Program-made: the position numbers and the translations under genes
Notes under the pieces: model-generated
What the model saw: the letters and a program-made list of their open reading frames with translations, nothing else
Database searches by the model: none
What the model was told of the DNA's origin: nothing
Part shown: positions 1 through 64,000 of the stretch, piece by piece
Position numbering within the stretch: position 1 is the first letter of the stretch
Layout: every line of letters begins with the position of its first letter
Origin: Schmidtea polychroa
Taxonomy: Eukaryota
Length of the DNA stretch: 64,000 nt
NCBI GenBank assembly: GCA_044892525.1
Contig: CM097885.1
Span: 177,506,001 to 177,570,000 of the forward strand
Direction: 5' to 3'

Positions 1-655
1 CATTTATACTCTGCCACTACCTTCCATTTATACTCTGCCACTACCTTCCATTTATACTCTGCCACTACCTTCCATTTATACTCTGCCACTACCTTCCATT
101 TATACTCTGCCACTACCTTCCATTTATACTCTGCTACTACCTTCCATTTATACTCTGCTACTACCTTCCATTTATACTCTGCCACTACCTTCCATTTATA
201 CTCTGCCACTACCTTCCATTTATACTCTGCTACTACCTTCCATTTATACTCTGCCACTACCTTCCATTTATACTTTGCCACTACCTTCCATTTATACTTT
301 GCCACTACCTTCCATTTATACTCTGCCACTACCTTCAATTGTACTCTACCATTACCTTCCGTCTAAACTCTATCTTCCATTACCTTCAATTGTACTCTAC
401 CATTACCTTCAATTGTACTCTACCATTACCTTCCACTACCTTCCATTTATACTCTGCCACTACCTTCCATTTATACTCTGCCACTACCTTCCATTTATAC
501 TCTGCCACTACCTTCCATTTATACTCTGCTACTACCTTCCATTTATACTCTGCCACTACCTTCCATTTATACTCTGCTACTACCTTCCATTTATACTCTG
601 CCACTACCTTCCATTTATACTTTGCCACTACCTTCCATTTATACTCTGCCACTAC
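1..655. repeat. 24-bp tandem repeat (CATTTATACTCTGCCACTACCTTC)n, continuing off the left edge
   Basis: Directly visible near-identical units, with a short run of diverged units around 337-430. Confidence 0.97.
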
Positions 656-1454
656 TACCATCTCCGACCACACCCAATACCGATCATCAATCAAACAACC
701 AGCTCAATCTCAATGCTCAAGTCAATCCAGTACTCAGATTGATCAGAAAGATGTCTCCCACGTACAATTGCGGGAGTTTTTAACTCCAGCAATACAAGAA
801 CAAATTAATAAAAGCTGCAGAACTCCAAGGGTGAGAAGTTCTCCCCTTTTTGGCCAAGTGGCCCGTCAATTTATTAAAATAAAATTTGATTTTTTTTTTT
901 TTTTTTTTTTTTTTATATGCGCACTAAATTGTTAAAAGACCTTTGAAGACGAATATATGTACTTTTAAGTGTGAAATAACTTTAATGTTTAATTTTAGTC
1001 TCAGAATAAATAAAATTTTTTTTGTTGTTATGAATTAGATATTTTATCTCTTTTAATTATATCTTTGGTTATGAGATCGAATGGAGAAGAATAAAACTAA
1101 CGTGGAATTAGTCCCAATATAGGATATAAGAGTACAAACCGAGCCACCTTCGGGCGGTACGTTCTATCATAAGACAAACCAATTGGGAGGGGATAACTGA
1201 TCAACCCAAGTAAGAAGCGTAGGGCGGGGTACCATCGCAAATGATGAGAAGTTTCTACGACATGACTGATCACCATGCCAATGTAGAAATGGATCATCGC
1301 GATCGTCGTGCGATTCGAGCAAGGGGGGAAAGGGGAAACACTCTCAAGCGGTAAAGATTAAGTCGACAAATTAAAAGTAGACAGAGAAAATGGTAATCTT
1401 GAGTAAAAGAGGAAAAGAGAAGTAGAAGCATGCAGAGTGAGGAATATTAAAGCT

Positions 1455-1826
1455 GAGCTGTTGAATAGTCCAGCCGGTCAAGGAAAATGAAAACTGAGCT
1501 GTGAAAAGTCCAGCCAGTTCGGAGATATTGAGATCGAGTTGTTGAATAGTCCAACCGATCAGAAGGAAGAAGATTGAGCTGTTGAATAGTGCCAGCCAGT
1601 CGTAAGATCGAGTTGTTGAATAGTCCAACCGATCAGAAGGAAGAAGATTGAGCTGTTGAATAGTGCCAGCCAGTCGTAAGATCGAGTTGTTGAATAGTCC
1701 AACCGATCAGAAGGAAGAAGATTGAGCTGTTGAATAGTGCCAGCCAGTCGTAAGATCGAGTTGTTGAATAGTCCAACCGATCAGAAGGAAGAAGATTGAG
1801 CTGTTGAATAGTGCCAGCCAGTCGTA
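1455..1826. repeat. 74-bp tandem repeat, four exact copies at 1531/1605/1679/1753, each a dimer of ~37-bp subunits
   Basis: Unit AGATCGAGTTGTTGAATAGTCCAACCGATC...GAGCTGTTGAATAGTGCCAGCCAGTCGTA; degenerate subunits at ~1455 and ~1496. Confidence 0.95.
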
Positions 1827-3193
1827 AAGGCCTAGAAAAATGAGAAATAGCAGTTAAGCTACAATGAGATAATATTTAAAATTAATAGAGAAAGGGAATA
1901 TTAAAGCTAGCTAGAAACAAATTGAATATAATTACGAAAATTTGAGTTTAGAGAGGAAATAAACGAGCTCGGGGAAAAGATAATAAAATTATAATGAAAA
2001 AGGAAGGAGAAGAAGAAAATGAATTAAAGAAATAATGAGAAAATAAAGAATAGGTGAAATGGAGATAATGAGTAGAAGAAGAAAGTAACTAGCTAATTAA
2101 AGGGATCCCAGTGAAGTAGAGAAACTCTACGGAATTTTTTTTGGGTAAACCGGGAAAATGTATTTTTATCGGTTCCAGAGTAGAACCGAGTGGGATAATA
2201 GTAAATATGAAAAGGAAAACAGCGACAACAGCGCAAAGGAATAAGAAAACGAAGGGGGGTAATAAGCAGAGACCGACAACGACCTATTTTTACTATAATT
2301 GATAACGAATAGATAATTATTACGACTTTATAGATAATTGTTACTACCCCATATAGATAATTTAAAATCGACGGAAAATACGGGCTGATGGGAAATTATA
2401 ACCCGCAGAAAGGATTTCACAAAAGATAGGGGAAGCACAAACAGAAACCTAAAAGGTGTCTGTTTTTGAATGTTGTAGAAAGAATGATGAAGTCGTGTAA
2501 GCAAATGCAACACGAGATCATTTTTTCATTTTAGATATCAAGCCAATCCAGTCAACCAAGACAATCCAGAACCTGCACAAAAGGAATTCGAAGAAATCGA
2601 CAATCAACCAAGGATAAATCCATTCAGAACCCGCACCGAGACACACAGCAACCGGAAGACTCCAGAACGGAAGAAGATACAGATAGCGACATCTCCAACT
2701 TCGAACGAATCATCGATATATTCAACCTCATAGTATTAGCAGCCATCTGCCAAGGATTAGTAAATCTCCTCAGGATCTCAGTAGCAGATTCATACAGAAT
2801 ATTTATCGAAGGAAACACAATCAGAACCGAACTCGTCCAATTCAATAGCCGCTAATTACCAAGAAGCGTAGGAAAGGAATCACGGATAAACCCAATCTTA
2901 GATCTTCAAGTAAGCCAGGAGACGTATTATTTTCAGGAGACGAATTACAACAACTCAAAAGAGGACGATCTATTAAACATCAAAGAGGAATATCACAAGG
3001 AGCAAGAAGAACCAATCAAGTACCCATATTTGACCAAGAAAATCTCGGATATACCCCTAGTCGATCTCGAAGTAGAGAAAGTCTGTCCGATATCACTAAT
3101 AGTTTAGCAACGTCAACCGAGGAATTATCAGCCCAAAGTTTATTCACATCGTTAGACAATTTAAAAGAAACAGACGAACCTAGAACACCAATC

Positions 3194-6100
3194 ATGACGA
3201 ATGTCGTAAAAACCGACGAGTATAAAGAGAAGTTCAGAGGAGAACCGTTCAACGGAAATGCAAACAAGCTAGCAACGTTCATAACTAATTTTGAAGTTTA
3301 TATCACTGTGTGTGGATGGACACCCGAAGCAATTAGTAAAAGGATGCCGTTGTTTTTGTGCGATAGCGCATTAGAGGTATATTTAGAAGCTAAAGAGAGA
3401 GATACGAAATTAGAGAAGTGGGAAGATATTAAAACATTCCTGAAGAAAACCTTCGGAGCCAGTAAGCCAATCAACCAGGCGTTGGGCGAACTAGCAAATA
3501 GGAAACAAAGGGCAAATGAATCCATTACGTTATATGCCAGCGAATTGCGGAGATTGGCAAAGAAAGCAATGAATGGAAAATTACCCGAAGAAAATCTGAT
3601 CGGTTATTTCATAGAGGGATTACGCCGAGAAGAAGTAAGAGCCTCAGTAGGTTGTCAAATGTGCAAAACATTAGAGGAAGCCATAGATTGGGCTACAAGA
3701 TGCGAGCTCCACCTTCCAGCTCAAATGAATATTATGCAAGAGGAGGGAAGGATAGCGACAGCAATAGCGAAAGCGGATAACGGAGATAACAACAATCAAG
3801 AACCGAAAATGAATCAATTTATACCAGGAGCGCACCAAATTTTCAAACCACCACAAGGACGATCAAATGGGAATAATGGTAATCGTAACAACCCGAATAA
3901 TGAGAACAATTTCAATAATCGACGAAATATGAACGATAACAAGCAGTGCCGAACATGCGGTAAACCAGGACACTGGGACAGAGATTGCTATAGAAATTCA
4001 AATTGTAATCGTTGTGGACGGCGTGGACATACCGAAAATGTATGCCAATTGAGAGGTTGTTTTAACTGTGGTCAGCCAGGTCACATCTCCAGAGATTGCC
4101 GAGAAAGGGGCCAACAACAACGACCACCACAGCGAAATAATAATTATATAGCGAATCCGCAACGACAAAGTAACCCTAACGAAGGAAAACAAATGAACGT
4201 TATGCAGGAAATTTCGCAGATGAAACAGATGATGCAACAAATGATGAGACCAAGACAAGAATCAGCACCACAACAAACCCAGAATATACGTATGATGAGG
4301 AGTACCGAAAATCTCAACAATTATGAAGTGCATCAACATGTACAAGAATGGCAAAGGCTACAGGCCGAGGAAGAGAGGATAAAACAAGAACGCAACCAAC
4401 AACGACAAGAACAACCATTGCGAATAAATATGATGAAGTTAGTAAAAGACATGAAGAGCCAGTATTGCTACAATTACGGGAAAAACCCAAGGGTAGTACC
4501 CATGACTGAACCAGAAAAGGTAAAAGAAACAACAACGGAAATGAAAACAGAGAATTCAACCACGATTTTAAAAGGAAACCAGAGAATTCAGAAAATATTC
4601 TGGAAAAAGATAAAAGATAAAATCGAAAAAGAACATAATAAAGCGAAAACCGAGACAGAAGATGAAAATAACAAGAGCAAGGAACAAACCAGTCAACTAA
4701 ACCACCAAATGCTACAAGAATCAGAATCAGAAGAAACAACAATATTCGAAAGAAAGAAACTAAAGAGAGTACCAAGGATGAGAAACTTGCAAATCAATAT
4801 GATGAAAAGGACAAAAGATGTAGCATCGTCAGACGAAGAAGAAGACTATGTAAGTAGTTTGGGTGGAGAAATACTACAGCTGAATGAAATAAGCGAACCT
4901 CCAAAAGGGGAAATCAAAGAGGAAGAAAGCGAAAACGAGATAACCAGTGAAAGTGAAGACGAAGATATCGAAATAAAGTTGAGAAAAGCAAGGGAGGAAG
5001 CGATAAAACAGGTAGCCGAAATACTCCCAGTAGTAGTGAGGAACCAAGAGTTCATCGACGTAATACCATTCAGGCGATTCGTGCAAAAAGTGATGAAATT
5101 GGAAAGAAACGAGAAAGATCTAATACCAAACGAGGAAAAATCAATTATAAAAAAGTATATGGAAAAAATGAAGCAGGCCGATACCACGCGGTATGTAATA
5201 AAAATTGGAACGAGTAGAGGACTTGAAAGAATGTGGATAAAAAATACAGTCACCGACGAACTTTTCGATTGGATACGAGAACATTTGGGAAGTTCGAGAA
5301 AGAAAGAATATCTGTATCAATACCAAGGAGAACAGATCAAACCAGATATGCACTTAGTAGATGCACTGATATGGCCAGGAGAAACGCAAATACTGAAGTT
5401 GCATAAAGAAAAACAACCAGCCAACCTTTACGATTGGGCTAAAGATGCCAAGGCAGAATATGATTTTAATATCAAATTGAAATTAGAACAAATAAAACAA
5501 TGTACTCTGAGACGAAACCTGGATAAGCTGATCAAACAAATTCAAGAACAAGTAGAAGACAACTGGGATTTACTCATCACCAGACGAGCCCCAGCCATGT
5601 ACGAACTAATGAGCCGATTGCGAGATACAGAAATGCTCCGGATGAGTGATTGGAGAACCATAAATTTGATCCACAAATATGGAAGGTTAAAAGAAACCCA
5701 GCCACAGAGGTTGGAAATAACCATATGGTTACCGAACGAAGAGAAACGACGAATAAAAATGAGCAATCAGAGTACAGTAGATGACTTGGTATCAAAAATA
5801 AACCAAGAGATAACGGAAAAGGTACGTAGCGAAAGTAGTGATGGTATGGTGGATGATGTAGTCATGATGTACGATAAAATAATATTACGAGCGGAGGACG
5901 ACACCTCGTTAAGCGAAATGGGTATGTGGGACAATCATCAGATAATCAGGATAGTACCAATGGATGAATTCCGAACAAGAGATGTAACCTATCAAAAAGA
6001 AATACGAGACCGGATGAAAACGTTATATCAAAAATCTACAGAAATAATTGAAATCCACCAACAATGGTTAAAAGAAAAGGAGCTACAAGGAAAAATCACG

Positions 6101-9100
6101 AAATTAAATACCAGATCCTGCAGACGAACCCCATGGGAAAGAGTGTGGAATGCAGAAAATAAGGAATGGGAAATCCGGAAAGGGATCTTCGTAGAAACAG
6201 ACATTGGTGAGACAGAAAGTGAATCGGAGGAAGAAGCAGAGGAACCTCCAGAATATGAAGAGGAAGCAAGGGAGCAGACATCAGATGACGAAGGCGAGAC
6301 GGATGTCACATCAGAAAGCGAAAATGAAGCGAGACATATTCACGCAATGAGGAAAAAGGAACGTGAATATGCTGATATGGACGGCGAGGAAGCAATAGAA
6401 GCAAGAGAGCGAGAAGAGAAAGAAAGATATAAACAATTAGGCGATATTTTAGCAATGGGAGCGAAAAATCAAAAACGCCAGGTAGTAGCGTTGGCTAATA
6501 TCATCTTAAAAACATCAGAGAATATCCACAATCTGAGAGGAATGGCAAAGGCAATAGAGGAATACCGGCAATATAATGAATGGTATCCAGAACAGCTAGA
6601 ACAAATTATTCGAAAATGGAGAAATCAGGAATGGGCACAAGACACTCAGGAGAGGTATCACATCCGAATCAAGTATCCGGACAAGAGCATCGAGGAACTA
6701 GAGGTACATCCAACAACAAAAATTAGAGAATTAAAAAAGAAATTAGCATATGAAACTCCATTCCATCTGCAACTATTCGGAAAATCACTAGACGATAATG
6801 CAGACGTCGGGATAACACCCATGAGATTGGAAGAGACAAATGTATTAACAATGGCAGAAACGTTGGGGAAACCGTTAAAAAGGAAAAGTAAAATTACTAA
6901 ACCAACAAAAGGCAGTTTGAGTACTCCAAGTCCGAACAAAGCACCAAGTAAATCTAATGAAACTGAAGAAGTTGAAGAGATAATCCTGGAAGATAGTGAC
7001 GATGAACCAGGAGAAAGATCACCGCTATTAGTGAGATGGCCGACAGGAGCCGAAATGTGGACTAATAACCAGCCATCAACGAGTTATCAACAACCAACGA
7101 AACTGAACATCAAAGAAATCATCGACAATACTACGGAAACCGAAACGGATGAACAATTCCAGAAGCAAAGAGAACCAACGAAAGTAACACCAGAAGGTCA
7201 AACCGATAAAATAATAGACGAATGGAATGAGTGGCTAAGAAATAACGATAGCTCATTACCCAGAACGGACAACGAAAGAAATCCGAATTACGAAAATACC
7301 AGAGAAGCCGGAACGATGATGGAAAAACGGGCAAAAGGAAGACCTAAGAAACAAGGAGAAAAGTCTGAGTTCAAAACCAAAGAACAATTAAAGCAAGAAC
7401 AAGGGCAAGTTCGATTAGAAAAATTGGATAAAATAGTATGGGATCTAAAGGAAGCCCAACCAACGATCGAAAGAGGAGAAAAATGGATACGTGAATTGTT
7501 AAAAGATATGTTAATAATAACAAACCCACAACTTAGACGTTTGTGGCAACGGAAAGTAGCCAGTACGGAAGCTAGACAATTATGGCACACCATTTCGGGG
7601 ATAATCCCAAAGTTAATCAAAGAGAAAACGAAAACCACCAAAACGGATTGGGACGAAACGAAGAGAGTGATTGAACAGCTCACGACAAATGCAAATGATG
7701 ACGAACATCATCTAGTGGTAATCACGTATTTGATGTATAATTTGATGGGACTAGCTGCGAGGAAAATACCAAATAAACAGTTTGCAAATCATGTGGAAAT
7801 GACCGTTTCAATCATAGAGAATACTATTGAACCACATATTATTCGTGCAGGAGGATGGAAAAGACTGATACAAGCGCCACGAAAAAATGAGCAAGAAAGG
7901 TCGATGCAAGTTAGATTGAAAAAACTGTTAAATGAACTAGAATGGGAACTACCGATGAAAGATCCCGCAAGCAGAAAAGCATCAATAAATTCGTTAATGA
8001 TGACTATGATGATATGGATGTTGTGCACAAGTGGAGCAACGGGTTTTACCATCTACGATTGTGATAATATGATAATGAGAGATAAATACTCATTGAGAGA
8101 CATAGAAGAATGCAGACAAGCCTCACCCAACAAATTGGACATCGTGAGAACAAAAGTTACTTACCATGTATATCAAGAATCAGATTTCATCAGAACGCAA
8201 GCAAGGGAATGCGTAGTATCAAAAAAGGTACTCGCATATTACTGTGGACAATATTCGTATTCGACTCTTATACTACCCGGTCTGGATAAAGAAATCGTAT
8301 CAATACAACGAGAGGACTGTAAAGAGCTATTTAGAACCGGAGCGCTAAAAATGCATAACGGAGTGACGATTCACGGACAAACTGGAATGATTAAAACCGA
8401 AAGTGTTTACGTATCCGGAAAAGTAAAATCATCAGATGGGTCATGTAACGGAGGTACGTATACGATCCGAGGCGAGGTAATATCGGGAGTTGTAGTGATC
8501 GAGTCTTATACGGTTGAATTAAAAGAATACGAAGCGCAATTTGACGCAAATAATTATCAAATGAAGACCAACCCAGCGTGTAAAGCTACAGAAAACGTAT
8601 GCAGGACAGGAGTATCAACTATAATCTATGAAGCTAATACCCAAAAATGCCGACTCCAAATGTTAAAAAGTGCTTTGTTCAATGAAGTAAAAGGAGAAAT
8701 TTATGAGAACGAGAACGACGAGGATGGAAACGACAGAGTGAGAATGCGAAATGGAAAACCAATGCCACCATCTCCCAGAGAAAAGAGACTTTCAACGCAG
8801 AAGACACCAACAGCATTAATCACAGACGATCCAGATCTAGGTATGAGATTTATCAAAGAGAAAGAAACCACCAAATGTGACAGTATAGTATATAAAACCA
8901 ATTACGCAGGTATCTACATGTCGAGACAAATAATCGATAGAGCAGTGGGAAAGATAGCAACGGAGGACGTAAAACTATACTTATATGCAAATAATAAAAT
9001 GGATTTTCTATTTCATCGTGGACAAACGACCTTGCAAAAAGTATATTACGATCTGATACAAAACGATTGTTCATTGAATAAAGAAATATTGAAAACAAAG

Positions 9101-12100
9101 CTAGCTATTGCGATAACGCACCCCGATAACACGATGCCATCACTCCCACTACCAGACGGACATTTTGGTAGAATGGTAGGAGAAGTGATGTACACATACC
9201 AGTGTACCAAGACGTATGCACGAATGCCAGAAAAATCCATACTACCCGAAAAGAGATGTGCAAATGAATTAGAAATTCGTTATAAAGGACAAAATCGATT
9301 CGTCCAACCAGTCACTAGAATCATGAATCCAGTGGGTTTCTACCCAAATCTCTTTAACTGTTCTAATGCATACGGACCTTTGTATGAAAGACCCGATGGG
9401 AAATGGATGATGTTACCGGGAAAAACCATATCCGAGGAACCCAAGAAATTTGGATTAATAGAACTCGCCACAGAGCTGGATTTCAAACCTATAGACGTGT
9501 CAAACGGTGGTATGTATTCCCCAGAAGATCTAGAAACAGCACGACTTAACGTACTCTTCCCAGCCAGACGAGAATCCATTTTGTCTAATATGGTAACAAT
9601 AACTGGGGGCACAAACTATCAATCAGGCCCGAATTACGAGCTGCTATTATCGCCAGACCATTTTCAACAAGCTACGTCAAACATGATGAAAGCAATGTGG
9701 GGAAGATTCTTAGTTTTTGGACAAATGATGGCCGGGATATTAGGGATCATACTCATAATTCAGATAGTTAGAGTAATACTAACACAAATGTTAGCTTGTT
9801 TCGATATATACAAGCGGGAAAAGAAAGTTAACTGGAAAATGATAGTAGGTTTCTTACCATTTTTAGCTAAAACCATGGTATTACATGGCCACTCAAAAGA
9901 CATTCATCGGATAAAGCGATTGATTAAAGTATTAACAAAGATTAAAGGAACCGACGAAGAAGTAGGCAGACGATTCCGGAAAGTAATGTACGATGAAGCA
10001 ACAAGACGACAATTGAAAAAGAATAAGCCAAAATTCTTGGACCGATTTAGAAGCCAATCATCTAACAGCGATAGTGACGACGATGATAACGGGAACGATA
10101 AATGTCTTTATCCAAACAGAAACCCAAACGAAAAACCATTGGAAACGGCACCATATTGGGAAAAGGAAAAGACAAACACCTGGATCGCCAATGGAAGCTA
10201 TATACCACCGGATATCGTGGGACCACAAGCAGCTTTGACCATGACACAAAATATGTATCCGCAATTACCGAGTCAACCCGGTATGCATTATATGCCGACA
10301 CGACGTACCAAAAGTGTAGATCAAGCAGATGACGTAAGAACAATCGCAGCGATGAGTCTACCTGGAGGTCCAGCAGTAACAGTCATGATCCAAATCAATG
10401 GTAAAGAAACCAATGCTATGATAGACACAGGAGCTAATGTATCAGCGATAGCGATTAATCAAATCCCCAGTAAACACTGGAAAGATATCGAATCAACAAC
10501 AATTCACATCATAGCATGTAGTAAAGAAACAGTGGACGTGGTCGGAAGATGGTGGACTACATTGAGATACCAGGACAACGAAATTGAAACGTATTTGGCA
10601 GTAATACCAAAACTTAGCGTACCATGCATAATCGGAACGGACCTGATGCCAGAATTATTAAAAGAAGTCGTAATAGACTTAACAACTATGTGTTTAAAAG
10701 ACAAAACCGGTAGAATATGCAAAATGAATGCAGTAATCAGATGTCCAGAAAAAATAATAGTACCAGCAAAATCGCAGATGATTTGTCAGATAAAAGTGGA
10801 TACGGGTATGGAAGGAGAAGTTATCTTTGAACCCAGCAAGTCATTCGAAAAGCGACGAGAGTTACCACTCGCAAGGGAAATAATAACAATAAACCAAGAA
10901 GGAGTGATACCGCTCAACATCACGAATTTCGAAGAAGAAGACAAAATCATTTATGAGAACGAAAAATTGGGAAGATTGACCCCAATGATGGACATAGAAT
11001 TACCGAAAGTGACCAACGAGATGATCAAAGATGATGAATTATGGACAATAGATAGTATGTTGTTGACGAATGATGAAAAGAAAAAATTGCACCGATTGTT
11101 GGTGGAATATAAAGATATATTCGCCATCTCAGATTTAGATTTGGGTACATGCGATGTTACCCTACATGCAATACCCCTCATAGATGAAGCTCCAATTGCA
11201 TTAAGACCATACAAGCTAGCAGAAATGCAAAAAGAAATAGCCGAAGCAGAAGTACAAAAGATGCTGGACGCAAAAGTAATCGAACCGAGTTGCTCACCTT
11301 GGCAATTCCCAGTGGTCATGGTAAAAAAGAAAGATGGCACCCAACGATTCTGTATCGATTATCGGAAGTTAAACGCAGTAACCAAGAGAGATACCTATCC
11401 ATTGCCGGACATCAATGAGATGTTATTGATGTTGCAAGGGGCAGCATATTTTACTTCTTTAGATCTAAAAAGTGGATACTGGCAGATTAAAGTCAAAGAT
11501 GAGGACAAGGAGAAAACAGCTTTCACGTTGGGACGAGATCTATATCAATTCAGGAAAATGCCATTCGGACTGACCAACGCACCAGCATCATTTCAACGGT
11601 GTATGAACTTTGTCACTCATGGAATCAAACAATGTATGGTATATATTGATGATTTACTAATCTATTCAGCGACATTTGAACAACATCTGGAAGATATCCG
11701 AAACGTATTTATTAGATTAAGACAGTGGAAACTCAAACTCAAACCATCAAAATGCGATTGGGCAAAGGAAAAAGTCACGTTTTTGGGACACATAGTGTCA
11801 GCTAAAGGAAAGGAGCCAGATCCAAGAAACATTGAGAAAATAAAAACATGTCCAGCACCGAAAACGGTCACCCAAGTTCAGGAATTTCTAGGATTATGCG
11901 GATACTATCGCAAATTTATCAAAAATTATGCAGGAATTGCAAAACCAATCCAGGAATTAGTAAAGAAGGACATTTCGTTCATTTGGGGGAAGGAACAACA
12001 AGAGGCGTTTGAAACGCTGAGAGACAAACTAATCGAAGCACCTATCCTAGTACACCCAGATTTTAAGAAGCCATTTCTATTGGCAACGGATGCAAGCGGG

Positions 12101-12976
12101 TACGCGGCAGGCGCGATTCTGGGACAATTAGACGATGAAGGAAAAGAGAGAGTAATCGGGTATTACAGCCGAACATTCAAAAAGCACGAGAAGAACTATT
12201 CGGTAACGGAACGGGAAGCATTGGCTATAATACAAGCTATCAAACACTTCCGATATTTACTATGGGGACATGAGATATGTATAACCACAGATCATCAACC
12301 ATTGGTGTGGTTAGGGCAACATAAAGAAGCGTCCAGTAGGCTGATGAGATGGGCCATGCAATTGCAAGAATACTCCCCATTTATAAAATTCAAAGCGGGA
12401 AGAGCAAATGCCAACGCCGATTGTATGTCAAGATTTATTTTTCCAGAGTTGGTGGATTCCGAAATGCAACGCATATGCTTAATAGTAGCGGAAGATTTGG
12501 ATTTCTGTCAATTGCGAAAAGACCAACAAGAGGACGCGGAATTAAAACAAATTATCGATTATGTAAAAACCGGAAAGACAGATGTATATGCGAAAGACCA
12601 AAAATTAAAAGAACATATGGATAAACACCGACACCGATATATTATAGAGAAAGATTGGTTGCTGATAATGGATGGGGAAAAACGATTAATGTGTATACCG
12701 GAAAACCGACGAAAAGAGTTACTAACGCAATATCACGATGGGAGATTGGGAGGACATATGTCATCGAAAAAGACGTTAGCAAGAATGAAACAGAAATATT
12801 TTTGGCCTACGTTAACTGAAGATGTAACCGAATGGGTAAAAAAATTGTCTAACTTGTGCAACCAGGAAGAATACTGGATCGAAATGGAAAGCACCTTTAA
12901 CGCCAATGCCAGTACCAATAGAACCAATGACAATGATATCCATGGACGTAGTTGGTCCACTACCAGAGTCAGATAA
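3194..12976 (+). CDS. Polyprotein part 1: Gag - UBL x3 - Bcl-2-like - envelope glycoprotein - protease - RT - RNase H - integrase N-terminus
   Basis: 3,260-aa ORF with the motifs listed in the sub-features. The frame is also open for 115 codons upstream of the ATG (2849-3193). Confidence 0.95.
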   Translation: MTNVVKTDEYKEKFRGEPFNGNANKLATFITNFEVYITVCGWTPEAISKRMPLFLCDSALEVYLEAKERDTKLEKWEDIKTFLKKTFGASKPINQALGELANRKQRANESITLYASELRRLAKKAMNGKLPEENLIGYFIEGLRREEVRASVGCQMCKTLEEAIDWATRCELHLPAQMNIMQEEGRIATAIAKADNGDNNNQEPKMNQFIPGAHQIFKPPQGRSNGNNGNRNNPNNENNFNNRRNMNDNKQCRTCGKPGHWDRDCYRNSNCNRCGRRGHTENVCQLRGCFNCGQPGHISRDCRERGQQQRPPQRNNNYIANPQRQSNPNEGKQMNVMQEISQMKQMMQQMMRPRQESAPQQTQNIRMMRSTENLNNYEVHQHVQEWQRLQAEEERIKQERNQQRQEQPLRINMMKLVKDMKSQYCYNYGKNPRVVPMTEPEKVKETTTEMKTENSTTILKGNQRIQKIFWKKIKDKIEKEHNKAKTETEDENNKSKEQTSQLNHQMLQESESEETTIFERKKLKRVPRMRNLQINMMKRTKDVASSDEEEDYVSSLGGEILQLNEISEPPKGEIKEEESENEITSESEDEDIEIKLRKAREEAIKQVAEILPVVVRNQEFIDVIPFRRFVQKVMKLERNEKDLIPNEEKSIIKKYMEKMKQADTTRYVIKIGTSRGLERMWIKNTVTDELFDWIREHLGSSRKKEYLYQYQGEQIKPDMHLVDALIWPGETQILKLHKEKQPANLYDWAKDAKAEYDFNIKLKLEQIKQCTLRRNLDKLIKQIQEQVEDNWDLLITRRAPAMYELMSRLRDTEMLRMSDWRTINLIHKYGRLKETQPQRLEITIWLPNEEKRRIKMSNQSTVDDLVSKINQEITEKVRSESSDGMVDDVVMMYDKIILRAEDDTSLSEMGMWDNHQIIRIVPMDEFRTRDVTYQKEIRDRMKTLYQKSTEIIEIHQQWLKEKELQGKITKLNTRSCRRTPWERVWNAENKEWEIRKGIFVETDIGETESESEEEAEEPPEYEEEAREQTSDDEGETDVTSESENEARHIHAMRKKEREYADMDGEEAIEAREREEKERYKQLGDILAMGAKNQKRQVVALANIILKTSENIHNLRGMAKAIEEYRQYNEWYPEQLEQIIRKWRNQEWAQDTQERYHIRIKYPDKSIEELEVHPTTKIRELKKKLAYETPFHLQLFGKSLDDNADVGITPMRLEETNVLTMAETLGKPLKRKSKITKPTKGSLSTPSPNKAPSKSNETEEVEEIILEDSDDEPGERSPLLVRWPTGAEMWTNNQPSTSYQQPTKLNIKEIIDNTTETETDEQFQKQREPTKVTPEGQTDKIIDEWNEWLRNNDSSLPRTDNERNPNYENTREAGTMMEKRAKGRPKKQGEKSEFKTKEQLKQEQGQVRLEKLDKIVWDLKEAQPTIERGEKWIRELLKDMLIITNPQLRRLWQRKVASTEARQLWHTISGIIPKLIKEKTKTTKTDWDETKRVIEQLTTNANDDEHHLVVITYLMYNLMGLAARKIPNKQFANHVEMTVSIIENTIEPHIIRAGGWKRLIQAPRKNEQERSMQVRLKKLLNELEWELPMKDPASRKASINSLMMTMMIWMLCTSGATGFTIYDCDNMIMRDKYSLRDIEECRQASPNKLDIVRTKVTYHVYQESDFIRTQARECVVSKKVLAYYCGQYSYSTLILPGLDKEIVSIQREDCKELFRTGALKMHNGVTIHGQTGMIKTESVYVSGKVKSSDGSCNGGTYTIRGEVISGVVVIESYTVELKEYEAQFDANNYQMKTNPACKATENVCRTGVSTIIYEANTQKCRLQMLKSALFNEVKGEIYENENDEDGNDRVRMRNGKPMPPSPREKRLSTQKTPTALITDDPDLGMRFIKEKETTKCDSIVYKTNYAGIYMSRQIIDRAVGKIATEDVKLYLYANNKMDFLFHRGQTTLQKVYYDLIQNDCSLNKEILKTKLAIAITHPDNTMPSLPLPDGHFGRMVGEVMYTYQCTKTYARMPEKSILPEKRCANELEIRYKGQNRFVQPVTRIMNPVGFYPNLFNCSNAYGPLYERPDGKWMMLPGKTISEEPKKFGLIELATELDFKPIDVSNGGMYSPEDLETARLNVLFPARRESILSNMVTITGGTNYQSGPNYELLLSPDHFQQATSNMMKAMWGRFLVFGQMMAGILGIILIIQIVRVILTQMLACFDIYKREKKVNWKMIVGFLPFLAKTMVLHGHSKDIHRIKRLIKVLTKIKGTDEEVGRRFRKVMYDEATRRQLKKNKPKFLDRFRSQSSNSDSDDDDNGNDKCLYPNRNPNEKPLETAPYWEKEKTNTWIANGSYIPPDIVGPQAALTMTQNMYPQLPSQPGMHYMPTRRTKSVDQADDVRTIAAMSLPGGPAVTVMIQINGKETNAMIDTGANVSAIAINQIPSKHWKDIESTTIHIIACSKETVDVVGRWWTTLRYQDNEIETYLAVIPKLSVPCIIGTDLMPELLKEVVIDLTTMCLKDKTGRICKMNAVIRCPEKIIVPAKSQMICQIKVDTGMEGEVIFEPSKSFEKRRELPLAREIITINQEGVIPLNITNFEEEDKIIYENEKLGRLTPMMDIELPKVTNEMIKDDELWTIDSMLLTNDEKKKLHRLLVEYKDIFAISDLDLGTCDVTLHAIPLIDEAPIALRPYKLAEMQKEIAEAEVQKMLDAKVIEPSCSPWQFPVVMVKKKDGTQRFCIDYRKLNAVTKRDTYPLPDINEMLLMLQGAAYFTSLDLKSGYWQIKVKDEDKEKTAFTLGRDLYQFRKMPFGLTNAPASFQRCMNFVTHGIKQCMVYIDDLLIYSATFEQHLEDIRNVFIRLRQWKLKLKPSKCDWAKEKVTFLGHIVSAKGKEPDPRNIEKIKTCPAPKTVTQVQEFLGLCGYYRKFIKNYAGIAKPIQELVKKDISFIWGKEQQEAFETLRDKLIEAPILVHPDFKKPFLLATDASGYAAGAILGQLDDEGKERVIGYYSRTFKKHEKNYSVTEREALAIIQAIKHFRYLLWGHEICITTDHQPLVWLGQHKEASSRLMRWAMQLQEYSPFIKFKAGRANANADCMSRFIFPELVDSEMQRICLIVAEDLDFCQLRKDQQEDAELKQIIDYVKTGKTDVYAKDQKLKEHMDKHRHRYIIEKDWLLIMDGEKRLMCIPENRRKELLTQYHDGRLGGHMSSKKTLARMKQKYFWPTLTEDVTEWVKKLSNLCNQEEYWIEMESTFNANASTNRTNDNDIHGRSWSTTRVR
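3947..4099 (+). other. Three CCHC nucleocapsid zinc knuckles of Gag
   Basis: CRTCGKPGHWDRDC, CNRCGRRGHTENVC, CFNCGQPGHISRDC (CX2CX4HX4C). Confidence 0.97.
5189..5404 (+). other. Ubiquitin/SUMO-like domain 1 within the polyprotein
   Basis: RYVIKI...LFDWIREHLG...YLYQYQGEQIKPDMHLVDALIWPGETQILKL resembles the SUMO-like F.F.G..I....T...L.M..GD.I pattern; no terminal GG. Confidence 0.55.
5708..5959 (+). other. Ubiquitin-like domain 2 within the polyprotein
   Basis: LEITIWLPNEEKRRIKMSNQSTVDDLVSKI...VVMMYDKIILRAEDDTSLSEMGMWDNHQIIRIV follows the beta-grasp pattern (TV..L..KI; DD.SL.E.G). Confidence 0.7.
6653..6853 (+). other. Ubiquitin-like domain 3 within the polyprotein
   Basis: IRIKYPDKSIEELEVHPTTKIRELKKKL...LQLFGKSLDD aligns by eye with ubiquitin LEVEPSDTIENVKAKI...LIFAGKQLED. 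Confidence 0.8.
7484..7873 (+). other. Bcl-2-like helical domain (clear BH2, degenerate BH1)
   Basis: IENTIEPHIIRAGGWKRL vs Bcl-xL LNDHLEPWIQENGGWDTF; upstream RVIEQLTTNANDDEHHLVVITYL occupies the position of TVVEELFRDGVNWGRIVAF but lacks NWGR. Confidence 0.72.
7982..9883 (+). other. Envelope-like glycoprotein of chuvirus / BEL-Pao env type (class III-like), in frame inside the polyprotein
   Basis: Signal-like SINSLMMTMMIWMLCTSGATG then FTIYDC..YSLRDIEEC, YYCG, DGSCNGG, REKR (8777-8788), GEVMYTYQC, CANELEI, FVQPVTRI, GGMYSPEDL; TM at 9707-9793; second hydrophobic stretch at 9833-9883. Family assignment is from recalled motif pattern, not a search. Confidence 0.8.
10370..10700 (+). other. Retroviral-type aspartic protease
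   Basis: AMIDTGANVS (D at 10424) and CIIGTDLM. Confidence 0.93.
11190..12440 (+). other. Reverse transcriptase and RNase H (Ty3/Gypsy)
   Basis: SPWQFPVVMVKKKDG, RFCIDYRKLN, DLKSGYWQI, MPFGLTNAPASFQR, YIDD at 11642, LATDASG, TDHQPL, NANADCMSR. Confidence 0.98.
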
Positions 12977-15900
12977 AGGAAATATTTACATTCTGGTGAT
13001 CACAGACTTTCTTACGAAATTTCCAGAAGCATTCGCGATGCCAGACCAAAAAGCTAAAACAATCGCAAAAATTTTGGTAGAAGAGATATGCTGCCGATAT
13101 GGAACACCAAAACAGATATTAACCGATCAGGGAACTAATTTTATGAGTGAAATAATGAGCGAAGTAACAAATTACTTCAAAATAGCAAAGCTAAGAACAT
13201 CTCCATACCACCCTCAAACCAATGGGATGACGGAAAGATTTAATGGAACACTTATACAAATGCTATCAAACTACGTCGATCGTCACCAACGAGATTGGGA
13301 CGAATATATAAACCTATGTCTTATGGCGTACAGAATGTCGATTCACGCATCAACGAAAATGAGCCCATTTAAATTAATGTACGGAAGAGAGTGCAACATG
13401 CCAATGGACCTGGAATACCAACCACCGATATCGCAGTATATGGAGATCGACGATTATGTTACGAAATTCAAGGAAAGAATGCAAGAAATTTGGGAAACTG
13501 CGGGATTGAATATCAAGTTCTACCAGGAAAGTTATAAAGATTTACACGATCGAAAGAAAAACGTGAAGCAACATACGTTTCAAACAGGTGATTGGGTAAT
13601 GATAGAAACCCCGGAATTAATTCCAGGAACCACAAAAAAGTTACAACGCAACGGAAAAGGACCATATGAGATCTTATTCGTAGGCGAAACCAATGTAAGA
13701 GTGAAATTGATAAATAATCCATTCACCAGGCCAATATACGTGAACGTGGCACGATGTAAATCAATTCCAAAAACCGCCACCAGTCAACCAGAAGGTCGAA
13801 CATTAACCACACGTTCGCAAACATACAGAATGAACATGATGCAACAACTCGCAGAACCGATCACCGGACGATTGGGTATCCAACCATCAGAAGCAGAAAA
13901 GATTGTAAAAGAGGTAAAAATTAAAATACCTGGATGGGCAAAAGATCGATTAGATTTCGAAATATTAGGAGGATTATTGACGATGATCGAAAATTATGCG
14001 AACAGAGAGAGGACACATCCGTTATTGCGAGTAGTCAAAAGCCAATGGCCAATATTATTTACAATAACAGATCATTACGGAGACACACCATTACACAAAC
14101 TCATGAAAGTAGGTAACAACGAGCAAATACTAGAAACAATAGAAGCATTTCACGACTGCAAGCGATCAACAGAACAAACAAACAACCAAGGTTACACACC
14201 ATTAATGATAGCAGCAAACAGAGAAAAAACCAAAGACATTATAACCGCATTACTTGATACTGGATCAAAAATAACTACACAAGACCACGAGCGGAAAAAT
14301 GCACTACATCATGCTATCGAAGGGAAAAGTACCGAGGCGTTCACGTCATTGATGGAACTACTATCATATGAGGACAATCGGGAAGTCGGAAACATGTATG
14401 ATGGATTGTTAACAGCGATCAAAGAAAAACTGACAACAATTACCGGAATATTAATTACATGGAGAAATCCAATTCAAAACGATTATATGATCAACGTAAA
14501 CGAAGCGTTCACGAGAGGAGAGAACACGCTGATGAGAGAAGCTATGAAAGGACATCATTTATTCGAAATTCCGAATCAATTACTAGAACGAGGGATAAAA
14601 TTCACAAATCATAAAGACGAACAGTTAGCAAAAAAGCGAATCGACACATTCGAAAAATCCCTATTCCAATTTACTAACCAAGCACGAAATAAATATTGGG
14701 AAACGGTAAGTGTGTTATATATGATGGACACAATGAATAACATCCGCGAGAATTACCTGGATATTATCCAAATACTTACAGCAGAGGAACGAATCAATAA
14801 TCCAAGCGGAAAGAAAACGAAAATAAGGTATGGGAAATCAAGGGAACCAAAATTGACAACGAACCAAAAGGTCACAAATAACGTCATCGAAACAAAATCA
14901 ATGAGTATAGATCAGGAGGCAATAATACGCAAAGCGAAAGAGGTATTCTTTGAGGAAATGCTAGAGTTGTCAGACGAAATAATATTGTCAAAAATAATAA
15001 AAGCTGTACATACATACGCAAGAGATCAAACCACGGGTTTAGATATTGGGAAAATCAAAACCTTCTTGCCTCGAGCATTTACGATGGTAACGAAGGATTC
15101 CAGAACACCCCTACAACAAGCAATACTAGCAGCAAAAGAAAATAGAGCAATAACGATCATGAGAATCCTTGGAGATATGGGCGAGGAAACCAACACGAAA
15201 AATGAACAAGGCGAAACCGCCATGATGTACGCAGCTATAACGAAAATACACCCAAAAACACTCCACATACTACATCAATCGGGATCGAGACTAGACGAAA
15301 GGTCCAATGAAGGAAATTCCACCTTGGACTGGGCAACCATACAGCCAAACTTAGAAATGATCAGATTCATTTGCAAAAATGCGACAAAAGAAGAAGTTGA
15401 AAATATATGCAAAAACACATCTCAATTTCAGTGGAATACGGTACGGAAAAATCTGGAAGCAATGAAATTATTAATAACATGGAGAATACCACAAAGTAAT
15501 AAATATGCGATAAATATAAACGAATTCTACGAAAACGGAGAAAACGCGATGGTAAAGAATACATTAACTAAAGGGGGGACACCAAAAATTATTTTAATAG
15601 TACTAAACAGAGAAGACCTCAAATTCACGCAAAATCAGAGCGAGCAACAAAGAATTGGGAAACATCGTCGCATTCAATTAAGAGAATTAGTCAAAGAATG
15701 GAATAGAAAGAGACACGCTGCAACGGGCAGAAAAGAGTTTGAATTCGAAGCAAAATTAGCAAGAAACAGAGTGCTAACAGCATATCGCAGATTATTGAAC
15801 GATATAAATGTCGAGGACGACATTTTAAACGACAGCGGGGGAGATAAACACGATGACAATAACGGAAAAGGCCGAAAGGAGGATAAAGAGAAAAGAGAAC

Positions 15901-17048
15901 CGGAGGAGGATAAACCGGAAAACAAGGATTCGGATACGAAAAGAGAGGGAAACAGCCCGGGAACTAAGACCAAAGAGGAGGAAAAACCGAATAATGGAAA
16001 ACAGAGGGTATGCCTACCTTTCACTAACAAAGAAATAGAGACAAATATGATATTAATGATAATTATGCTTACCATGATAGAGTTAGTAACAGCTCATGGA
16101 GGGACGAGAACGATAAAAGAAACCAAAGAAGCGGAGAATCAAGATAGCAATGAGGACGAACTAAAACAAGAAAAGAAAAAGCAAGCACAAGAGCAGCAGT
16201 GGGATTTAAAGGAAGAATGGGACTTAAAGGAAAGGTGCATACTAGGAAGATGCATGTCTAGAGCGTATCAGAAACTAGTACTGATAAATGAGGACACAGA
16301 ACCAATAACAGAAGTAAGAATACAAGAAGCATACCGAAATCGAGACGGGAAAAGAATAACGAACGTTAAAGGAAAAGAGGTACACCTAGGAAAAGGTGGC
16401 GAAGTAGTAATAACGCAGCTCCAACCAAGAAAAGAGCACAAAGTCTGTATTTCAAGATTAGGACCGGGTGAGAGATGCCATCAATATGTGACGCAGCAGC
16501 AGCCCCCGAAGGAATATACGGTTTGTATCTGGAGGAACGAATCAAAAAGAGAATGCCGACGATACCCGGGGAAAAGAGGAAAGAAAAGAAAAAACCACGA
16601 CGAAAAGGACGAAGGAGGAAAGCACAAGAAAACTGGCGAGGAAGCTCAGGACAACTATGTTTCGGAGGAAGAGATGGAAAAAATACAAAAGATGGCAAAG
16701 GAGGGTATGAACGAGGAAATAGCAAGAATACGAGAGATGATGAAAGGGAATGGCAAAAGAGGGAACGAGAAAAGTACAGAAGCAATATCAACATTAACAA
16801 ACAAGGAAAAACCAGAGAGTATAAGCGTGAAACAGATGATGTGGATCAGTGGGATAATAATAACAGGGGCATTCCTAATCATAACGGGGGGAACAATAAA
16901 AATAATTAAAGACAAACGACATCGCGGAGAACTAGAAATGACCCGAATCCGAAACTTCCAACATCGAGTGAAACGACCAAGTGATATCAAACAAGAACAG
17001 TGGGTGGAGGCCTGGAACGTTCAGCGCCCTCCAAACTCACGTATATAG
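12843..17048 (+). CDS. Polyprotein part 2: integrase (HHCC completion, DDE core, GPY) - ankyrin blocks - C-terminal signal/TM module
   Basis: Frame reads NCLTCATRK..MDVVGPLP..TDQGTNF..NGMTERFN..GPY. It joins part 1 if one A is removed from the 7-A run at 12838-12844, giving one 4,617-aa ORF (3194-17048). Confidence 0.92.
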   Translation, partial: NCLTCATRKNTGSKWKAPLTPMPVPIEPMTMISMDVVGPLPESDKGNIYILVITDFLTKFPEAFAMPDQKAKTIAKILVEEICCRYGTPKQILTDQGTNFMSEIMSEVTNYFKIAKLRTSPYHPQTNGMTERFNGTLIQMLSNYVDRHQRDWDEYINLCLMAYRMSIHASTKMSPFKLMYGRECNMPMDLEYQPPISQYMEIDDYVTKFKERMQEIWETAGLNIKFYQESYKDLHDRKKNVKQHTFQTGDWVMIETPELIPGTTKKLQRNGKGPYEILFVGETNVRVKLINNPFTRPIYVNVARCKSIPKTATSQPEGRTLTTRSQTYRMNMMQQLAEPITGRLGIQPSEAEKIVKEVKIKIPGWAKDRLDFEILGGLLTMIENYANRERTHPLLRVVKSQWPILFTITDHYGDTPLHKLMKVGNNEQILETIEAFHDCKRSTEQTNNQGYTPLMIAANREKTKDIITALLDTGSKITTQDHERKNALHHAIEGKSTEAFTSLMELLSYEDNREVGNMYDGLLTAIKEKLTTITGILITWRNPIQNDYMINVNEAFTRGENTLMREAMKGHHLFEIPNQLLERGIKFTNHKDEQLAKKRIDTFEKSLFQFTNQARNKYWETVSVLYMMDTMNNIRENYLDIIQILTAEERINNPSGKKTKIRYGKSREPKLTTNQKVTNNVIETKSMSIDQEAIIRKAKEVFFEEMLELSDEIILSKIIKAVHTYARDQTTGLDIGKIKTFLPRAFTMVTKDSRTPLQQAILAAKENRAITIMRILGDMGEETNTKNEQGETAMMYAAITKIHPKTLHILHQSGSRLDERSNEGNSTLDWATIQPNLEMIRFICKNATKEEVENICKNTSQFQWNTVRKNLEAMKLLITWRIPQSNKYAININEFYENGENAMVKNTLTKGGTPKIILIVLNREDLKFTQNQSEQQRIGKHRRIQLRELVKEWNRKRHAATGRKEFEFEAKLARNRVLTAYRRLLNDINVEDDILNDSGGDKHDDNNGKGRKEDKEKREPEEDKPENKDSDTKREGNSPGTKTKEEEKPNNGKQRVCLPFTNKEIETNMILMIIMLTMIELVTAHGGTRTIKETKEAENQDSNEDELKQEKKKQAQEQQWDLKEEWDLKERCILGRCMSRAYQKLVLINEDTEPITEVRIQEAYRNRDGKRITNVKGKEVHLGKGGEVVITQLQPRKEHKVCISRLGPGERCHQYVTQQQPPKEYTVCIWRNESKRECRRYPGKRGKKRKNHDEKDEGGKHKKTGEEAQDNYVSEEEMEKIQKMAKEGMNEEIARIREMMKGNGKRGNEKSTEAISTLTNKEKPESISVKQMMWISGIIITGAFLIITGGTIKIIKDKRHRGELEMTRIRNFQHRVKRPSDIKQEQWVEAWNVQRPPNSRI
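14070..14607 (+). other. Ankyrin-repeat block 1
   Basis: DHYGDTPLHKL, NNQGYTPLMIAA, DHERKNALHHAI, GENTLMREAM. Confidence 0.9.
15096..15629 (+). other. Ankyrin-repeat block 2 (internal duplicate of block 1)
   Basis: DSRTPLQQAI, NEQGETAMMYAA, SNEGNSTLDWA; tail LLITWRIPQSNKYAININEFYENGEN...KFT mirrors ILITWRNPIQNDYMINVNEAFTRGEN...KFT of block 1. Confidence 0.88.
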
Positions 17049-17208
17049 AAAGGAATATGACTGTATATAATTGTAAAAAGTAAGTATATTTTATGTATAT
17101 AACAGTACTATATCTTTATATAAGCGCGGTATCAATATTATACAATAACGGGAATCATAAAATAAAATTAAATTTACATAAGAGTTGAAAAGTGTATATA
17201 AATTAAGA

Positions 17209-17568
17209 ATGGATCAAGGAAATAACGAAATGAACCACAATACAGTAACTGAAGAATTATGGAAGCAACAATGTGCCGTATTAGCACAATTAGTGTCCAA
17301 TTTGCAAGAACAAGGACTGACGATGCACAGAAACCTAATCGAGAGTATGAACAGAGGATTTAGTTATTTGAAGATAATTGAAGACCAGAGGTTAAAAATC
17401 GAACAAATGCAAAGAGAAATGGAGAGGATAACCCAATATAGCCATAGACAGGAAATTGAACTAGAAAGAATGATGGAGGAAGCAGAACAGACAGAAATAG
17501 AAGACTGGTCGGAATGGCTAATGAATAGAGAGGAGAGCGGACACGAAGCCGACTCTTCCGAACCCTAA
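17209..17568 (+). CDS. Accessory ORF A: small coiled-coil protein with acidic tail
   Basis: ATG at 17209 (the track start 17185 is TTG); heptad E/Q/L-rich helix; same compositional bias as pol. Confidence 0.6.
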   Translation: MDQGNNEMNHNTVTEELWKQQCAVLAQLVSNLQEQGLTMHRNLIESMNRGFSYLKIIEDQRLKIEQMQREMERITQYSHRQEIELERMMEEAEQTEIEDWSEWLMNREESGHEADSSEP

Positions 17569-17653
17569 ACCAAACCTAGCTTAAAATGTAAATAATTGTA
17601 AATAAAATATCGAACCTGTATCGATAAGAACTATATGTACATATAATTATAGA

Positions 17654-19042
17654 ATGGATAAACGACAAAGAGAAGAGTTCAGAGAGATTGTCGAGCAAAT
17701 CCGAAAATCTACAACGATCAGAATACACAAACATGTTATGTGCGGAATATGTGAAAAGTTACTAAAAGAACCCCACCAAACCCTATGTGGATGCAGAGTA
17801 TGTAAGGAATGTATCAGTGAAGCAATAAAGAATAGACCACAGTGGTGCCCGGTGTGCAAAGAGACACTAATATCGAGTTTAGAAGACACTAACGAGGATA
17901 AAGCCGCCGTGAAAGACATGTTAAACACCAACCTGGGATGCAAAAATGCCCCATGCGAATGGAAAGGAGTAATATGGAAGGTAGTGCAACATATGGGGGA
18001 ATGTATGTATAGAATCGGCCAGTGTGAAAGGTGCCATAAAACCATTCGAGCAAGCGAAGAAAAAGAGCATCATAGCCAGTGTGAAGAGAGACTAGAAAGA
18101 TGTGAACATTGTGGAGAAATAGATACGTGGAAAAATCTCACCATCAAACATCACAATGTCCAAGAAGAAAAGGTATGTGCAGAGTTCAGTGGGGAATGCC
18201 CGAACGGATGCGAGGAAGGGAGAATAATAAAAATAGCCCAACACTTAAAAGAAAGTGAGAAGAAAAGGATGATATGTGTACTAGGTAAATGGGGCTGTCA
18301 GAAACTATTACACCGAGGAGAGTTACCACATCATTTAGTAGAAAATGCTTCAACCCACGCAGAAATGTGGTCGACTACGTTACAAGAAAGCGATGAGAAA
18401 GTAAAACAAATGGAGATGGAGATAACATCGTTGAAAGTGTTAGTCAAAGAACTACTAGAAGAAAGGGAAGCGTTCGAAGAAGCCCGAGCAAACATAAAGA
18501 TGCAAATGAACCGAATAGAAATCAGTAATAATCAGGCCAAGGAGCTACACCAGAAAATACGGGAAATAAATCTAAATGAAGTAATACCAACAGCACCCTA
18601 CATATGGAAAATAACGGAAGTAAAAGAAAGAATACGAAAAGCAAAAACCGGAGAAGAGACAAGAATAACAAGTCCTGCATTCCATTCTTGGAAAAATGGG
18701 TACAAGATGAAAATAAGGATATATCCCAACGGAGATGGAACCGGATTGAATACACATTTTTCGATATTTTTTCTATTATGTAAAGGGGAATATGACGAAA
18801 TAATAGAATGGCCATTCCAGGCAAAAATCGATATCACAATGATGAATGACCAAAGCGTCCACGAACAAAGCTTTAAAACGACGGGAACCCAGCTGTGTTA
18901 CCGGCGACCTATTGATGAGGAAGGAGCAGCATCGGGAGCGCCTACATTCATCTTGCAGCAAAAGATGGAAGAGATGACGAGAAATGACACAATATATATA
19001 AAAATGACAGTACGAAGGGAAGGAAAGGGTAGAACGGAGTAA
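17654..19042 (+). CDS. traf: Accessory ORF B: full-length TRAF-family protein (RING - TRAF zinc fingers - coiled coil - MATH), intronless
   Basis: RING CGIC..CGCRVCKEC..CPVC; several C/H fingers; MATH core YIWKIT..SPAF..GYKMKIRIYPNGDGTG.NTHFSIFF..KGEYD.IIEWPF..GAPTF. Confidence 0.95.
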   Translation: MDKRQREEFREIVEQIRKSTTIRIHKHVMCGICEKLLKEPHQTLCGCRVCKECISEAIKNRPQWCPVCKETLISSLEDTNEDKAAVKDMLNTNLGCKNAPCEWKGVIWKVVQHMGECMYRIGQCERCHKTIRASEEKEHHSQCEERLERCEHCGEIDTWKNLTIKHHNVQEEKVCAEFSGECPNGCEEGRIIKIAQHLKESEKKRMICVLGKWGCQKLLHRGELPHHLVENASTHAEMWSTTLQESDEKVKQMEMEITSLKVLVKELLEEREAFEEARANIKMQMNRIEISNNQAKELHQKIREINLNEVIPTAPYIWKITEVKERIRKAKTGEETRITSPAFHSWKNGYKMKIRIYPNGDGTGLNTHFSIFFLLCKGEYDEIIEWPFQAKIDITMMNDQSVHEQSFKTTGTQLCYRRPIDEEGAASGAPTFILQQKMEEMTRNDTIYIKMTVRREGKGRTE

Positions 19043-19242
19043 CCCATCGAATAATGTTGTATATAATAACCTGTATATATCGGCGTATATATCCAATAAA
19101 ATATTATATAATAATGGTATGAAAAACCCTAAATACGAAAACCCAAAAATGATGCGAAAAATTTCCAAAGGGCCAGTAACCAATAAATAAATTTTTTTTT
19201 TTAAAAAAAAAAAAGAGATTAATCTATATCAATGATTTAGAA

Positions 19243-20298
19243 ATGACACAAGAGAGAATAACCGAAAATACGATAGCCCCAACCAATACCCACAAGACAC
19301 AAATTCCCAGAGAATATAACGAAAAATGGAACAAAGTAATGTTCCAACTAACTAACCTCACCCATAACTACATCGAAGAAGCTAGAGAAGATGAGAACAG
19401 TAAATATCAATGGCTAATCCACAATTTAAGAGAGGAAGCCGAAGCATGTAAAAGAGCATCAAAATGGGCATCATTAGAAAATACCCGCCAAGAAGCGCAC
19501 AGCCACTACTTAAAGCAGCTAGTGCAGGAAGCGAGAAAGAGACTTACCGATGAGAACACCAAGCGCGAAGCGGAAAAGCAAATAGAAGGAAGGAAAATGA
19601 TGCACTTAGTGGCAGAAGCGAGAAAATGGAAAAGACAAAACAGTGAAATGAAAAAAGAGATGAAAGAATTGCCCATGAGACTCGGATATGAAAGCGAACA
19701 AGGTAAATGGGAGGAGAATTTAATAATAAAGGAAGAATTGAAACGGTTGAGAAAGGTCGCCGCCCGAAGTCAAACCTGGCAAACAAAAGCTATGGAGTTT
19801 GAGCGACATTTGGCAATGAAATGCGACATAAGAGAGCACGAGAACGCCGCAATGGAAGAGATGATAACCCAACAAACAGGACGGATTGTGGAATTAGTAA
19901 ATCAGGTCGAAGAGATGAAAAGAGACCTTAATGGATTACAAGGATCGCTGGAACAAAGAAACATGGTCCTAGCGGGAAAAAATAAAAAATTAGAAAACGA
20001 GAGGAAAATGTATACCGAAAATATTAAAAACTTAGAAATAGAAATTGAAAAATGGAAGGGCGACGAGAAAATCAAGGCCCTAGACAAACAAATAGAGGCG
20101 AAAGACGAAGAGACAAGGTATCTCACCTATCTGCTCGACGAGGAATTGAACATCACTCGAGCTCTAAGAGACGAAATTAATGAATTGAGAGCTCAAATTC
20201 CCCAATATTACCTACCCTATGACCCTATTGCGATACAGTTGCATCCCGCGGTCGATAGTGATGAAGGTTATGTGGGACAGGAAGAAACCTTCGTATAA
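19243..20298 (+). CDS. Accessory ORF C: 351-aa coiled-coil protein ending in ETFV
   Basis: Long uninterrupted ORF, E/K/R-rich heptads, no recognisable catalytic motif. Confidence 0.75.
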   Translation: MTQERITENTIAPTNTHKTQIPREYNEKWNKVMFQLTNLTHNYIEEAREDENSKYQWLIHNLREEAEACKRASKWASLENTRQEAHSHYLKQLVQEARKRLTDENTKREAEKQIEGRKMMHLVAEARKWKRQNSEMKKEMKELPMRLGYESEQGKWEENLIIKEELKRLRKVAARSQTWQTKAMEFERHLAMKCDIREHENAAMEEMITQQTGRIVELVNQVEEMKRDLNGLQGSLEQRNMVLAGKNKKLENERKMYTENIKNLEIEIEKWKGDEKIKALDKQIEAKDEETRYLTYLLDEELNITRALRDEINELRAQIPQYYLPYDPIAIQLHPAVDSDEGYVGQEETFV

Positions 20299-20467
20299 GG
20301 GTGATAAAAGATAAAAACAAAAAAAAAATCGGGACGTACATCCCAAACAAAAAAATTAAAGTATTATAAAAGTACTCAAGGGACTGTAACCCGAACTATT
20401 AAATTTTATATAAATGTATATGTATAAGTCGCACTATAGCGCACCATTAACTGTACATATTATAGAT

Positions 20468-20920
20468 ATGAAAATCGAGGAAATAATAGAAATTACGAGC
20501 GACGTAGAAGAGGGAGAGATTGAGGCAGAAACAACAAAAACACAAACGCTAAAGGCCGAGTTACGGGAAGAGAAGTACGAAAACGAGAGACTAGTAAACA
20601 AATATATAGAAGACCGAAAAATGATTAAAATACTTAAGAAGGAGTGCGAAGTGCTAGGAGAAATAAAGAGAGAAGTCGAAGAGAAGAATGAATGGCTGCA
20701 AGAACAACGAAAACGAGGAAGAAATTGGGAAAAGATTGCAGAAGAACTATGGCAAGAGAGGGCAAGCTTCAAGGCAGAAGAAGTAATCCAGGATTATTGG
20801 AAAACAGAGGCGAAAGAACGCCAAATAACTATAAATGAATTAAATCAACAATTAGAGGAAAAACAACGAGAAAGTGAGGAAATGAAGAAATGGATTCGCA
20901 AATACCAAGAGATCGAGAGA

Positions 20921-20951
<31 letters not shown>

Positions 20952-21184
20952 GAAACCTTTCGCAGGAAAACGAACAAGATTTCCTACAAATCGAACTAAA
21001 AAGGAATCTCGACAAAAAACGGGAAGAAATTAGAAGACTGAAAAAGGAGATAAGGCACATGAAAAGGGAGGTCCGTGAAAAGAACAGACAGTTGGAAATG
21101 CTGCCCGAGTTAAGACACAGAGTCATTAAAGCGGAATCCACCTTGATGAGAATCGCCGAAAATAACCCAAATCAGAACCATTAA
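20468..21184 (+). CDS. Accessory ORF D: coiled-coil protein with a poly-Q run
   Basis: ORF 20414-21184; likely start is the ATG at 20468 after an acceptor-like TTATAG; (CAA)n gives Q9. Confidence 0.7.
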
Positions 21185-21239
21185 ATTAAGGGTCATTAAA
21201 ACCAATTGTAAATAAACATAATGAATGTATAATAGTATC

Positions 21240-21884
21240 ATGCGAGGCGAGATGATGATAACAATGGCGGTATTGATGATTCTGATGGAGAACAAACAAT
21301 TAAACGCCCAACCGAAAATCGTACGAGATTACCGCAATCAAAATCAAGAACCTAAACAAGAATCCGGCAAATGCACATACCCTATGACCGTAAAAACCCA
21401 TATCATCCAAACCATTCAATCAACCCGATCCCACATCAACAACATCCAAACAATGTGTAAAAAGAATCCCATTTGTAAAATGATAAACAAACAAATCTTC
21501 GAACAAAGCCAACAGATCGACCAGTTGGAACAACAAATGCAACAAGAGAATTTTGAAAATCTTGTAGAAAAGCCAAAACCACCTCCCGAAATCAATGACA
21601 CCCATTATCTCACATACGTGGTGATCGCAGAAACCCTCCTCCTATGTCTACCAATACTCATGATAATTTACGAAGTTAGAAATAGATGTAGAATCTCGAC
21701 AGCAATAAGAGTAACCTCGAACAGAAATCCTCAAGAAGTGCCGCTGACAAATCTTAACCCAACCCCATTCCGACCTCGAATCCCGAGTAACCAACCAATC
21801 CAGCCGAATTCTAACAGTCAGACCTATCTCAACATCAATACCCAAACCAACCAACAGCCGCCAGCAGAAGCATCAAATAGTTAA
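21240..21884 (+). CDS. Accessory ORF E: predicted type I membrane protein
   Basis: Signal-like MMITMAVLMILM, Cys-containing helical ectodomain, TM LTYVVIAETLLLCLPILMIIY, P/N/Q-rich tail. Confidence 0.72.
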   Translation: MRGEMMITMAVLMILMENKQLNAQPKIVRDYRNQNQEPKQESGKCTYPMTVKTHIIQTIQSTRSHINNIQTMCKKNPICKMINKQIFEQSQQIDQLEQQMQQENFENLVEKPKPPPEINDTHYLTYVVIAETLLLCLPILMIIYEVRNRCRISTAIRVTSNRNPQEVPLTNLNPTPFRPRIPSNQPIQPNSNSQTYLNINTQTNQQPPAEASNS

Positions 21885-22439
21885 CAGTCCATAAACTCTA
21901 ACTCAAACATTTGTGTTATCATATGTGGAAACTTTTATTGTATATAAAAACTATCACCTTAAGTGATACTTGCTTGGTCTTGATTTGACCTATATCTTAG
22001 AATAAAAACCTTTTTTTTTGTATAATTGTTTCGATATATCCTTTTTATGAATGCATGAAGTAAGATAACTATGCAATTGCGGGACGCAATTTTGATGGGT
22101 CCCCGAGTGATTTGTTGGGCTGAGCCGAAAGATAGCTGGGAAATCAGGTTAAACTTAACTAAAGAAAAATAAAAAATAAAATAAATAGATCGAGGAATAA
22201 AATAGAATAGAACATAAGAAAAGTAATAATTAGAAAATAAGAATTAAAACAAAAAACATAAAAATAAGAACAATTAAATAGGACAATAGAATGACGAAAA
22301 ATAACGTAAAAGGTAGTAGATAATAAGGAAATTAAGGAAAATAAATAAAAACATAATTTTAATAAAGAAAATAAGAAGAAATAACCCAAAAACAAGGAAA
22401 ATAAATTAAATGAATAAAATAAGGCGGTACTCAATTCTG

Positions 22440-22527
22440 ATTGGTCCGCATAAACAAAAAATACCTATATAAGTAAGCAGCAAATTCACTATAATCAATG
22501 TTAAAATCAAACCAATTATAGGTAAGA
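22440..22527 (+). promoter_or_regulatory. Promoter-like cassette: reverse CCAAT, TATA box, then a 5' splice donor
   Basis: ATTGG at 22440, TATATAA at 22466-22472, AG|GTAAGA at 22520-22527; a 32-bp CCAAT-containing direct repeat at 22493 and 22546. Confidence 0.4.
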
Positions 22528-24710
22528 ATAGTATTAACTATATGAAATCAATGTTAAAATCAAACCAATTATAGGTACTCGACAATCAGGAAAACCAAAC
22601 CATACTCAGATAACTATTAGGGACAGTTCTATAGACTACTCATTCATATAACCGATTGGATCAGTTTATATTTCGGCTCCGCCTTTGGAACTACAGAATT
22701 TTTCAAATAATCAAGTAAGGATGTATTGCTATTATGAAATTTGTTTTTGGAGGATTTAAATATTTCTATTATATTAACCTAACTTTTGAATAAAAACTTC
22801 TCCATTCGGTTTCGATCTTTTAACGATTTTATGGTTCATAAATTAATTTACAGGTCAATGAATTATAAATATTTATGTTATGTTTTGTCATCAAATGTAT
22901 TGATTATGCTAAAATTATTTGTTTTGAGAAACGTGGAGTTGAGGAGACCCACGCCATGGTATGAGGAGCCTTCGGGAGCTCAGCCGGCGGGTGTGGATCT
23001 CTTCAATCACGCAGCTGACGTGGGCCGGAATGTGGGGGCTTCCTCACGGGTCCGTCGCTGAGGGAAATAAAATGCTGCAAGCACGAGTTTAAAGTGTAGA
23101 GGAATATATTCCAATATTGAAAAGTAGAGCAAATCTGAATTGAAAATGACTGAGGTGGCTACAAACTCTTCCAAGTATGAGAATCTCATTTTCTTAGGTA
23201 CTATACTTTGAAATTTTCGTCTAACATCATGAATTAGTCTAGATCGACTACTCACTTCCGTGATACTCTATCATCTTGCGATAAATCCCCTTTTTCGTCA
23301 AAATTCATGTCAATTTTCATCTTAGCTGATAGAACCCAAGAGCTAATACATTCACTCTGATGTTATGCAGTAGTATAGGAAGTATATATGGGAGATCACT
23401 GAACGCTTTTATTTACTAAAAAGATATTTGGAGGAGTACGTTATTGTTTTTATCAAAAGCGCCTTAACTCTTTCTGAAATCCCCAATAGCCGTAATCTGA
23501 AGTCCGTTCAGTAAAAGACCCTCTGGCCTCATAACACAGTAAACATACAAGGAGAATTTACAAAAGTATTTAATTAAAAAGATAAAATTTCGTAAAAAAT
23601 TCTTTATTTTCATTAAAAAATTATAATTCTGAGTTACCAGTAGTAGGAGCATAATAATCATTTCGGGAAGTTACCCTTGATAGATGTCGCCAAGATGAGG
23701 AAGGGCTTGAGCGAGTTGATAAAATCTCCACCGGACAGGATATTCTGATGTAAAGCGAGAGAGGCAGTATAATAAAAAATTTTCCAAATTTTCGTGTTTG
23801 CTGAGAACTAAACAGTAGATTCATATCGGAGCTGAATGATTAAGTTCCAAAAATCGATGTAATCCAAGTTCGGCAGCATAGATAAAATATGAACATGTAC
23901 AGTGAGAAGGTATAGTCTGTCTGTAAGTATGCAGTGAATGAGATTGAGCAATCACCTGCAGGTAGAATCACATGTACAATAGCGAACAATTACATATGGC
24001 TTAGTCGATGTGATACTCATGCTGCCGGTACGGTAGCAGTGAATTCACGATTTAATCATCGATAATGAGAAAGTCGAATCCCATTGCACACACATGGTGA
24101 ACACCAACTTTTCTGAGAGATCTGAACACTAAGCCAGTTAACGAGGAGGCATGCAACAGATGGTTCGCATCATACATGTCATACAACTAGAATAGAAACT
24201 AGACTAGTCTAACTTATCGGCAGAGTGATTGATCAAACAGAGCAAAGTCCATTTGACTGTAAGGTTTTTGTAATCGCACGCATTTACAATTAACTCAAAT
24301 TAGAGTATTATAATCACGAATAAACTCAAATCTTTTAATTAATTTATTATCCCGATGTATTGCACCTGTCTGAATTGTTTTGCTGATAGTAAAGTCGAAT
24401 CTGGTCACGCTCATGTATTGACAAGTTTTCTTAATCCGCAATAAAATTATCATGTTGGGCAAAAAAGGGGGGGGGGAGAATTAATTTGTTAACCCGTAAA
24501 CATATAATTACTTTACGGATGTAATATCGATCAACAGGAAGTTTCGCTAACAGTCATTCCGTTTTCTTCTTGTCGGTCATTTCAACCCATGAATGTAATG
24601 TAGGGAATTTATGAGCCTTAATAAATAATTACGCTACTCTGATGGATTAGTAGAGCTAGCCAATTTTCGTCTTATCTCTATTATTCTTTCTTCATTATAG
24701 CTATCAAAAG

Positions 24711-25454
24711 ATGTTGCCAAGCACGAAATCGCCCATCAAACCCTGCTTCTCCTGCTCGGATAAAAATACCGTAATCCGAGAATTACAGGCCCAGATCGGT
24801 TGATATAAAAAGAAGATCGACGATCTGGAAGGTACCTGGTTTAGCCCAGTACAAATGAAGGAAGTTCAAAAGAAATTGTACCGCAGTGAGCATTGTCGCG
24901 ATGCTTTGATAAGCGAAAGTAGAGCTCAGCGTAGCCTAATCAAAGAGCAGTCCGAAGCTCTACATAAAGTTTACGTTCAAGCCGCTACAACCCGAAGGAT
25001 TGTTAGTATTCCGATTAAAGAAGCGGACAATGTCTTCCCCGTTCACCATGAACCTTCATTTAGTTCGCCACCCTTGTCGAAAAGATCTTGTCAGGAATGT
25101 GTGGAGGCCGACCTCTCCCCCAGGCCATCGGACGTACCTACTACCGGCACTGGCAAGGTATTGCATTCAGCCACGACGTCCTCGGCAATCTTGTCTGCCA
25201 ACCCCTCAAAACCTAAGCGCCGCCAATTGTCCAGAGCGGAGCGTAAAAAGCGCCAACGTGAACGAGCAATTGTCAAACAACGAGAACTATCTGTCAACCA
25301 CCCAAGTGCTTCGAATGATCCACCCGTAACGATCGATCTGACCGTAGGAATCCCAGGGCGAATCATATCTGCCGCTGGTGTGACTTGGGAGGAGAATGCC
25401 TCCGAGTTTTTTGATCTAGATGAGCTATTGGCGGATGCGGGGTGGGAGAAGTGA
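24711..25454 (+). pseudogene. ORF inside the putative LTR: CxxC, coiled coil, basic NLS-like segment, acidic-aromatic C-terminus; one in-frame TGA at 24801
   Basis: ATG 24711 is in frame with track ORF 24855-25454; a strong acceptor-like TTATTCTTTCTTCATTATAG lies 10 nt upstream. Confidence 0.5.
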
Positions 25455-26026
25455 TGGCCGCAACACGATGCAACCGTGCAGGGTGCGAATGGACAAATAA
25501 ACTATCTTGACTCTTTTTCTTCTTAATCTATTCTCCACCAAGTGTACTTGTTATGTAGTGTATAATTCTCTAATGTATCATGATAATAAAATAAAGGAAT
25601 ATTTGGTTAAATTTTTGTTGTTGTTTAAATCTAACTAGCTGTGATAAAGGTTCAGCGTAGTGTTCGCCAAGCGAGAGTAAAGTTTGAGTTCGAGAGGCAG
25701 TGGTCAATTTTGTGCCGAATAAGGGGTCAGGGTAGAGGGAGAATCTGATGAGGTAAACACACGTAAGTCCTTCCATCGGCCGTCAGAAAAGGGAAGTCGA
25801 GGCCTCAGTAAGGAGTAGTCCTAAGGTAGGGGCTCACCTGCTTACTATAGTCTCGCCGACATAGCACATTTCCAACGTGAAGCAATTCGCGGGTGCTATG
25901 TTGGAGGGCAAGTTGTGCGGGGTCCTGCTCCGGGTTGACACGGGCGTATGTAGCGTAATGATATGGGCACGCACCCCCTAGACAAGGACGTAGATTGAGC
26001 AGAGTCAACCAAGCACTACCCCAGCA

Positions 26027-26253
26027 GTAGATTGATATCGAAATCCGAATTGATTGAAAATAAGCTAAGGAAAAAACTCAATGATGGTAGGAAAATGTAT
26101 TTAACTTGTTACATTTGTAATGAAAATCAAGTATCGGTTTTGTTTTTACCTTGCGGACATGTAATTGTATGTTCTAAATGCCATGATTCAAATGTTCGCA
26201 AATGTAAAGCATGTTCAATGTATATTAATGAGTATCATACTATATACATTTAA
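26027..26253 (+). pseudogene. C-terminal IAP/MDM2-type RING coding fragment of a host gene
   Basis: CYICNENQVSVLFLPCGHVIVCSKC...CKAC...IYI-stop; AATAAA overlaps the stop; no start codon or upstream exon in the window. Confidence 0.8.
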
Positions 26254-26437
26254 TAAACATTTATTTCTTTACTTTTGTTATTAATACTTTGAATATTGTA
26301 AATAATAAAACTATGTATCAAATAATAATATTCAAAATTAACCAAATTTACAAACTACCGCGCCAGCCCCTTAATTAATTTTATTAAATACATTTGTTTG
26401 ATTTCAGAATTCGATTTGTGTGACTAACCTTGTTAAA

Positions 26438-26582
26438 NNNNNNNNNNNNNNNNNNNNNNNNNNNNNNNNNNNNNNNNNNNNNNNNNNNNNNNNNNNNNNN
26501 NNNNNNNNNNNNNNNNNNNNNNNNNNNNNNNNNNNNNNNNNNNNNNNNNNNNNNNNNNNNNNNNNNNNNNNNNNNNNNNNNN
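26438..26582. other. Assembly gap (N run)
   Basis: Direct. Confidence 1.
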
Positions 26583-27040
26583 TATATTAAAGTGATTCAA
26601 AGCTGATTTATGAAATTGCTTGAACCTTTTAAATGTAATTATTTTTCTTATATTGTATATCAAATATTTTCAAAAAAAAAAAACTTACATCACCAAATTA
26701 TTACTTAAAAATTTCATAAAATAAAGTTTTAATTTTTAATATATATCATAAAAATTAATTAACGAATTTGATTGTGAATTGAACGGGAGTTGAAATGAGA
26801 GCTAATTTGCAATATTTATTCACCTAGCAATGAATACATGATTTTTCATTAAGTTCAATGAAATTATTCATCATTAGCATAAAATGCACAATTATATCAA
26901 TAAAATTTATAAATCGATAAAGCAGGCATTAGCATAATTATTTGTGATTGTATCAGAATCTATTTTAGAATATTATATAAATATGAATAAAAAGAGTAAA
27001 ATTAATTTTCATTAATATGTAGTCCTTTAAAAAAAAAATT

Positions 27041-27095
27041 TGACCTTGACCTTAAAAAATTTTGACCTTGACCTTAAAAAATTGACCTTGACCTT
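27041..27095. repeat. Three copies of TGACCTTGACCTT followed by a G tract and a short GTGTC..GACAC stem
   Basis: Copies at 27041, 27063 and 27083; possibly the end of a small non-autonomous element. Confidence 0.6.
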
Positions 27096-27189
27096 TGGGG
27101 GGAGGGGGTGTCCTGGATGTGACATGTCCTGGAGGTGACACATCTTACTACTCTAATTGAATTTCTTTCTTCCATGCTATATCGTACGC

Positions 27190-27815
27190 TGATGCAATTA
27201 TGTCACCCTGAATTCTTTTAATCGTCCAAACACCAATTTTTCTGTTCTTTAAGATGTGCAGCTTTCTAAAGTCGAGACTAAACAAAGAACAATTTGACTC
27301 AAATTTGATTGCAGTGTGACATTAAGATATCTTCTTAAAGCGATATTCATTGACCGTTATTGTGAATTTTTTTCCTGATTTTATTTTGGCTTCTAAATTG
27401 TGTTTAGTTTCAGCTTGCTTTTCTTTAAAAAATGTCAGAATGTTTTCAAACAGTCAATTCGCTGGTTGGCACTTTGTAATTACGGCTGTTTATTAAGCAT
27501 CGAATTGCCTCGCATTTGATTATTGTACGAAATAGACAACCGTCCTTTTCTGCATATTTCGATATAATTTCCTTCAATGATTCTCTTTTTTTATTGATAA
27601 ATGTTAACATGCCACTAACTTTAGGTATTTTGGATGTAGATGGTCCTACCTTTTGGTCTGAGGTTTTAAACTGATGTCATATTTCTTTAAATGGTTTATC
27701 ATGACATTTGTGGTTCCATCTTTAATGGAAATCTTGTCTGTACATGTTTCAACTTGACATTGCACAATTTCTGATGATTGTTAATTTAAAAAATCCCAAA
27801 CTTTCGATTTTTTTG
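27190..27815 (-). pseudogene. Degenerate hAT transposase N-terminal part (BED zinc finger)
   Basis: Minus strand reads SKVWDFL..IVQCQVETCTDKISIKDGTTNVMINHLK and KKFTITVNEY; stops and frameshifts present. Confidence 0.6.
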
Positions 27816-29085
27816 ATTTGCCATTCAAAATTAGAGGATATTTGTAAATTCTAATTTCGACCGAAATAAAAATAATCCTACTTTTAATTTTGTATACATA
27901 ATTATTATGTAATTATAATTAATAATTTTACTTACAGTGATGTGTTGAGGGCTAGTGAAAGTGTAAAATAATATCACCGAACTAAATACAATTTCTTTAA
28001 AAACAACAAAAATATTCCTAACAATTTATCTTGCTTAGTTAATAAAAATAAATTAGAAATAAAACTAGCTATAATTTTTAAAATATTGACAAGACTTACA
28101 TGACATTTTAAACAGAAAGAATACGAATTGTTTTTATTTAAACAAAAATTTTGTTCCTAGCCTACTCTAAATAAAATATAAGTAAACAACGATTTTAAAA
28201 TTATGTTTTGTTCTAAAGTAAAACAATTATGATATTAACAATATCATAATTGTTAACAAAAACAAAACGTTAATTTTTTTGCTTCAAAAAAGATTTATAT
28301 ATAAAGTAATCTACTCATGAAAATCAACGAGTACTCGGTTAGTCGATAACCCGTGTTGGAAACATTATGCATAAATTCCGTGAAAAATAAAAAAAAATGA
28401 AAATTCTTAGCATAGTATAAAATCAAAATTGTACCTTAAAACGTTTCATGAAATATCATGGAATGACATGATTATAGAGAATTACATAGAATTATATAGA
28501 ATTACGGAGAAAGAATATAATATTTACTCACAAATGATTCTAGATAGAAATTTTTTGTGCATGGAATTTCAAACTAAAATGTTGACATACAGATAAAAGT
28601 GAAATTGTGAGAAATAGCGTCGGTATTTATACCTGATTTTACGCGTGCGCGTCGGGTGCGTGCATTAGTACATTTAAACAAATTCAAAATATTTATCAAT
28701 TAAATTTTTGCCGTAATTATTATCATTTTTAAAGGCGATTTTTCATTTATTTTTATTATTTCAATTGCTACCATTTGTGACTCCATGTTGGATTTATGAA
28801 AATTTTTATGAAAACAAAGAAATGCTAGAATTATATCAAAATCGCATTTTTCTATGGAATCTTTCGTGTCTTAACTCGACCAATCAGAGTTTATTCGCCC
28901 ACCTTTTTGGATACGTTTTATTTATTTATTCTTACTTTGATTGGCCTAATTTTTGTTATATATTTTTTGTTTGATTATTTTTTTATTTCTGATTGCTCTT
29001 ACCTTTGCCATTTTATTTTATTGGTTCCAATATTTATTTTTTGGCTTACTTTTTTTTCTTATTGGCCTAAAAAACTCTAGTCGAA

Positions 29086-29391
29086 TTGTGTTCCGATCTC
29101 GTTTATAAGTTTACATTACATGTGTGTAATGCCACATACATTGGAGAGACTTCCCGTCATCTCTGTATTCGAGCTCGAGAACATTGTAAACCGAAGGCTT
29201 TGACCCATATTGGTGAGCACAATAAGGGCTGTAAGATTAAAATAGGTATGTCTGATTTTAAAATTTTATTGAAAAATTTCAATAATTATTGGGAACGTGT
29301 GATTTGTAAGGCATTGTTGATAAAATCATTGAATCCGAAAATTTATGTGCAGAATACAGTAAATACTTGTGTTTTGAATGTTTTTAAATAA
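29086..29391 (+). mobile_element. Penelope-like element 3' fragment: GIY-YIG endonuclease
   Basis: LVYKFT..CNATYIGETSRHL.IRAREH...H...C...DFKIL....YWER.IC(K)ALLIKSLNP. Confidence 0.88.
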
Positions 29392-29627
29392 GTTATTAAA
29401 TAGGTTTTTTATATAGTATGTATTGATTGTTGTATTAAATTAAATAATTAATAAAAATTTTTTAAATTATTAAATTAAATTTTAAATGCTAAAATTTAAA
29501 AAAAATAATATATTAATTTAAGTATAATTTTTTTTAAAATAATTATTGTTTTTATAAAATAAAAAAATTTTTTATATATAATTAATAAATTTGTTTAAAA
29601 TCCTTAATTTAATGAGTTATTATATCC

Positions 29628-29666
29628 CACCTGATGATGACAGGAAAACTGTCGAAATATATCGTG
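29628..29666 (+). ncRNA. Minimal type I hammerhead ribozyme of the Penelope pLTR
   Basis: CAC-CTGATGA-T-GACAG(GAAAA)CTGTC-GAAA-TATAT-C-GTG: stem I CAC/GTG, stem II GACAG/CTGTC, short palindromic stem III, ATC cleavage triplet; ~240 nt after the GIY-YIG stop. Confidence 0.85.
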
Positions 29667-31051
29667 AAAAGAATGTTTGATTGGCGTTATCTTATAATTT
29701 ATTATCAATTATTTTATTTATTATTCTTTTATTTTTCTAGTTGGCCGATTTTTCGAATGCGATATTTCTCTTAACTGTGTTGGTGATTGCAACTTCTTGC
29801 GTTTCTTGATTTTATTATACGTGTTTTATTTATTCTTAATGTGTTATGTACTTTATTTTGTATTATTTGGTGTATGTTTTATAGATTTTTATGTTATGTA
29901 TTGTCGATCCATTAAAACAAACTCTCAATCTTCGATTCTAGCCCAACAGAGTTGTTTCTTGTCAAAAAATTTTTAAGGATTTGTTAACGGATTTTTTTTT
30001 CAATATTGAAATTTTTCAGTCCTTAGTCACCTGCAGTTTTACCTCAACAGTAATTAACTTTTTATAGTAAGGTTTCAAGCTTAAGACTGTATCAATGTCA
30101 CTTCTAGCTGGTGTACCTTGGGCGGGTTGTGTTTCAATGGATAAAACTTAGCTATGGCCAGTTGTTACTAAGCATGTTGTCATTTCGAAAAAATAGGTTA
30201 CGCCTAATCTAGTTAAATATTTGAAAATATCTTTTCATTTTTGAAACAGTAAATATTTAATTTTTTCTATTTCAATATTGGCAATGTTTTCATAGTTAAT
30301 CTATTGAAATTGTAAAATTTCGAAGTTAAATTCATTTCATTAACATTTTTATTGATCAATATTCATTTATTACTTACTTGAAAGACAAAATTTTGAAAAA
30401 AAAATTTGTATATTTATTATAAAGATATTTATGAATAATTTTAAAAATAAATTCGATGTTACTAAATTTTAATTAATTTTTTAAGTAAGTATCATAAATA
30501 ATGTTAAAATTATTAACAATAGTATTTTAAAATGCCAATAATAGTTAATACCTTATAGAATTTTAAAATTTTAATATATATAATAAACTTCGATTCTATG
30601 CAATCTTAATTTAGGTTAAACCGTTTAGAAAATTGTCATATTTTTATCTTTTAACATTTTTTATAATTCTTAACACATAACAAAAGATAGTTTATCTTGT
30701 TTTTATATTCTAATTGTTTTTTTAATTGAACTAATATCATGATAATATGAAAAACGTTTTTGAATTTTTCAAGTTAGTATTTTTATTTTCATAATAACTT
30801 TTTATAATTTTTTTACATATTTTACTTATTTACTATTTATATCTGTCTGCTTTAAGTATGTATTAAAAGTGTTAGGAAAACTGGTTTATAAAATTTTCCA
30901 CTAAGGATATTACATCAGAATTATATAATAATACAGCTAGGTATTTAGATATATATTTTAAAATAAAGTAACTTTAAATTTCTTTCTATAATATTGATGT
31001 GTTTATCAAAAACAAAGTTCTGAATTTATTTTATAAATTAATTTTAGATCT

Positions 31052-34051
31052 ATGGATAAAAAGAAAATCTTTTCTTTAAAGAGTAAAGAAATCGATAAAA
31101 AGTTTTCAGAAGTTAGTTTGTTAAATACTCCCATCCGGGATGATATGCCTGAAAGTGAATTCGAAGAATTATTTGCAAAGTTTATGGATGAAATGAATAT
31201 TGGTTTGGATAAAAGAGGCCCTTTACTTACTCGAAGTATTGAGGATAAAAGGAAATTGTTGAGTCAAATTCATTCATCATCAGAGACTAGTCCATCAAAT
31301 TATATAAATACATTAGTTGATATCGTTGAACGTCAATGGAGCATAGAGAAAATAATTGTAAAACTTGATTCGTTAAGAGTTTATTTAAATAGTTCTCCTT
31401 TGTCGAGAGTAAAAGAATTTAATAATGAATCAAATAACGGTCTTAATAAATTGATCGTTGTTTTAAGTCACTACATTGAAAATTCTGAAATCTCTCTTCA
31501 TTGTTTAAAATGCTTAAGAGCATTTGGTAATTGTGGATATGGATTATTAACTATTATCAATAACAAAGAAGCTCTCTTATACGTATCATTATGTCTCAAC
31601 GCTCAATACCCAAACTTAATGTGCTTAGCAATAGAACTGTTGACGCTCTTTACTTTTTACAGTTTTGAAAGTCATGCTAATGTTATGGAAGCTTTATATC
31701 TTGGTGCTCAAATGCAAAATCACATCGAACGCTTCACTCCTATTATAAATGGTCTAGATGTTGGAATTCACAATAGACAGAGTAATCTCCTTATTCCCTG
31801 TCTCCAGTTCATAAATGTTATCGTCAATCCTAATTTCAACGACACGAGCACTTGCTCAAATTTGGATTTATACTATCGAATGCATTTACGAATCGAATTC
31901 GTTAGTTGTGGACTCAATACCTATTTCGATTCTCTGTCAAATATCGACGATGAAAATATCAAACAATACATTCTTGCCTTTCAAACCGATTCCGATGATG
32001 AAGATGAATATAATAATAAAATCGAACTCGAAGTACTTTTAAAAGACCGTGATATAGTTTATCAAATATTGAATCGAACCCTTTGTCAAACAAATTGTGA
32101 CAGTTCTTTCACGTCCATTCTCAGACATCTGGTTATTATTAAAGATACCCCAATTCGTTACAATTTGTTTCGTTTGATCAACGATGTTATCGCAGAATTG
32201 ATTCTCCACAGTGACGGAATGTGTTTGGATCCGACGTTGAATCAACTCGATGGATATAATTTAACAGATGTATTTGAAAAATTCAACGATCCCAACTATC
32301 TACAGAATACAACTGAGCTCCAAGAGAAATATAATAAAATCCTAGAAGAAAAGCATGAAACCGAAATTAAATTGTTTTCATTGGAAAATAAAATCGGAAT
32401 TAAAGCATCAGAAATCCCGCAACAGCAACCGCAACAATCGCAACCCATCAATCAAACACAAATGCCTCCTCCTCCTGCACCACCGGCGCCTCCTCCACCG
32501 GTGCCAGTAAATAATGCATTTAATGCACCTCCCATCCCTCCTCCACCCCCTCCCGGTGTTCCGCCACCTTTAAAAGAACCACTACTAGAACCGACATATC
32601 CCTTCGGAATGCAAATCAAATCCAACTTAAAACCGAAAGGTCTAATGAAAAAAGCCAATTGGAACAAAGTCGACTTCAAATTAATGGATAGGAACTGCGT
32701 TTGGAAAAAAATCAATGACAGCGAAATGAACACCAATGAAATGCTAATGGAACTGAACGAGAAATTCAGCACGAGGGCATTCAAACCGAAAGACGTGTCC
32801 GATGATAATTCGTCTCTCAATTCCTATTCAACTCTCCCGAAAAAGGTGAAAGAGTTCAAAGTGCTCGATTCGAAATCCGGTCAAAATCTGGCGATTCTAT
32901 CGGGTTCCTTTAAAGTGCCAGCTGAAGAAATCAAAAGACGAATTCTCGAGCTCGATGAAGGCCTGCTTACCCAGACAAATGTGGAGAATCTATTGAAAAG
33001 CCTCCCGCCACAGGAACAGTTGGCAAAGCTGTCTCGCATGCAAGACGATTATGAAAATCTCAACGAGGCCGAACAATTCGGCTGCACTCTATCGACAATC
33101 AAACATTTACACCTTCGTCTCAACAGTTTTCTCTTTAAAATGAAATTCAACGAGCGAGTTACCGACATCAAACCGGCAATCGTTTGCGCTACCCAATCAT
33201 TGAATGAAATCCGGCACAGCAGCAATTTCATTAAAATCCTGGAATTGATATTGATTTGCGGGAATTTTATGAATGCCTCTTCCAAGCACAATCAAACTGT
33301 CGCTTTTCACATTAGTTTTCTCGGCAAGTTAATCGATACCAAAGACAACCAAAACGAGGGAACATTGATGGAATTTATCGTCAATCAAGTCCGCAACAAA
33401 TACCCGTATTTAATCAATATCACAACTGAGCTCTCGTATTTGGATAAGGCGGCAAAAGTTTCCAATGAAACCATCAGTTTAACGATTGTAGAAATGAGGA
33501 AAATGAAAATGGATTTAGAACGGGAACTGAAAGATTACAGACAACAATCAGACAATGATAACTATTTCCCGATTATGCAGGAGTTCCTGGTCAATGTCAA
33601 TGAGCAATTGACTTTGATTTCTGAAATGAACAAAATCCTCCAATCATCATTCAAAGAAATGGCCAAATATCTCTCGTTTGATATTCAGAAATATCCGATG
33701 GAGGAATTTTTTCATGACATCAAAATATTTAAAGATAACTTTCAAAAGGCAAATAAAGAAATTGAAATCGCTATTCAAAACGAACATAGGCGACAGAAAG
33801 CCCGAGAAGAACAACTGCGTAGGGAAATGGAGAAATCAGAAAGACAAAGTCGTCAGTGCAAAGTTACTCAGGAAGAGGATAAAAAAGTTTTGGATAATTT
33901 ACTTGTAACGCTTAATAGCGGCAATGCATTTGGTAATCGTAAGGATGCTCGTAAGAAACGATCGAAGAAAACTGAGAATATAATGGTCATTAATCGGTCT
34001 AGGTCGAGAAGGGATTTCGATAAAAACCTGATTCAAGTTTCTCCGAAGTGA
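31052..34051 (+). CDS. dia: Diaphanous-related formin (GBD/FH3 - FH1 - FH2 - DAD), single coding exon
   Basis: GBD LFAKFMDEMNI..KRKLLSQ; poly-Pro FH1 ~32460-32580; FH2 MKKANWNKV..KSGQNLAIL..LELILICGNFMN..AFHISFLGKLIDTKD; DAD LDNLLVTLNSGNAF plus basic tail. Confidence 0.95.
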   Translation: MDKKKIFSLKSKEIDKKFSEVSLLNTPIRDDMPESEFEELFAKFMDEMNIGLDKRGPLLTRSIEDKRKLLSQIHSSSETSPSNYINTLVDIVERQWSIEKIIVKLDSLRVYLNSSPLSRVKEFNNESNNGLNKLIVVLSHYIENSEISLHCLKCLRAFGNCGYGLLTIINNKEALLYVSLCLNAQYPNLMCLAIELLTLFTFYSFESHANVMEALYLGAQMQNHIERFTPIINGLDVGIHNRQSNLLIPCLQFINVIVNPNFNDTSTCSNLDLYYRMHLRIEFVSCGLNTYFDSLSNIDDENIKQYILAFQTDSDDEDEYNNKIELEVLLKDRDIVYQILNRTLCQTNCDSSFTSILRHLVIIKDTPIRYNLFRLINDVIAELILHSDGMCLDPTLNQLDGYNLTDVFEKFNDPNYLQNTTELQEKYNKILEEKHETEIKLFSLENKIGIKASEIPQQQPQQSQPINQTQMPPPPAPPAPPPPVPVNNAFNAPPIPPPPPPGVPPPLKEPLLEPTYPFGMQIKSNLKPKGLMKKANWNKVDFKLMDRNCVWKKINDSEMNTNEMLMELNEKFSTRAFKPKDVSDDNSSLNSYSTLPKKVKEFKVLDSKSGQNLAILSGSFKVPAEEIKRRILELDEGLLTQTNVENLLKSLPPQEQLAKLSRMQDDYENLNEAEQFGCTLSTIKHLHLRLNSFLFKMKFNERVTDIKPAIVCATQSLNEIRHSSNFIKILELILICGNFMNASSKHNQTVAFHISFLGKLIDTKDNQNEGTLMEFIVNQVRNKYPYLINITTELSYLDKAAKVSNETISLTIVEMRKMKMDLERELKDYRQQSDNDNYFPIMQEFLVNVNEQLTLISEMNKILQSSFKEMAKYLSFDIQKYPMEEFFHDIKIFKDNFQKANKEIEIAIQNEHRRQKAREEQLRREMEKSERQSRQCKVTQEEDKKVLDNLLVTLNSGNAFGNRKDARKKRSKKTENIMVINRSRSRRDFDKNLIQVSPK

Positions 34052-37000
34052 TAGATTTTTTTTTATTTCAGACTCAGATTATTCCTGTATATTAAAATAT
34101 ATTTTTATATTATTTAATTTTTTTATTTTAAATTTTCAGTTGAATATTTATTACAATTTGGGTTGTATGCAATTGATATTATTTTAATGATATTAATTAC
34201 ATAAAGACCTTAAATTCACAAAACCAAGAATTAAGCTGTAAAATTATAGTTGATTTAGTCAAGATTTGAATTTCTAGATAGGGGAGCGTGCAAGTTTTTC
34301 ATTGGAGGGTAATGATAAAAATTTCGATAATAGGTCTTTACTAGTCAAATCTAAAAAAATAAAATATTATATATATAGACTACATTTAAACAAATAAATT
34401 TTGACAAAAAGTAGAGATTGGTTCCATAATCCCCTCTTCAAGTGTCGTTTCGTTGGGTCTCATCGTTAGCTATATTCTTCATAATATCTAAATGATCAGC
34501 AGTTTAATAATTTAAATGACAATAAAATAAATAAACCTTTCCGCAGTGTTAATTGAAAATATTCGACCTAAAATAGATCCCTGTTTGCTCAATCAGATTT
34601 TTCCAATAAAATTATTCTTTAAATCGCAATCATATATGCAAAAGTTGGTACATATTTTATTTTGATGTTGAAGAAAAAGAAAGAACAAGTTTCGGTCGTC
34701 CTTTTACCTCTCAATACAGTCAAAATATCTAGTGACATATTTATTAAATCTTAAGTCTGGTGAAGAATTCTGAAAGCACGTCTAATAGCCTACACGAGTA
34801 GGGGTTAAAAATTTGTTTTTTCACTACAGAAAAAATAGATCATTATTATTTTGTTTCAATATGCCATGAAAGCTATAAGCGTAATCATTATAATCAAATG
34901 ATAATTGTAAGAATACTCTTTACATTGTCAATCTTCTCTCTGTGGTCTAAGGTGTAAACACATCGTTGGCTAATAGCAACGTATAGAAAAAGTTTCCGAG
35001 TGGCACATTTTCAAAATTTTTTAGAAATGCCTCACATAATTTGTAAAAATATTTTATTAAAATCAGAGAATTTGATTGTTGTAAGAAAGCTATAAAGTAT
35101 GAAATGCTTAACCGTATTTACGTAACCGTGTTTTCGTTAGTGTTTTCCGTAATTTGTTTTATATTTGTTTTTTATTCTATATGTGTACCTTGTCAGATTA
35201 TATATTTGTAGACAAAACGAAGGTATATGAACCGTACTTTATCAACTAAGTGATAAAATACATAATTAAAAAAATCCACTCTTTTGTTGAGAGCATTAAT
35301 GATATTTATGATATTTTTTTCAAAATATACGTTACAAGCACCCAAATTGTACCAATAAATGATTTATTTCCCTTTTGCGTGCTATTTAAAACAAAATTGT
35401 AATTTAAGAAAAGTAAAATTTTGTGTAATTAAAATCAAAAGTGATTTTGAACGTTACATTTCACATAAATAAAACCTACAAATTTGATTTAATTGTATAT
35501 TATAACATTGCTTTTATGATACTTATTGTTTATATTGACAAATATACCGAGTTCGAGTAAAACAAATGTTATAGTTTGTCTGACTTTCATGACTCTGTTA
35601 TTTATTTATTGTTTATTTTGAGATAAAATAATGATATATTATAAAAGAAACAAATTTTCTTATTGGAAACTATAATAACACTTGATTTATTATCGTAATA
35701 ACTGAAAAATTGCTTTTGGTACACAATTGCTGCATAAATTAATTTATATAATTATAATTTCTTTATAATTTAACAAAAAAAATCTAATCACATTTTGCAT
35801 TCATTGAAATTTTCATTATAGAAATTGTTTTCGAGATTTTATCTCTTACATAATATTTTTTTTTCGTGTGTTAATTATCTTGAAATGCAAATATGCTAAC
35901 AGAAAGCAAAAATCGCTTTATAAAATCATAATAATCGTCGTTTTTGCCGAACATTACTATCAGGAAAGATAAAATCATTTATAAAATATTAAACTTTTCA
36001 CATTATATTGTTTGTTTTGCTTACTTAATATTAGAAAAAATAAATCATTTGTTTGAATTATTATTGGGTTAATTCCACTTAGAAAGTGAATCAAAAGATT
36101 ACATTAAGCCCATGACTTTTCATGTATAACTGATGTATGACCAGTGCCATGATGTAACTCTTGGGGGTCCTGCATTAAAATACAGACATCCCTCGAATAA
36201 TGCGGTACTCAATTTTTTTTTAAATAAATCCTTTTTCTAAAAATGATTAAATAATTCGGAATATAAATTCTAAATATTAAATTTTTTCAGGAATTCCAGT
36301 TGTGAATAACAAGAAACCAATTAACCGTGTAATACGAAATTTATATTTTATAAAAATTCTTTTGGCGTGCAAGTGTTGCAGTTATGGAATCAGCTATACC
36401 TCAGGCCGAGTTTCAAATACCCCTTATAGCCTATCTACTGAGTGTCATTTTGTAAAAATACAAATATCACTAAACAGATTCCATTAACAGAAACTAGACT
36501 AAATTCTTAAAATATCAAACTTTTCTACTCTAAAAAGGTTCATAGCTTATGTAAAATTTTGCTGACTCGACTGCTGCGCCTGTGGGAATGAAGATACACT
36601 TGGGTAGCTATTGATATAAAGGCTATGAGATGAATGTTGACTTTGAAAATACGTTTCAATAATCGAAAATTCCAATAGGTATACTTACTACTAAATCTAA
36701 TACATCAATAAAAAAGTGTATGAAAATAGTGACCGAATGTCAGAATCTATTTTACAATCAATGTTGCTGTTAAGTTTCAAAACAGAGGATTATTGACCAT
36801 CATATAGGAAATGTCTGACAGATGTGAGAGTAATTAGTTAAAGGAAATTTGACAAGAAAAGTCTTAAAAAAGTTTATGAATATGACATTACGAAAACACA
36901 ATACAAAACTAATAAAGTTTATTAGTTTTCGATTAAAAGTCATTAACTCTTTCAGCATGACCAAATGTCAAGATTGCATAGCAATGAAAATAACAACAAT

Positions 37001-37061
37001 TTATTTATTACTGACTAATAATAGATTAATAAAAATAAATTTCAAACTATTTATTATATAA

Positions 37062-37371
37062 CCCTTTGAGGGCGCCGTGCGACTACAGTCACACAACTTT
37101 ATTTTGGTCTTGAGGGCAAAATTCGACTCTAGTCCACTAAATGCCAAAAACTTCTAGTTTGCACCAATATATTCTACAGCTTGTAATAGTTGTCAAAATA
37201 GCCATATTTTAATTATATTCTTTTTAATAATTTTAATGATATTTTATGAAAATATATGTCTAAATTCAAAGTGTTTTCCAAAAAAAATTCAATTTAGGAA
37301 AACTTCATTTTTTATGGCAAAATTGCACCTTTGGGGGAATAAAAAATTTTGAGCCCGTCGCCCTCAAAGGG
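37062..37371. mobile_element. piggyBac-like MITE
   Basis: Perfect 13-bp TIR CCCTTTGAGGGCG / CGCCCTCAAAGGG, flanked on both sides by ATAA. Confidence 0.75.
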
Positions 37372-37449
37372 ATAAAAATACAATTATACAATGCATATCT
37401 TACATTCCTCCCTTCCTTCGCTTGAAAATGGACTCTGGCTTATTGGTTT

Positions 37450-38000
37450 TTGTCACTGTTGATATAAACTTTTCGGTGAACTGTTCCATTATTTGCTGGT
37501 GTTTACTGATTTTCCTCGGAACCTTTTCTAATTTTATGACGTCGGTAAACTTTGTTTTTTTGATATTTCGTTAAATTATTTTGTCTATTTCTTTATTGCA
37601 CAATATATACATCCATTTTGCCATGATCTTTTTAATAAAAATTCGTTTAATATATTTATTTTCAAATCTTTTACCTTACTAGTTTTTACCAATTATCAAA
37701 TCTCTGACTAAACTCTACTTCAAAGGTTTTTTATAAATTCAGGTTGAATATTCCTGATTTTTTTGCGCATTTTCAATTTCTTTCTCATTGGACAATTCCT
37801 AAATATAATTTTGAATGGCGGGAATCCTATTAGTTTATCCTACTTCACCATTAAATATTTGTCCTAGATAATTAATTTCTATTTTAAGAAAACCATTTAT
37901 CAGTGAATAACTTTAACTCCATTTTTAAAACTCTATGGATCATATTTTCAAGTTTCGGATCATTCTCTTCTATATTTTTCCCAAATATCAACCCATTCTC
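37450..38000 (-). pseudogene. Highly decayed Gypsy RT fragment
   Basis: Minus strand gives FLKIEINYLGQIF..RIPAIQNY and LIFGKNIEEND, matching the RT C-terminal pattern; many stops; boundaries approximate. Confidence 0.4.
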
Positions 38001-38679
38001 GAAATATACAATATAACTCAACTTATTTTCCTTTCTTGAATTTTATTTTGACACAAAAATATTACAAAAAAAATAAAAATTATCTATAAGTGTCAGTAAC
38101 AAGTTATAAAAAAGAAATATAAATTAATTTGGACAGAAGAAAAATTGGAAAAAACCATCGAAGTGATAAAACAAGAATGGCTAAAAAAACTTTTAATTAT
38201 TTTTATAACTGGGGGAGCGAAAATTGGAAATAAAACATCTCACAGGTAAAGCAGTTTTATTCAAATATTCGAGGGTTCAATTTGCTTTGAATGAAAGAGA
38301 AATCGGAAACATAAGTTTTTTGCATAATTGCAGTAAAAAGAATCAAATCGATTGTAATTCTGACAACCAATAAATTTTGGTAACATTGAAAATCTGTTAT
38401 TGTTGTTAATATTCCAGAAGTCAGATCGATAGTTAGTATTTCATTTCACCGACAACCCTAATAGTATTGTTAAATGTAATTTGTTTATTTTGTAAAATAT
38501 TAGCATAAAACAACTTCCAGAACGCTGGAAAAAGTGTGTGGACTTTAAAGGTGACTATTTTCAACATTTCAGATTTATAGACGATTGATATTTTGGTTAT
38601 ATTTCCAATTTATATATAATCTTTATTGGTTAAATAAATATTATTTTCTATCGGACAAGACTTTCATTCCAATCATATA

Positions 38680-39244
38680 CAGGAATACCTCGAAAAGTAC
38701 GGTTAATCGGTTCTGGAATTTAGCCGTACTATTTGAAACCGGACTATTCGAGGCATTATGGCGCTAATAAATTTACGACTTAGTACCCCTATTAAGAAAT
38801 TTAAAAATCGTGATTATAATCTAGTAAACAAAAAATATTTTGTTATGTATTTTTATTTTTCTGATATTCAAGAGCAAAACAAGAATATTTAACACAGTTG
38901 TACATTTAAATATATATTTATTGAAATTTATAAGCCGGCAATACCAATTCATTGCTACTAAATCAAAAAAAAAGAATATTTCATTTTAAAAATATTAAAA
39001 ATAGCTGATGAAAAACAAATAAATAAAATTAAATAAACATAACAATTTAATTTAAAAAAGATCAACAAAAGCAATTCACTTAAATTCTAATGTTTAGATT
39101 TATTTTTTATTGTTTAAAAATTTCAATAACGCAGTCTCTTCTACATTGAATATTTGTTCGTCTCTGTAACCACCTTTTTCAAATTTCAAAACCGTGCTAT
39201 GAGAAACCGTACTGATCGAAACCGTACTATGCGAGGTATTCCTG
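38680..39244. mobile_element. Tigger/pogo-type MITE
   Basis: TIR CAGGAATACCTCG / CGAGGTATTCCTG with TA on both flanks. Confidence 0.85.
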
Positions 39245-39349
39245 TATATGTAATAAACCAAATGCATTATTGAATTTTAAAAAGACTATTGCATATAATA
39301 TTTTAAAAAATATAAAAAGATTTTTAGATGATATATGATACTTTTTTGC

Positions 39350-42300
39350 TATACGATACTTTACTTTCATTCTTTTCCAATTGTGCTGCCATTGTTTTTC
39401 TTTTTTTAATCATAATATTCACGTATTCTTTTACGTCTGAATCCTTGTTATCCCTTGATTTCCATTATTTTTATATTTTCTTGCCGTATACTACTTCCGC
39501 AGACTAAAGCCTATTGAACTCAGAATCGTCGAATTAAGAATAAATTTCACCCCTGGCAGTAAATTTGCCCAATTTTTATACATTTTATCTTTTAATGAAA
39601 TTTGAATTACATGCTTATGATTCTGAATTGTCTTCCATTAACTGAATGATGATATGCCTTGAGTATACCATTTCAATTCAGTGAATGTTCATTAAGTCAT
39701 TTATTAGTTTTGGTTCGAATGTTGCTCCTCTGTCGCAGTGTATAAACTTTGGTGCTCCGTATTTTAAAATCCAATTATTTTTCAAAATAGCTCCTGTTGT
39801 ATTCTCATCTTGTCTTGATACTGCATTTAATGATAAATATCTACTGAACTGATCCATAATTGCCAATATATATCTCTTTCCATGAATTTAAAGATCCACA
39901 AAAATCAACAAAAATCGTCTCAAATAAATTCGAATCATTATGTTTAAAAATAGTTTCTTTCGTTCGTATTGTCAATAATTTTGTTCTTTGGCATTCTTTA
40001 CAACTGCGGATTACAATCTCAATTTGTTCACGTTTATTTTCAAAATCAAATGTTTGTGAAATATAATCTTGTATTTTCTTCACCCTTGCGTGGCATAACG
40101 TTTGATGAGTGTGTTCTATGAGTTCTGATGAGTGTCTTATCTTTTCCTTTGGTATCCATATTTTCCTTTTGTTCGTTGTTATTACATTGTTGTTAATTTC
40201 AAATTTGATTTCTTCTCCTTTTAGTATTTATTTTCTTATATTAAAAATCTCTATAGAACCTTTTTGCGACATGGAACCATCATCTCCTAGCATCAACGAT
40301 AGGAATCTTGTCTTCAACCTGCCTTTCTTTGGTTTTTCGTGTATTGTTTGACACTGTATGAATGTGTCACATTCGTTCCGTGATAAAACATCAGAATTGA
40401 CATGTAATTTGCCTTTCCTGTACTCTAAATTCATATCCAAACCACTAAGATGGTTAATCCACGCCTGAAACTGTTGTGTAATAGGTTTCTTGGTTTTAAG
40501 CATAAATGTTATTGTCTTGTGATCCGTTTGGAGTCTAAATCACTTCCCATATAAATAATGTTTAAAATGTAGAGTAAAATAATAAATTGCAAGTAATTCT
40601 TTTCTAGTGATGCAATACCTTAATTCGTGTGTACTCATTGCACGCGATCCATACGCAATCACTCTTTCATTTCCATTAGAATCTAACCGTGAAAACACCT
40701 CTCCTATTCTATCAAAGCTTGCATCAATATCTAATATAAATTCTTTTTTAAAATCCGGGAAAGCCATTATTGTAGCTCTCATTAATTGTTCTTTCATACC
40801 TTGAAACGCTATTTCGCATTCATCTGTCCATATTAATATTTTTTGGTTACTCCCACATAGTTTCTCCAAGTTCTTAGAAAACTTTGTATAATTTTCAATG
40901 AATCTTCGATAATAATTCATAAGTCCCAAAAATCTCCTCAACCTCTTTAAACATTTTGGTCTTTCGAACTGTTGTATTGCGTCAATTTTACAATCCTCCG
41001 TTCTTATACCATCTTTATTTATGATATGGCCTAAAAACTTAGTTTCACATTTCAAAAAAAGCTTCTTTCCAATTTAGTGATCCAAGTACTTTGTTCATTA
41101 ATTTTTGGAAAGTATCTGGAGCCGCTGCTATCCCAAATGGCATAGGATTGAAGCAATATTGCTCATTTTTTTTGTAGAGAAAGCCGTTTTCTTTTTTGAA
41201 TATTTACTTAACTCCACTTGGTAATATGCACTGCCTAAATCTAGTGTTGTGAAAAATCTCCATCTATTAAGAGCGTCCATCATTTCTTCTGTATTTGGTA
41301 TTGGAAAAATAGGTCGCTCTGTTACTAAATTTAATGCTCGAAAATCTAAGCATATCCTTATCTCATCTTTGTCTTTCTTTTTAATGCATGCCAGTGGCGA
41401 ATTCCATGATGATTCGCATTTCTTTATAATACCATTTTTTTCCATCTCTTTAATATTTTCTTCTATTTTTGATAAGAGGTGTACTGGTTGACGTCTTGGA
41501 TTAATAACAATTGGAGGTCTTGTCGTATTATTTCGATTTTACCAATGTCCCATTTATGTTTCATAAATACTGTTTCATATTCTTCAATTAATTTCTCGAT
41601 TTCTTTGTCTTCTTTTCCCATTTTTTAAAAATCCTCTTTTTTTGTTCAATATACCTTATCTCATATTTCTCACTATCGGTTCTTTGTAAGTATATATTAA
41701 ATTCCATTAAAAAATTTATCCCTCAATTAAATCCTCCAGTAACATAGAATTTTATTGGTTTTGAAATACCCACTACAAATACAATTATATTAATCTTTCT
41801 CATTACAGTTATGCCACTACCGTTTGCACATTTCACTTCAGTATCACATTTCTCCAATGTTACGTTTTCAAATCTTTTATGAATTTCGTATTCTAAAACA
41901 CTAGTCTTTGCCCCTGTATCAAGCATACACATTGCTTTTTCTTTATTTATTTCAATTTCTACACAGGGTCTTCCTCCCATATGGTTATAATTAATTATAA
42001 ATTCTTTAGGATTTTCCACTTTTATATTGAAAGTATTCTGACTTTTAACGTTACTAGAGCGATATGGTTTAAAAATTAATTTATTTTCATTTAATTTATA
42101 AATCATAAATATTATAATTATTAAGTTCATTCAAACTATTATCAAAATACATGTCAACATTCAAATTACATTCATTCTCATTCAGGTCATACATACATTC
42201 ATAATCTTTGAAATCCATGCAAACATTATTCGAAATATCACTTACATTCAATTTATGGCTCCGATCACTTCCACAGATGTAGGAGCAAATTTGTTTGGGT

Positions 42301-44292
42301 CATCTCCTTCCACTGATCGTTCGCACTCGTCTCAAAAAGCAGCCATGTACCAAGAACTCTGGAACTTCCTTTGTTGACTAACTTCATAACACTGGTGTTT
42401 GAAGTGTCCATTCTTGTGACAATGGTTGCATTTGAAATTTAGGCATTCTGATTAATTGTCGATTCTCGCGTCTGTATGCGCTCTGTACTGGTTTTTGGAG
42501 GCTTTTGTTTGCGCACACAGACGCGGACAATTGTGAATGTGATTATTATTATTTTTGAGTTTTTTTTGGATCGAGTTGGAGTTGGTGAGTTTTTGATGGA
42601 TTTGAATGTTGCTTTTGATTGTTGTTTTTTATTTGAATTCCTGTCCTTTTGAAAATATGATTTAAATCGAATTTTGGGATTTTCTTCAATGAATTCAATT
42701 CATGAATCGAATGACTATGTTCTTCAATGCAACAGGGACGTTCACATATCTCAGGATGGTAAATGTGTGACGAGCAAGGATGGATTTATTGAAAGACTTG
42801 AATCTGATAACTCCATGGAAAATAATGATGATGCCTTGAATGTTTCTCATATTATTCGTCATGTTCCTGTTGGAAATACTACAAACGAAACTTTTTTATG
42901 ACCCTTTTTTATGACTCCAAGAGATCCTGATAACTTAAATAGTGCTTTTGGTCAACTAATATCAAATTTATTTGGTGGATTGCTGCCACAGGATTTTAGA
43001 TCCAATTCGTCAGATTACATATTTTCAGATCAAAGTTTTGACAAGTGTGTAACGAGTATTAAGAATCAATTTGAACAAAGTGGTCCTCCACTAGCAAATG
43101 AGGCAGATATTGAGAAATTACAAGTCAAGAAAATCACCGCAGCTAATGATACAGGTTTCATTTGTATGTCAGATTATGAGGTGGCCGATGAAGTGTACGA
43201 GTTGCTCCGTCGAGAAACGCGGACGATTATACTAAGAACCAATCTTCAAAGGACGATTAAACACATTCTGATATTAGATTACTTTCTTCTATACAAGCCC
43301 AACATCTTCGCATACGAATATCTTGGTTTGGATAAACATTTCTTCTAATCGATCCGTTAAAATGTCTCACGGGCCACTGCTCTCTTTCTCGAAATTGTCC
43401 TTGATTTCTGGTCTTTTTCCGCTCATTTCAATTTCCTGATCTTCGAGCATTTGTTTCCGGTCGTCCCACATTCCGACTTTGTTCAATTCTTTCATTCCTT
43501 TGACGATGATATGATTTTCTTTGGTTCCATGTTTGTCCTTCATTAAAAATCGCTACTTTAGCATAATTTTTCTTTAGATGTTGTATCGAAACAATGTTTT
43601 CGATTTCAATTTCTTTTTTAATATCATCATATTTTGACCAATCGATTTTTATTTCTTTGAATGTTTTTAGTCCTTGTAATTTTAAATCTTTCTTGATTTC
43701 TCTTTCGTCGAGAGCATTTTGGATTAAAAATATTTTCATATCTTCTTCTGTCAGATTGTGCCTGACTAAATTCTTTGTTAGCTTCTCTATTTTTTTAAAA
43801 AAATCATTAATTGTCTCTCCTCCTCTTCGAAATGATAAGGCTTTGTTGAGATCATTTGACAAGTTAGATGGCTTCATAAAGGCATCGTGGATTCTTTTCT
43901 TGTAGTGAATTTAAGGATCCATTTCCACGAACTTTCACGTTGCTTCCATTGATAGAAACGCTTTGATAAAAACTCCATTGTGTTCTTCGGCTGTCGATAA
44001 ATATTTCTATGTCATCGCCGATTTCGAATGTTTCTGGTGGTCTAATAAACTACAGCATAGGCGTGGCCGCCATGTTAGGATTCATTTTTAATTTTAATAA
44101 ATTCAAAGTCGTGAATTATTATATATTATTTAAACAACGTATTTTCTTAATTCATTTCTGGGGAATTAATTCAAATCCAAATAATATTTCGAACAATTTC
44201 AACATTCAATTTTAACTTACTACAACATTCAAATAATAAAATATAAATGCTATAAATATATATTATTATTTCAACTTTATAATGCTATTACG
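39350..44292 (-). mobile_element. Decayed Ty3/Gypsy element (5' LTR, PBS, gag, PR, RT, RH, IN; 3' end truncated)
   Basis: LTR edge TGTTAGG at 44073 with PBS-like TGGCGGCCACG; gag knuckles CWAC and CNHCHKNGHFKHQC; MLDTGAK; CLDFRALN; IDASFD; IFVDFCG; multiple stops and frameshifts. Confidence 0.9.
42689..43198 (+). pseudogene. Intronless RNF115/RNF126-like fragment embedded antisense in the Gypsy gag
   Basis: N-terminal ribbon remnant QCNRDV..KCVTSKDGFIERL; DYIFSDQSFDKCVTSIKNQFEQSGPPLANEADIEKL matches DYAWG..[26 protein letters not shown]; truncated at the RING start; in-frame TGA at 42899. Confidence 0.75.
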
Positions 44293-44344
44293 TGTGTAAG
44301 TAGGTATATGTGATTTAAATATAAAAACTTTATAAGAAATTGCG

Positions 44345-45130
44345 GTGGTGGTATGGAGGTTGAATGCATGAAGAGGATCATGCAGCGTCCTATGCATACA
44401 AGATAATGTGCAATACACAAAATATTTAGGTGACTGAGATTCTAAAGCTTTTATGGCCATGAAGGTCTCAAATGTTTACGGTGAAGTCCTTATAGAGAAG
44501 CTTGAATGTGTTAGCAATGTTCAAAAAAGAATGAGAGGGAATTCTGAGGTGTCTGAAGGTCAGTCTACAACGACGCTGTCCGATGGACAACCCCTCTCAA
44601 GAAAAGGTCAGGTTAAAAAATAAGTTCCAGTCATATTGCCACTAGGAATAATCTGCATAGCGTGGAGAGTATACAGAATCTAGTATGGGCTATCTACTTG
44701 TACACATTTTCAGCAATTAATATCCTTCTCATCACCTGTGACCAGCTGGCGAGGACACCTAGTGCAGGTACAATATGGCTTTAGCAAAAAGTCATTTTGC
44801 TAGTAGTACGTTATGTAGTCAAACCCAAATTCAGTGAACTGGCTTCCAAGGACCTTCTTCTATGGTGTCTGTATGGAGGAACGCAGAACTATAACGAAAG
44901 CTTTAATAGAAAAGTAGAATTTTCTGCACAAAAACAATTTTGTGGACTTTACTACTCTCAAAATGGGAATATATGAAGCAGTACTATATTTCACTGCGAG
45001 TTTCATGGATATGTCACAGTACTCACAAAATTTGGAGTGCAGCCACAACTCGGATGTTCCAGGTTGGATGGTGCCAACATCGCGAAGTCAAAGTCAATCT
45101 ACCAGCAACTCATAATGGCAACAGAGTATG
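44345..45130 (+). pseudogene. Mutator-like / Kolobok-type DDE transposase remnant
   Basis: YTKYLGD*DSKAF, IEKLECVSNVQKRM, TLSDGQPL, VWAIY, CLYGGTQNYNESFN; many stops. Confidence 0.75.
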
Positions 45131-45479
45131 TTGATGAGGATTGTGAACATGAATGTGGTGGATTTTGAAAAATGTTCTTTATCTCAAAACTATAGGTTTG
45201 CTAACAATTATTGTCTTCTGTAAATTACCCAGGAATTGTGTATTACCCTATAAGTTGTTAAGATTATTATTGATAAATATTTGTGCGTTTTGATACATAT
45301 TTTAGGAAAAAGTATCTACTTTCTCAAAAATATGATAAAATAATTTCTGCGAACTGTAAACACAAATATAATAGTTTGCTCTATATAGGATGGCCTAGTG
45401 TATACCTGTGCAAAATGTCGTATCGATTAGTCATTCCGCTTGTCTCCTTTAATTTATTAAAAATCTCACTATATTATTA

Positions 45480-45980
45480 TTAATGGCAAAAAAATAAAAA
45501 AATTTGCTACTGATATAGAAAAATTGATAGTTGAATTTAATAAACAGTTTTTAAAATTGTTTAGTTTAAAGCGCGATATCGAACTATTTTCGAATCCGTT
45601 TTCAGTAGAAATAAATTCAGTTGACGTAAAAATTCAGCAGAATTGTTAGAACTGCAAAATGATTTGTCAGCTAAGCAGACTTTTTCAGATAATAGAAGAA
45701 ATTTCCTAAAAATTTACTTAACTGAAACTAATTATCCAAATATAAGAAATACTTTTAAAAAATAATTTCTTAATATACAAAATATTCTTACAGAAGCAGA
45801 TTAACTGATAAAAATTTAGGAAATGAATTAAGAATTTCAAATACGCGATTAGATTATAATGTAAAAGAATTAATTTAAATAAAAAAATTCAACTAAAAAT
45901 TGTGTTTTTATTCTGCGGCCAGTATTTTTATTTTTTCGTAAAATTTTGGCCATTCATTCCATGATCTTTGGGCAGCCCTG
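45480..45980 (+). mobile_element. hAT (Buster/Charlie-like) 3' fragment with right TIR
   Basis: DIELFSNPFSV..ELQND..NYPNIR remnant; terminus TTTGGGCAGCCCTG followed by TCGTAAAA. Confidence 0.6.
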
Positions 45981-48182
45981 TCGTAAAACATATGTTTCAG
46001 TGAGACTTATAACCATTAAATCATTGTTATGTCTATTTTATTATGAATTTTTATAAATTAACTTTTAATTGTTGGTTTTCGTATTTACATAGTACTTTTT
46101 ATGACACTGTCGCAATGATACCTTCATTTTTTAATGCAGAATATTTAATTTGGTTTATAACTTTAATTAGTCGATAAAAATGTTGCACAAAACTTTTGTG
46201 GAAAGTAATTAAAAGTCTAAATTTTATTAAATTCAAAAAATCATTTAAAGTGTAAATCATTTTAAATGTAAAAAGTAAAAAAAATATTTCTCGGGTGGAA
46301 AAGGTATGAGCGGTTAACAAATAAAAAATAAGTACGATCAAAATATTTTTAAATCAAAGGGGCCTCTAGGCAACGTAATTTAAAAAAAATTATCAGTGGG
46401 GAAAACCAATTACCTGGGTTACCAGGCATGAATGCAGTTTGTTAACAATAAATAATGTAAATCAAATTATTATATCCTTTTGAAAGTTTAAAATTAAATT
46501 AACCCTATTTTCTACTAGGAAATCGTCTTTTTTTGACAATCTTTGCCTCATGGGCTTTTCCATATTTTCTCATGCGAAAGAAATAATTAATTGTCCCACA
46601 GTGCGTCTCCCCTGTGAATGTCTTTTACTGTTTTCTCAATACTCATGTTGTTATGATAATGGTTTTCCAAAATCAACTTTGTTTACTTGGGTTTTCCTTA
46701 ATTAATTAATTAACAATTTTCTGTTTTTAATACCTTTTCTGGCATTTCGATCCTTTCTGAACATATTCTGATGAATCCATTCTTACCATGATCTTCCCCG
46801 TCATCTCATCTGCATATGAGCCGTTTTTAAAATTTTAATTTAATGATTTGTTGATTTTTTATGATTTCGAATTTTCCGACATTTCATTTTAATTATATGG
46901 AGATTATAACCATTTAAAATAATTTAAAATTTAACAACCCCAACAGAGTTGATAAATTCCTACGTGTTTTTTCCGATCAGATTCGTAAATCATTTGGGGC
47001 GGTTCCCCTAGAGTCATGCGCCCCGATAAAAAACTATAAAGAAGGATTGGGGTTGAAATTGTATCTATTGCTAATTGAGAAATTACACGAGTTGGTAAAC
47101 TTTTGAAAATAAAACAATAGATTTTATCGTTTAAATAAGGAATTTATTGTCTGTGAAAATTATATTTAATGACCCAACGAAAATTACAAAAAAACCATAA
47201 ATATTGGAGAAAATATATATTTATCATTTCTTTAATTTCGTTACATAATGAATATTATGATATTAGATTTTAAAAATATCTTTCTAAGTTTAAAAATGTA
47301 AGATTTAAAAATAAATATCAACGTCAATGCCGCTATTGAATTTCAAAACATTCTTAAATTCATTTTATTTCTTATGGAATACTCCGAATTTTATGACGTA
47401 ATCACAGATCACTCATTCAAACAATAAATTATTTTTGTACTGATTCATATTTGAATAATACGACTTAGAATTTGCTGTTCAATAGGAAGCACCATTTTAA
47501 ATTCTTTTAGAGATTTCGTGGTACACGGAAATAAACAATTTACAGAAATTAATATTAAATTGTTTTGGTATTTTTAATAAATGTTCTATAGAACTATCTG
47601 TTTTAAGTTCTATTTTAATGGAAACCAAAAGTGAACTTTGATTGTTTAACATGATTCTCTTAAAATAAAATACATTTTGAAAAGCTATAATTAGTTCAAA
47701 ATTTGAAATAATATAAATAATTTTATGAATTTATTCGGCTGTGGATTTATTTAGATTTATTCTCATGAAATCCATGGCAAATACAATGAAATCTTAATAT
47801 CTCAATAGTAGATGAATAGGGGCCCGCAAACTCATATAGCCCCCTGTTGAGAGTCCCCTAAAATGCCTGGTATTTTTATTTAGGTCAACTCAACATTTAT
47901 GAATTTTTTAAAATTTTCAATGTTTTTTCACAAAATTTCACAAAATTTCTCAGAATTTTTATTTAAATCAACTCAAATTATGTAGGTTAAATCGACTTTA
48001 AAAGTAAGGGCCCACTAACTCAAAGTAGGTCAAACACACACACACACACTATATAGTTTCAGTAAATAGTCTATCGTTTGTCATCGTTATTACTAAATGA
48101 TATTTCATTGTTTTTAATAGGAAATACCTGATGATTGCGCGTCCCTATTCTCTTTTGTGGCACTGAAAAATTTCATTATTAT

Positions 48183-48475
48183 TGTTAGACGCAATTAAAT
48201 TCAAGTCTTCTTCAAGCATTTATTTTTATAACAACTTCAAAATTGTGCCGTTTACTAGAGTATTTAAACACCAAGGCGTGATAATTATTAATATTTATGT
48301 AATTATTGGTCATACATTTAATTGATTTAATTTAATATAATTTAATATAATATGATATAATTTAATATAGAATTTAAATATAAAAATTTAACAGAAATAA
48401 TTATTTCTACTAACTGATCTCACTTCTACCATTTAACCATAATAATTTTATATAGAGATTTACTAACTCCTTACA
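48183..48475 (-). repeat. 3' LTR (293 bp)
   Basis: Direct repeat of 51684-51977; preceded on the minus strand by a polypurine tract. Confidence 0.96.
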
Positions 48476-50655
48476 TCCCTCTTCTTTAAAATGCTTTAAC
48501 TTTTCTATATTCCTCGTTACTTTTCTCCCGTTTTCGTCTGTTAATAAGTAACTCCTTACATGATTTCGTTTTATTACTGTGTATGGTCTTTCATATCTCT
48601 CGTGATCTTTGTTTCCAATTTCTTGTTTCACCAATACTTTGTCCCCCACTTCTAAGTTCCTAGTTGTGCCAATTTCTTTCGTTTGCTGTCTTTTAGCCTC
48701 TAATTTCCGCATGATTTCATTTCTGTCCACTTCATTATTACTAAGCCATTGCGATCTATTAATCTTTCTTCCAAATATAATTTCTGCTGGACTCACTCCA
48801 GTAGTTTTTTGAGCTGTCGCATTTAAAACGTATTCTATATCAGGTATTAATTCTGCCCAGCTTTTTTTAACTCCTTCTCTGAGTGACACGTTAATATAGT
48901 CTCTTACAGTACGAAATTGTCTTTCCATATGCAATAACGTGTTCATGCCCCATTTCATCTCTTTTTGACAATACAGCTCCAATTGTTTCAAAGCTTGCGT
49001 CTGTATCTAATATGAATTATTTCTTGAAATCTGGAAATACGAGAATTGGCGCTGTAGTCAACGCCATTTTCATTTCTTCGAAAGCTTTCTCACATTCCTC
49101 AGTCCAGATTATTTTTTCACTATTGCTTCCACATATGCTTCCTAGCGCTCTTGATTTTCATTGCATATTCCTTAATAAATCTCCGATAATAGTTACATAT
49201 ACCTAAAATGCTTCTCAAATTCTTTATACACTTAGGCCTCTGAAATGATTTAATAGCCTCAATTTTACTTTGATCTGTCCGAATCCCCTGACTGTTAATA
49301 ATGTGCCCTAAAATCTTTACTTCGCTCTTTAATAACTGACATTTTTCTGGGTTGATTCTCAATTTAGCTTCCCTTATTTTCTCTAGAACTTTTCCAAACA
49401 CATTGTAATGTTCTTCAATTGTTCTTGTAAAAATTAAAATATCGTCTAAATACACCATAACTCCTTCTTTCCATAGATCTTTCAATATTTTTGTCATTAA
49501 TTCTTGGAATGTACCCGGTGCCGCCGCAATGCCAAAAGGCATTCTATTAAAACAAAATTGCCCTTCTTTAGTAGAAAATGCTGTCTTTTCTTGTGATTCT
49601 ATGTCCTATTTCACTTGATAATAAGCGTTCCCAAGGTCTATAGAACTAAAGTACTTAGATCCATGTAATGTATCTAGAATTTCTTCTACATTCGGCATAG
49701 GAAAAGCTTGTCTTTCAATAATCTTATTAAGCTGTCTAAAATATAAACAAAGTCCGATATCTTTTTTTGTCTTTTTTCCACACGCATACTAACGGCGTAT
49801 TCCAAGGTGAATTACATTTTCTTATGATATCATTATTTTCTAAATTTTTTATAGCAGCATTTATTTTCTCCTCATCTCTCGTTATCTGTAATCTTTTCCC
49901 CAAATCTAGCTTCTATTTCAGACAAAAATTCATTGTATCCTTCCTCATTTTGCTTGATGTAGTTTAATTCAATTCCAAACTCTTTCTGCAATTCCACTCC
50001 GCCTATTATATCTGGAACAATATTTTTAACTATTATAAATGTTATTTTTCTTTCCATATTACCAATTCTAACGTCAATATATATTTTTCCGATTGTCTCT
50101 AATTTACTATCATTTGCACATCTTAACATCTCATCTGTTTTTATGATTTTCACATTCACTAATTTGTCCACAACTGCTTCTGCCATTAAATTTACTCTTG
50201 CTCCTGTATCTAGTAAGCATTCCATTCTATAGCCCTGAATTTCAAGAGTTGTACTCGGTCTACCTTGCATTTTGTCATAACTCAATTTCGGTCGTTTCCA
50301 TTCATTTTTAGTGAAAATATTTTGCTCCTCTGATATGTCATTAATCCATCTAATTTTCTTTCTCTCTAATTTATCTTCTGCCTTTTTAATAAATTTATAA
50401 ACTTTTTCATTTACTATTTTATTATTATATTCTGCTTCTTTAATTTCATTATCTTCTTGATTCTTAGGATTCTTATTATTATTTATTAAAGATCGATCAG
50501 CATTAAAATAACTATAACATTTAAAATTATTTAAAGGAAACTTTTTAAAATTACAAATTTTATTACATAAAGGTTCTACATTATTATATATATATAAGGA
50601 TTATTTACATTATTAAAAGTATTATGACCAATATTTACATCAATATCAAAATTAC

Positions 50656-51684
50656 CTAGTATATTGCTCCGATCATTGCCTCCCGTGTCGAAACATGTAC
50701 TTTTGGGTGCTGAATATCCTCATATTTGTCTTCTGCATCATTTGAATACTCAAGTGGCATCGTCTCATCATTAGGTTCAATTGTTGCAATTGTTCTTCCT
50801 GGATCGTTGATCTTTTGTTGATAGCTTGTGGTTCGATGGGCATAATAATTATTGTTTCTCATGTTTGAATTAGTTTGAAACTTCCTTCTTTCCAATTTTT
50901 TATAGCAGTCAATCTCCTTGTGTCCATGTAAGTGACATCTCTGGCATTGAATCGTTGAACATTCTCGCCGTACGTGGCCTTCAACTCCGCATGCAAAACA
51001 CGTCATTTTCTTTTTCATTTGGCATTCTCGACTAACATGACCAGTTTTCTTGCATGTCCAGCATTCCAATTGTCGGTTACTAACGTTTCGCTGCTTGAAA
51101 TTATTATTTCCGTTTACCATTCCTCTTTGAGCGTCATCTCTGTAGCTTCTGTAGTTTTGAACAACCGGTGAAGTCTTCACAACATTAATATGGCCCATAA
51201 TTTTGTTTACCTTTTCTAATTTCTTTATTGTCGCTTTTATTTCTTCTGCTGTTTTCAAATCTTTCATCTCGATCTCTTTTTTAACTTCTCGATCTCTTAC
51301 ACAGTTTGTAAGCAGGCATTTTTCTAATTCTTCTTCATCCCATTTGTGCGATATTAATTTCTTTGTCATCTTTTTAATTTTCTCTATAAAAGTTTCGGCT
51401 GAATCTGATCCTTGTTCATAACTCAAAGCTTCTTTTAGATCATCCATTAATGATGTCGGTTTCGAAAATGCACATCGAAGTTTCTCTTCCATAGTTTTTC
51501 CTTCGGCTTCTTCATAATCTTCCATTAGCGATCTGTCAAGTAATGTTGTAGTTAATATTACTTGCATCCTAATTGTTGTTTTTGTTGCGCCAAAAAACCT
51601 TTGACAATCCTTGATAAAATTTTCTTTGTGAAATTTCTCAGGTAATAGTCTGCTTACCAATAAATCCGTGGTCGTGGTCGCCAT
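50656..51684 (-). CDS. Intact gag of the small Gypsy element
   Basis: MATTTTDL..PEKF; knuckles CWTCKKTGHVSREC, CFACGVEGHVRREC, CQRCHLHGHKEIDC. Confidence 0.9.
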   Translation of the reverse strand: MATTTTDLLVSRLLPEKFHKENFIKDCQRFFGATKTTIRMQVILTTTLLDRSLMEDYEEAEGKTMEEKLRCAFSKPTSLMDDLKEALSYEQGSDSAETFIEKIKKMTKKLISHKWDEEELEKCLLTNCVRDREVKKEIEMKDLKTAEEIKATIKKLEKVNKIMGHINVVKTSPVVQNYRSYRDDAQRGMVNGNNNFKQRNVSNRQLECWTCKKTGHVSRECQMKKKMTCFACGVEGHVRRECSTIQCQRCHLHGHKEIDCYKKLERRKFQTNSNMRNNNYYAHRTTSYQQKINDPGRTIATIEPNDETMPLEYSNDAEDKYEDIQHPKVHVSTREAMIGAIY

Positions 51685-51977
51685 GTTAGACGCAATTAAA
51701 TTCAAATCTTCTTCAAGCATTTATTTTTATAACAACTTCAAAATTGTGCCGTTTACTAGAGTATTTAAACACCGAGGCGTGATAATTATTAATATTAATG
51801 TAATTACCGGTCATACATTTAATTGATTTAATTTAATATAATTTAATATAATATATGATATAATTTAATATAGAATTTAAATATAAAAATTTAACAGAAA
51901 TAATTATTTCTACTAACTGATCTCACTTCTACCATTTAACCATAATAATTTATATAGAGATTTACTAAATCCTTACA
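51684..51977 (-). repeat. 5' LTR (294 bp)
   Basis: Direct repeat of 48183-48475; adjacent PBS at 51673-51683. Confidence 0.96.
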
Positions 51978-52248
51978 ATTATCATAACAGTCTAAATATG
52001 ACTGGTGTCCAATTTCGGTCCCTTGTAATTTAACACTTTTCGCTCTCATAGTGTGCTTGTTTCCGAACAAACTATAACACTTAAGAAAACCCATTCATTG
52101 TTCCCAAGATCTTTACTCTGATCCTTAAACTTTTCACACTGTCAAGGTTTTTTTTTCTTTCAAAATCTTTCAAAGATTCATGCAAACTCAAGAATATCTA
52201 TATCAACTTCTATAGTGTAATCACGTGGAAGGATTTCAATATCTAAGT

Positions 52249-52787
52249 CAGTGCTCTTCAACCTTTCGCAGTCGTCGGAACCCTTCCAAAAACTTTCGCA
52301 GTCGTCGGAACCCTTCCAATAAAAATTTCCCCATGTATATGTGGGCATGTATATATGTATTCAATTGGGGTTGTCGATGTGGTAATTTAATTTATACACG
52401 TCAAATTTCACATACGTATCACAAAACCAAGGTAACTCCCGCATCCTATGATTATAAATTTATTTTTAGAAACTATATTCAAATTTCAAAGGATTATATA
52501 TTGAAATTTAAAGAAAAAATCGAATTATTCTCAAATATTTTTGATAATTTATACTTTTCTTACATTTTTAGTAAATAAAAAAAATTTCAATGTCATTGTA
52601 GCATTTCATAAATTTTCAAGGCGTAAAATTTTACAACAGAAAATTTTCAATGTATAAAATATAAATTATTATATGTTTATTTATATTGAAAACTTTTTTT
52701 ATAAGAAATCATAAAATTTGTTCGCGGAACCCATAATATTTTATACGGAACCCAAGGGTTCCGCGGAACCCAGGTTGAAGAACACTG
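52249..52787. mobile_element. hAT (Buster-type) MITE
   Basis: TIR CAGTGCTCTTCAACC / GGTTGAAGAACACTG (14/15); 8-bp TSD ATCTAAGT. Confidence 0.92.
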
Positions 52788-53647
52788 ATCTAAGTAAATA
52801 AATTCACTCTAAACACCAACAAGATTGTCATACATCCAAGTAAAATTACTATACGGAAGATATTGGCTAAGAGTCCAACAATACAAATTATTGATGTCAA
52901 TCTACAAATGTTTCGTGTCATCACAACTTGCAACATAATGTTTATTAACAAATGTTAACCCATCCTCTATTCCTCCCTCATAGAAATTAAACATTTACAT
53001 ATCTTACAGAGGTTCTATGGGTTTCTGTAATATTGTGAGTATGAAAGCCCATGACATACCAGAGATTTCATAGAAATAAGGAGGTTATAAAGCAATTGAT
53101 TTGGCAGGGAATTGCTGAAATTAATCTGCAAGGAGGAATACGTCCAATTTTAAGTAGATTAACATGTTATCTAATATATTGTTACAATTTTGCTGGGCTC
53201 AAATTTCTTCAGCCTTAGCATATTCATCATCAAACACATCATCCAAAATTGGAGGATTCAAAAGTCGATTCAAGCACCTCAAGCGGTGTAGTGAAATCAT
53301 ACGGAAAAATACATTTTACTCTAATAATTGCACCATCCTAACAGCTTTTGGTAAAGATGAATTGATAAATTGCATGCTGTCAATAAAACAAACAGGCAAA
53401 TGTTAATTGGATGTTAACTAGTTGTTAGTAATAAATTTAAAGAAGGAAGTTAAATAGATCTTTTGTGAATAAATTTACTGCTTTCTATAATTGAATGTTA
53501 TGTCTTTCATTGTAATTTTGAAATATTTCAATTATTTTATTTAATTTTTCACTATTCATTTCAACGTGGTGTTGTATTATTTTAAAGTGACTGAGTTGAC
53601 AATTATTCTCATTTAAAACTTACCATTTTTGTTAAATTTAGACTATA

Positions 53648-54854
53648 CACCTAATTCTGTTTTTACGCGATAGATACGTTCCCCGAAAATACGCATAAAA
53701 AGAAATCGCGTAAAAAAAGATATGGTGTCCATATAAAAGTAGAGGATTGGTTCTTCATTTCCAAAATCAACTAAAATAATGTGATTAAAGTATACAAATT
53801 CATGGTTTTTACGTGTTTTATACACTTTTTATTTATTTAAATATATATTTATGAATAAAATAACGACAAACGAAAAAAATACTAATTTAACAAAAAAAAT
53901 TCATTATTTAACAAAAAAATCACAAAAAATTCATTTTAGTAAAACAAAAAGTGGCAAAATATATCATTAAACATATTTTTTAATTGCTGTCACTTCCTGA
54001 TGATATACGTATTCGTTTACGTGAGACTTGAACGCCACAATCACTGTCATCACTAGAAATATTTTCCACTTCATTTTCATGTTGAAGTGGTGTTGATGTT
54101 TTAGCGGTTCTAGTCAAAAATTCAGTAATCAATTGTTGTGGTCTGGGTTTGATAATGCTGTCATGTAATTCGCGATAATTTCCCATTAATAATTTCACGT
54201 CACGTTTAAATTTCCGAGATCTTTCCTCAATAGGATCATGCTTGCCAAAATGATCGCTTAATTTAGCTGCTAGTTGAAGTCCTTCTTTAATTACATTTGC
54301 GGTGAGGGTAGGAACCTCTACATCGTCATCTTCGCTAATTTCTTGCACATCGGGTGTCTCAAGCGCAAAAGCAATGATTTCATCACTGCTAAGTATCGTA
54401 TCCACTAATAGTTCTTCTATATCTGCAGACGATAGATCATCAAAACCTTCTCCGCCTACTTCATGAGCTAAGGCTATGATATTGCTAAACTCAACTGCAT
54501 TAGAAGGTATCGGATCTTTATTTTTGATGCATTCCGGCCAAAGGGACTTCCAACATGCGTTTAAAGTTGATGGTTTTAGTTCGGATAGCGCTAATCCAGC
54601 ATGTTTGATGCAGTCATTAATAGAAAATTTCTTCCACGCGTCCATAACTTTTAAATTGTCATCATTCATTAATTGATCTAAAACAGAGGTTTCAAACTCA
54701 AACTGGCCTGCGGGCCGCATTAGACTAGTATTATGAGCCGGCGGGCCGCAACATAAATAATTGTTTTTCAGAACATGTGGAGTCTGAAACTCCGACGTTA
54801 ATATTTATTTAATTAAAAACTCAACAAAACTAAAAAATATTTTTTTATTATTAA

Positions 54855-54916
<62 letters not shown>

Positions 54917-55248
54917 TGTATTACATCATATGTATAAATAAAAATAATTAAAAAGATAAGTTTTAATTTATACAGCCAATTATGATTTTAATTGTTAAAT
55001 AAGTTTGGTTAAATTACAAATCTATGTCTTTTCGTTGCGGGCCGCGTCTTTGAGACCCCTGATCTAAAATATACCGGAATGTTTGCTTAACATAATAGGT
55101 TTTAAAGGTTGCTATAATTCCTTGATCCAGTGGTTGTATCAACGAAGAAGAATTATGTACATACATGTACATACATGTTTTTTCTTGTTAAAAAATGAAT
55201 TTTTTTTTAATCGCGTAAAAAAAGTTCGCGTAAAAACAGAATTAGTTG
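53648..55248 (-). mobile_element. Tigger/pogo internal-deletion derivative retaining the transposase C-terminus
   Basis: 23-bp TIR CACCTAATTCTGTTTTTACGCGA (22/23), TA flanks; LIQPLDQGIIATFKTYY continues into ILDQLMNDD..LNACWKSLWPEC once the nested MITE is removed. Confidence 0.92.
54684..55061. mobile_element. hAT MITE nested in the Tigger transposase; contains an (AAT)n microsatellite
   Basis: Ends CAGAGGTTTCAAAC / CTTTGAGACCCCTG; 8-bp TSD ATCTAAAA. Confidence 0.92.
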
Positions 55249-55519
55249 TACATTTTATTTAATCAAACAAAGTTTTGCTAACTACTGATTGCAATTTATT
55301 TAAAAGGAATTTTGAATTCTAACACAAATAAAAATTATTTATTCATTTAAAAAAACATTTGATAAAATACACTGAAGAAATAACATTTTTAGTTGGCTAA
55401 TTTGTTATTGTATTATTATTTGTATTACAACTATTTACTAAAATATACAGTACAACTAGTAATTTTGTCAAAAATAAAACAAATAATGGCACAAGGAACA
55501 ATAATGCCAAATAAACTAA

Positions 55520-55659
55520 NNNNNNNNNNNNNNNNNNNNNNNNNNNNNNNNNNNNNNNNNNNNNNNNNNNNNNNNNNNNNNNNNNNNNNNNNNNNNNNNN
55601 NNNNNNNNNNNNNNNNNNNNNNNNNNNNNNNNNNNNNNNNNNNNNNNNNNNNNNNNNNN
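55520..55659. other. Assembly gap (N run)
   Basis: Direct. Confidence 1.
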
Positions 55660-56229
55660 ATTATAGAAGCTTTAAAAACTATTTTAAAAATTATTAACGT
55701 TTTGTTTTGAATTTTAGAGGATATTTTATAAAAATATTTATAATTTTTATATTCTTCAGAAAAAAGTTTATTATTATTTTTTTCCAATGAGAAGTAAGAA
55801 AAAGGAAATAAAAGAAGATCAAAAAGCATTTAAAAACAGAAGAAACTAAATTCCAGGAAAATGAAAGGGACTATTTAACAGCTGAACACTTTTTCATTTG
55901 TATTAAATATATAATTCGAGGCAAAAGTCTTAAATTATCATTTAATTGTTTAACATTTAATTAACTCTGTTACGAAGAAATCAATTGGAACTATGGAATT
56001 TAGCTAGAATCAACGAGAAAATTGCGAAATTATACCGCCGAATAAATTTACATTGCCGTTTTAATGAAACAAAGATTTTTCTTATAACAATTGACAACAT
56101 GCACTTATCTCAGATTCTCAACAAAGATCAAAACATCAAGTATTAGAAGTATGTGCAAAGTATGTGCGGAGAAACTCATCGGGAACAAAAGAATCAAGAA
56201 AACATCTTGTAAACGTACTTGATTAACCA

Positions 56230-57250
56230 CCCAAGAGAGCTGATCTACGAAGTACCAAGACTAGCTTTCATCACAACAGAAGTACATTATTTCCTACGAT
56301 TTGACAAAAAAACCTTTTGAGAAAAAAGAAACTAAAAGTAGGCCCTGGGAAGAACAAGAAAATACTGAACGAAAACAAATCTACAGTGAACAAGGTAAAC
56401 AAAGAATTAGTAACCGACCTCACAAATTGTCTATCCAATTGTAAAAGGGGATTACTTTTACTAGAACCAAAGTTCAATGTAAGAATAGATAACACATTCA
56501 CCCTGAATTTCAAAACGGCTCTTTGCGGAATTCCATATCAAATGAAAAAATATCATACCTCATGTAAACAACGAAGAAAAGCTCCCAGTATATACATGCA
56601 CAGATAAACTCTGATCAAAATCTTAATGCAGAATTAGATTTAATACTTTCAAAGGTTTGTCGCAAAATCTGGATATAGTTGAGAAAGAAAAAAGAAAACT
56701 ATATCTCTCAAACTTATCAATAAATGAACAAGCCATGTTAAAATCTGTTAAAAAGAACAAGCGAGGAAAACCGTTACTGTGAAGCTGCTTACAAACAACT
56801 CGGCAACATCGATACACCAAATATCATCGAAATGAAAATCAACAAAGTATGGAATATATTTCATATATTTAATGCGGCTCACCGAGATATTAAGTTTATA
56901 TCAAATATCCTGAAGAATATGAATCCCTCAATCTACTAGACTTAAAAATTAAAATAGAAGTAGATACTCCAATATAAGAGTTCTACAAAAAACCGGTTCG
57001 CAAAGAAATATTTATGCACCAAGGATCAGCACTTCCATATTTACAGAAAGCAAATGTCATACAAAACGAGAAACAAAGGATATTCAATCGATGTACTGAA
57101 GAAAATGAAAACTATAAAGAGCAAATAAACTTCAATAAAATCATACACAGAAATGGATATCAAAGTAAGGATATTGAAAGAATGAATTCTACCCCAAAAA
57201 GATCTAGGGAGATAACACAAAAAGAAATATTTTTATTTGAATAAACCATT
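56230..57250 (+). pseudogene. Decayed Penelope-like ORF fragments (N-terminal region and RT thumb)
   Basis: MHQGSALPYLQKANVIQNEKQRIFNRCT...IIHRNGYQ matches the PLE H.S.HP...K..VI...RI...C...L..NGY pattern; RT core appears deleted. Confidence 0.6.
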
Positions 57251-58057
57251 CATCAGTGACATACTCGACTTCAATATCCTGAAAGAACTTAAAAAACTTT
57301 CGGCACTGTCTTTTTCAAATGATTTTGATTTTTTGGATCAAAATCAATTAAAAAAGCAGTGTCAAAAATTCGTGAATATCAAAAATCATCGATATATTTA
57401 CTGATTTATAGTCAAGGTTTTTAATAAATACAATGTCAATTTATTTATATATATATATAATGATTTATGGTGATAATATTTTAAAATTAATATAAATAAT
57501 ATTTTTCATATCCTTTTGTTCTTCCTTTAATGCTTCTAAAAATATTGGAAAATATTTGAAAGCATTGCCAATCGATAATTTCTACAAATAAATATAGATT
57601 TCAAAGTTAATTTCAATTTGGTTTCACAGTGCCGCATTGACTAAATGAAAGATGATTAATTATGCAATTAGCGCCGCGCGTCTTGTAGATTTCTAAATGT
57701 ATATTGGTGCAAATGTACAGATTTATGTTACGATTTTCACCGCATATCGATTTTCAAAAATTATATGATTTTAACTTTCATTAAAAATTGTTTATGTAGC
57801 TTGAGATCTCAACATATGAATGAGATTTTCGGGTTGACTTTCGTCAGTTGACCAACTGAGCACATGGTAGACTTTCATATCGTAGGTAACTTTATAGTTG
57901 ATCAATTCGCGTAAGTATGGAATGAACTACAATAGTATGACATTATATTTTTTAAGAAGTATATATTTTCAATGAAATTAGATAGCTACGCTACCGAAAA
58001 TAATAATATTATTACTAATAATATTAAACAGTTAATGCTGCTACCAAGAAATCATCA

Positions 58058-58214
58058 NNNNNNNNNNNNNNNNNNNNNNNNNNNNNNNNNNNNNNNNNNN
58101 NNNNNNNNNNNNNNNNNNNNNNNNNNNNNNNNNNNNNNNNNNNNNNNNNNNNNNNNNNNNNNNNNNNNNNNNNNNNNNNNNNNNNNNNNNNNNNNNNNNN
58201 NNNNNNNNNNNNNN
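58058..58214. other. Assembly gap (N run)
   Basis: Direct. Confidence 1.
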
Positions 58215-60722
58215 ATAAATATTAACAAACGCCATTCAAACATCACTTATACGATATATTTCGACAAGTTCATTGTCATAATAAAATTGGAAAGAAAACT
58301 ATATTTTTTAAATTTTATTATTCAAGCAAATTACAAAAATATTAAAAAATCATAAAATAAAATTTAATATTTTTTAAAATAAATTTTAGTTTTTAATAGT
58401 CATTTTCAAAATTAAACATTTTAAAATTTAAAATTTAAACAAGCATTTTTCTATTAAATATAATAATTTTTCAATAATATAATAATTTTTAAAATTACAT
58501 TATAATTATTTATTATAATAATTTAATATTTCAAATTATTTAAATGGAAAACATATCATATGCACTACATTTTGCATTTTCAATTTTTTAACACATTTAA
58601 AACACAAATATTCACAGAAACACATCATTCTTTTGTTGGGTTATTATTTAACAAATCGGTTAGTTTCTGACTCCTCGTGTCCTTTATTATTGCAATCGAA
58701 TAACTAAAACCTAACACAAAACACTGTATTCAATTTTGATTACAATTACAACTTATTATAATATCTGGACCTTTCTTTCGAAATAATCTATAGGGTAGAT
58801 TGCTCAATTCGTAATTATCTTTTCTGGTAAGATTATTTGTAATTTTCTTTAATTTCATTTAAATTTTATCTTAGGCTTTTCATGAAACTTCACAAGCGTT
58901 CGCAAATTCTTTATTGCTTTATTCAATCAACTGGAAATTCGCTTTCTAAAGGTTTTCTTTTTATACTCTGTCTTTCAAAACAATTTAATTGCTATCCAAC
59001 AATTTTTCTCTCATTTCAAGTCTAATTGCCTCAACAAAAAGTAAATTGATAGGCCCCGTCTTTGATATATTATTTAAACTTATTCTGATAATTTGATAAT
59101 CTCTCAGATTTCCATAACTTCTCGACTGTCTATACACATCGTGTTTTTCACAGTGCTCAGGGTTCCTATAGACTCGGACTTTCCATTAGACCAGGCTGAT
59201 TAATTAATTTTAATTAAATTTCTTGTACGGTATAACTTTTCCTGTGGACCCTTCATTAAGTTATTATTATCATTCAAGGGCTCGTCTCTCGATTTGGTTT
59301 ACAACCATACCCATTTTCCCCGATCAATATTATTTTTCAAATTTTATAAGTTTTCATTAATTTTTGCACTTTTCTCATTTCGATATTTTTATTGATTTTA
59401 TTTGTGTTTCAATTTTTATTTTGTGCATTTTTACATTACCCAACACTTTACTCACTAATTATAAATTACATATTACACTCAATAATATTCATCAATCTTT
59501 ACAGTTAACAGTGCTGAAGAACCCAAGTAAGGAGATTACGAGTAGTCATTTCCACGAATGTGATTTTGCACCCATGACATTTAAATTAAAAACGACGATC
59601 CAAATACAACCTTACCGGTATTTAAAATACACTAATAAATACTAGATAATTTTGTTGAGGATTTTTAAAAATTGAAAAATTAGTACTTGCAAAAAGGCGT
59701 ACAATGATGGAGGGAAAATGAATAAAATATAAAAGAAATGCTGTTCCACAATTTAGAGAAGCAGACGTGAAAAAATTGAGAAAACGAGAATAAATACCAA
59801 AAATCAATGAAACCAAACAGTAAAACAAGATAAAATTATTATTAATTAGTAATTACAAATTTAATCCTCTCCGTGTAAAAAATAATTTATAACGAGCTAA
59901 AAATCTGAAAATTGGTATATAAGCTAATATGTTGGTGCTAAAGACAAAAAAAATATTTTTTTTCACCTGAGATTTCTCACCTGGCAGGTAGACTATGTAT
60001 AATATATTCGACACTGCCACTCAAAGGTTGTATGTAGATGAAAGAAAATACAAGTTTGATAGTAATTGATATTGTTATATCAATACTCACAATTTTTTTG
60101 TCAAAATCCGATCACTGTAACTACAATAATTTTTCTTTTAAAATTCAAACTTTTTACCAACGTAATGGTCACTGCAATAATATTCTTAAAAAACCTATTT
60201 CACTTGTTTACTCACCGGTTGCAAAATAGTAATGAAATAAATATGGTTTTTTCTAACCATAGAAAGAGACAGGGGCATATAATTTTAAAATTTACCATTA
60301 ACATTTCGATTTCAATCACATCTTGCTTTAATGTCAAATATATTCGACAAATATACGGAGAGGGTTAAAAGGAAAAACAAAATTTTAAACAAATTGGGAA
60401 ATGAAAATTTCTTATCTTGATAGCTTATACAAGATAACAAGATGGATCAAATGGGAAGTCGGAGGTTTGTTTATTAAAGTTGGAAAAGTGGAAGCAACAG
60501 CAAATTCAATGGAGTACTATTGAATTTATATATTATAAAAGCGAAAAATATTTGATTAAGAAACACAAGAGAAGAGAACGACAACGAAATAAAAAGACGA
60601 AGGCAAAATAAAACACAAAATTATTGGAGAAAAATACTTCCAGACCAAAGAAACAATTTAAAATCAAATTATAAATCAAAGTTATTTATATTTATTAGTC
60701 AAAGCAAGAAAATCTATTGGAT

Positions 60723-60790
60723 CAGCGTTTCTCAACCTCTGGTCCGTGATCCAATACTCGGTTGCAAAAAAATAAAATTGGTCCGCGTAC
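60723..60790 (+). mobile_element. Isolated hAT-like left terminus
   Basis: CAGCGTTTCTCAACCTCTGGTCCG; no matching right TIR found. Confidence 0.35.
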
Positions 60791-63700
60791 AAATAGATAG
60801 ATTTTTTCTCGGCAGTACGTTTTGGGTTGAGTAGCACTGTATTAGATAGATTCTACCGATTATCAAAATCAGAAGGAATCATGCGGTGGTCATAAATTCT
60901 AAGTTGTATTTAATAGTGTTATTTTCCACAACGTGTTCTAATAAACACTAATTAACCATGTACGCAATATTGAATCATTTGTGTCGAAAATTTGTATCAA
61001 TTGTACAGATTAATAAAAGTTTATATTGTTTGAAATTCGTTATTATTGTCAACCAAAACACGCTTTGGATTCAGATAAATAATTGTTCATTTCACATTTT
61101 ACCGACAAACACTACAATTTTATAATGTTGATTACTCAACTGCTTATTCAACATCTTTTCACAATCCCTATACAACTCTGAGTAAGATAATCCCAATGCA
61201 AATTATTGCCCATTATATTCACCAAAAGTACTAAGGCACTGTAACACAACCTCCAATGCAAAAATATTAGTAATATCACCGAATATCACTCATTCAAGAA
61301 TTTAAAGAATTATAACGACCATCGGTTATTGATCATCTTCTCAACCAATTTATAGACACTTTTTCCAAGGCACCACCCGAAATAGCTAGTTATAACTCAC
61401 ATAAACTTTCCAATCATAGGTAGTTTTTTTATTCACTGAAGTCCTTTTTTTCTTCACTGATTACAAGATCCCTCTTTTGAATATTGTAACAGCTGAAGTA
61501 TAATTTTTAAATAAAAAACAATAAAAACAATAAAAGTATATGCTCCACAAACATCATTTATACGATATATTTCAACAGATTCAATATCATTATCAAGTAG
61601 AAAATAAAATACGACAATGAAACCTGTATTATCTGCACCTTGATTATCCAAAATTTCGATTATCCAGGTTGAACAAAAGAAATTTAACAACCAATAATAC
61701 AGAATCCGTAACTTGAAACGCGCCCAACAATGTATGAGACTAAATTGCATTGACTCACGAACAACCAAAGCTCACAGATGGTCATAAAGTCCTAACTGAT
61801 ATGAGTCAGTATTGCGCAATAGTCGAAAATTCTGATAACTGAGTTAAAAGGAATTTTTGGTGCTTCTGTAAAATGATTCTCACTTGAGATTTAAATATTT
61901 ATTTTTAATATTGCCGATATATTATGGAAAAGAAAGCTTGTTGTGCAATCATTAAAAGACAAGTTTGATATTATCAATACCGTATAAAGAGGTTTTTCGA
62001 GACATTTTTTGTCCAATGAACATGGCGTGGGTATCTCAATAAGCTTGAATATAAAAAAACAATGTGAAAACATACAACTTACTAATCGTATGATATCCAA
62101 CGATGGCAGCTCAGAGCGCAAAGTTATGGAAAGATCACGAACTGAAAGAGTCGAAGAATGTATTTTCACTTGACTCTTTCAAAAGATAATCGATGTTCAA
62201 TTTTAAAGATTTTAAATTGCTCATTCAAACAATTTATAAAATTCTTAAAAATCATAAACCAAATAATTAATTTATTTTTAATATTCTAATTTGAAATGAC
62301 CGAACAAATGTAAATTTATTTTATTTGATAAATAAAGTGAATAAAAATTGTTGACTTTCCAAGAAATTTCAATTAACCGGAAGAATAAATCATAAAAGTA
62401 ATAAAAATTAAAAATTTTATTTTCAGTCAGAAACAAATTTCTGAAATTTTATTGAATTGTCTTTCAATTTTTAATAGAAATATTATTGAAACTGATAAAT
62501 ATGGCAATATTATTATATTTTAGGGTGCATGAAAATCACAAATATTTATTAGGGCCTTTTTGTATTATTGTGCTATTTTGAATATGCTTTATTTGTTAGA
62601 TAATCATGTGAATGAAGATTTTTAAATCAAATTTATAATTTAATTTATTAATATTTATTTTGTTTATAAATACACTTGATTCTTCACTGCACACTGTGTC
62701 ACTGTGATTCCAAAATTAAAACAAATATTGAATATGCAAGTTCATTTAAATTAAAATTAAACTTTGCATAATGTCGATAAACCAAAATAATAATTTGGGA
62801 ATTCGAGATGATATTTCAGAATTAATTTCCTAATTTAATTAAATTAATAATGCCTATTGTCAGCTCCTTACCACATTCCCACTGTCAGAGTCATTTTAAT
62901 TATTAAAACCAATTTAGACTCAATAAAGGGTCGAAATGGTGAGTTCAGGAGACAATATTTAAAAGAAAGTTAATTTAGACATATTAAATGGTCGAAATAG
63001 TGGGTTCAGTGGGTGAAGAGTTAAATGTTATGGGTAATCTTGATTTAAGGGTTATTGATGGTTAAAGTTTCAGGCTATTAAAAAAATAATAATGATAATA
63101 ATAATAAAAAGATTATTAATAATAACCTTAAAAATTAAGAGAAGTTGTGAGGGCAGTGTTAAAGTTGACAAATACTGTGAAAATGTTGTGGTTATGACCA
63201 AATGACTTTTGTCAAATGACGCTTGAGTAAAGTGGGTTTCGTTGAATGAGAGTTGGCAAATCCTTTACTTTTTGGAATTTAATCCTAACCAGTTTTTGAC
63301 AAAGGATCCAATCGTACAAATGGTTGATGTATAAATAAAACTCTTTGTATCGTGATCTTCGACTAATGTTGACCTATCCTCAAAGAAATTACATATTTCC
63401 ATGATTGGATGCAGTTAAATCCTAAAAAATAAAATAGTCCTAGCGGTTTTTTACAAATAGATTTTGGTCGAAATTGTTTAAAAACATGTCATGTTAAAGG
63501 TAAACTATATTATAGTTCAAAAGTAAATTGCATGGGGTTTCATTCCACATAAATTCAGTATGCGAATATCTCTTTAGAATTAATAATTGTAACAAAATTT
63601 CAGTAATTATGGGAAAGAATTTACATTTTTTACATACCTTATCATTTAGTCTATAATTTGGCAAATTACTTTTTTAAAAAGAAATTTGATTTATTAAAAT

Positions 63701-64000
63701 TTTTTGATTTATTATAAATTTATGATTAACTTTGTAATTTTAATTAATTTTTTAATTTAAAATTTTCTAAATTAAATTTAAAAATCATTGTAAAATAAAT
63801 TTTAAATTAAAATTAAATTTTTTTCTTTTAGTTCATTAACGTATAGTCGGGAACTAAATGAAGATAAATGAAATCGTAAATGAAAACTGTAAAGTAAAAA
63901 TATTATTAGTTTATATTTAAATAATTTTTCTATTAATACCTAATTCTTGAAATTGTATATTAAATGAATCTAGTGAAATTAAAAATGAGATATTATTACA

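Follow-up and report, generated by a model that had tools for sequence, protein, structure and literature searches.

A Probable Burro-Type Giant Ty3/Gypsy Element With an Envelope Gene and Selected Cargo in Schmidtea polychroa

A genuine enveloped Ty3/Gypsy LTR element of 30 kb or more reaches into the left part of the window, a stretch of 64,000 nucleotides from Schmidtea polychroa (contig CM097885.1). Very probably this unit is a recent insertion of a multi-copy, Burro-type giant Ty3/Gypsy element with env and selected, host-derived cargo, and the cargo likely benefits it by weakening signals for cell death and for stress or immunity in the cells in which the element is expressed. The observations behind this explanation are the LTR pair, the target duplication, the tRNA-Pro(TGG) site, the Gypsy domain order, near-identical copies, a family frame of 4,732 codons and purifying selection. 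From the original prediction, a complex retrovirus-like lineage, the enveloped Ty3/Gypsy identity and the presence of the cargo in siblings hold; the novelty of the cargo and its anti-apoptosis and NF-kB labels are overstated.

Table 1. Features of the window copy (window positions; entries marked L001 lie left of the window)
Feature	Position	Strand	Remarks
5' LTR	L001:2894-6805		3,914 bp
IAP-type RING ORF	L001:7100-7585		upstream of polyprotein
Nested insert, right part	1..913	.	24-bp tandem array, ends in T run; outside normal family structure
Leader region	914..3193	+	74-bp tandem array at 1531-1827
106-codon open frame without ATG	2535..2855	+	directly 3' of acceptor-like TTTTTTCATTTTAG
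Polyprotein 5' part	3194..12976	+	Gag through start of integrase
Gag	3347-3628	+	Pfam Retrotrans_gag E 2e-9
Three CCHC zinc knuckles	3947-4100	+	
UBL1	5180-5419	+	
UBL2	5708-5971	+	
UBL3	6647-6880	+	
Bcl-2-like domain	7400-7921	+	
Predicted signal peptide before Env	about 7985-8044	+	
Env	8045-9811	+	Pfam Monjiviricetes_fusion E 7e-68
Protease	10382-10657	+	Pfam
dUTPase-like, by position	10730-11011	+	between protease and RT
RT	11321-11797	+	Pfam
RNase H	11984-12373	+	Pfam
Polyprotein 3' part	12840..17048	+	integrase core through second membrane protein
Integrase core	12921-13214	+	Pfam
Ankyrin block 1	about 14004-14480	+	Pfam ankyrins E 5e-18
Ankyrin block 2	about 15066-15545	+	
Second membrane protein	16035-16106 (predicted signal peptide), 16827-16910 (transmembrane segment)	+	ectodomain between; hydropathy scan
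Accessory ORF, 119 aa	17209..17568	+	homologue in family B
TRAF, 462 aa	17654..19042	+	full-length, intronless; RING, zinc fingers, coiled coil, MATH
Coiled-coil-like ORF, 351 aa	19243..20298	+	
Coiled-coil-like ORF, 256 aa	20414..21184	+	acceptor-like AG ahead of ATG at 20468
Predicted type I membrane protein, 219 aa	21225..21884	+	hydrophobic segments 21249-21290, 21603-21680
3' LTR	22113..26026	+	3,914 bp, TG...CA ends
LTR-borne ORF	24711..25454	+	247 codons
Target-site duplication, right copy	26027..26030	.	GTAG, 4 bp

The Element and Its Ends

The two LTRs are 99.69% identical and the element totals 33,133 bp. A 5' LTR of about 3.9 kb had been predicted off the window, and a leftward extension recovered it together with the primer-binding site and the target duplication. 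The primer-binding site lies 7 nt behind the LTR and pairs with tRNA-Pro(TGG) of the same genome. This match covers 17-20 nt in 5/5 siblings checked and is shortened to 14 nt in the window copy. Target duplications of 4 bp are present in all eight siblings with both ends displayed. The window copy inserted into a RING-finger gene inside a Polinton-like region. Beside the 3' LTR no plain purine run was seen; a 38-nt block at the expected site of the polypurine tract is 89% conserved with a sister family of the same genome, family B. The missing tract does not lower the case for mobility because the copies are young. Pol is ordered protease-RT-RNase H-integrase, with the catalytic motifs DTGA and YIDD and a D..D..E region. 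Gmr1 elements are integrase-first; the order found here excludes this type.

The original prediction counted all of 1..26026 as element. This must be trimmed: positions 1-913 belong to a nested insert of 3.3 kb which begins outside the window, some 2,400 bases to its left, and is missing from 15/15 siblings. Positions 1-913 are C/T-rich (A 0.24), unlike the ORFs of the element, where the sense strand is A-rich (A 0.41-0.43), as had been noticed before. The open frame in the leader is stop-free over its aligned part in 14/14 siblings and has no counterpart in family B. The LTR-borne ORF is open in the 5' LTR and cut by an early stop in the 3' LTR of the window copy; the comparison between LTR types shows purifying selection. 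The earlier reading had missed this ORF as well as the upstream IAP-type RING ORF.

The Polyprotein

In the window copy two long, overlapping plus-strand frames, 2849-12976 (3,375 codons) and 12840-17048 (1,402 codons), are followed by five downstream ORFs. A frameshift in the zinc-binding region of the integrase splits the polyprotein. The family design is a single frame of 4,732 codons which comprises Gag, three ubiquitin-like domains (UBLs), a Bcl-2-like domain, a class III-type Env, Pol, two ankyrin blocks and a second membrane protein. This frame is intact in 59 of 150 scored copies (hand count). The split is a break in the window copy, not the architecture of the family, and the window copy itself is broken in its integrase. 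ORFs and Pfam or profile matches agree with the proposal of one Gypsy unit carrying Gag/Pol, Bcl-2-like, Env, ankyrin and TRAF moieties, and hydrophobic segments agree with the two extra membrane proteins (Table 1).

Env is of the Monjiviricetes/gB-like (class III) type. A 554-aa ectodomain with 14 Cys precedes a transmembrane segment, the whole in frame between Gag and Pol, and relatives that share this arrangement were found. The Env signal peptide was not flagged by the hydropathy scan and was assigned by eye and from relatives. All 13 relatives printed have a hydrophobic stretch followed by [YF]DC ahead of Env; four of them also have a GGW-bearing Bcl-2-like segment there.

Against Pfam the Bcl-2-like domain scores weakly (E 0.02-0.09). 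HHalign gave 93% against host Bcl-2 proteins and 0.1-0.2% with five unrelated controls, and the top match of a profile search was Bcl-xL (E 2.5e-4). In a structure model (pLDDT 72) all Foldseek rows listed were Bcl-2 family members, the best with E 0.012, at a TM-score of 0.5-0.6 by query. A Bcl-2 helical fold thus has moderate support. The BH1 motif NWGR is absent from the domain in the alignments and is retained in host Bcl-2 proteins; consequently an anti-death, a pro-death or a non-apoptotic role are all possible. The three UBLs are supported as a set, as a profile of nine segments, three from the window, matches ubiquitin/ISG15 with single-domain E of about 1e-4 to 4e-7. Searched singly, UBL3 (E 0.029) and UBL2 (E 0.14) match ubiquitin-like families; UBL1 alone has no match to these.

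Siblings, Selection and Family B

At least 150 copies exist, and 150/150 scored ankyrin matches are 90% or more identical. Typical siblings measure 29.7-30.4 kb. The order from Gag to TRAF, proposed earlier as a check, is kept in all 15 siblings fetched, and in 13 of the 15 the range fetched shows every downstream ORF. The window copy was compared with five diverged siblings, comparisons which share ancestry and are not independent. dN/dS was 0.02-0.03 for Env, 0.02-0.14 for UBL1-2, 0-0.09 for UBL3, 0-0.21 for the Bcl-2-like domain, 0.06-0.17 for the ankyrins, 0.12-0.15 for TRAF, 0.13-0.14 for CC1 and 0.05-0.11 for the upstream RING. The 119-aa ORF, which has no Pfam family, is weakly constrained (0.15-0.37); the 219-aa membrane ORF has the weakest selection signal of the cargo (0.36-0.63). 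Most cargo is under purifying selection, with dN/dS mostly 0.02-0.2. That the cargo travels with the siblings and is selected suggests that it helps the element, likely via host-cell survival or immune signaling.

The RT-RNase H of family B is 89% identical to that of the window family, and a tree built without named reference sequences joins both with support 100/100. Family B has the published Burro1 layout, with MATH inside the polyprotein and a BIR-RING ORF; it has one ankyrin block. The window family has two ankyrin blocks, and TRAF solely as a full-length downstream ORF. These data are evidence that selection maintains the cargo and that sister families exchange it as modules.

Comparison With Known Systems

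Burro1/GYPSM1 and Burro-2 to -4 of Schmidtea mediterranea (Jurka 2007; Grohme 2018; as described in PMC6431247) were the right choice for comparison. Published Burro cargo includes MATH/TRAF, BIR, ankyrin, BCL2-like and Ubi/SUMO-like domains, and env lies between gag and pol in the same frame (PMC6431247). The original prediction considered such cargo atypical of LTR retrotransposons; since it is published for Burro it is not new, and nearly all of it is already on record (PMC6431247). Like the window family, Burro1/GYPSM1 exceeds 30 kb with its LTRs, has tandem repeats and accessory ORFs, a Gag with three CCHC knuckles and a dUTPase-like domain between protease and RT; Ubi/SUMO-like, BCL2-like, ankyrin and TRAF/MATH cargo are shared. 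Its ORF has 4,873 aa (PMC6431247) compared with 4,732 codons here, and the family frame is a polyprotein with internal env of the kind (about 4,800-5,100 aa) that characterizes Burro/GYPSM1. Unlike Burro1/GYPSM1, the window family has neither MATH in the polyprotein nor a BIR ORF; family B has both. PMC6431247 does not mention second or third membrane proteins, an LTR ORF, cargo selection or the spacer signals seen here. The window family may be identical with Burro-2, -3 or -4, the named elements having been compared by description. The Burro-like element of Dugesia tigrina (PMC6431247) likewise has an ORF1 without MATH and TRAF as a separate accessory ORF, yet upstream of ORF1, not downstream.

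The HSV/gB-type GAG-ENV-POL errantiviruses of Platyhelminthes, including Smed_errantivirus_1-6, have the same order and a class III-type glycoprotein, and the Env rows of Smed_errantivirus_1 and _2 visibly resemble the window Env (PMC13524379, in part). No identical Env motif was found in the alignment file of that paper. The errantiviruses listed span about 14.5-18 kb without LTR annotation, and the accessible text of PMC13524379 mentions neither accessory cargo nor the name Burro.

Complex retroviruses and large DNA viruses carry vBcl-2, IkB-like ankyrins and IAPs. The window element resembles them in its death and ubiquitin accessory families, several acceptor-like sites and an LTR ORF. It differs in its Gypsy-type Pol and a single polyprotein with internal Env, and its cargo is known here from sequence alone.

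Expression and Function

The accessory genes are arranged as an operon-like cassette: acceptor-like AGs lie ahead of 17209, 17654, 19243, 20468 and 21240, and the stops are followed by a conserved motif, TGTA[ACT]ATA. The contigs of an independent run, the kind of which is uncertain, contain neither a spliced leader nor a joint at the acceptor sites. We propose that signal peptidase and the protease of the element together process the polyprotein. At the end of the Gag-UBL3-Bcl-2-like piece, the Env signal peptide would be retained as the membrane anchor of the Bcl-2-like domain. Env would be in the lumen with Pol and the ankyrin blocks on its cytoplasmic tail; the second signal peptide would give rise to another surface protein. 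With no programmed frameshift, the ratio of Gag, Env and Pol would be 1:1:1. Each downstream ORF likely has a processed RNA of its own for translation, with splicing at the AG immediately ahead of its ATG, and TGTA[ACT]ATA may act in 3'-end formation or mRNA control. Env likely carries the element between cells of one animal. On balance, TRAF and the IAP-type RING would be ubiquitin ligases or decoy adaptors acting on host TRAF-dependent signaling, and the Bcl-2-like domain would act on BH3 partners. Tentatively, and with some doubt, Burro-type elements may be complex invertebrate retroviruses of a design so far undescribed in its entirety. Signal peptidase would process their Gag-Env-Pol polyprotein, giving a Bcl-2-like protein anchored in the membrane as well as a second surface protein. 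The genes of the operon-like cassette would be released as separate mRNAs by the (trans-)splicing and 3'-end machinery of the host, and their TRAF and IAP-type products, together with the Bcl-2-like one, would actively promote the survival of producer cells in an animal that regenerates.

Other explanations must be weighed. That the region is an assembly chimera, or a small element among host genes, has a negligible probability, even though its TRAF gene is full-length and belongs to a family that has expanded in the planarian host (PMC6109357, accessible part). Matching LTRs and a target duplication flank the whole unit, siblings at 14 other loci have the same order, none of the 30 host loci fetched exceeds 31% identity to the TRAF of the element over the length of the latter, and contigs of the independent run cover 30/30 bins of the stretch; the LTR pair with its target duplication and the sibling order led us to reject this reading. 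It is rather unlikely that the cargo is kept for the element's own cycle, i.e., particle assembly, integration targeting, membrane traffic or polyprotein stability, instead of host signaling. UBLs, Bcl-2-like domain and ankyrins are indeed fused within the polyprotein, compact relatives of 13-17 kb without TRAF also have a Bcl-2-like segment before the Env signal peptide, BH1 is degenerate, and the ankyrins sit after the integrase, where targeting domains are usually located. However, the free-standing TRAF, the IAP-type RING and the BIR-RING ORF of family B make up one death/ubiquitin signaling module which a purely structural role leaves unexplained.

The cargo might also be a dedicated NF-kB antagonist kit as in large DNA viruses, with ankyrins as IkB mimics holding a planarian Rel protein and TRAF blocking TNFR/TLR upstream. 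The full TRAF (Pfam RING plus MATH, E 3e-26) is nearest to TRAF2/3/1 among solved structures, BCL-3 is among the ankyrin matches with the longest N-terminal stretch (E 4e-6), and an excerpt of PMC6211748 reports planarian RHD-ankyrin proteins and a planarian nidovirus ankyrin domain of related type, proposed as an IkB mimic. Yet each block has just about 3-4 repeats. The IkB family is absent from the top 60 of 376 profile matches, a ranking which favours many-repeat proteins, and is not named among 22 homologues; an Atlas search returned generic ankyrin clusters. No RHD-ankyrin gene was found in the genome, where the sole Rel-type match is NFAT5-like, and planarians lack a clear NF-kB homologue according to PMC13563047 as far as accessible. 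By sequence, the ankyrin blocks do not appear specifically related to IkB. Such a kit, or any action specifically via NF-kB, is improbable, and 'anti-apoptosis / NF-kB toolkit', a label derived from family names, overstates the case, with NWGR lost and the ankyrins showing no specific IkB affinity in these searches.

Against the preferred reading, cargo that dampens host death and stress signaling, the accessible part of PMC8532177 reports that BURRO1 RNAi did not rescue the smedwi-2 phenotype; that work thus gives no evidence that Burro proteins affect the host. If the products alter apoptosis or TRAF/TBK1 signaling, hundreds of young copies could affect planarian tissue turnover and PIWI-loss phenotypes. 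Beyond published Burro data, we add purifying selection on most of the cargo, support for a Bcl-2 fold, the operon-like cassette, a selected LTR ORF, and predictions of how a 30-kb retroelement might express about 10 proteins. TRAF, Bcl-2-like and IAP-like ORFs borne by elements also make gene families look larger than they are in planarian transcriptomes. Judged by shared frame lengths, about 100 of the 150 best MATH matches look element-borne (four fetched and checked).

Element Anatomy and Insertion Site

The giant Ty3/Gypsy element at the left of the window (CM097885.1 177506001-177570000; host genome 781 Mb) is real and well supported. The original prediction let it start at the first base of the window, a position which falls inside a nested insert, and expected a 5′ LTR of ~3.9 kb off the window; this LTR was found and is 99.69% identical to the 3′ LTR (10 substitutions, 2 indels). 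GTAG is duplicated on both sides as target-site duplication, and the total length of this copy is 33,133 bp. The 5′ LTR is followed after 7 nt by a primer site whose match to the host tRNA-Pro(TGG) 3′ end spans 14 nt in this copy and 17-20 nt in all five siblings checked. A plain polypurine tract was not found in the element. Across the genome the tRNA-Pro(TGG) pattern is matched 2,269 times, and some of these matches are primer sites. On the same contig as the window, tRNA-Pro(TGG) genes recur every 475 bp in a long tandem array that begins at ~130.9 Mb.

The nested insert is absent from every sibling fetched and has ~10 related loci elsewhere in the genome. A 258-codon ORF in it matches no known family; the insert also holds an internal direct repeat of 76 bp, a tandem array of 24-bp units and a T run, and no target duplication flanks it. 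The element itself has inserted into a RING-finger gene (E 1e-10 in Pfam), in a region which we read as Polinton-like from its A32-like ATPase and integrase fragment. The target gene and the element's upstream RING belong to the same Pfam family.

Features in and around the window (L001 and L002, stretches to its left)
Feature	Position	Strand	Remarks
Polinton-like region	L002:7867-10000, L001:1-2893, window 26029-26250		A32-type ATPase, integrase fragments, RING-finger target gene (part at 26029-26250)
5′ LTR	7.1 to 3.2 kb left of window		3,914 bp, TG...CA
Upstream RING ORF of the element	left of window		Pfam E 7e-11
Nested insert	L001:7601 (~2,400 bases left of window) to window 913		3.3 kb
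Long frame	2849-12976	+	3,375 codons
Long frame	12840-17048	+	1,402 codons
Five further ORFs	downstream of 1,402-codon frame, to 21884	+	
3′ LTR	22113-26026		
Diaphanous-type formin ORF	31052-34051	+	999 aa, intronless; GBD, FH3, FH2 (Pfam); AT-rich host DNA
Small broken Gypsy element	48183-51951	-	~270-bp direct repeats, 97-98% alike
274-codon frame	53980-54804	-	

Sibling Copies and Relatives

Fifteen siblings at 14 loci were drawn from the best 40 of 832 RT candidates. All 15 keep the order Gag, UBLs, Bcl-2-like domain, Env, Pol, both ankyrin blocks, membrane tail, 119-aa ORF and TRAF, as the original prediction had asked to be checked. The last three downstream ORFs are within range in 13, and in the remaining two they are displaced beyond range by 11- and 16-kb insertions; the upstream RING is present in 14 of 15. 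LTR pairs, obtained for 11 copies, are 99.3-100% identical, and eight copies with both ends shown possess 4-bp duplications and lengths of 29.7-30.4 kb. Of the two findings named beforehand as the case against the element, siblings devoid of cargo do not occur among the 15 fetched, and a chimeric assembly is refuted by conserved cargo order, LTR pairs and target duplications.

The integrase zinc-binding region reads through in 14 of 14 copies tested, and a single frame extends from Gag to the tail in 5 of 14. All 150 scored matches to an ankyrin query are at least 90% identical; by hand count 59 of them have a 4,732-codon frame, and three, this copy among them, the 1,402-codon frame. The near-identical copies and intact frames show a young family, whose design does not include the frameshift; in this copy it reflects damage or a local error. 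Anatomy and young copies show that replication is ordinary tRNA-primed retrotransposition. At L031-L037, elsewhere in the genome, element copies with common LTRs are arranged head-to-tail with a period of 26,181 bp.

A MATH search uncovered a sister family, B, with four copies of 35.1-36.6 kb. Its 4,791-codon frame has a MATH domain between UBL2 and UBL3 and one ankyrin block, followed by TRAF, BIR-RING and coiled-coil ORFs. RT-RNase H regions of the two families are 88-89% identical and form a 100/100 clade; compact 13-17 kb Gag-Env-Pol elements of the same genome reach 48-49% identity. The element belongs to the known Burro kind and is possibly already a named member; the primary Burro/GYPSM1 descriptions are reportedly those of Jurka in 2007 and Grohme in 2018. 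The published Burro1/GYPSM1 layout (PMC6431247) is that of family B. Among the Env relatives from public assemblies, Gag-Env-Pol polyproteins come first, then stand-alone glycoproteins of ~650 aa, in agreement with the flatworm gB-type errantiviruses (PMC13524379). One public record (P0008), a Gag-Env-Pol-type polyprotein of the same clade, is labeled a hypothetical protein from a Flavobacteriaceae MAG and is likely a binning contaminant.

Cargo Domains, Selection and Function

Pfam bears out the predicted Gag/Pol, envelope-like, ankyrin and TRAF domains, naming Gag, zinc knuckles, protease, RT, RNase H, integrase, ankyrins, a RING-to-MATH TRAF and, at E 7e-68, a Monjiviricetes fusion glycoprotein. 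As a set, the three ubiquitin-like segments are upheld, with UBL1 the weakest. The Bcl-2-like domain, a weak call originally, gains from three approaches: an HHalign probability of 93% against host Bcl-2 proteins (0.1-0.2% for five unrelated controls, 3-96% for host proteins taken singly), a profile from eight element-borne segments which ranks Bcl-xL at the top (E 2.5e-4), and a model of pLDDT 72 for which all Foldseek rows listed are Bcl-2-family (best E 0.012, none <0.001). Of its motifs only the BH2-type GGW is kept; NWGR is lost. Over its full length the TRAF shares no more than 31% identity with any of the 30 host loci fetched, which argues that its capture is old.

dN/dS was computed against five diverged siblings, whose comparisons are not independent of one another. 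Gag, Env and Pol domains have values of 0.01-0.07, and the upstream RING has 0.05-0.11. UBLs and the Bcl-2-like domain range over 0-0.21, ankyrins over 0.06-0.17 and TRAF over 0.12-0.15, and the two coiled-coil ORFs give 0.13-0.14 and 0.07-0.22. The ratio is higher in the 119-aa ORF (0.15-0.37) and highest in the last membrane ORF (0.36-0.63). Among four diverged LTR types the LTR ORF has pN 0.19-0.24 versus pS ~0.9. A 254-aa ORF at L142:7595-8356 is 35% identical to it in another context and suggests a wider LTR ORF family. In the same sibling pairs the upstream RING has a dS of 1.4-2.4 and Gag one of ~0.1, a difference which argues for exchange of modules between lineages.

Selection on the cargo is evidence of use, not of target. 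Death and ubiquitin signaling is the direction suggested by TRAF, RING and, in family B, BIR, and host TRAFs are reported to take part in the TBK1 response and in the survival of planarian cells (PMC7586133; PMC13563047). The NF-kB toolkit originally proposed becomes a minority reading because NWGR is lost, the ankyrin blocks show no specific IkB affinity in profile, homologue and cluster comparisons, the only Rel-type match found in the genome is NFAT5-like, and planarian RHD genes are described as divergent and without clear NF-kB (PMC13563047). RHD-ankyrin proteins are reported in planarians (PMC6211748).

Proposed Expression and Processing

A likely course of polyprotein processing is suggested by hydrophobic segments and a signal-like stretch ahead of Env in 13 relatives. 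The Gag-UBLs-Bcl-2-like part would be cytosolic, held at the membrane by the predicted Env signal peptide; Env would be luminal, Pol and ankyrins would follow the Env tail, and another surface protein would arise behind a second predicted signal peptide. The predicted topology of family B is the same. Possible, if somewhat doubtful, is the wider reading of a complex retrovirus with a signal-peptidase-processed polyprotein and an operon-like cassette, in which TRAF, IAP-type and Bcl-2-like proteins keep producer cells alive.

The spacers between accessory ORFs measure 55-228 nt. Of the 6 window ORFs, 3 have a TAG that ends 0-4 nt ahead of their first ATG, as do 5 of the 7 in family B; among internal ATGs the figure is 9 of 177. 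The remaining ORFs have AAG at that place or TAG ahead of a nearby later ATG. The AG is kept in diverged siblings, and one site alternates between TAG and CAG. Window spacers (897 nt in all) hold 11 copies of TGTA[ACT]ATA against a shuffle mean of 0.6, and family B spacers (1,062 nt) hold 7 against a mean of 0.8; in either set 0 of 500 shuffles reach the count. In the rest of the element there is one copy in 20 kb. These counts are descriptive only, because the motif was picked after inspecting both spacer sets. The motif lies mostly 13-29 nt past the stop and presumably fits a Pumilio-type or 3′-end element. Release of the accessory ORFs by trans-splicing is plausible since flatworm operon spacers are similar, near 100 bp (PMC8629364); cis-splicing from an LTR leader would fit equally.

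Other Features

The formin ORF, possibly a retrocopy, also has TTTTAG just ahead of its ATG. The small Gypsy element retains Gag with zinc knuckles, protease, RT and integrase fragments. The 274-codon frame has no Pfam match; we take it to resemble the end of a pogo/Tigger-type transposase. Many short Bcl-2-like ORFs with a retained WTRI-type BH1 segment are dispersed in the genome (L130-L134) and, at the single locus fetched, lie outside Gag-Env-Pol elements.

What the first reader, a model, noticed from the sequence alone, without database searches (positions are those of the whole stretch)
7982..9883. Chuvirus/BEL-Pao-type fusion glycoprotein fused in frame between Gag and protease of a Gypsy element
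Seen: an internal signal-peptide-like segment, a Cys-rich ~550-aa ectodomain with an REKR furin-like site, then a TM, all in frame upstream of the protease. Known: env in LTR elements is normally a separate ORF3 after integrase; Gypsy errantiviruses use baculovirus F-type env; chuvirus-like or gB-like G is associated with BEL/Pao elements. Inference: an independent envelope capture. The polyprotein would be threaded through the ER like a flavi/alphavirus precursor, leaving Gag cytosolic, G lumenal and Pol tethered to the G tail. This could couple Pol packaging to budding membranes. The model needs the second hydrophobic stretch (9833-9883) not to cross the membrane.
Basis: partly seen in the sequence, partly recalled or inferred. 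Interest (0 to 1): 0.93.

Follow-up and report, generated by a model that had tools for sequence, protein, structure and literature searches.

The report
Envelope protein inside giant Gypsy polyprotein
A giant Gypsy-type endogenous retrovirus carries a herpes-gB/chuvirus-like membrane-fusion protein as an in-frame domain between Gag and protease; this is real, but the same arrangement was already published for the giant "Burro" retroelements of planarian flatworms.

Summary
Window 7982-9883 encodes a signal-like segment, a 14-cysteine ectodomain of about 550 aa, a membrane anchor and a second short hydrophobic stretch. It lies in one open frame with Gag upstream and PR-RT-RNase H-IN downstream. 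It matches Pfam PF24664 (Monjiviricetes fusion glycoprotein, E 7e-68). A confident AlphaFold model (pLDDT 86) matches chu-like virus glycoproteins (E 3e-38) and herpesvirus gB (E 3e-14), so it is a class III fusogen. Pol is Ty3/gypsy type (Ty3 Gag-Pol, E 4e-100).

The fusion is no accident: 15 long relatives at 25-40% identity also carry G inside such polyproteins. All 15 aligned keep the signal peptide and the single strong membrane anchor.

The arrangement is not new. Arkhipova and Yushenova (2019) described in-frame env between gag and pol in planarian Burro elements, and this element has a closely similar domain set. Chary and Hayashi (2026) describe GAG-ENV-POL gypsy elements with gB-type env in flatworms, nematodes and bryozoans.

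The ER-threading topology is plausible and sequence-supported, but untested. The REKR site is not conserved. This copy has one frameshift in integrase, and no LTR pair lies in the window. Verdict: already known, modest interest.

The parts
3194..17048 (+). gag-env-pol polyprotein gene of a giant Ty3/gypsy element. It is broken by one frameshift, within the integrase-coding part, and has no in-frame stops.
   Evidence: ORF list and translation. In at least 8 relatives the integrase zinc-binding and core domains are continuous in one frame.
3347..3628 (+). Gag capsid-like domain (Retrotrans_gag)
   Evidence: Pfam PF03732, E 2.1e-9
3947..4099 (+). Three CCHC zinc knuckles (nucleocapsid)
   Evidence: Pfam zf-CCHC; pattern scan
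4100..7981 (+). About 1,290-aa linker between Gag and G. It carries weak ubiquitin-like hints (6656-6874) and a weak Bcl-2-like hint (7640-7858).
   Evidence: Pfam ubiquitin E 0.09 and Bcl-2 E 0.14, both below cut-off. PDB ubiquitin variants E 0.04. The AlphaFold model of 7451-8353 was too poor to use (pLDDT 51).
7982..8044 (+). Internal signal-peptide-like segment: polar or basic n-region, 12-residue h-region, small-residue c-region
   Evidence: An equivalent segment is present in all 15 aligned relatives, ending 2 residues before the conserved YDC.
8045..9706 (+). Ectodomain of a class III (chuvirus-type, gB-like) fusion glycoprotein
   Evidence: Pfam PF24664 E 6.9e-68. AlphaFold2 pLDDT 86. 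Foldseek: chu-like virus G E 2.8e-38 and TM up to 0.60; herpesvirus gB E 3.2e-14. 14 conserved Cys.
8777..8788 (+). REKR furin-like motif in a disordered loop; specific to this copy
   Evidence: The loop is model residues 248-270 with pLDDT below 50. The motif is absent from all 15 aligned relatives.
9707..9769 (+). Membrane anchor of G, followed by a conserved basic residue
   Evidence: Kyte-Doolittle 19-residue mean 2.53, and 1.8-2.5 in all relatives
9839..9883 (+). Second, short hydrophobic stretch in the G tail. Relatives carry a Cys-Cys-Pro motif here.
   Evidence: 19-residue mean is 1.0-1.57 where long enough to score (15 of 16), and the uncharged run is at most 10 residues in all 16. 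The stretch is also present in stand-alone G proteins.
10382..10657 (+). Retroviral-type aspartic protease
   Evidence: Pfam RVP E 2.6e-9
11321..12373 (+). Reverse transcriptase and RNase H
   Evidence: Pfam RVT_1 E 2.9e-35, RT_RNaseH E 4.4e-39. Best PDB match is Ty3 Gag-Pol 7q5b, E 3.8e-100.
12695..13265 (+). Integrase (H2C2 zinc-binding domain plus catalytic core); carries the one frameshift
   Evidence: Pfam Integrase_H2C2 E 3.2e-14 and rve E 5.3e-13; comparison with relatives
14118..15368 (+). Ankyrin repeats fused after integrase
   Evidence: Pfam Ank_2 E 9e-19
17654..19042 (+). Accessory ORF: TRAF-like protein (RING plus MATH domain)
   Evidence: Pfam TRAF-mep_MATH E 3.3e-26, below-cut-off match to RING zf-C3HC4 (E 6.7e-4, 19.9 bits against 21)
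19243..21884 (+). Three further accessory ORFs: two coiled-coil, and one small ORF with a signal-like start and one hydrophobic span
   Evidence: ORF list and translations. They share the A-rich strand bias of the element.

Best explanation
The window holds most of a giant Ty3/gypsy endogenous retrovirus of the Burro type: at least about 20 kb, with its left end beyond the window edge. Its envelope protein is a chuvirus-type class III fusion glycoprotein. It is not a separate gene but a domain of the Gag-Pol polyprotein.

Shown: the identity of the domains, their order and their shared frame, and the conservation of this layout in diverged relatives.

Inferred mechanism:
- Translation starts at Gag, and Gag plus a long linker are made in the cytosol.
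- The internal signal peptide then takes the ribosome to the ER.
- The G ectodomain is translocated, and signal peptidase cuts two residues before the conserved YDC.
- The single strong anchor stops transfer.
- The short second hydrophobic stretch stays at the cytosolic face of the membrane.
- PR, RT, RNase H and IN are made in the cytosol, tethered to the G tail until the element's protease releases them.

This yields Gag, G and Pol in equal amounts at one membrane site. That would let capsids acquire a fusogenic envelope.
For: Identity. Pfam PF24664 E 6.9e-68. AlphaFold2 pLDDT 86, with a 48-residue central helix and beta-rich domains. Foldseek hits to chu-like virus glycoproteins (E 2.8e-38) and herpesvirus gB (E 3.2e-14, probability 1.0). 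14 conserved cysteines. Pol is closest to Ty3, and Gag has three CCHC knuckles.

Layout under selection. No stop occurs in more than 3,000 codons. Gag, G and Pol share one ORF in P0006 and P0022. Gag and G share one in P0005, P0014 and P0021. G and Pol share one in P0001-P0004, P0011, P0016, P0019 and P0020, at 25-40% identity.

Topology. All 16 polyproteins have a hydrophobic segment of 11-15 residues with small residues at -3 and -1, two residues before YDC. A Met in front of it is not conserved, which speaks for an internal signal rather than a separate start. One strong anchor is present in all 16. The second stretch scores below the usual span threshold where it is long enough to score, and its uncharged run is at most 10 residues in all 16.

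Published match. Burro elements have Gag with 2-3 CCHC knuckles, ubiquitin-like and BCL2-like motifs, in-frame env, PR, RT, IN, ankyrin, MATH_TRAF and tandem repeats, in genomes above 70% A/T (PMC6431247; PMC11410931).
Against: No experiment bears on processing or topology. The hydrophobicity scans are crude and no dedicated signal or TM predictor was available. Equal amounts of Gag, G and Pol are unusual for retroelements. This copy has a Met 30 residues before the predicted cleavage site, so separate initiation on a subgenomic RNA is possible here. Five of 68 family members have a second stretch at or above the span threshold. Membership in Burro rests on the published domain description only: no Burro sequence could be compared, the host could not be identified, and no LTR pair lies in the window. 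This copy cannot itself be fully functional, because integrase carries one frameshift.
Confidence: 0.6

Rival explanations
1. G is made from its own subgenomic (cis- or trans-spliced) mRNA, as retroviral Env is. The signal peptide then works as an ordinary N-terminal one, and the shared frame with Gag only reflects compact coding.
For: This copy has a Met followed by basic residues 30 residues before the predicted cleavage site. The single-ORF gypsy element Cer1 produces an internal spliced mRNA (PMC10309623). In relatives P0003 and P0004 the called ORF starts upstream of G, separately from Gag.
Against: The Met is not conserved among the 15 aligned relatives. There is no stop after G, so such an RNA would still encode G-PR-RT-IN. 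Gag and G share one frame in at least 5 diverged lineages. No RNA data were available.
Confidence: 0.2
2. The G domain no longer acts as a fusogen. It is kept as a membrane-targeting or assembly module, or is simply decaying in this copy.
For: This copy already carries a frameshift in integrase. The G piece has only one N-glycosylation sequon. The Cys-Cys motif of the tail is replaced in this copy. Fusion loops were not examined.
Against: All 14 ectodomain cysteines and the whole fold are retained. There is no stop in more than 3,000 codons. Full-length G is conserved across relatives at 25-40% identity.
Confidence: 0.12
3. The juxtaposition is accidental: a chuvirus-derived endogenous viral element nested in a gypsy element, or an assembly artefact.
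For: Chuvirus glycoprotein insertions are common in arthropod genomes (PMC7642597 and PMC10084718, listed).
Against: G is in frame, with no stops. No other viral genes flank it. The same layout is found in 15 independent contigs from other assemblies.
Confidence: 0.02

Closest known systems
Burro giant gypsy-like LTR retrotransposons of planarians (GYPSM1 / Burro1-4; Jurka 2007; Grohme et al. 2018; Arkhipova and Yushenova 2019, PMC6431247)
   Same: A giant polyprotein starting with Retrotrans_gag plus three CCHC knuckles. Env lies in frame between gag and PR, with similarity to mononegavirus fusion glycoproteins. PR-RT-RH-IN follows, then ankyrin repeats. A MATH/TRAF module and coiled-coil (Smc-like) regions are present, as are tandem repeats. 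The genome is very A/T-rich. Weak ubiquitin-like and Bcl-2-like hints lie upstream of env, where the review places those motifs.
   Different: MATH/TRAF is a separate ORF downstream of pol here. In S. mediterranea Burro1 it lies inside ORF1, and in D. tigrina it is an upstream ORF. No BIR or dUTPase-like match was found. The polyprotein is somewhat shorter than the published 4,873-5,140 aa. No Burro sequence was available for direct comparison. The review likened env to gypsy (F-type) Env by HHpred, whereas the fold here is class III.
GAG-ENV-POL Ty3/gypsy 'errantiviruses' with HSV/gB-type env in Platyhelminthes, Nematoda and Bryozoa (Chary and Hayashi, eLife 2026, PMC13524379; Sacco et al. 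2022, cited there)
   Same: Ty3/gypsy pol. A class III gB-like env placed between gag and pol. A conserved cysteine-bridge architecture. Env diverges together with pol.
   Different: That paper treats env as an ORF. It never uses the words fused, in-frame, polyprotein or frameshift, and it does not mention planarian Burro. The elements described there are of ordinary size, with no TRAF or ankyrin cargo mentioned.
Glycoproteins of Jingchuvirales (chuviruses) and related Monjiviricetes; Pfam PF24664
   Same: Sequence family, fold and cysteine pattern. Signal, ectodomain and anchor, followed by a tail that holds a second semi-hydrophobic stretch.
   Different: The viral proteins are stand-alone, about 620-690 aa, and share only 17-28% identity. 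The nearest stand-alone relatives sit alone on contigs of about 2.4-2.6 kb. Here the protein is an internal domain of a retroelement polyprotein.
Mosquito BEL/Pao elements with chuvirus-like glycoprotein (Dezordi et al. 2020, PMC7642597)
   Same: An LTR retroelement that acquired a chuvirus-type G.
   Different: A different retroelement superfamily. According to the eLife paper's summary, the glycoprotein gene there sits next to pol. Here pol is Ty3-like, and no BEL/Pao Pfam families match.
Polyprotein processing of flavi-, pesti- and alphaviruses (established textbook knowledge)
   Same: By inference only: an internal signal sequence after a cytosolic capsid protein, signal-peptidase release of the glycoprotein, and downstream enzymes on the cytosolic side.
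   Different: No homology. Here about 1,600 residues precede the signal, and the downstream enzymes are retroelement PR, RT and IN. Nothing has been tested.

Membership tests
Class III viral fusion glycoprotein, chuvirus type (Pfam PF24664 Monjiviricetes_fusion) | Significant match to the family profile above the curated cut-off | tested here: met
   E 6.9e-68, 229.6 bits against a cut-off of 27
Class III viral fusion glycoprotein, chuvirus type (Pfam PF24664 Monjiviricetes_fusion) | Class III fold: beta-rich domains around a long central helix, like gB, G and GP64 | tested here: met
   AlphaFold2 pLDDT 86 with helix 332-379. Foldseek: 113 PDB hits at E<=1e-3 listed, and all 50 shown are herpesvirus gB (top E 3.2e-14, TM 0.36-0.40). 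In BFVD, chu-like virus G scores E 2.8e-38 with TM up to 0.60. Rhabdovirus-like G appears lower in the BFVD list. GP64 and VSV G did not appear among the rows shown.
Class III viral fusion glycoprotein, chuvirus type (Pfam PF24664 Monjiviricetes_fusion) | Conserved disulfide (cysteine) framework of the family | tested here: met
   All 14 ectodomain Cys lie in columns at least 90% conserved in 68 sequences
Class III viral fusion glycoprotein, chuvirus type (Pfam PF24664 Monjiviricetes_fusion) | Type I layout: signal peptide, ectodomain, one C-terminal anchor | tested here: met
   Hydrophobicity and alignment. The signal is internal to a polyprotein. No dedicated predictor was available.
Class III viral fusion glycoprotein, chuvirus type (Pfam PF24664 Monjiviricetes_fusion) | Hydrophobic bipartite fusion loops, trimer formation, membrane-fusion activity | not testable with these tools
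The activity assay is outside this report's remit.
Ty3/gypsy (Metaviridae) LTR retroelement | Pol domain order PR-RT-RNase H-IN, with RT closest to Ty3/gypsy | tested here: met
   Pfam order RVP, RVT_1, RT_RNaseH, Integrase_H2C2, rve. Best PDB hit is Ty3 Gag-Pol, E 3.8e-100.
Ty3/gypsy (Metaviridae) LTR retroelement | Gag with capsid-like domain and CCHC knuckles | tested here: met
   Retrotrans_gag plus three CCHC knuckles
Ty3/gypsy (Metaviridae) LTR retroelement | Flanking long terminal repeats, primer-binding site, polypurine tract | tested here: inconclusive
   No LTR pair around the element in the window. The window starts inside the element's 5' leader, so the 5' LTR is probably outside it. 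Relative L002 has 123-nt direct repeats 15.3 kb apart around its element. PBS and PPT were not examined.
Burro-type giant planarian gypsy element | Env in frame between gag and pol in a polyprotein of several thousand residues | tested here: met
   against the description in PMC6431247
Burro-type giant planarian gypsy element | Cargo domains: ankyrin, MATH/TRAF, coiled-coil; tandem repeats | tested here: met
   Ankyrin E 9e-19 and MATH E 3e-26, the latter as a separate downstream ORF. Coiled-coil ORFs. Tandem repeats at 11-751 and 1457-1900.
Burro-type giant planarian gypsy element | Ubiquitin/SUMO-like and BCL2-like motifs upstream of env; dUTPase-like domain between PR and RT; BIR | tested here: inconclusive
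   Ubiquitin E 0.09 and Bcl-2 E 0.14, both below cut-off. PDB ubiquitin variants E 0.04. The AlphaFold model of the Bcl-2-like region was unusable, and the PDB sequence search found nothing. No dUTPase or BIR match.
Burro-type giant planarian gypsy element | Sequence similarity to the Burro1-4 / GYPSM1 reference entries; planarian host | not testable with these tools
   No Burro sequence or host label was reachable. The window's proteins are not in the protein collection and Rfam gave nothing. The flanks have 24-30% G+C, which fits the above-70% A/T planarian genome.
BEL/Pao LTR retroelement | BEL/Pao-type protease and pol families | tested here: not met
   Only retroviral RVP and Ty3/gypsy-type RT_RNaseH and Integrase_H2C2 families match. 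Ty3 is the best PDB hit.

The most novel reading that the evidence does not exclude
In a whole, widespread lineage of gypsy endogenous retroviruses, the class III fusogen is delivered to the ER from inside the Gag-Pol polyprotein by a conserved internal signal peptide. This lineage would comprise planarian Burro elements plus at least 15 diverged relatives seen in environmental assemblies, down to a compact 2,146-aa Gag-G-Pol. After cleavage, the upstream Gag-linker part would be left anchored at the same membrane by the signal's hydrophobic core. If the weak Bcl-2-like hint is real, that core would mimic a tail anchor. Pol would be tethered by the G tail. That would be a flavivirus-like membrane-threaded expression strategy for a reverse-transcribing element, and the literature I could read has not set it out.
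Probability: 0.4. Interest if true: 0.55.

Novelty: already known. Interest (0 to 1): 0.3.

Why it matters
Envelope capture is the step that turns a retrotransposon into a retrovirus-like agent. Here the fusogen is a domain of the polyprotein rather than a separate gene. That is an unusual solution to the problem of co-delivering capsid, enzymes and envelope. The arrangement itself was reported in 2019 for planarian Burro elements, and in 2023/2026 for GAG-ENV-POL gypsy elements.

This re-analysis adds four things:
- a firm class III (chuvirus/gB) fold assignment;
- the finding that the internal signal peptide, the single anchor and the tail motif are conserved across diverged relatives;
- the finding that the furin-like site is not conserved;
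- a sequence-based argument that Pol stays cytosolic.

Published work describes Burro1 as abundant and active, controlled by PIWI in planarian somatic cells (PMC8532177). How its envelope is made is therefore a fair question for planarian biology, but not a new discovery.

Tried and rejected
- A word-indexed protein search with the G piece alone found nothing, because stand-alone relatives are too distant for shared 5-mers. The exhaustive search and the whole-polyprotein search did work.
- A PDB sequence search with G found nothing. Only fold comparison linked it to gB.
- LTR searches failed in three ways: the repeat finder on 30 kb and on 64 kb, and blastn of 1-3300 against 17-64 kb.
- Host identification failed: no Rfam hit, and the exact look-up of four window proteins found none in the collection. 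The formin gene was not searched further, because the protein tools return no organism names.
- For the Bcl-2-like region upstream of G, the alignment-based AlphaFold run gave pLDDT 51, so I did not fold-search it. PDB phmmer gave only chance-level hits.
- The dUTPase-like domain reported for Burro between PR and RT was not detected by Pfam or PDB.
- One search failed because I gave an out-of-frame range.
- Sacco et al. 2022 is not held and is cited only through the eLife paper. The eLife supplements are not held either.
- Rejected ideas: BEL/Pao carrier, a nested viral insertion, and a family-wide furin priming site.
- I noticed a four-residue tyrosine-proline motif in the tail-to-PR linker (10256-10267). 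I dropped it as a possible budding motif, because about 0.3 such matches per polyprotein are expected by chance on my own rough estimate.

Full report
**1. What is there**

A very long reading frame starts at 3194 on the + strand. Pfam places the following on it, in order:
- Retrotrans_gag, then CCHC zinc knuckles (three by pattern scan);
- after about 1,290 residues with no confident match, PF24664 'Monjiviricetes_fusion, viral fusion glycoprotein' (E 6.9e-68, 229.6 bits, cut-off 27);
- a retroviral aspartic protease, RVT_1, RT_RNaseH and the integrase H2C2 zinc-binding domain.

The integrase core, ankyrin repeats and two more hydrophobic segments follow in a second, overlapping frame that ends at 17048.

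From the Gag start to the end of RNase H there is no stop in more than 3,000 codons. Base composition predicts about 0.069 stops per codon.

- signal-like h-region 7991-8026 and c-region 8027-8044;
- conserved YDC at about 8054;
- an ectodomain of about 550 residues with 14 Cys;
- REKR at 8777-8788;
- a strong anchor at 9707-9769;
- a second hydrophobic stretch at 9839-9883.

**2. What the domain is**

An exhaustive phmmer search of 1.84 billion representatives found 1067 homologues. The best, at 33-41% identity, are long polyproteins. Next come proteins of about 620-690 aa at 20-28% identity.

I aligned the window piece with 67 relatives of stand-alone size. All 14 ectodomain cysteines lie in columns that are at least 90% conserved.

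AlphaFold2 on that alignment gave a confident model (mean pLDDT 86, pTM 0.63). It has beta-rich domains and a 48-residue central helix.

Foldseek against BFVD put chu-like and related negative-strand virus glycoproteins first: Soybean thrips chu-like virus 4 at E 2.8e-38, and Tacheng Tick Virus 4 with TM 0.60. Rhabdo-like, nyavirus and herpesvirus gB entries followed. Against the PDB, all 50 hits shown are herpesvirus gB structures (E 3.2e-14, probability 1.0), among 113 hits at E<=1e-3. A sequence-only PDB search found nothing.

**3. What carries it**

The pol region's best solved relative is the Ty3 Gag-Pol polyprotein (7q5b, E 3.8e-100). The Pfam families are the Ty3/gypsy set, and no BEL/Pao family matches. 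So the carrier is a gypsy element.

A strong A-over-T strand bias (AT skew 0.24-0.54) and 37-40% G+C run from about 2 kb to about 21.6 kb. The flanks have 24-30% G+C. The element therefore occupies at least about 20 kb.

Downstream of pol it carries a TRAF-like ORF (RING plus MATH, E 3.3e-26), two coiled-coil ORFs and a small membrane-protein-like ORF. Its 5' leader contains two tandem-repeat arrays.

No LTR pair lies in the window. The window begins inside the element, so the 5' LTR is presumably outside it.

Compared with at least 8 relatives in which integrase is continuous, this copy has one frameshift in the integrase-coding part and no other break in gag-env-pol.

**4. Is the in-frame fusion an accident?**

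It is not. A search with the whole polyprotein, scored on the G region, returned six proteins of 2,099-3,865 aa whose precomputed Pfam lists combine PF24664 with protease families. Five of them also list RT, RNase H and integrase families.

BLASTP of the window's two frames against all long hits shows three groups:
- Gag, G and Pol in one ORF in P0006 (3,865 aa) and P0022 (2,146 aa);
- Gag and G in one ORF in P0005, P0014 and P0021;
- G and Pol in one ORF in P0001-P0004, P0011, P0016, P0019 and P0020.

Identities are 24-37% in G and 24-41% in Pol. The relatives most diverged in Pol (P0019, P0020, P0022) are also the most diverged in G. This fits long co-divergence rather than recent capture.

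These relatives come from environmental assemblies. The P0001 cluster has 21 members, each listed with a contig on a contig of 15.8-16.9 kb in ENA assemblies. One relative (L002) has 123-nt direct repeats 15.3 kb apart around its element.

**5. Topology**

I aligned the G region, with flanks, of the window and 15 relatives.

- Every sequence has a hydrophobic stretch of 11-15 residues followed by small residues at -3 and -1, just before the conserved (A)YDC. This is a signal peptide with a signal-peptidase site.
- A Met in front of it is present in this copy but is not conserved. That argues for an internal signal rather than a separate start.
- The anchor has a Kyte-Doolittle 19-residue mean of 1.8-2.5 in all 16 sequences and is followed by a conserved Lys or Arg.
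- The second stretch scores 1.0-1.57 where it is long enough to score (15 of 16), never has more than 10 consecutive uncharged residues, and contains a conserved Pro. In most relatives it also has a Cys-Cys pair. By inference, this is a membrane-proximal tail motif of the kind that is often lipid-modified.
- The same two-part layout, followed by 40-95 further residues, is seen in the stand-alone G proteins. The second stretch is therefore an ancestral part of the G tail, not a new span. Five of 68 reach the span threshold, so sequence alone does not settle the matter.

The REKR motif lies in the only long low-confidence loop (model residues 248-270). That loop varies in length and sequence, and none of the 15 relatives has the motif. 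It is not a family feature.

**6. Comparison with what is known**

Arkhipova and Yushenova (Genome Biol Evol 2019, PMC6431247) describe the giant gypsy-like Burro elements of the planarians Schmidtea mediterranea and Dugesia tigrina. Their features are:
- ORF1 polyproteins of 4,873-5,140 aa;
- a start with Retrotrans_gag and three or two CCHC knuckles;
- MATH_TRAF, ubiquitin/SUMO-like and BCL2-like motifs;
- an env region 'between BCL2 and PR' with hits to mononegavirus fusion glycoproteins;
- PR, a dUTPase-like domain, RT, RH and IN;
- ankyrin, BIR and Smc motifs, tandem repeats, and accessory ORFs that can alternatively be polyprotein subdomains.

[quoted passage not shown]'

Chary and Hayashi (eLife 2026, preprint 2023; PMC13524379) report that gypsy 'errantiviruses' of Nematoda, Bryozoa and Platyhelminthes carry only HSV/gB-type env, arranged GAG-ENV-POL. 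They report that the chuvirus-like glycoprotein of mosquito BEL/Pao elements also sits next to gypsy pol in 114 arthropod elements. They cite Sacco et al. 2022 for nematode elements with env and pol in flipped order; I could not read that paper.

The window element matches the Burro description in Gag, the three knuckles, in-frame env, ankyrin, MATH/TRAF, coiled-coil ORFs, tandem repeats and A/T-rich surroundings. There are only weak hints of the ubiquitin-like motif (Pfam E 0.09; PDB E 0.04) and of the Bcl-2-like motif (Pfam E 0.14, immediately upstream of the signal peptide). No dUTPase or BIR match was found.

I could not compare it with a Burro sequence or identify the host. The assignment is therefore 'Burro-type, probably planarian', not proven identity.

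Neither paper, in the text I could search, discusses the signal peptide, the topology or the processing. The eLife text never uses the words fused, in-frame, polyprotein or frameshift.

**7. Verdict**

It is wrong about novelty and about the significance of REKR.

The feature is already known as a kind. The residual new content is a sequence-based topology argument, plus the breadth of fused relatives in environmental data. Interest 0.3.

None was entered in a tool, used as evidence or written in this report.

In my reasoning I also narrowed down where the integrase frameshift lies by comparing frame bounds. The ORF bounds printed by the ORF listing and copied into my first notebook entry bracket it as well. 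I have not repeated that place here, and I have deleted nothing.

Noticed in passing
window 17654-19042 (+): An intact 462-aa TRAF-like ORF inside the element, downstream of pol. It has a RING finger (weak Pfam matches, below cut-off) and a C-terminal MATH domain (Pfam E 3e-26). It looks like a captured host signalling or ubiquitination gene, as published for Burro elements.
   Followed up: partly
window 14118-15368 and 16032-16910 (+): Ankyrin repeats are fused in frame after integrase. At the end of the same frame there is a second pair of signal-like and anchor-like hydrophobic segments, with a Cys-containing stretch between them. This may be a second secretory module inside a polyprotein.
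   Followed up: partly
window 19243-21884 (+): Three more ORFs share the element's strand bias. Two are coiled-coil proteins of 351 and 256 aa. The third is a 219-aa ORF with a signal-like start and one hydrophobic span. None has a significant Pfam match.
   Followed up: partly
window 11-751 and 1457-1900: There are two tandem-repeat arrays in the 5' leader of the element, with periods of 24 nt and 74 nt.
   Followed up: no
window 6656-6874 and 7640-7858 (+): The Gag-G linker gives a weak ubiquitin-like hint (Pfam E 0.09; PDB ubiquitin variants E 0.04) and a weak Bcl-2-like hint (Pfam E 0.14). The Bcl-2-like hint ends about 40 residues before the signal peptide. If it is real, the signal's hydrophobic core could serve as its tail anchor after cleavage. 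The AlphaFold model was too poor to test this (pLDDT 51).
   Followed up: partly
window 48183-51951 (-) and 40540-43877 (-): Two ordinary, degenerate gypsy remnants lie here, with gag, PR, RT and IN fragments in short ORFs. The first is bracketed by direct repeats of about 270 nt at 97-98% identity, 3.5 kb apart.
   Followed up: no
window 31052-34051 (+): A host formin gene (GBD, FH3 and FH2 domains; FH2 E 2e-79) is encoded in a single 999-codon exon, in surroundings of about 25% G+C.
   Followed up: partly
window 24800-26000: A G+C-rich island (46-49%) lies just beyond the element. It holds a 199-aa ORF (24855-25454) with no Pfam match. An N run follows at 26438-26582.
   Followed up: no
L001 and the cluster of P0001: The P0001 cluster has 21 members, near-identical polyproteins of 3,744-3,771 aa. 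Each member listed with a contig sits on one of 15.8-16.9 kb in an ENA assembly. They are followed by accessory ORFs, one of which matches an RNase_T exonuclease. The uniform contig length suggests a complete unit, either a transcript or an element collapsed at its LTRs.
   Followed up: partly
L002 1-7000: Bacterial-type genes (MacB, ABC transporter, TetR fragments) lie directly upstream of the LTR element on this long-read metagenome contig. It may be a chimeric assembly.
   Followed up: no

Follow-up and report, generated by a model that had tools for sequence, protein, structure and literature searches.

How can a retroelement with one LTR promoter express eight or nine genes? The question is raised by a 64,000-nt stretch of the Schmidtea polychroa genome (assembly GCA_044892525.1, contig CM097885.1, positions 177,506,001 to 177,570,000, forward strand), here called the window, in which five accessory ORFs, A to E, follow one another behind a polyprotein. 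A first-pass annotation placed each ORF start a few nucleotides behind a splice-acceptor-like AG and proposed that the array is expressed either by splicing from an LTR leader or as a polycistron resolved by spliced-leader (SL) trans-splicing. Are these AGs splice acceptors? And if so, does the LTR leader or the SL of the host supply the 5' end?

The window contains most of a young, giant Gypsy LTR retroelement of the Burro type, the accessory region of which is a 3' array of five genes (Table 1). The LTRs, of 3.9 kb with TG..CA ends and a 4-bp target duplication, are 99.7% identical, and the element spans about 33 kb with a 3.3-kb insertion counted in. At the site of this insertion sister copies have an intact 161-aa RING ORF, the ATG of which has a T-rich acceptor 2 nt upstream. 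Likewise, the integrase frame is broken in this copy and read through in sister copies, and the LTR-borne ORF, disrupted here, is of 247 aa in them. Pfam domains occur in the order Gag-Env-PR-RT-RH-IN, with the mononegavirus-like fusion protein PF24664 at aa 1868-2207, in frame between Gag and PR. The cargo domains are TRAF, ankyrin and a weak Bcl-2 in this copy, RING in sister copies, and BIR in family B only. Purifying selection acts on all five accessory ORFs (dN/dS 0.07-0.36); ORF A has a counterpart in family B with 29-30% identity.

The Burro (GYPSM1) elements of planarians are about 30 kb in size with LTRs of several kb, and encode a single Gag-(Bcl-2)-Env-Pol-ankyrin polyprotein, in which a fusion protein of mononegavirus type separates gag from pol, and an accessory TRAF; they are the largest LTR retroelements described in that source (PMC6431247). 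Size, LTRs, polyprotein order, fusion protein and accessory TRAF are common to the window element, the assignment being by architecture and domains and Burro-1 to -4 being compared by description only. Family B resembles Burro in that its polyprotein includes a TRAF and it has a BIR-RING gene, whereas the window family has the TRAF as a 3' accessory ORF only and has no BIR-RING gene. The accessory genes of Burro (TRAF, IAP-like, RING) are suspected of interfering with host apoptosis and ubiquitination. The section on Burro in PMC6431247 is silent on accessory ORF expression, acceptors, poly(A) signals and Pumilio elements. The kind of element is already known from planarians, and what is added here is a conserved junction of stop codon, putative Pumilio element, predicted poly(A) signal, candidate acceptor and ATG.

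Table 1. Features of the retroelement in and next to the window (positions are those of the window)
Feature	Position	Strand	Evidence or remark
5' LTR	upstream of window (L031:2894-6805)		
End of ~3.3-kb secondary insertion, 24-nt tandem repeat	1..913	.	breaks 5' RING accessory ORF
Predicted gag-pol acceptor (T-rich, AG ending 2534), then ATG-free 5' UTR	2525..3193	+	
ORF1: Gag, CCHC, Bcl-2-like (weak), mononegavirus-type fusion glycoprotein, PR, RT, RNase H, integrase start	3194..12976	+	Pfam
ORF2: integrase core, ankyrin repeats, hydrophobic segments	12906..17048	+	Pfam
Spacer 1: TGTAHATA at 17062, 17094, 17193; donor-like GTAAGT 17080; AATAAA 17161; acceptor AAG ending 17207	17049..17208	+	
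ORF A, 119 aa, no known family	17209..17568	+	dN/dS 0.27
Spacer 2: TGTAHATA at 17587, 17597, 17636; AATAAA 17601; acceptor TTATAG ending 17652	17569..17653	+	
Accessory TRAF (RING, zinc finger, MATH), 462 aa	17654..19042	+	Pfam; dN/dS 0.11
Spacer 3: TGTAHATA at 19058, 19072; AATAAA 19095, 19182, 19186; acceptor TTTAG ending 19240	19043..19242	+	
ORF C, 351 aa, coiled-coil-like, without family	19243..20298	+	dN/dS 0.12
Spacer 4: no AATAAA, no post-stop Pumilio element; TGTACATA at 20452; acceptor TTATAG ending 20465	20299..20467	+	
ORF D, 238 aa, coiled-coil-like, polyQ run	20468..21184	+	dN/dS 0.07
Spacer 5: TGTAAATA at 21207 fused to AATAAA at 21211; acceptor AATAG ending 21235	21185..21239	+	
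ORF E, 214 aa, one predicted membrane segment; alternative start 21225	21240..21884	+	dN/dS 0.36
ORF E 3' UTR up to LTR: TGTATATA at 21939, AATAAA at 22001	21885..22112	+	
3' LTR, 3914 bp	22113..26026	+	TG..CA, identity to 5' LTR, target duplication
Predicted LTR promoter and leader	22466..22720	+	TATA 22466-73
LTR-borne gene: pyrimidine-rich acceptor ending 24700; AATAAA at 25585 and 25590	24691..25595	+	

The five AGs are present as annotated (at 17206-7, 17651-2, 19239-40, 20464-5 and 21234-5), and the spacers are indeed of 55-200 nt. For ORFs D and E the second in-frame ATG had been used; the upstream ATGs are at 20414 and 21225. The former is absent from other lineages, and the second ATG of ORF D is supported because a 94%-identical lineage opens D there only; the choice of start for ORF E, 21240 or 21225, is ambiguous. 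Five AGs out of five had been called suggestive. By themselves they are modest evidence, because 28% of element ATGs have an AG 1-4 nt upstream, and it is the other families that supply the strength. All 12 array starts (five in the window, six in family B and one in family 3) have an AG 0-4 nt upstream, against 179/524 and 207/529 element ATGs in the background (34-39%; P 3e-6 at p0 0.35), although family A and family B spacers are of common ancestry and the 12 sites are not fully independent. YAG is found at ten of the 12, compared with a background of 13-14%. If the upstream ATGs of D and E are taken instead, the count is 10/12 (binomial P about 9e-4, p0 0.35, by hand). A comparison array of unrelated, tightly packed ORFs has none in eight. 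Family B has an RT identity to the window family of 86% and an accessory identity of only 24-34%, so the AG signal has outlived the sequence around it.

The distance from AG to ATG varies among lineages (1-2 nt for the TRAF, 2-6 for C and 2-9 for D; (Y)AG 0-9 nt before the ATG overall) while the TAG is retained. This fits a splice acceptor, as a fixed translation-start context would not drift. Additionally, predicted acceptors precede the RING, LTR and gag ORFs. What speaks against this reading is that the array acceptors have weak pyrimidine tracts (35-60% Y), that two of them are AAG, and that only 3/11 have a branch-like motif. Together, the sequence comparisons support the reading of the accessory-gene AGs as probable splice acceptors, with RNA processing from one promoter.

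A candidate donor for these acceptors is present in the LTR. The main one, GTAAG at 22715, has T-richer sequence beyond it, and a GTAAG donor is found 77-295 nt after the TATA in 6/6 LTRs examined. A 29-nt unit is duplicated (22493-22521 and 22546-22574), and a further donor, at 22522, lies between the two copies. A stretch of 689 nt before gag is free of ATGs where 9.4 are expected, and family B has a matching layout, with 526 ATG-free nt and the acceptor directly after the last ATG, such that in both families A and B a T-rich acceptor opens an ATG-free stretch of 500-690 nt. In a compact relative that has no 3' array this stretch begins at the LTR TATA. Against use of the LTR donor, an ATG is present within two of three family-B leaders, six donor-like sites in the polyprotein lie between this donor and the array, and the reach needed is 20-25 kb.

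The TGTA(T/C)A motif noted upstream of most starts is within 20 nt of four of the five (17193, 17636, 20452 and 21226), which 0/5000 dinucleotide shuffles equal. It is shared as proposed, but we regard it as a probable Pumilio element that goes with the stop codon before it, rather than as a part of the acceptor. The motif is UGUAHAUA, with ten copies in the five spacers against 0.5 expected, and it is 10-25 nt after the stop, mostly 13-22 nt, in 9/11 spacers compared with 2.4 by rotation. Across 28 related spacers there are 54 copies of TGTA[ATC]ATA; position 5 is G in one instance, and the reverse strand has only three copies. No forkhead-type GTAAACA was found in these 28 spacers, and none of 23 host TRAF-like genes has the post-stop motif. 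The host Pumilio repeats read SRQ-NYQ-CRQ-NHQ-CRQ-NYQ-SNE-NYQ, an eight-repeat code that matches UGUAHAUA. The motif, in the sense strand of predicted 3' UTRs, is exactly the consensus of the PUM element, UGUAHAUW/UGUANAUA (PMC5758885), and is likely to be a Pumilio response element. Unlike the usual response element, it has a fixed placement 13-22 nt behind the successive stops of a mobile element.

AATAAA is present in four spacers, as the annotation had it (Table 1), yet its number is at shuffle level (mean 3.36, P 0.46). Its position alone is non-random: AATAAA is 40-60 nt before the AG in 7/11 spacers against 1.95 expected (P 2e-4), in an interval picked after the fact, with P 0.046 for the wider interval of 30-80 nt. 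The other four of 11 have none at 40-60 nt. In spacers 1-3 the position relative to the AG is retained in most lineages.

Is such processing seen in RNA? Six sequencing runs, guessed to be of RNA, were searched as contigs, which lose rare forms, and among the matches listed there was neither a splice joint nor a loose end, SL-like included, at the acceptors, including the five AGs for which SL or LTR-leader junctions had been predicted. Contigs cross the spacers unspliced, with records 1, 7, 17 and 20 spanning whole spacers and record 4 an acceptor. No processed genomic copy joined at the leader or an acceptor was found, against 171 genomic matches, and at spacer 2 the genome search found no copy with a poly(A) tail. 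The original proposal is supported in part: sequence comparison favours splicing-type processing, and neither the LTR-leader nor the SL route has a junction among the contig matches listed or in the genome.

The reading we prefer, which we consider evenly poised between right and wrong, is that the LTR leader is cis-spliced onto alternative last exons, the spacers being junctions of 3' UTR and 3' splice site. Pol II would initiate in the 5' LTR, and the leader donor (the equivalent of 22715) would be joined to one of at least eight acceptors, those of the LTR ORF, the RING ORF, gag-pol and A-E. Each message would likely end at the next poly(A) signal, and each gene would therefore be an alternative last exon. 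Host Pumilio would likely bind just behind the stop, limiting the dose or cell type of each mRNA, and the packaged genome would be unspliced RNA in which every acceptor and every internal poly(A) signal is bypassed. A point against this reading is that a retroelement with internal poly(A) sites would lose genome-length RNA to them.

The cis route is favoured over the SL only indirectly. A viral operon, in which 3'-end formation in each spacer frees the downstream RNA and a host SL is added at the AG, is possible but unlikely. A poly(A) signal followed by an acceptor within a 55-200-nt spacer is the layout of flatworm operons; the operon spacers of S. mansoni have a median of 99 bp and the flatworm SL acceptor motif is UUNYAG (PMC12582326), found exactly at 4/11 array acceptors of families A and B. 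Trans-splicing occurs in planarians (PMC10899757), and there is a Gypsy precedent in Cer1, which yields an SL1-bearing spliced mRNA (PMC3315495). Flatworm acceptors are often common to cis- and trans-splicing (PMC12582326), and therefore both routes may run. Against the SL stand the strong LTR donor conserved upstream and the position of the gag acceptor, which follows the RING gene at a distance of about 1.6 kb, a long one for two cistrons of an operon. Flatworm SLs terminate in AUG (PMC12582326), yet 16/16 ORF starts (families A1, B and 3) retain their own ATG and 12/16 are out of frame with an SL AUG. No SL-like loose end is among the matches listed, nor was a genomic copy with an altered -2 base found, the two matches found retaining AG. 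The fuller claim that the retroelement is a true operon, with poly(A)-cut cistrons, host SL caps and a dose set by Pumilio, which regulates planarian stem cells, is likewise improbable, if not strongly so.

Less probable again is a scheme like that of complex retroviruses, in which the messages are cis-spliced and all terminate in the 3' LTR, AATAAA being incidental and the Pumilio elements regulating or protecting mRNAs with very long 3' UTRs. The chance-level count of AATAAA, its absence at 40-60 nt before the AG in 4/11 spacers and the contigs that continue across spacers agree with this, and the genome RNA would be spared internal cleavage, but the non-random placement of AATAAA relative to the AG, kept in spacers 1-3 of most lineages, does not. 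It is very unlikely that each spacer has a small promoter of its own, TGTA(T/A)ATA serving as a DNA site of TATA-like or forkhead type and the AG belonging to an initiator. The spacers are AT-rich with several TATA-like words, and no junction is among the matches listed; however, the motif is strand-specific (54 vs 3), varies at the Pumilio-degenerate position only, never has the forkhead form GTAAACA, and is anchored to the upstream stop and not the ATG. Some copies are 14-18 nt before the ATG, too close for TATA box function, and spacer 5 is merely 55 nt. Marginally less likely still is an unspliced polycistronic RNA translated by reinitiation or internal entry, the AG-ATG being a translation context or a relic. 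The sole RNA-like evidence, co-linear sequence across spacers, agrees with it; against it are the drift of the AG from the ATG, the poor start context that TAG-ATG provides, the upstream ATGs in spacers, and the gag acceptor, which at 660 nt from its ATG makes no sense as translation context.

Complex retroviruses (HIV, foamy viruses) and the adenovirus major late unit use one promoter, a common leader and donor, and many ORF-proximal acceptors, which adenovirus pairs with separate poly(A) sites. The window element is alike in its one LTR promoter, conserved donor and acceptor before each ORF, as predicted from sequence. Unlike complex retroviruses it belongs to Gypsy, has eight or nine genes spread over 25 kb without overlap, and shows an apparently spliced gag-pol and internal poly(A) signals between genes. 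The SL-resolved operons of flatworms and nematodes likewise have short spacers with a 3'-end signal and then a UUNYAG-like acceptor (PMC12582326, PMC5832876), but they are of host chromosomal genes, whereas the window element has a conserved upstream cis donor and its whole unit is also needed unprocessed as genome. C. elegans Cer1 is a Gypsy element that makes an accessory protein from a spliced mRNA with or without SL1, and its genome-length RNA must, as here, bypass consensus splice sites; it has one spliced product overlapping gag, while the window element has tandem separate genes with their own 3' signals (PMC3315495).

The conserved junction bears on the expression of eight or nine genes from one LTR promoter. 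Splicing by either route would be out of the ordinary: adenovirus-like alternative last exons in an LTR element, or a viral operon resolved by the SL. The latter, if true, would be a five- to six-gene retroelement polycistron dependent on host SL trans-splicing, in which a switch must suppress all sites to make the 30-kb genome. With either outcome, one must ask how the full-length genome avoids processing at five or six internal sites. Pumilio is expressed in planarian stem cells (PMC1896013), and the putative Pumilio elements point to a layer of control beside piRNAs in these Pumilio-expressing cells.

The first 26 kb of the window are a single LTR retroelement. Of its two LTRs, which are 99.7% identical, the 5' one is upstream of the window. 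The anatomy is that of the planarian Burro/GYPSM1 elements, as a passage of PMC6431247 describes them, and both the family and the accessory ORFs have already been published. In smedwi-2 RNAi animals repression of BURRO1 is lifted, according to a passage of PMC8532177. Our literature search found no paper on Burro accessory-gene expression signals; Grohme 2018 with its supplements and Rossi 2014 lay outside that search and may bear on them. A genome probe with 701 bases of the element gave 467 candidates, and the 40 that were scored were all 98-100% identical.

Features of the window, in window positions
Feature	Position	Content
ORF1	3194-12976	Gag, zinc knuckles, weak Bcl-2 match, mononegavirus-type fusion glycoprotein, protease, RT, RNase H, integrase start
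ORF2	12906-17048	Integrase core and ankyrin repeats
Donor-like GTAAGT	17080-17085	31 nt past the stop codon of the polyprotein
Accessory ORFs	between ORF2 and the LTR	A, 119 aa; TRAF, 462 aa; C, 351 aa; D, 238 aa; E, 214 aa
3' LTR	22113-26026	TG..CA ends, 4-bp target duplication
Predicted LTR promoter, TATA	22466	In the 3' LTR
Predicted leader donor	22715	In the 3' LTR
Formin gene	31052-34051	Intronless, 999 aa, Diaphanous-type (GBD, FH3, FH2)
Repeat pair	48183-48448 and 51684-51951	97-98% identical, 3.5 kb apart, flanking several minus-strand ORFs

The reading frame of the window copy is broken within the integrase, where sister copies read through. All five accessory ORFs are under purifying selection, with dN/dS of 0.07-0.36 against a 94%-identical lineage. 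ORF E has one predicted membrane segment, and for ORF A the ESM Atlas returned only weak, uninformative matches. Sister copies have two further ORFs, a RING ORF of 161 aa downstream of the 5' LTR and one of 247 aa within the LTR, and a pyrimidine-rich acceptor precedes each; both ORFs are broken in the window copy. The RING ORF is interrupted there by a secondary insertion of about 3.3 kb (window 1-913 plus L031:7601-10000, the adjoining locus), which contains a 24-nt tandem repeat and has a T-run on the right. Just after the 5' LTR is a primer-binding site, TGGGGGCTCAGCC (L031:6806-6830), identical in the related giant family B (L133:5265-5290) and also complementary to the LTR start. We take it to resemble a tRNA-Pro site.

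Beyond the element, the formin gene is possibly a retrogene, and the repeat pair with its ORFs is possibly another LTR element. The host genome has many TRAF/MATH genes, clustered on one chromosome (L103-L132, mostly contig C2).

Family B was reached by fusion-protein and TRAF profile searches. Its RT is 86% identical to that of the window element (family A) and its accessory proteins only 24-34%, and it has six accessory ORFs in the order of the window element. Family-B ORF C was also used as a protein query to look for N-terminal extensions, and no homologues came up. From a third Burro-like family one accessory ORF was obtained, of 475 aa, behind the polyprotein (L080:1764-3191, minus strand), with TTTCAG 2 nt before its ATG; Pfam gave no clear match to it, and by eye we presume its motifs to be DEDDh exonuclease-like. 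A compact, abundant relative (L094-L096, L099-L100) has LTRs of about 1 kb and a single Gag-Env-Pol frame of ~3300 aa, and the 3' accessory array is absent.

The first-pass annotation had read the AG just before each accessory ATG as splice-acceptor-like, used either in cis from an LTR leader or by spliced-leader (SL) trans-splicing. The sequence of the five contexts is as it was written there. For ORFs D and E the second in-frame ATG had been taken as the start, a choice with which other lineages agree for D and which is ambiguous for E. That all five starts have the AG is true, and alone is modest evidence, since 28% of ATGs in the element have an AG 1-4 nt upstream. With a single copy per family from families A, B and the third, AG lies 0-4 nt upstream of 12/12 array starts, against backgrounds of 179/524 and 207/529 (P = 3e-6, for starts that are not fully independent draws because the families share ancestry); the count is 10/12 if the upstream ATGs of D and E are used. 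YAG stands at 10 of the 12, against 13-14% in the background. The negative control, an unrelated packed ORF array, has the AG at 0/8 starts. This control (L161:327-4639 and L162:8155-9087) consists of tightly packed ORFs beside an rve integrase, most starts being TAAA-ATG, and is presumably a Polinton-type element.

The AG is kept across families although the proteins have diverged to about 30%. In six family-A lineages TAG is retained but stands at varying distances from the ATG (1-2 nt in TRAF, 2-6 in C and 2-9 in D), as would suit a splice acceptor more than a translation context. The accessory junction signals are a real, selected feature, from which we infer a mechanism; use of the AGs as splice acceptors in some form is highly probable.

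The 5' part of the element has matching signals. Gag is preceded by 689 ATG-free nt, where 9.4 ATGs are expected; at the head of this stretch is a T-rich acceptor, which ends at 2534. The layout recurs in family B, with 526 ATG-free nt. The compact relative without the 3' array has an ATG-free leader too, beginning at the LTR TATA. A GTAAG donor stands downstream of the TATA in 6/6 giant-family LTRs, with T-richer sequence beyond it, and in the window a 29-nt unit is duplicated around a first donor at 22522. Four of the six leaders lack ATGs, if one that lies within a few bases of the predicted start is set aside, together with two in a predicted short intron in family A; an ATG is present in two family-B leaders. 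The donor-like GTAAGT after the polyprotein is shared by five family-A lineages (the window copy, L046, L156, L160 and L163), with no clear counterpart in family B. It may be the donor of a 128-nt intron ending at the ORF A acceptor, or alternatively could bind U1 and so suppress the AATAAA at 17161.

AATAAA does occur in four of the five spacers, as had been noted, at a level expected by chance (shuffle P = 0.46), and its abundance was rejected as evidence. Its position is another matter: it lies 40-60 nt before the AG in 7/11 spacers (null 1.95, P = 2e-4, for a window picked after looking; P = 0.046 with a window of 30-80 nt). Cleavage in planarians is placed 10-30 nt behind the hexamer in a passage of PMC5068929, which would put one gene's 3' end ~10-45 nt before the next acceptor. 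Candidate signals of this kind stand at 17161, 17601, 19182/19186 and 21211 in the spacers and at 22001 behind ORF E. Contigs from run X6 have poly(A)-like loose ends in the family-B LTR, which were rejected as evidence of a poly(A) site; a genomic LTR variant, L140, has an A-run there.

The spacers also contain the motif TGTA[ACT]ATA, with 10 copies in the five spacers, where shuffles give 0.52, and 11 in 902 nt of spacer against one on the sense strand in the other 24 kb of the element. Across 28 related spacers there are 54 copies, and 3 on the reverse strand; position 5 alone varies freely (A 25, T 24, C 5, G 1). The motif lies 10-25 nt behind the upstream stop in 9/11 spacers, against 2.4 under rotation, and at this position in 0/23 host TRAF-like genes. 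The TGTA copies had been described as lying just before the AG; a second class does lie there, and the main class is anchored to the upstream stop. Host Pumilio has the canonical eight recognition triplets, whose RNA-recognition meaning we assume. The motif is the PUM consensus in the relevant part of PMC5758885, and is on this sequence match a candidate Pumilio element. In planarians, stem cells and the brain express Pumilio, according to a passage of PMC1896013. A forkhead site was rejected, the GTAAACA form never being seen in the 28 spacers. CFIm as the reader is disfavoured because the full 8-mer is conserved and UGUA enrichment is reported absent at planarian poly(A) sites in a passage of PMC5068929.

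Contigs from runs presumed to be RNA were compared with window 14500-26100 (X1, X2, X3, X6) and with the family-B array (X1, X6, X7, X8). Among the matches listed in both sets there were no GT..AG joints or loose ends at the acceptors, and several contigs cross spacers unspliced. The contigs give no direct support for the splicing model; colinear contigs are expected from genome-length RNA or DNA, with rare forms dropped, so that splicing is neither shown nor excluded by them. No processed copies turned up in the genome, against 171 genomic matches: none had the leader end followed by non-G or a poly(A) run after spacer 2, and an altered -2 base before three of the starts was likewise not found, two diverged lineages from the first such search both keeping the AG. 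Such searches say little, since the element would not copy spliced messages from which the primer site is missing.

How, then, might the accessory genes be expressed? In the reading we favour, to which we give an even chance, one LTR promoter and one leader donor would serve the whole element, the donor being joined in cis to one or another of at least eight acceptors; each single-gene message would probably end at the next poly(A) signal and carry predicted Pumilio sites behind its stop. In the window the predicted joins fall at 2535, 17208, 17653, 19241, 20466, 21236 and 24701, and the LTR leader exon would end at 22714. The main rival, SL trans-splicing of the array, is rather unlikely: the cis donor is conserved in the LTR, the gag acceptor is distant, and all the ORFs have retained an ATG of their own, in most cases not in frame with an SL AUG, to be set against a spacer layout and UUNYAG-like acceptors that fit flatworm operons (in part of PMC12582326), the occurrence of trans-splicing in planarians (a passage of PMC10899757) and the precedent of Cer1 for an SL on a Gypsy mRNA (likewise a passage, PMC3315495).

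Set beside the positions of AATAAA, cis-splicing into messages that share a common 3' end has only a small chance. Internal promoters are improbable, and marginally more so is translation from unspliced RNA, with the drifting TAG-to-ATG distances on one side and the unspliced contigs on the other.

A BIR-RING (IAP-like) gene stands between TRAF and ORF C in family B (L147:6368-7546), with the same junction signals as the other accessory genes; family A is without it. The accessory array gains or loses whole cassettes.

Follow-up and report, generated by a model that had tools for sequence, protein, structure and literature searches.

The window analyzed here, a 64,000-nt stretch of the Schmidtea polychroa genome, contains an uninterrupted gene for a complete TRAF protein, which raises the question of whether this gene belongs to the planarian's own TRAF repertoire or is the cargo of a retroelement, and, in the latter case, what maintains it there. 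The open reading frame (ORF) occupies positions 17654–19042 of the forward strand, as do all features of the element described below; it opens with ATG, closes with TAA, has no internal stops, and encodes 462 amino acids (aa). All parts listed in the original prediction are present and intact in this single intronless frame: a RING at residues 30–68 (17741–17857), TRAF-type zinc fingers at residues ~96–235 (17939–18358, from the Cys/His pattern), a coiled coil corresponding to TRAF-N at residues ~236–312 (18359–18589, inferred from the sequence and from alignment with TRAF-N in PDB), and a MATH/TRAF-C domain (18590–19018). Together they identify a member of the TRAF family of the TRAF2/3/5 type. 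The MATH domain was recognized by Pfam (PF21355, E 3e-26; PF22486, E 6e-26), and its best PDB matches are TRAF2/3/1/5 (E 1e-29 to 1e-24); the part comprising the RING and the first zinc finger is best matched by TRAF5/6/2 (E 1e-11 to 1e-8), while the RING scores under the Pfam cut-off (PF00097, E 7e-4). The RING is not of the canonical C3HC4 type, as its eight ligands (C30, C33, C45, C47, C50, C53, C65, and C68) are all cysteines (C4C4), and C47, within the motif CGCRVC, occupies the position of the vertebrate TRAF histidine. Thus, the protein resembles vertebrate TRAF2/3/5 in domain order and PDB matches, but differs from them in the RING type and in a MATH loop that reads SSSF in vertebrates, QLCY in the element protein, and xxCY/F in host triclad TRAFs.

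The TRAF ORF is situated between pol and the 3' long terminal repeat (LTR) of an env-bearing Gypsy element of 33,133 bp. The 5' LTR lies outside the window, 3.2–7.1 kb upstream of its start (L031:2894–6805), and the 3' LTR spans 3914 nt at 22113–26026. The two LTRs are 99.7% identical (10 mismatches and 2 gaps in 3914 nt) and have TG...CA ends, and comparison of the flanks revealed the 4-bp target-site duplication GTAG (26027–26030); hence the element is 33.1 kb long and young. The first part of its polyprotein (3194–12976) comprises, by Pfam, Gag, CCHC knuckles, weak ubiquitin-like and Bcl-2-like segments, an in-frame Env-like fusion protein (PF24664, E 7e-68), protease, reverse transcriptase (RT), and RNase H (RH), and the second part (12906–17048) comprises the integrase (IN) core, ankyrin repeats, and C-terminal hydrophobic segments. 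The polyprotein frame is interrupted once in the window copy, at the N-terminal region of the integrase, whereas sibling copies read through. The ubiquitin-like (PF00240, E 0.012) and Bcl-2-like (PF00452, E 0.038) segments precede Env at the expected places, both under the cut-off, and a PDB search gave no match for the latter. Five accessory ORFs of 119, 462, 351, 256, and 219 aa follow pol: orf119 (17209–17568), whose homolog also precedes the TRAF in a sister family, the TRAF itself, the coiled-coil ORFs orf351 (19243–20298) and orf256 (20414–21184), and orf219 (21225–21884), which has signal-like and membrane-like hydrophobic stretches. The latter evolves far faster than its neighbors, with 40–49% identity in diverged copies.

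By architecture, this is a Burro-type giant Gypsy element. Burro1/GYPSM1 and Burro-2/3/4 of Schmidtea mediterranea (Jurka 2007; Grohme 2018) are described as giant Gypsy elements in PMC6431247, and the element shares with the Burro group a length above 30 kb, multi-kb LTRs with TG...CA ends, a target duplication, a single polyprotein in the order Gag-CCHC-Env-PR-RT-RH-IN-ankyrin in which Env continues the reading frame from gag into pol, accessory ORFs, and a MATH_TRAF cargo, here in an accessory ORF; the ubiquitin-like and Bcl-2-like segments that Burro has before Env are represented by the sub-threshold candidates above. Traits specific to Burro1 (MATH in ORF1, and BIR) were absent in Pfam searches of the polyprotein for MATH and of the scanned element ORFs for BIR. 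Burro1 as described in PMC6431247 has only a MATH_TRAF_C domain, inside ORF1, whereas the window family has a complete TRAF in a separate ORF downstream of pol. A Burro-like element of Dugesia tigrina from the same review agrees with the window family in having MATH_TRAF_C in an accessory ORF and not in ORF1, but there the accessory MATH is upstream and is described as a domain only, while in the window element it is downstream and full-length; inspection by eye of the interval between the 5' LTR and gag of the window element disclosed no ORF of at least 60 aa that resembles a TRAF. Since Burro elements are known to carry a TRAF domain, the window TRAF is a fuller version of a known cargo.

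Several further features were observed in and around the element. The 3' LTR contains an ORF (24855–25454; 199 aa from ATG) that is open in diverged copies (65–76% identity) and has no Pfam match, and the interval between the 5' LTR and gag (L031:7070–8396) contains two more ORFs of 161 and 251 aa from ATG. The 5' internal region carries tandem arrays with units of 24 and 74 nt (window 1–750 and 1457–1900). At the insertion site (window 26029–26250 and L031 ~2500–2893), an open frame ends in an IAP-type C3HC4 RING (PF13920, E 1e-10), so that the element appears to be inserted in an IAP-type RING frame, which may be either a host gene that was disrupted or part of an older element. Further downstream there are an intron-free 999-aa diaphanous-type formin with GBD, FH3, and FH2 domains, apparently a host gene (31052–34051), and, on the reverse strand, two small degenerate Gypsy-like elements (~40500–43900 and 48183–51951), the second of which has direct repeats of ~270 nt that are 3.5 kb apart.

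The location of the TRAF in the element is not peculiar to this copy. A DNA search with the TRAF gave 362 candidates, of which the best 40 are all near full length at 91–100% identity. Exact motif counts over the whole genome, which are lower bounds, gave 119 for the RING and 172 for the MATH motif, i.e., at least 172 copies of the window-type TRAF; a MATH protein search of the genome, with the best 150 of 1482 candidates scored, was also performed, and a homologous-protein search with the element TRAF gave a single match. In all 20 sampled copies (matches on the forward strand with an open frame of 478–479 codons, and hence a sample biased toward intact genes), RT-RH, IN, the ankyrin tail, orf119, the TRAF, orf351, and orf256 are ordered as in the window, and four additional copies are collinear with it over both flanks. 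Among the 30 closest DNA copies, including that of the window, 21 have a single open frame and 9 are broken. All 27 scored Cys/His positions are retained in 49–50 of 50 copies, and all eight RING cysteines are preserved. Thus, the TRAF is a multicopy cargo in a fixed slot; since it is neither single-copy nor missing from sibling elements, the claim of capture by the element survives.

A Pfam MATH search, with the best 150 of 1551 candidates scored, revealed a sister family that is dispersed in the genome and is 74% identical to the window element in RT and 29% in the TRAF. Its accessory TRAF (474 aa) is full, occupies the same slot after the orf119 homolog, and has 253 motif matches, a lower bound. 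Upstream of it, the 4791-codon polyprotein frame of this family contains a RING-less MATH (270 motif matches, again a lower bound); the Burro1-type sister hence combines the polyprotein MATH with a full accessory TRAF. In one such element (G000:C1:21540627 and 21553128; L119, with relatives L111–L118), the two modules are ~12.5 kb apart. Directly after the sister TRAF there is an ORF with an IAP-type RING, in which Pfam gave no BIR match. The sister family fits the description of Burro1 in both its polyprotein MATH and its ORF for an IAP-type RING. The derivation of the polyprotein MATH from the accessory TRAF was considered and dropped, as the two are joined weakly in a FastTree tree (0.885) and the join was not resolved by IQ-TREE. 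Overall, at least 695 element-borne MATH copies (172 + 253 + 270) are present in the genome, and accessory TRAFs over the two families number at least 425.

The original prediction that the gene is kept under selection was addressed by pairwise NG86 estimates on 21 observed copies (210 pairs, which share ancestry and are not independent), and it holds: the element TRAF is under purifying selection. The median dN/dS is 0.13 (range 0.08–0.22; the 143 of 210 pairs with dS above 0.1) and reaches 0.08 where dS is near 1. By parts, the ratio is 0.047 for the RING (114 pairs), 0.108 for MATH (151 pairs), and 0.011 for RT-RH (112 pairs). In the sister family, five of six pairs yield 0.09–0.16, and the sixth pair differs at just three sites. 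These values, extending to dS near 1 and seen in two families, already refute the reading in which a captured host sequence is carried passively and without function, so that we give it next to no credence. Positive selection on the TRAF, which had been suggested by 99% identity in RT as against 83–90% in the TRAF, was also rejected, as dS is high as well and dN/dS between subfamilies is well below 1. The uneven dS along the element is consistent with recombination between element subfamilies.

Constraint is distributed unequally within the gene, with variable residues at 5 of 39 sites in the RING and at 33 of 143 sites in MATH. MATH sites with three states include 414, 420, and 421, in the subfamily-variable loop that reads SSSF in vertebrate TRAF2. 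In vertebrate TRAFs, this loop has a role in ligand binding.

The all-cysteine RING and the lack of introns had been taken as marks of the element gene, the former as a special change and the latter as a sign of a reverse-transcribed mRNA. Neither interpretation stands, because host planarian TRAFs have both. Seven full-length host TRAFs are encoded in a single open frame from RING to MATH, so that an intron-free frame is no proof of retro-copying, and all seven have a CGC RING, as do three Dendrocoelum TRAFs; a starfish TRAF3-like protein likewise has a C4C4 RING. The C4C4 state is therefore a clade trait of host origin. Among 151 library proteins, the position of the RING histidine reads CGC in 16 and CGH in 81, contains another residue in 16, and is off-pattern in 38. 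Nor is the change from His to Cys specific to the element, and it need not be inactivating, as C4C4 RINGs such as those of TMEM129 and CNOT4 can be active ligases according to the available text of PMC4024746.

These observations bear on the proposed dominant-negative action. The element TRAF might serve as a decoy that joins host TRAFs in heterotrimers or binds to the tails of receptors and, being incapable of ubiquitination, blocks signaling. It has the trimerizing coiled coil and MATH that such a decoy would need, its RING scores under Pfam cut-offs, the sister family also retains a RING-less polyprotein MATH, and ligases that lack a RING can be dominant negatives (in the available part of PMC4024746). 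A decoy, though, is expected to lose or relax its RING, whereas here no part of the gene is under stronger constraint than the RING, which is the least variable, has the dN/dS of 0.047, and retains all eight cysteines, and whose His-to-Cys change is the host state. We therefore regard a decoy as unlikely.

The suggestion that the expanded TRAF families of planarians are element-borne is correct only in part. A hand count based on frame length and clustering indicates that ~56 of the best 150 MATH matches among 1551 candidates look non-element, and this number is exceeded by the at least 695 element MATH copies. On the other hand, host clusters form a clade of their own in the tree and lie outside Burro, and no sign of their descent from the element was seen; the worm does have an expanded TRAF family of its own, distinct from the cargo of the element. 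In the 20 inspected host loci (L121–L130 and L151–L160), no Burro gag, env, or accessory ORFs adjoin the TRAFs; within 10 kb, distant RT or IN fragments were found at 5 of the 20 loci and a match to the LTR ORF at one. In 7 of 10 cluster loci, there is a gap between the RING and MATH matches, likely an intron. The clusters, located on G000:C2 at ~1–5 Mb and 105–124 Mb (L151–L160), consist of host TRAF genes that have the RING and MATH on separate exons, with some inverted pairs. Their separate placement also matters for the reading in which selection serves the worm and element-borne TRAFs are part of its immune repertoire. Although planarians express many TRAF transcripts (in the available text of PMC6109357) and element copies are numerous, the constraint is on differences between subfamilies and parallels that on pol and the other accessory ORFs, and the open frame has already been lost in 9 of the 30 closest copies, which makes such co-option highly improbable.

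The host ancestry that had been postulated is borne out by phylogeny. Full-length trees were constructed from 23–25 sequences chosen from 54 under LG+G4, without vertebrate TRAF3, TRAF4, and TRAF6, and were rooted with two cnidarian proteins automatically named TRAF4-like and TRAF6. When only one of the two element TRAFs is included, it is placed within the triclad clade in either case (support 96/94 and 97/98). Analyzed together, the two are sisters (95/96, subject to a long-branch warning and shared odd composition), and a quick mixture-model tree supports this pairing at 89. The MATH-only tree leaves the element TRAFs unplaced and has the host cluster genes as a clade of their own. The element TRAF resembles triclad host TRAFs (TRAF-2-like A of Dugesia japonica, TRAF-2/-4/-5 of Dendrocoelum, and L121–L125 and L128 of S. 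polychroa) in architecture, length (~450–490 aa), the CGC RING, single-frame coding, and tree clade, but is only 25–32% identical to them. No specific host donor was found in the full-length trees, and Dugesia TRAF-2-like A (DjTRAF2A) groups with its host ortholog L121 and not with the element TRAF.

The base composition of the gene, predicted to share the A-rich bias of pol, does so: the TRAF has A 0.41, A3 0.45, and T3 0.16, which match RT-RH of the same element (A 0.38, A3 0.44, T3 0.18) and are unlike host TRAF frames (A3 0.29–0.39, T3 0.30–0.44). Since the composition has shifted fully to that of the element and the branch is long, the TRAF has long been resident there, in agreement with the proposed age of the capture. 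The shared slot in two families favors a single old event, in which the element likely acquired the TRAF from the triclad family of the TRAF2/3/5 type.

Beyond the gene being intact and selected, its role is a matter of inference. On balance, we favor the reading that this Burro accessory ORF, likely captured once and held under purifying selection, encodes what is likely a full zinc-RING adaptor that tunes host survival or innate-immune signaling for the element. The protein would trimerize via its coiled coil and MATH, the MATH groove, with the loop that differs among subfamilies, would bind tails of receptors or adaptors, and the bound targets would be ubiquitinated by the TRAF itself or by ligases that it brings in. 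The RINGs of mammalian TRAF2/3/5 are weak or disputed ligases, and hence E3 activity of the element TRAF is not assured. It might act together with the weakly matched Bcl-2-like segment, and in the case of the sister family also with the IAP-type RING ORF, with the outcome that a cell in which the element is active stays alive or quiet. Such a role fits the other apoptosis-type cargo of the element and the effects of RNAi of host TRAF-2A/B in planarians, which leads to defects in homeostasis and cell survival (in the available parts of PMC8807557 and PMC7586133); Burro cargo of the apoptosis and ubiquitin type is described in section 7 of PMC6431247. Against it counts the report, in the available text of PMC8532177, that BURRO1 RNAi did not rescue smedwi-2(RNAi).

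The same architecture could instead serve the element internally, if the proteins that the TRAF ubiquitinates or scaffolds are the Gag, the Env, or the membrane accessory products of the element itself, as an aid to trafficking or the assembly of particles. In line with this, the same element encodes Env, ubiquitin-like segments, and two membrane-like proteins, and the slot of the TRAF ORF is constant, but the cytoplasmic tail of orf219 has no TRAF-binding motif conserved across diverged copies, and the host-like signaling architecture has been retained whole; we consider an internal role improbable. An LMP1-like pairing of the TRAF with the orf219 tail, initially suggested by a PxQ-like motif, was rejected, as the motif is lost in diverged copies.

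For the favored adaptor to be made, the template for translation of the accessory TRAF would be a processed or subgenomic mRNA, with AG near the ATGs and PUF-type sites after the stops as candidate signals. Four of the five accessory ATGs have AG 1–2 nt upstream, after an AT-rich tract, and a second ATG of orf256 (20468) has an acceptor-like context. As 103 of 357 internal ATGs also have AG within 3 nt, this signal is weak alone. Neither a leader nor a splice joint was found among the matches listed for contigs of runs presumed to be RNA, in which the TRAF is covered in X1 and partly in X6.

Another candidate signal is present in the AT-rich spacers between the ORFs (17049–21946). The six post-pol spacers (846 nt) contain 11 sense copies (at 17062, 17094, 17193, 17587, 17597, 17636, 19058, 19072, 20452, 21207, and 21939) and one antisense copy of TGTAHATA, compared with 0.57 expected from dinucleotide shuffles, none of 2000 of which reached 11. 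Elsewhere in the element, the motif occurs once in the polyprotein region and never in the accessory ORFs, and none was found in the 300 nt downstream of seven host TRAF stops. It recurs in a diverged copy and in four of six sister-family spacers examined. All six spacers of the accessory region contain such sites (loci: window 17049–21946, L136, and L114/L115). As UGUAHAUA, the sites match the PUF/Pumilio site UGUANAUA and are putative binding sites. Alternatively, UGUA could serve 3'-end processing. Planarian Pumilio is required in stem cells, as stated in the available text of PMC5855632. The spacer motif provides a first handle on the expression of Burro accessory genes.

A broader reading, which we put forward tentatively and hold to be possible but doubtful, is that Burro elements carry a virus-like accessory operon. 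A whole TRAF, held since before the two families split, would rewire host TNF or innate signaling via the subfamily-variable MATH groove; separate mRNAs might be produced via acceptors before each ATG and controlled by Pumilio through the spacer UGUAHAUA sites; and many of the traf and ankyrin transcripts that have been reported in planarians as "expanded" and as piRNA targets would derive from element genes and not from host genes.

The TRAF cargo of the window is not categorically new. The TRAF-domain, BIR, and Bcl-2 cargo of Burro elements has already been published, together with the proposal that it interferes with apoptosis and ubiquitination (PMC6431247). Apart from that review, with its TRAF domain, searches of an open-access library found no publication that describes a retrotransposon with a full TRAF, and a full TRAF ORF may already be present in the figures or supplements of Grohme 2018; the difference from the review is the complete TRAF as a separate ORF downstream of pol. 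In their available text, PMC6109357, PMC7586133, and PMC8807557 report the planarian TRAF expansion without reference to elements (the string "transpos" has zero occurrences in the latter two), PMC6824462 gives traf and ankyrin mRNAs as piRNA targets with the word Burro absent, and PMC8532177 and PMC11410931 mention Burro and not TRAF. The label of a domain in a review thus becomes a gene that can be tested, one for a complete adaptor of immunity or survival that is under strong selection in a retroelement. Because at least 695 MATH copies in this genome are element-borne, such copies can contaminate tallies of planarian TRAFs, probes for RNAi, and lists of piRNA targets.
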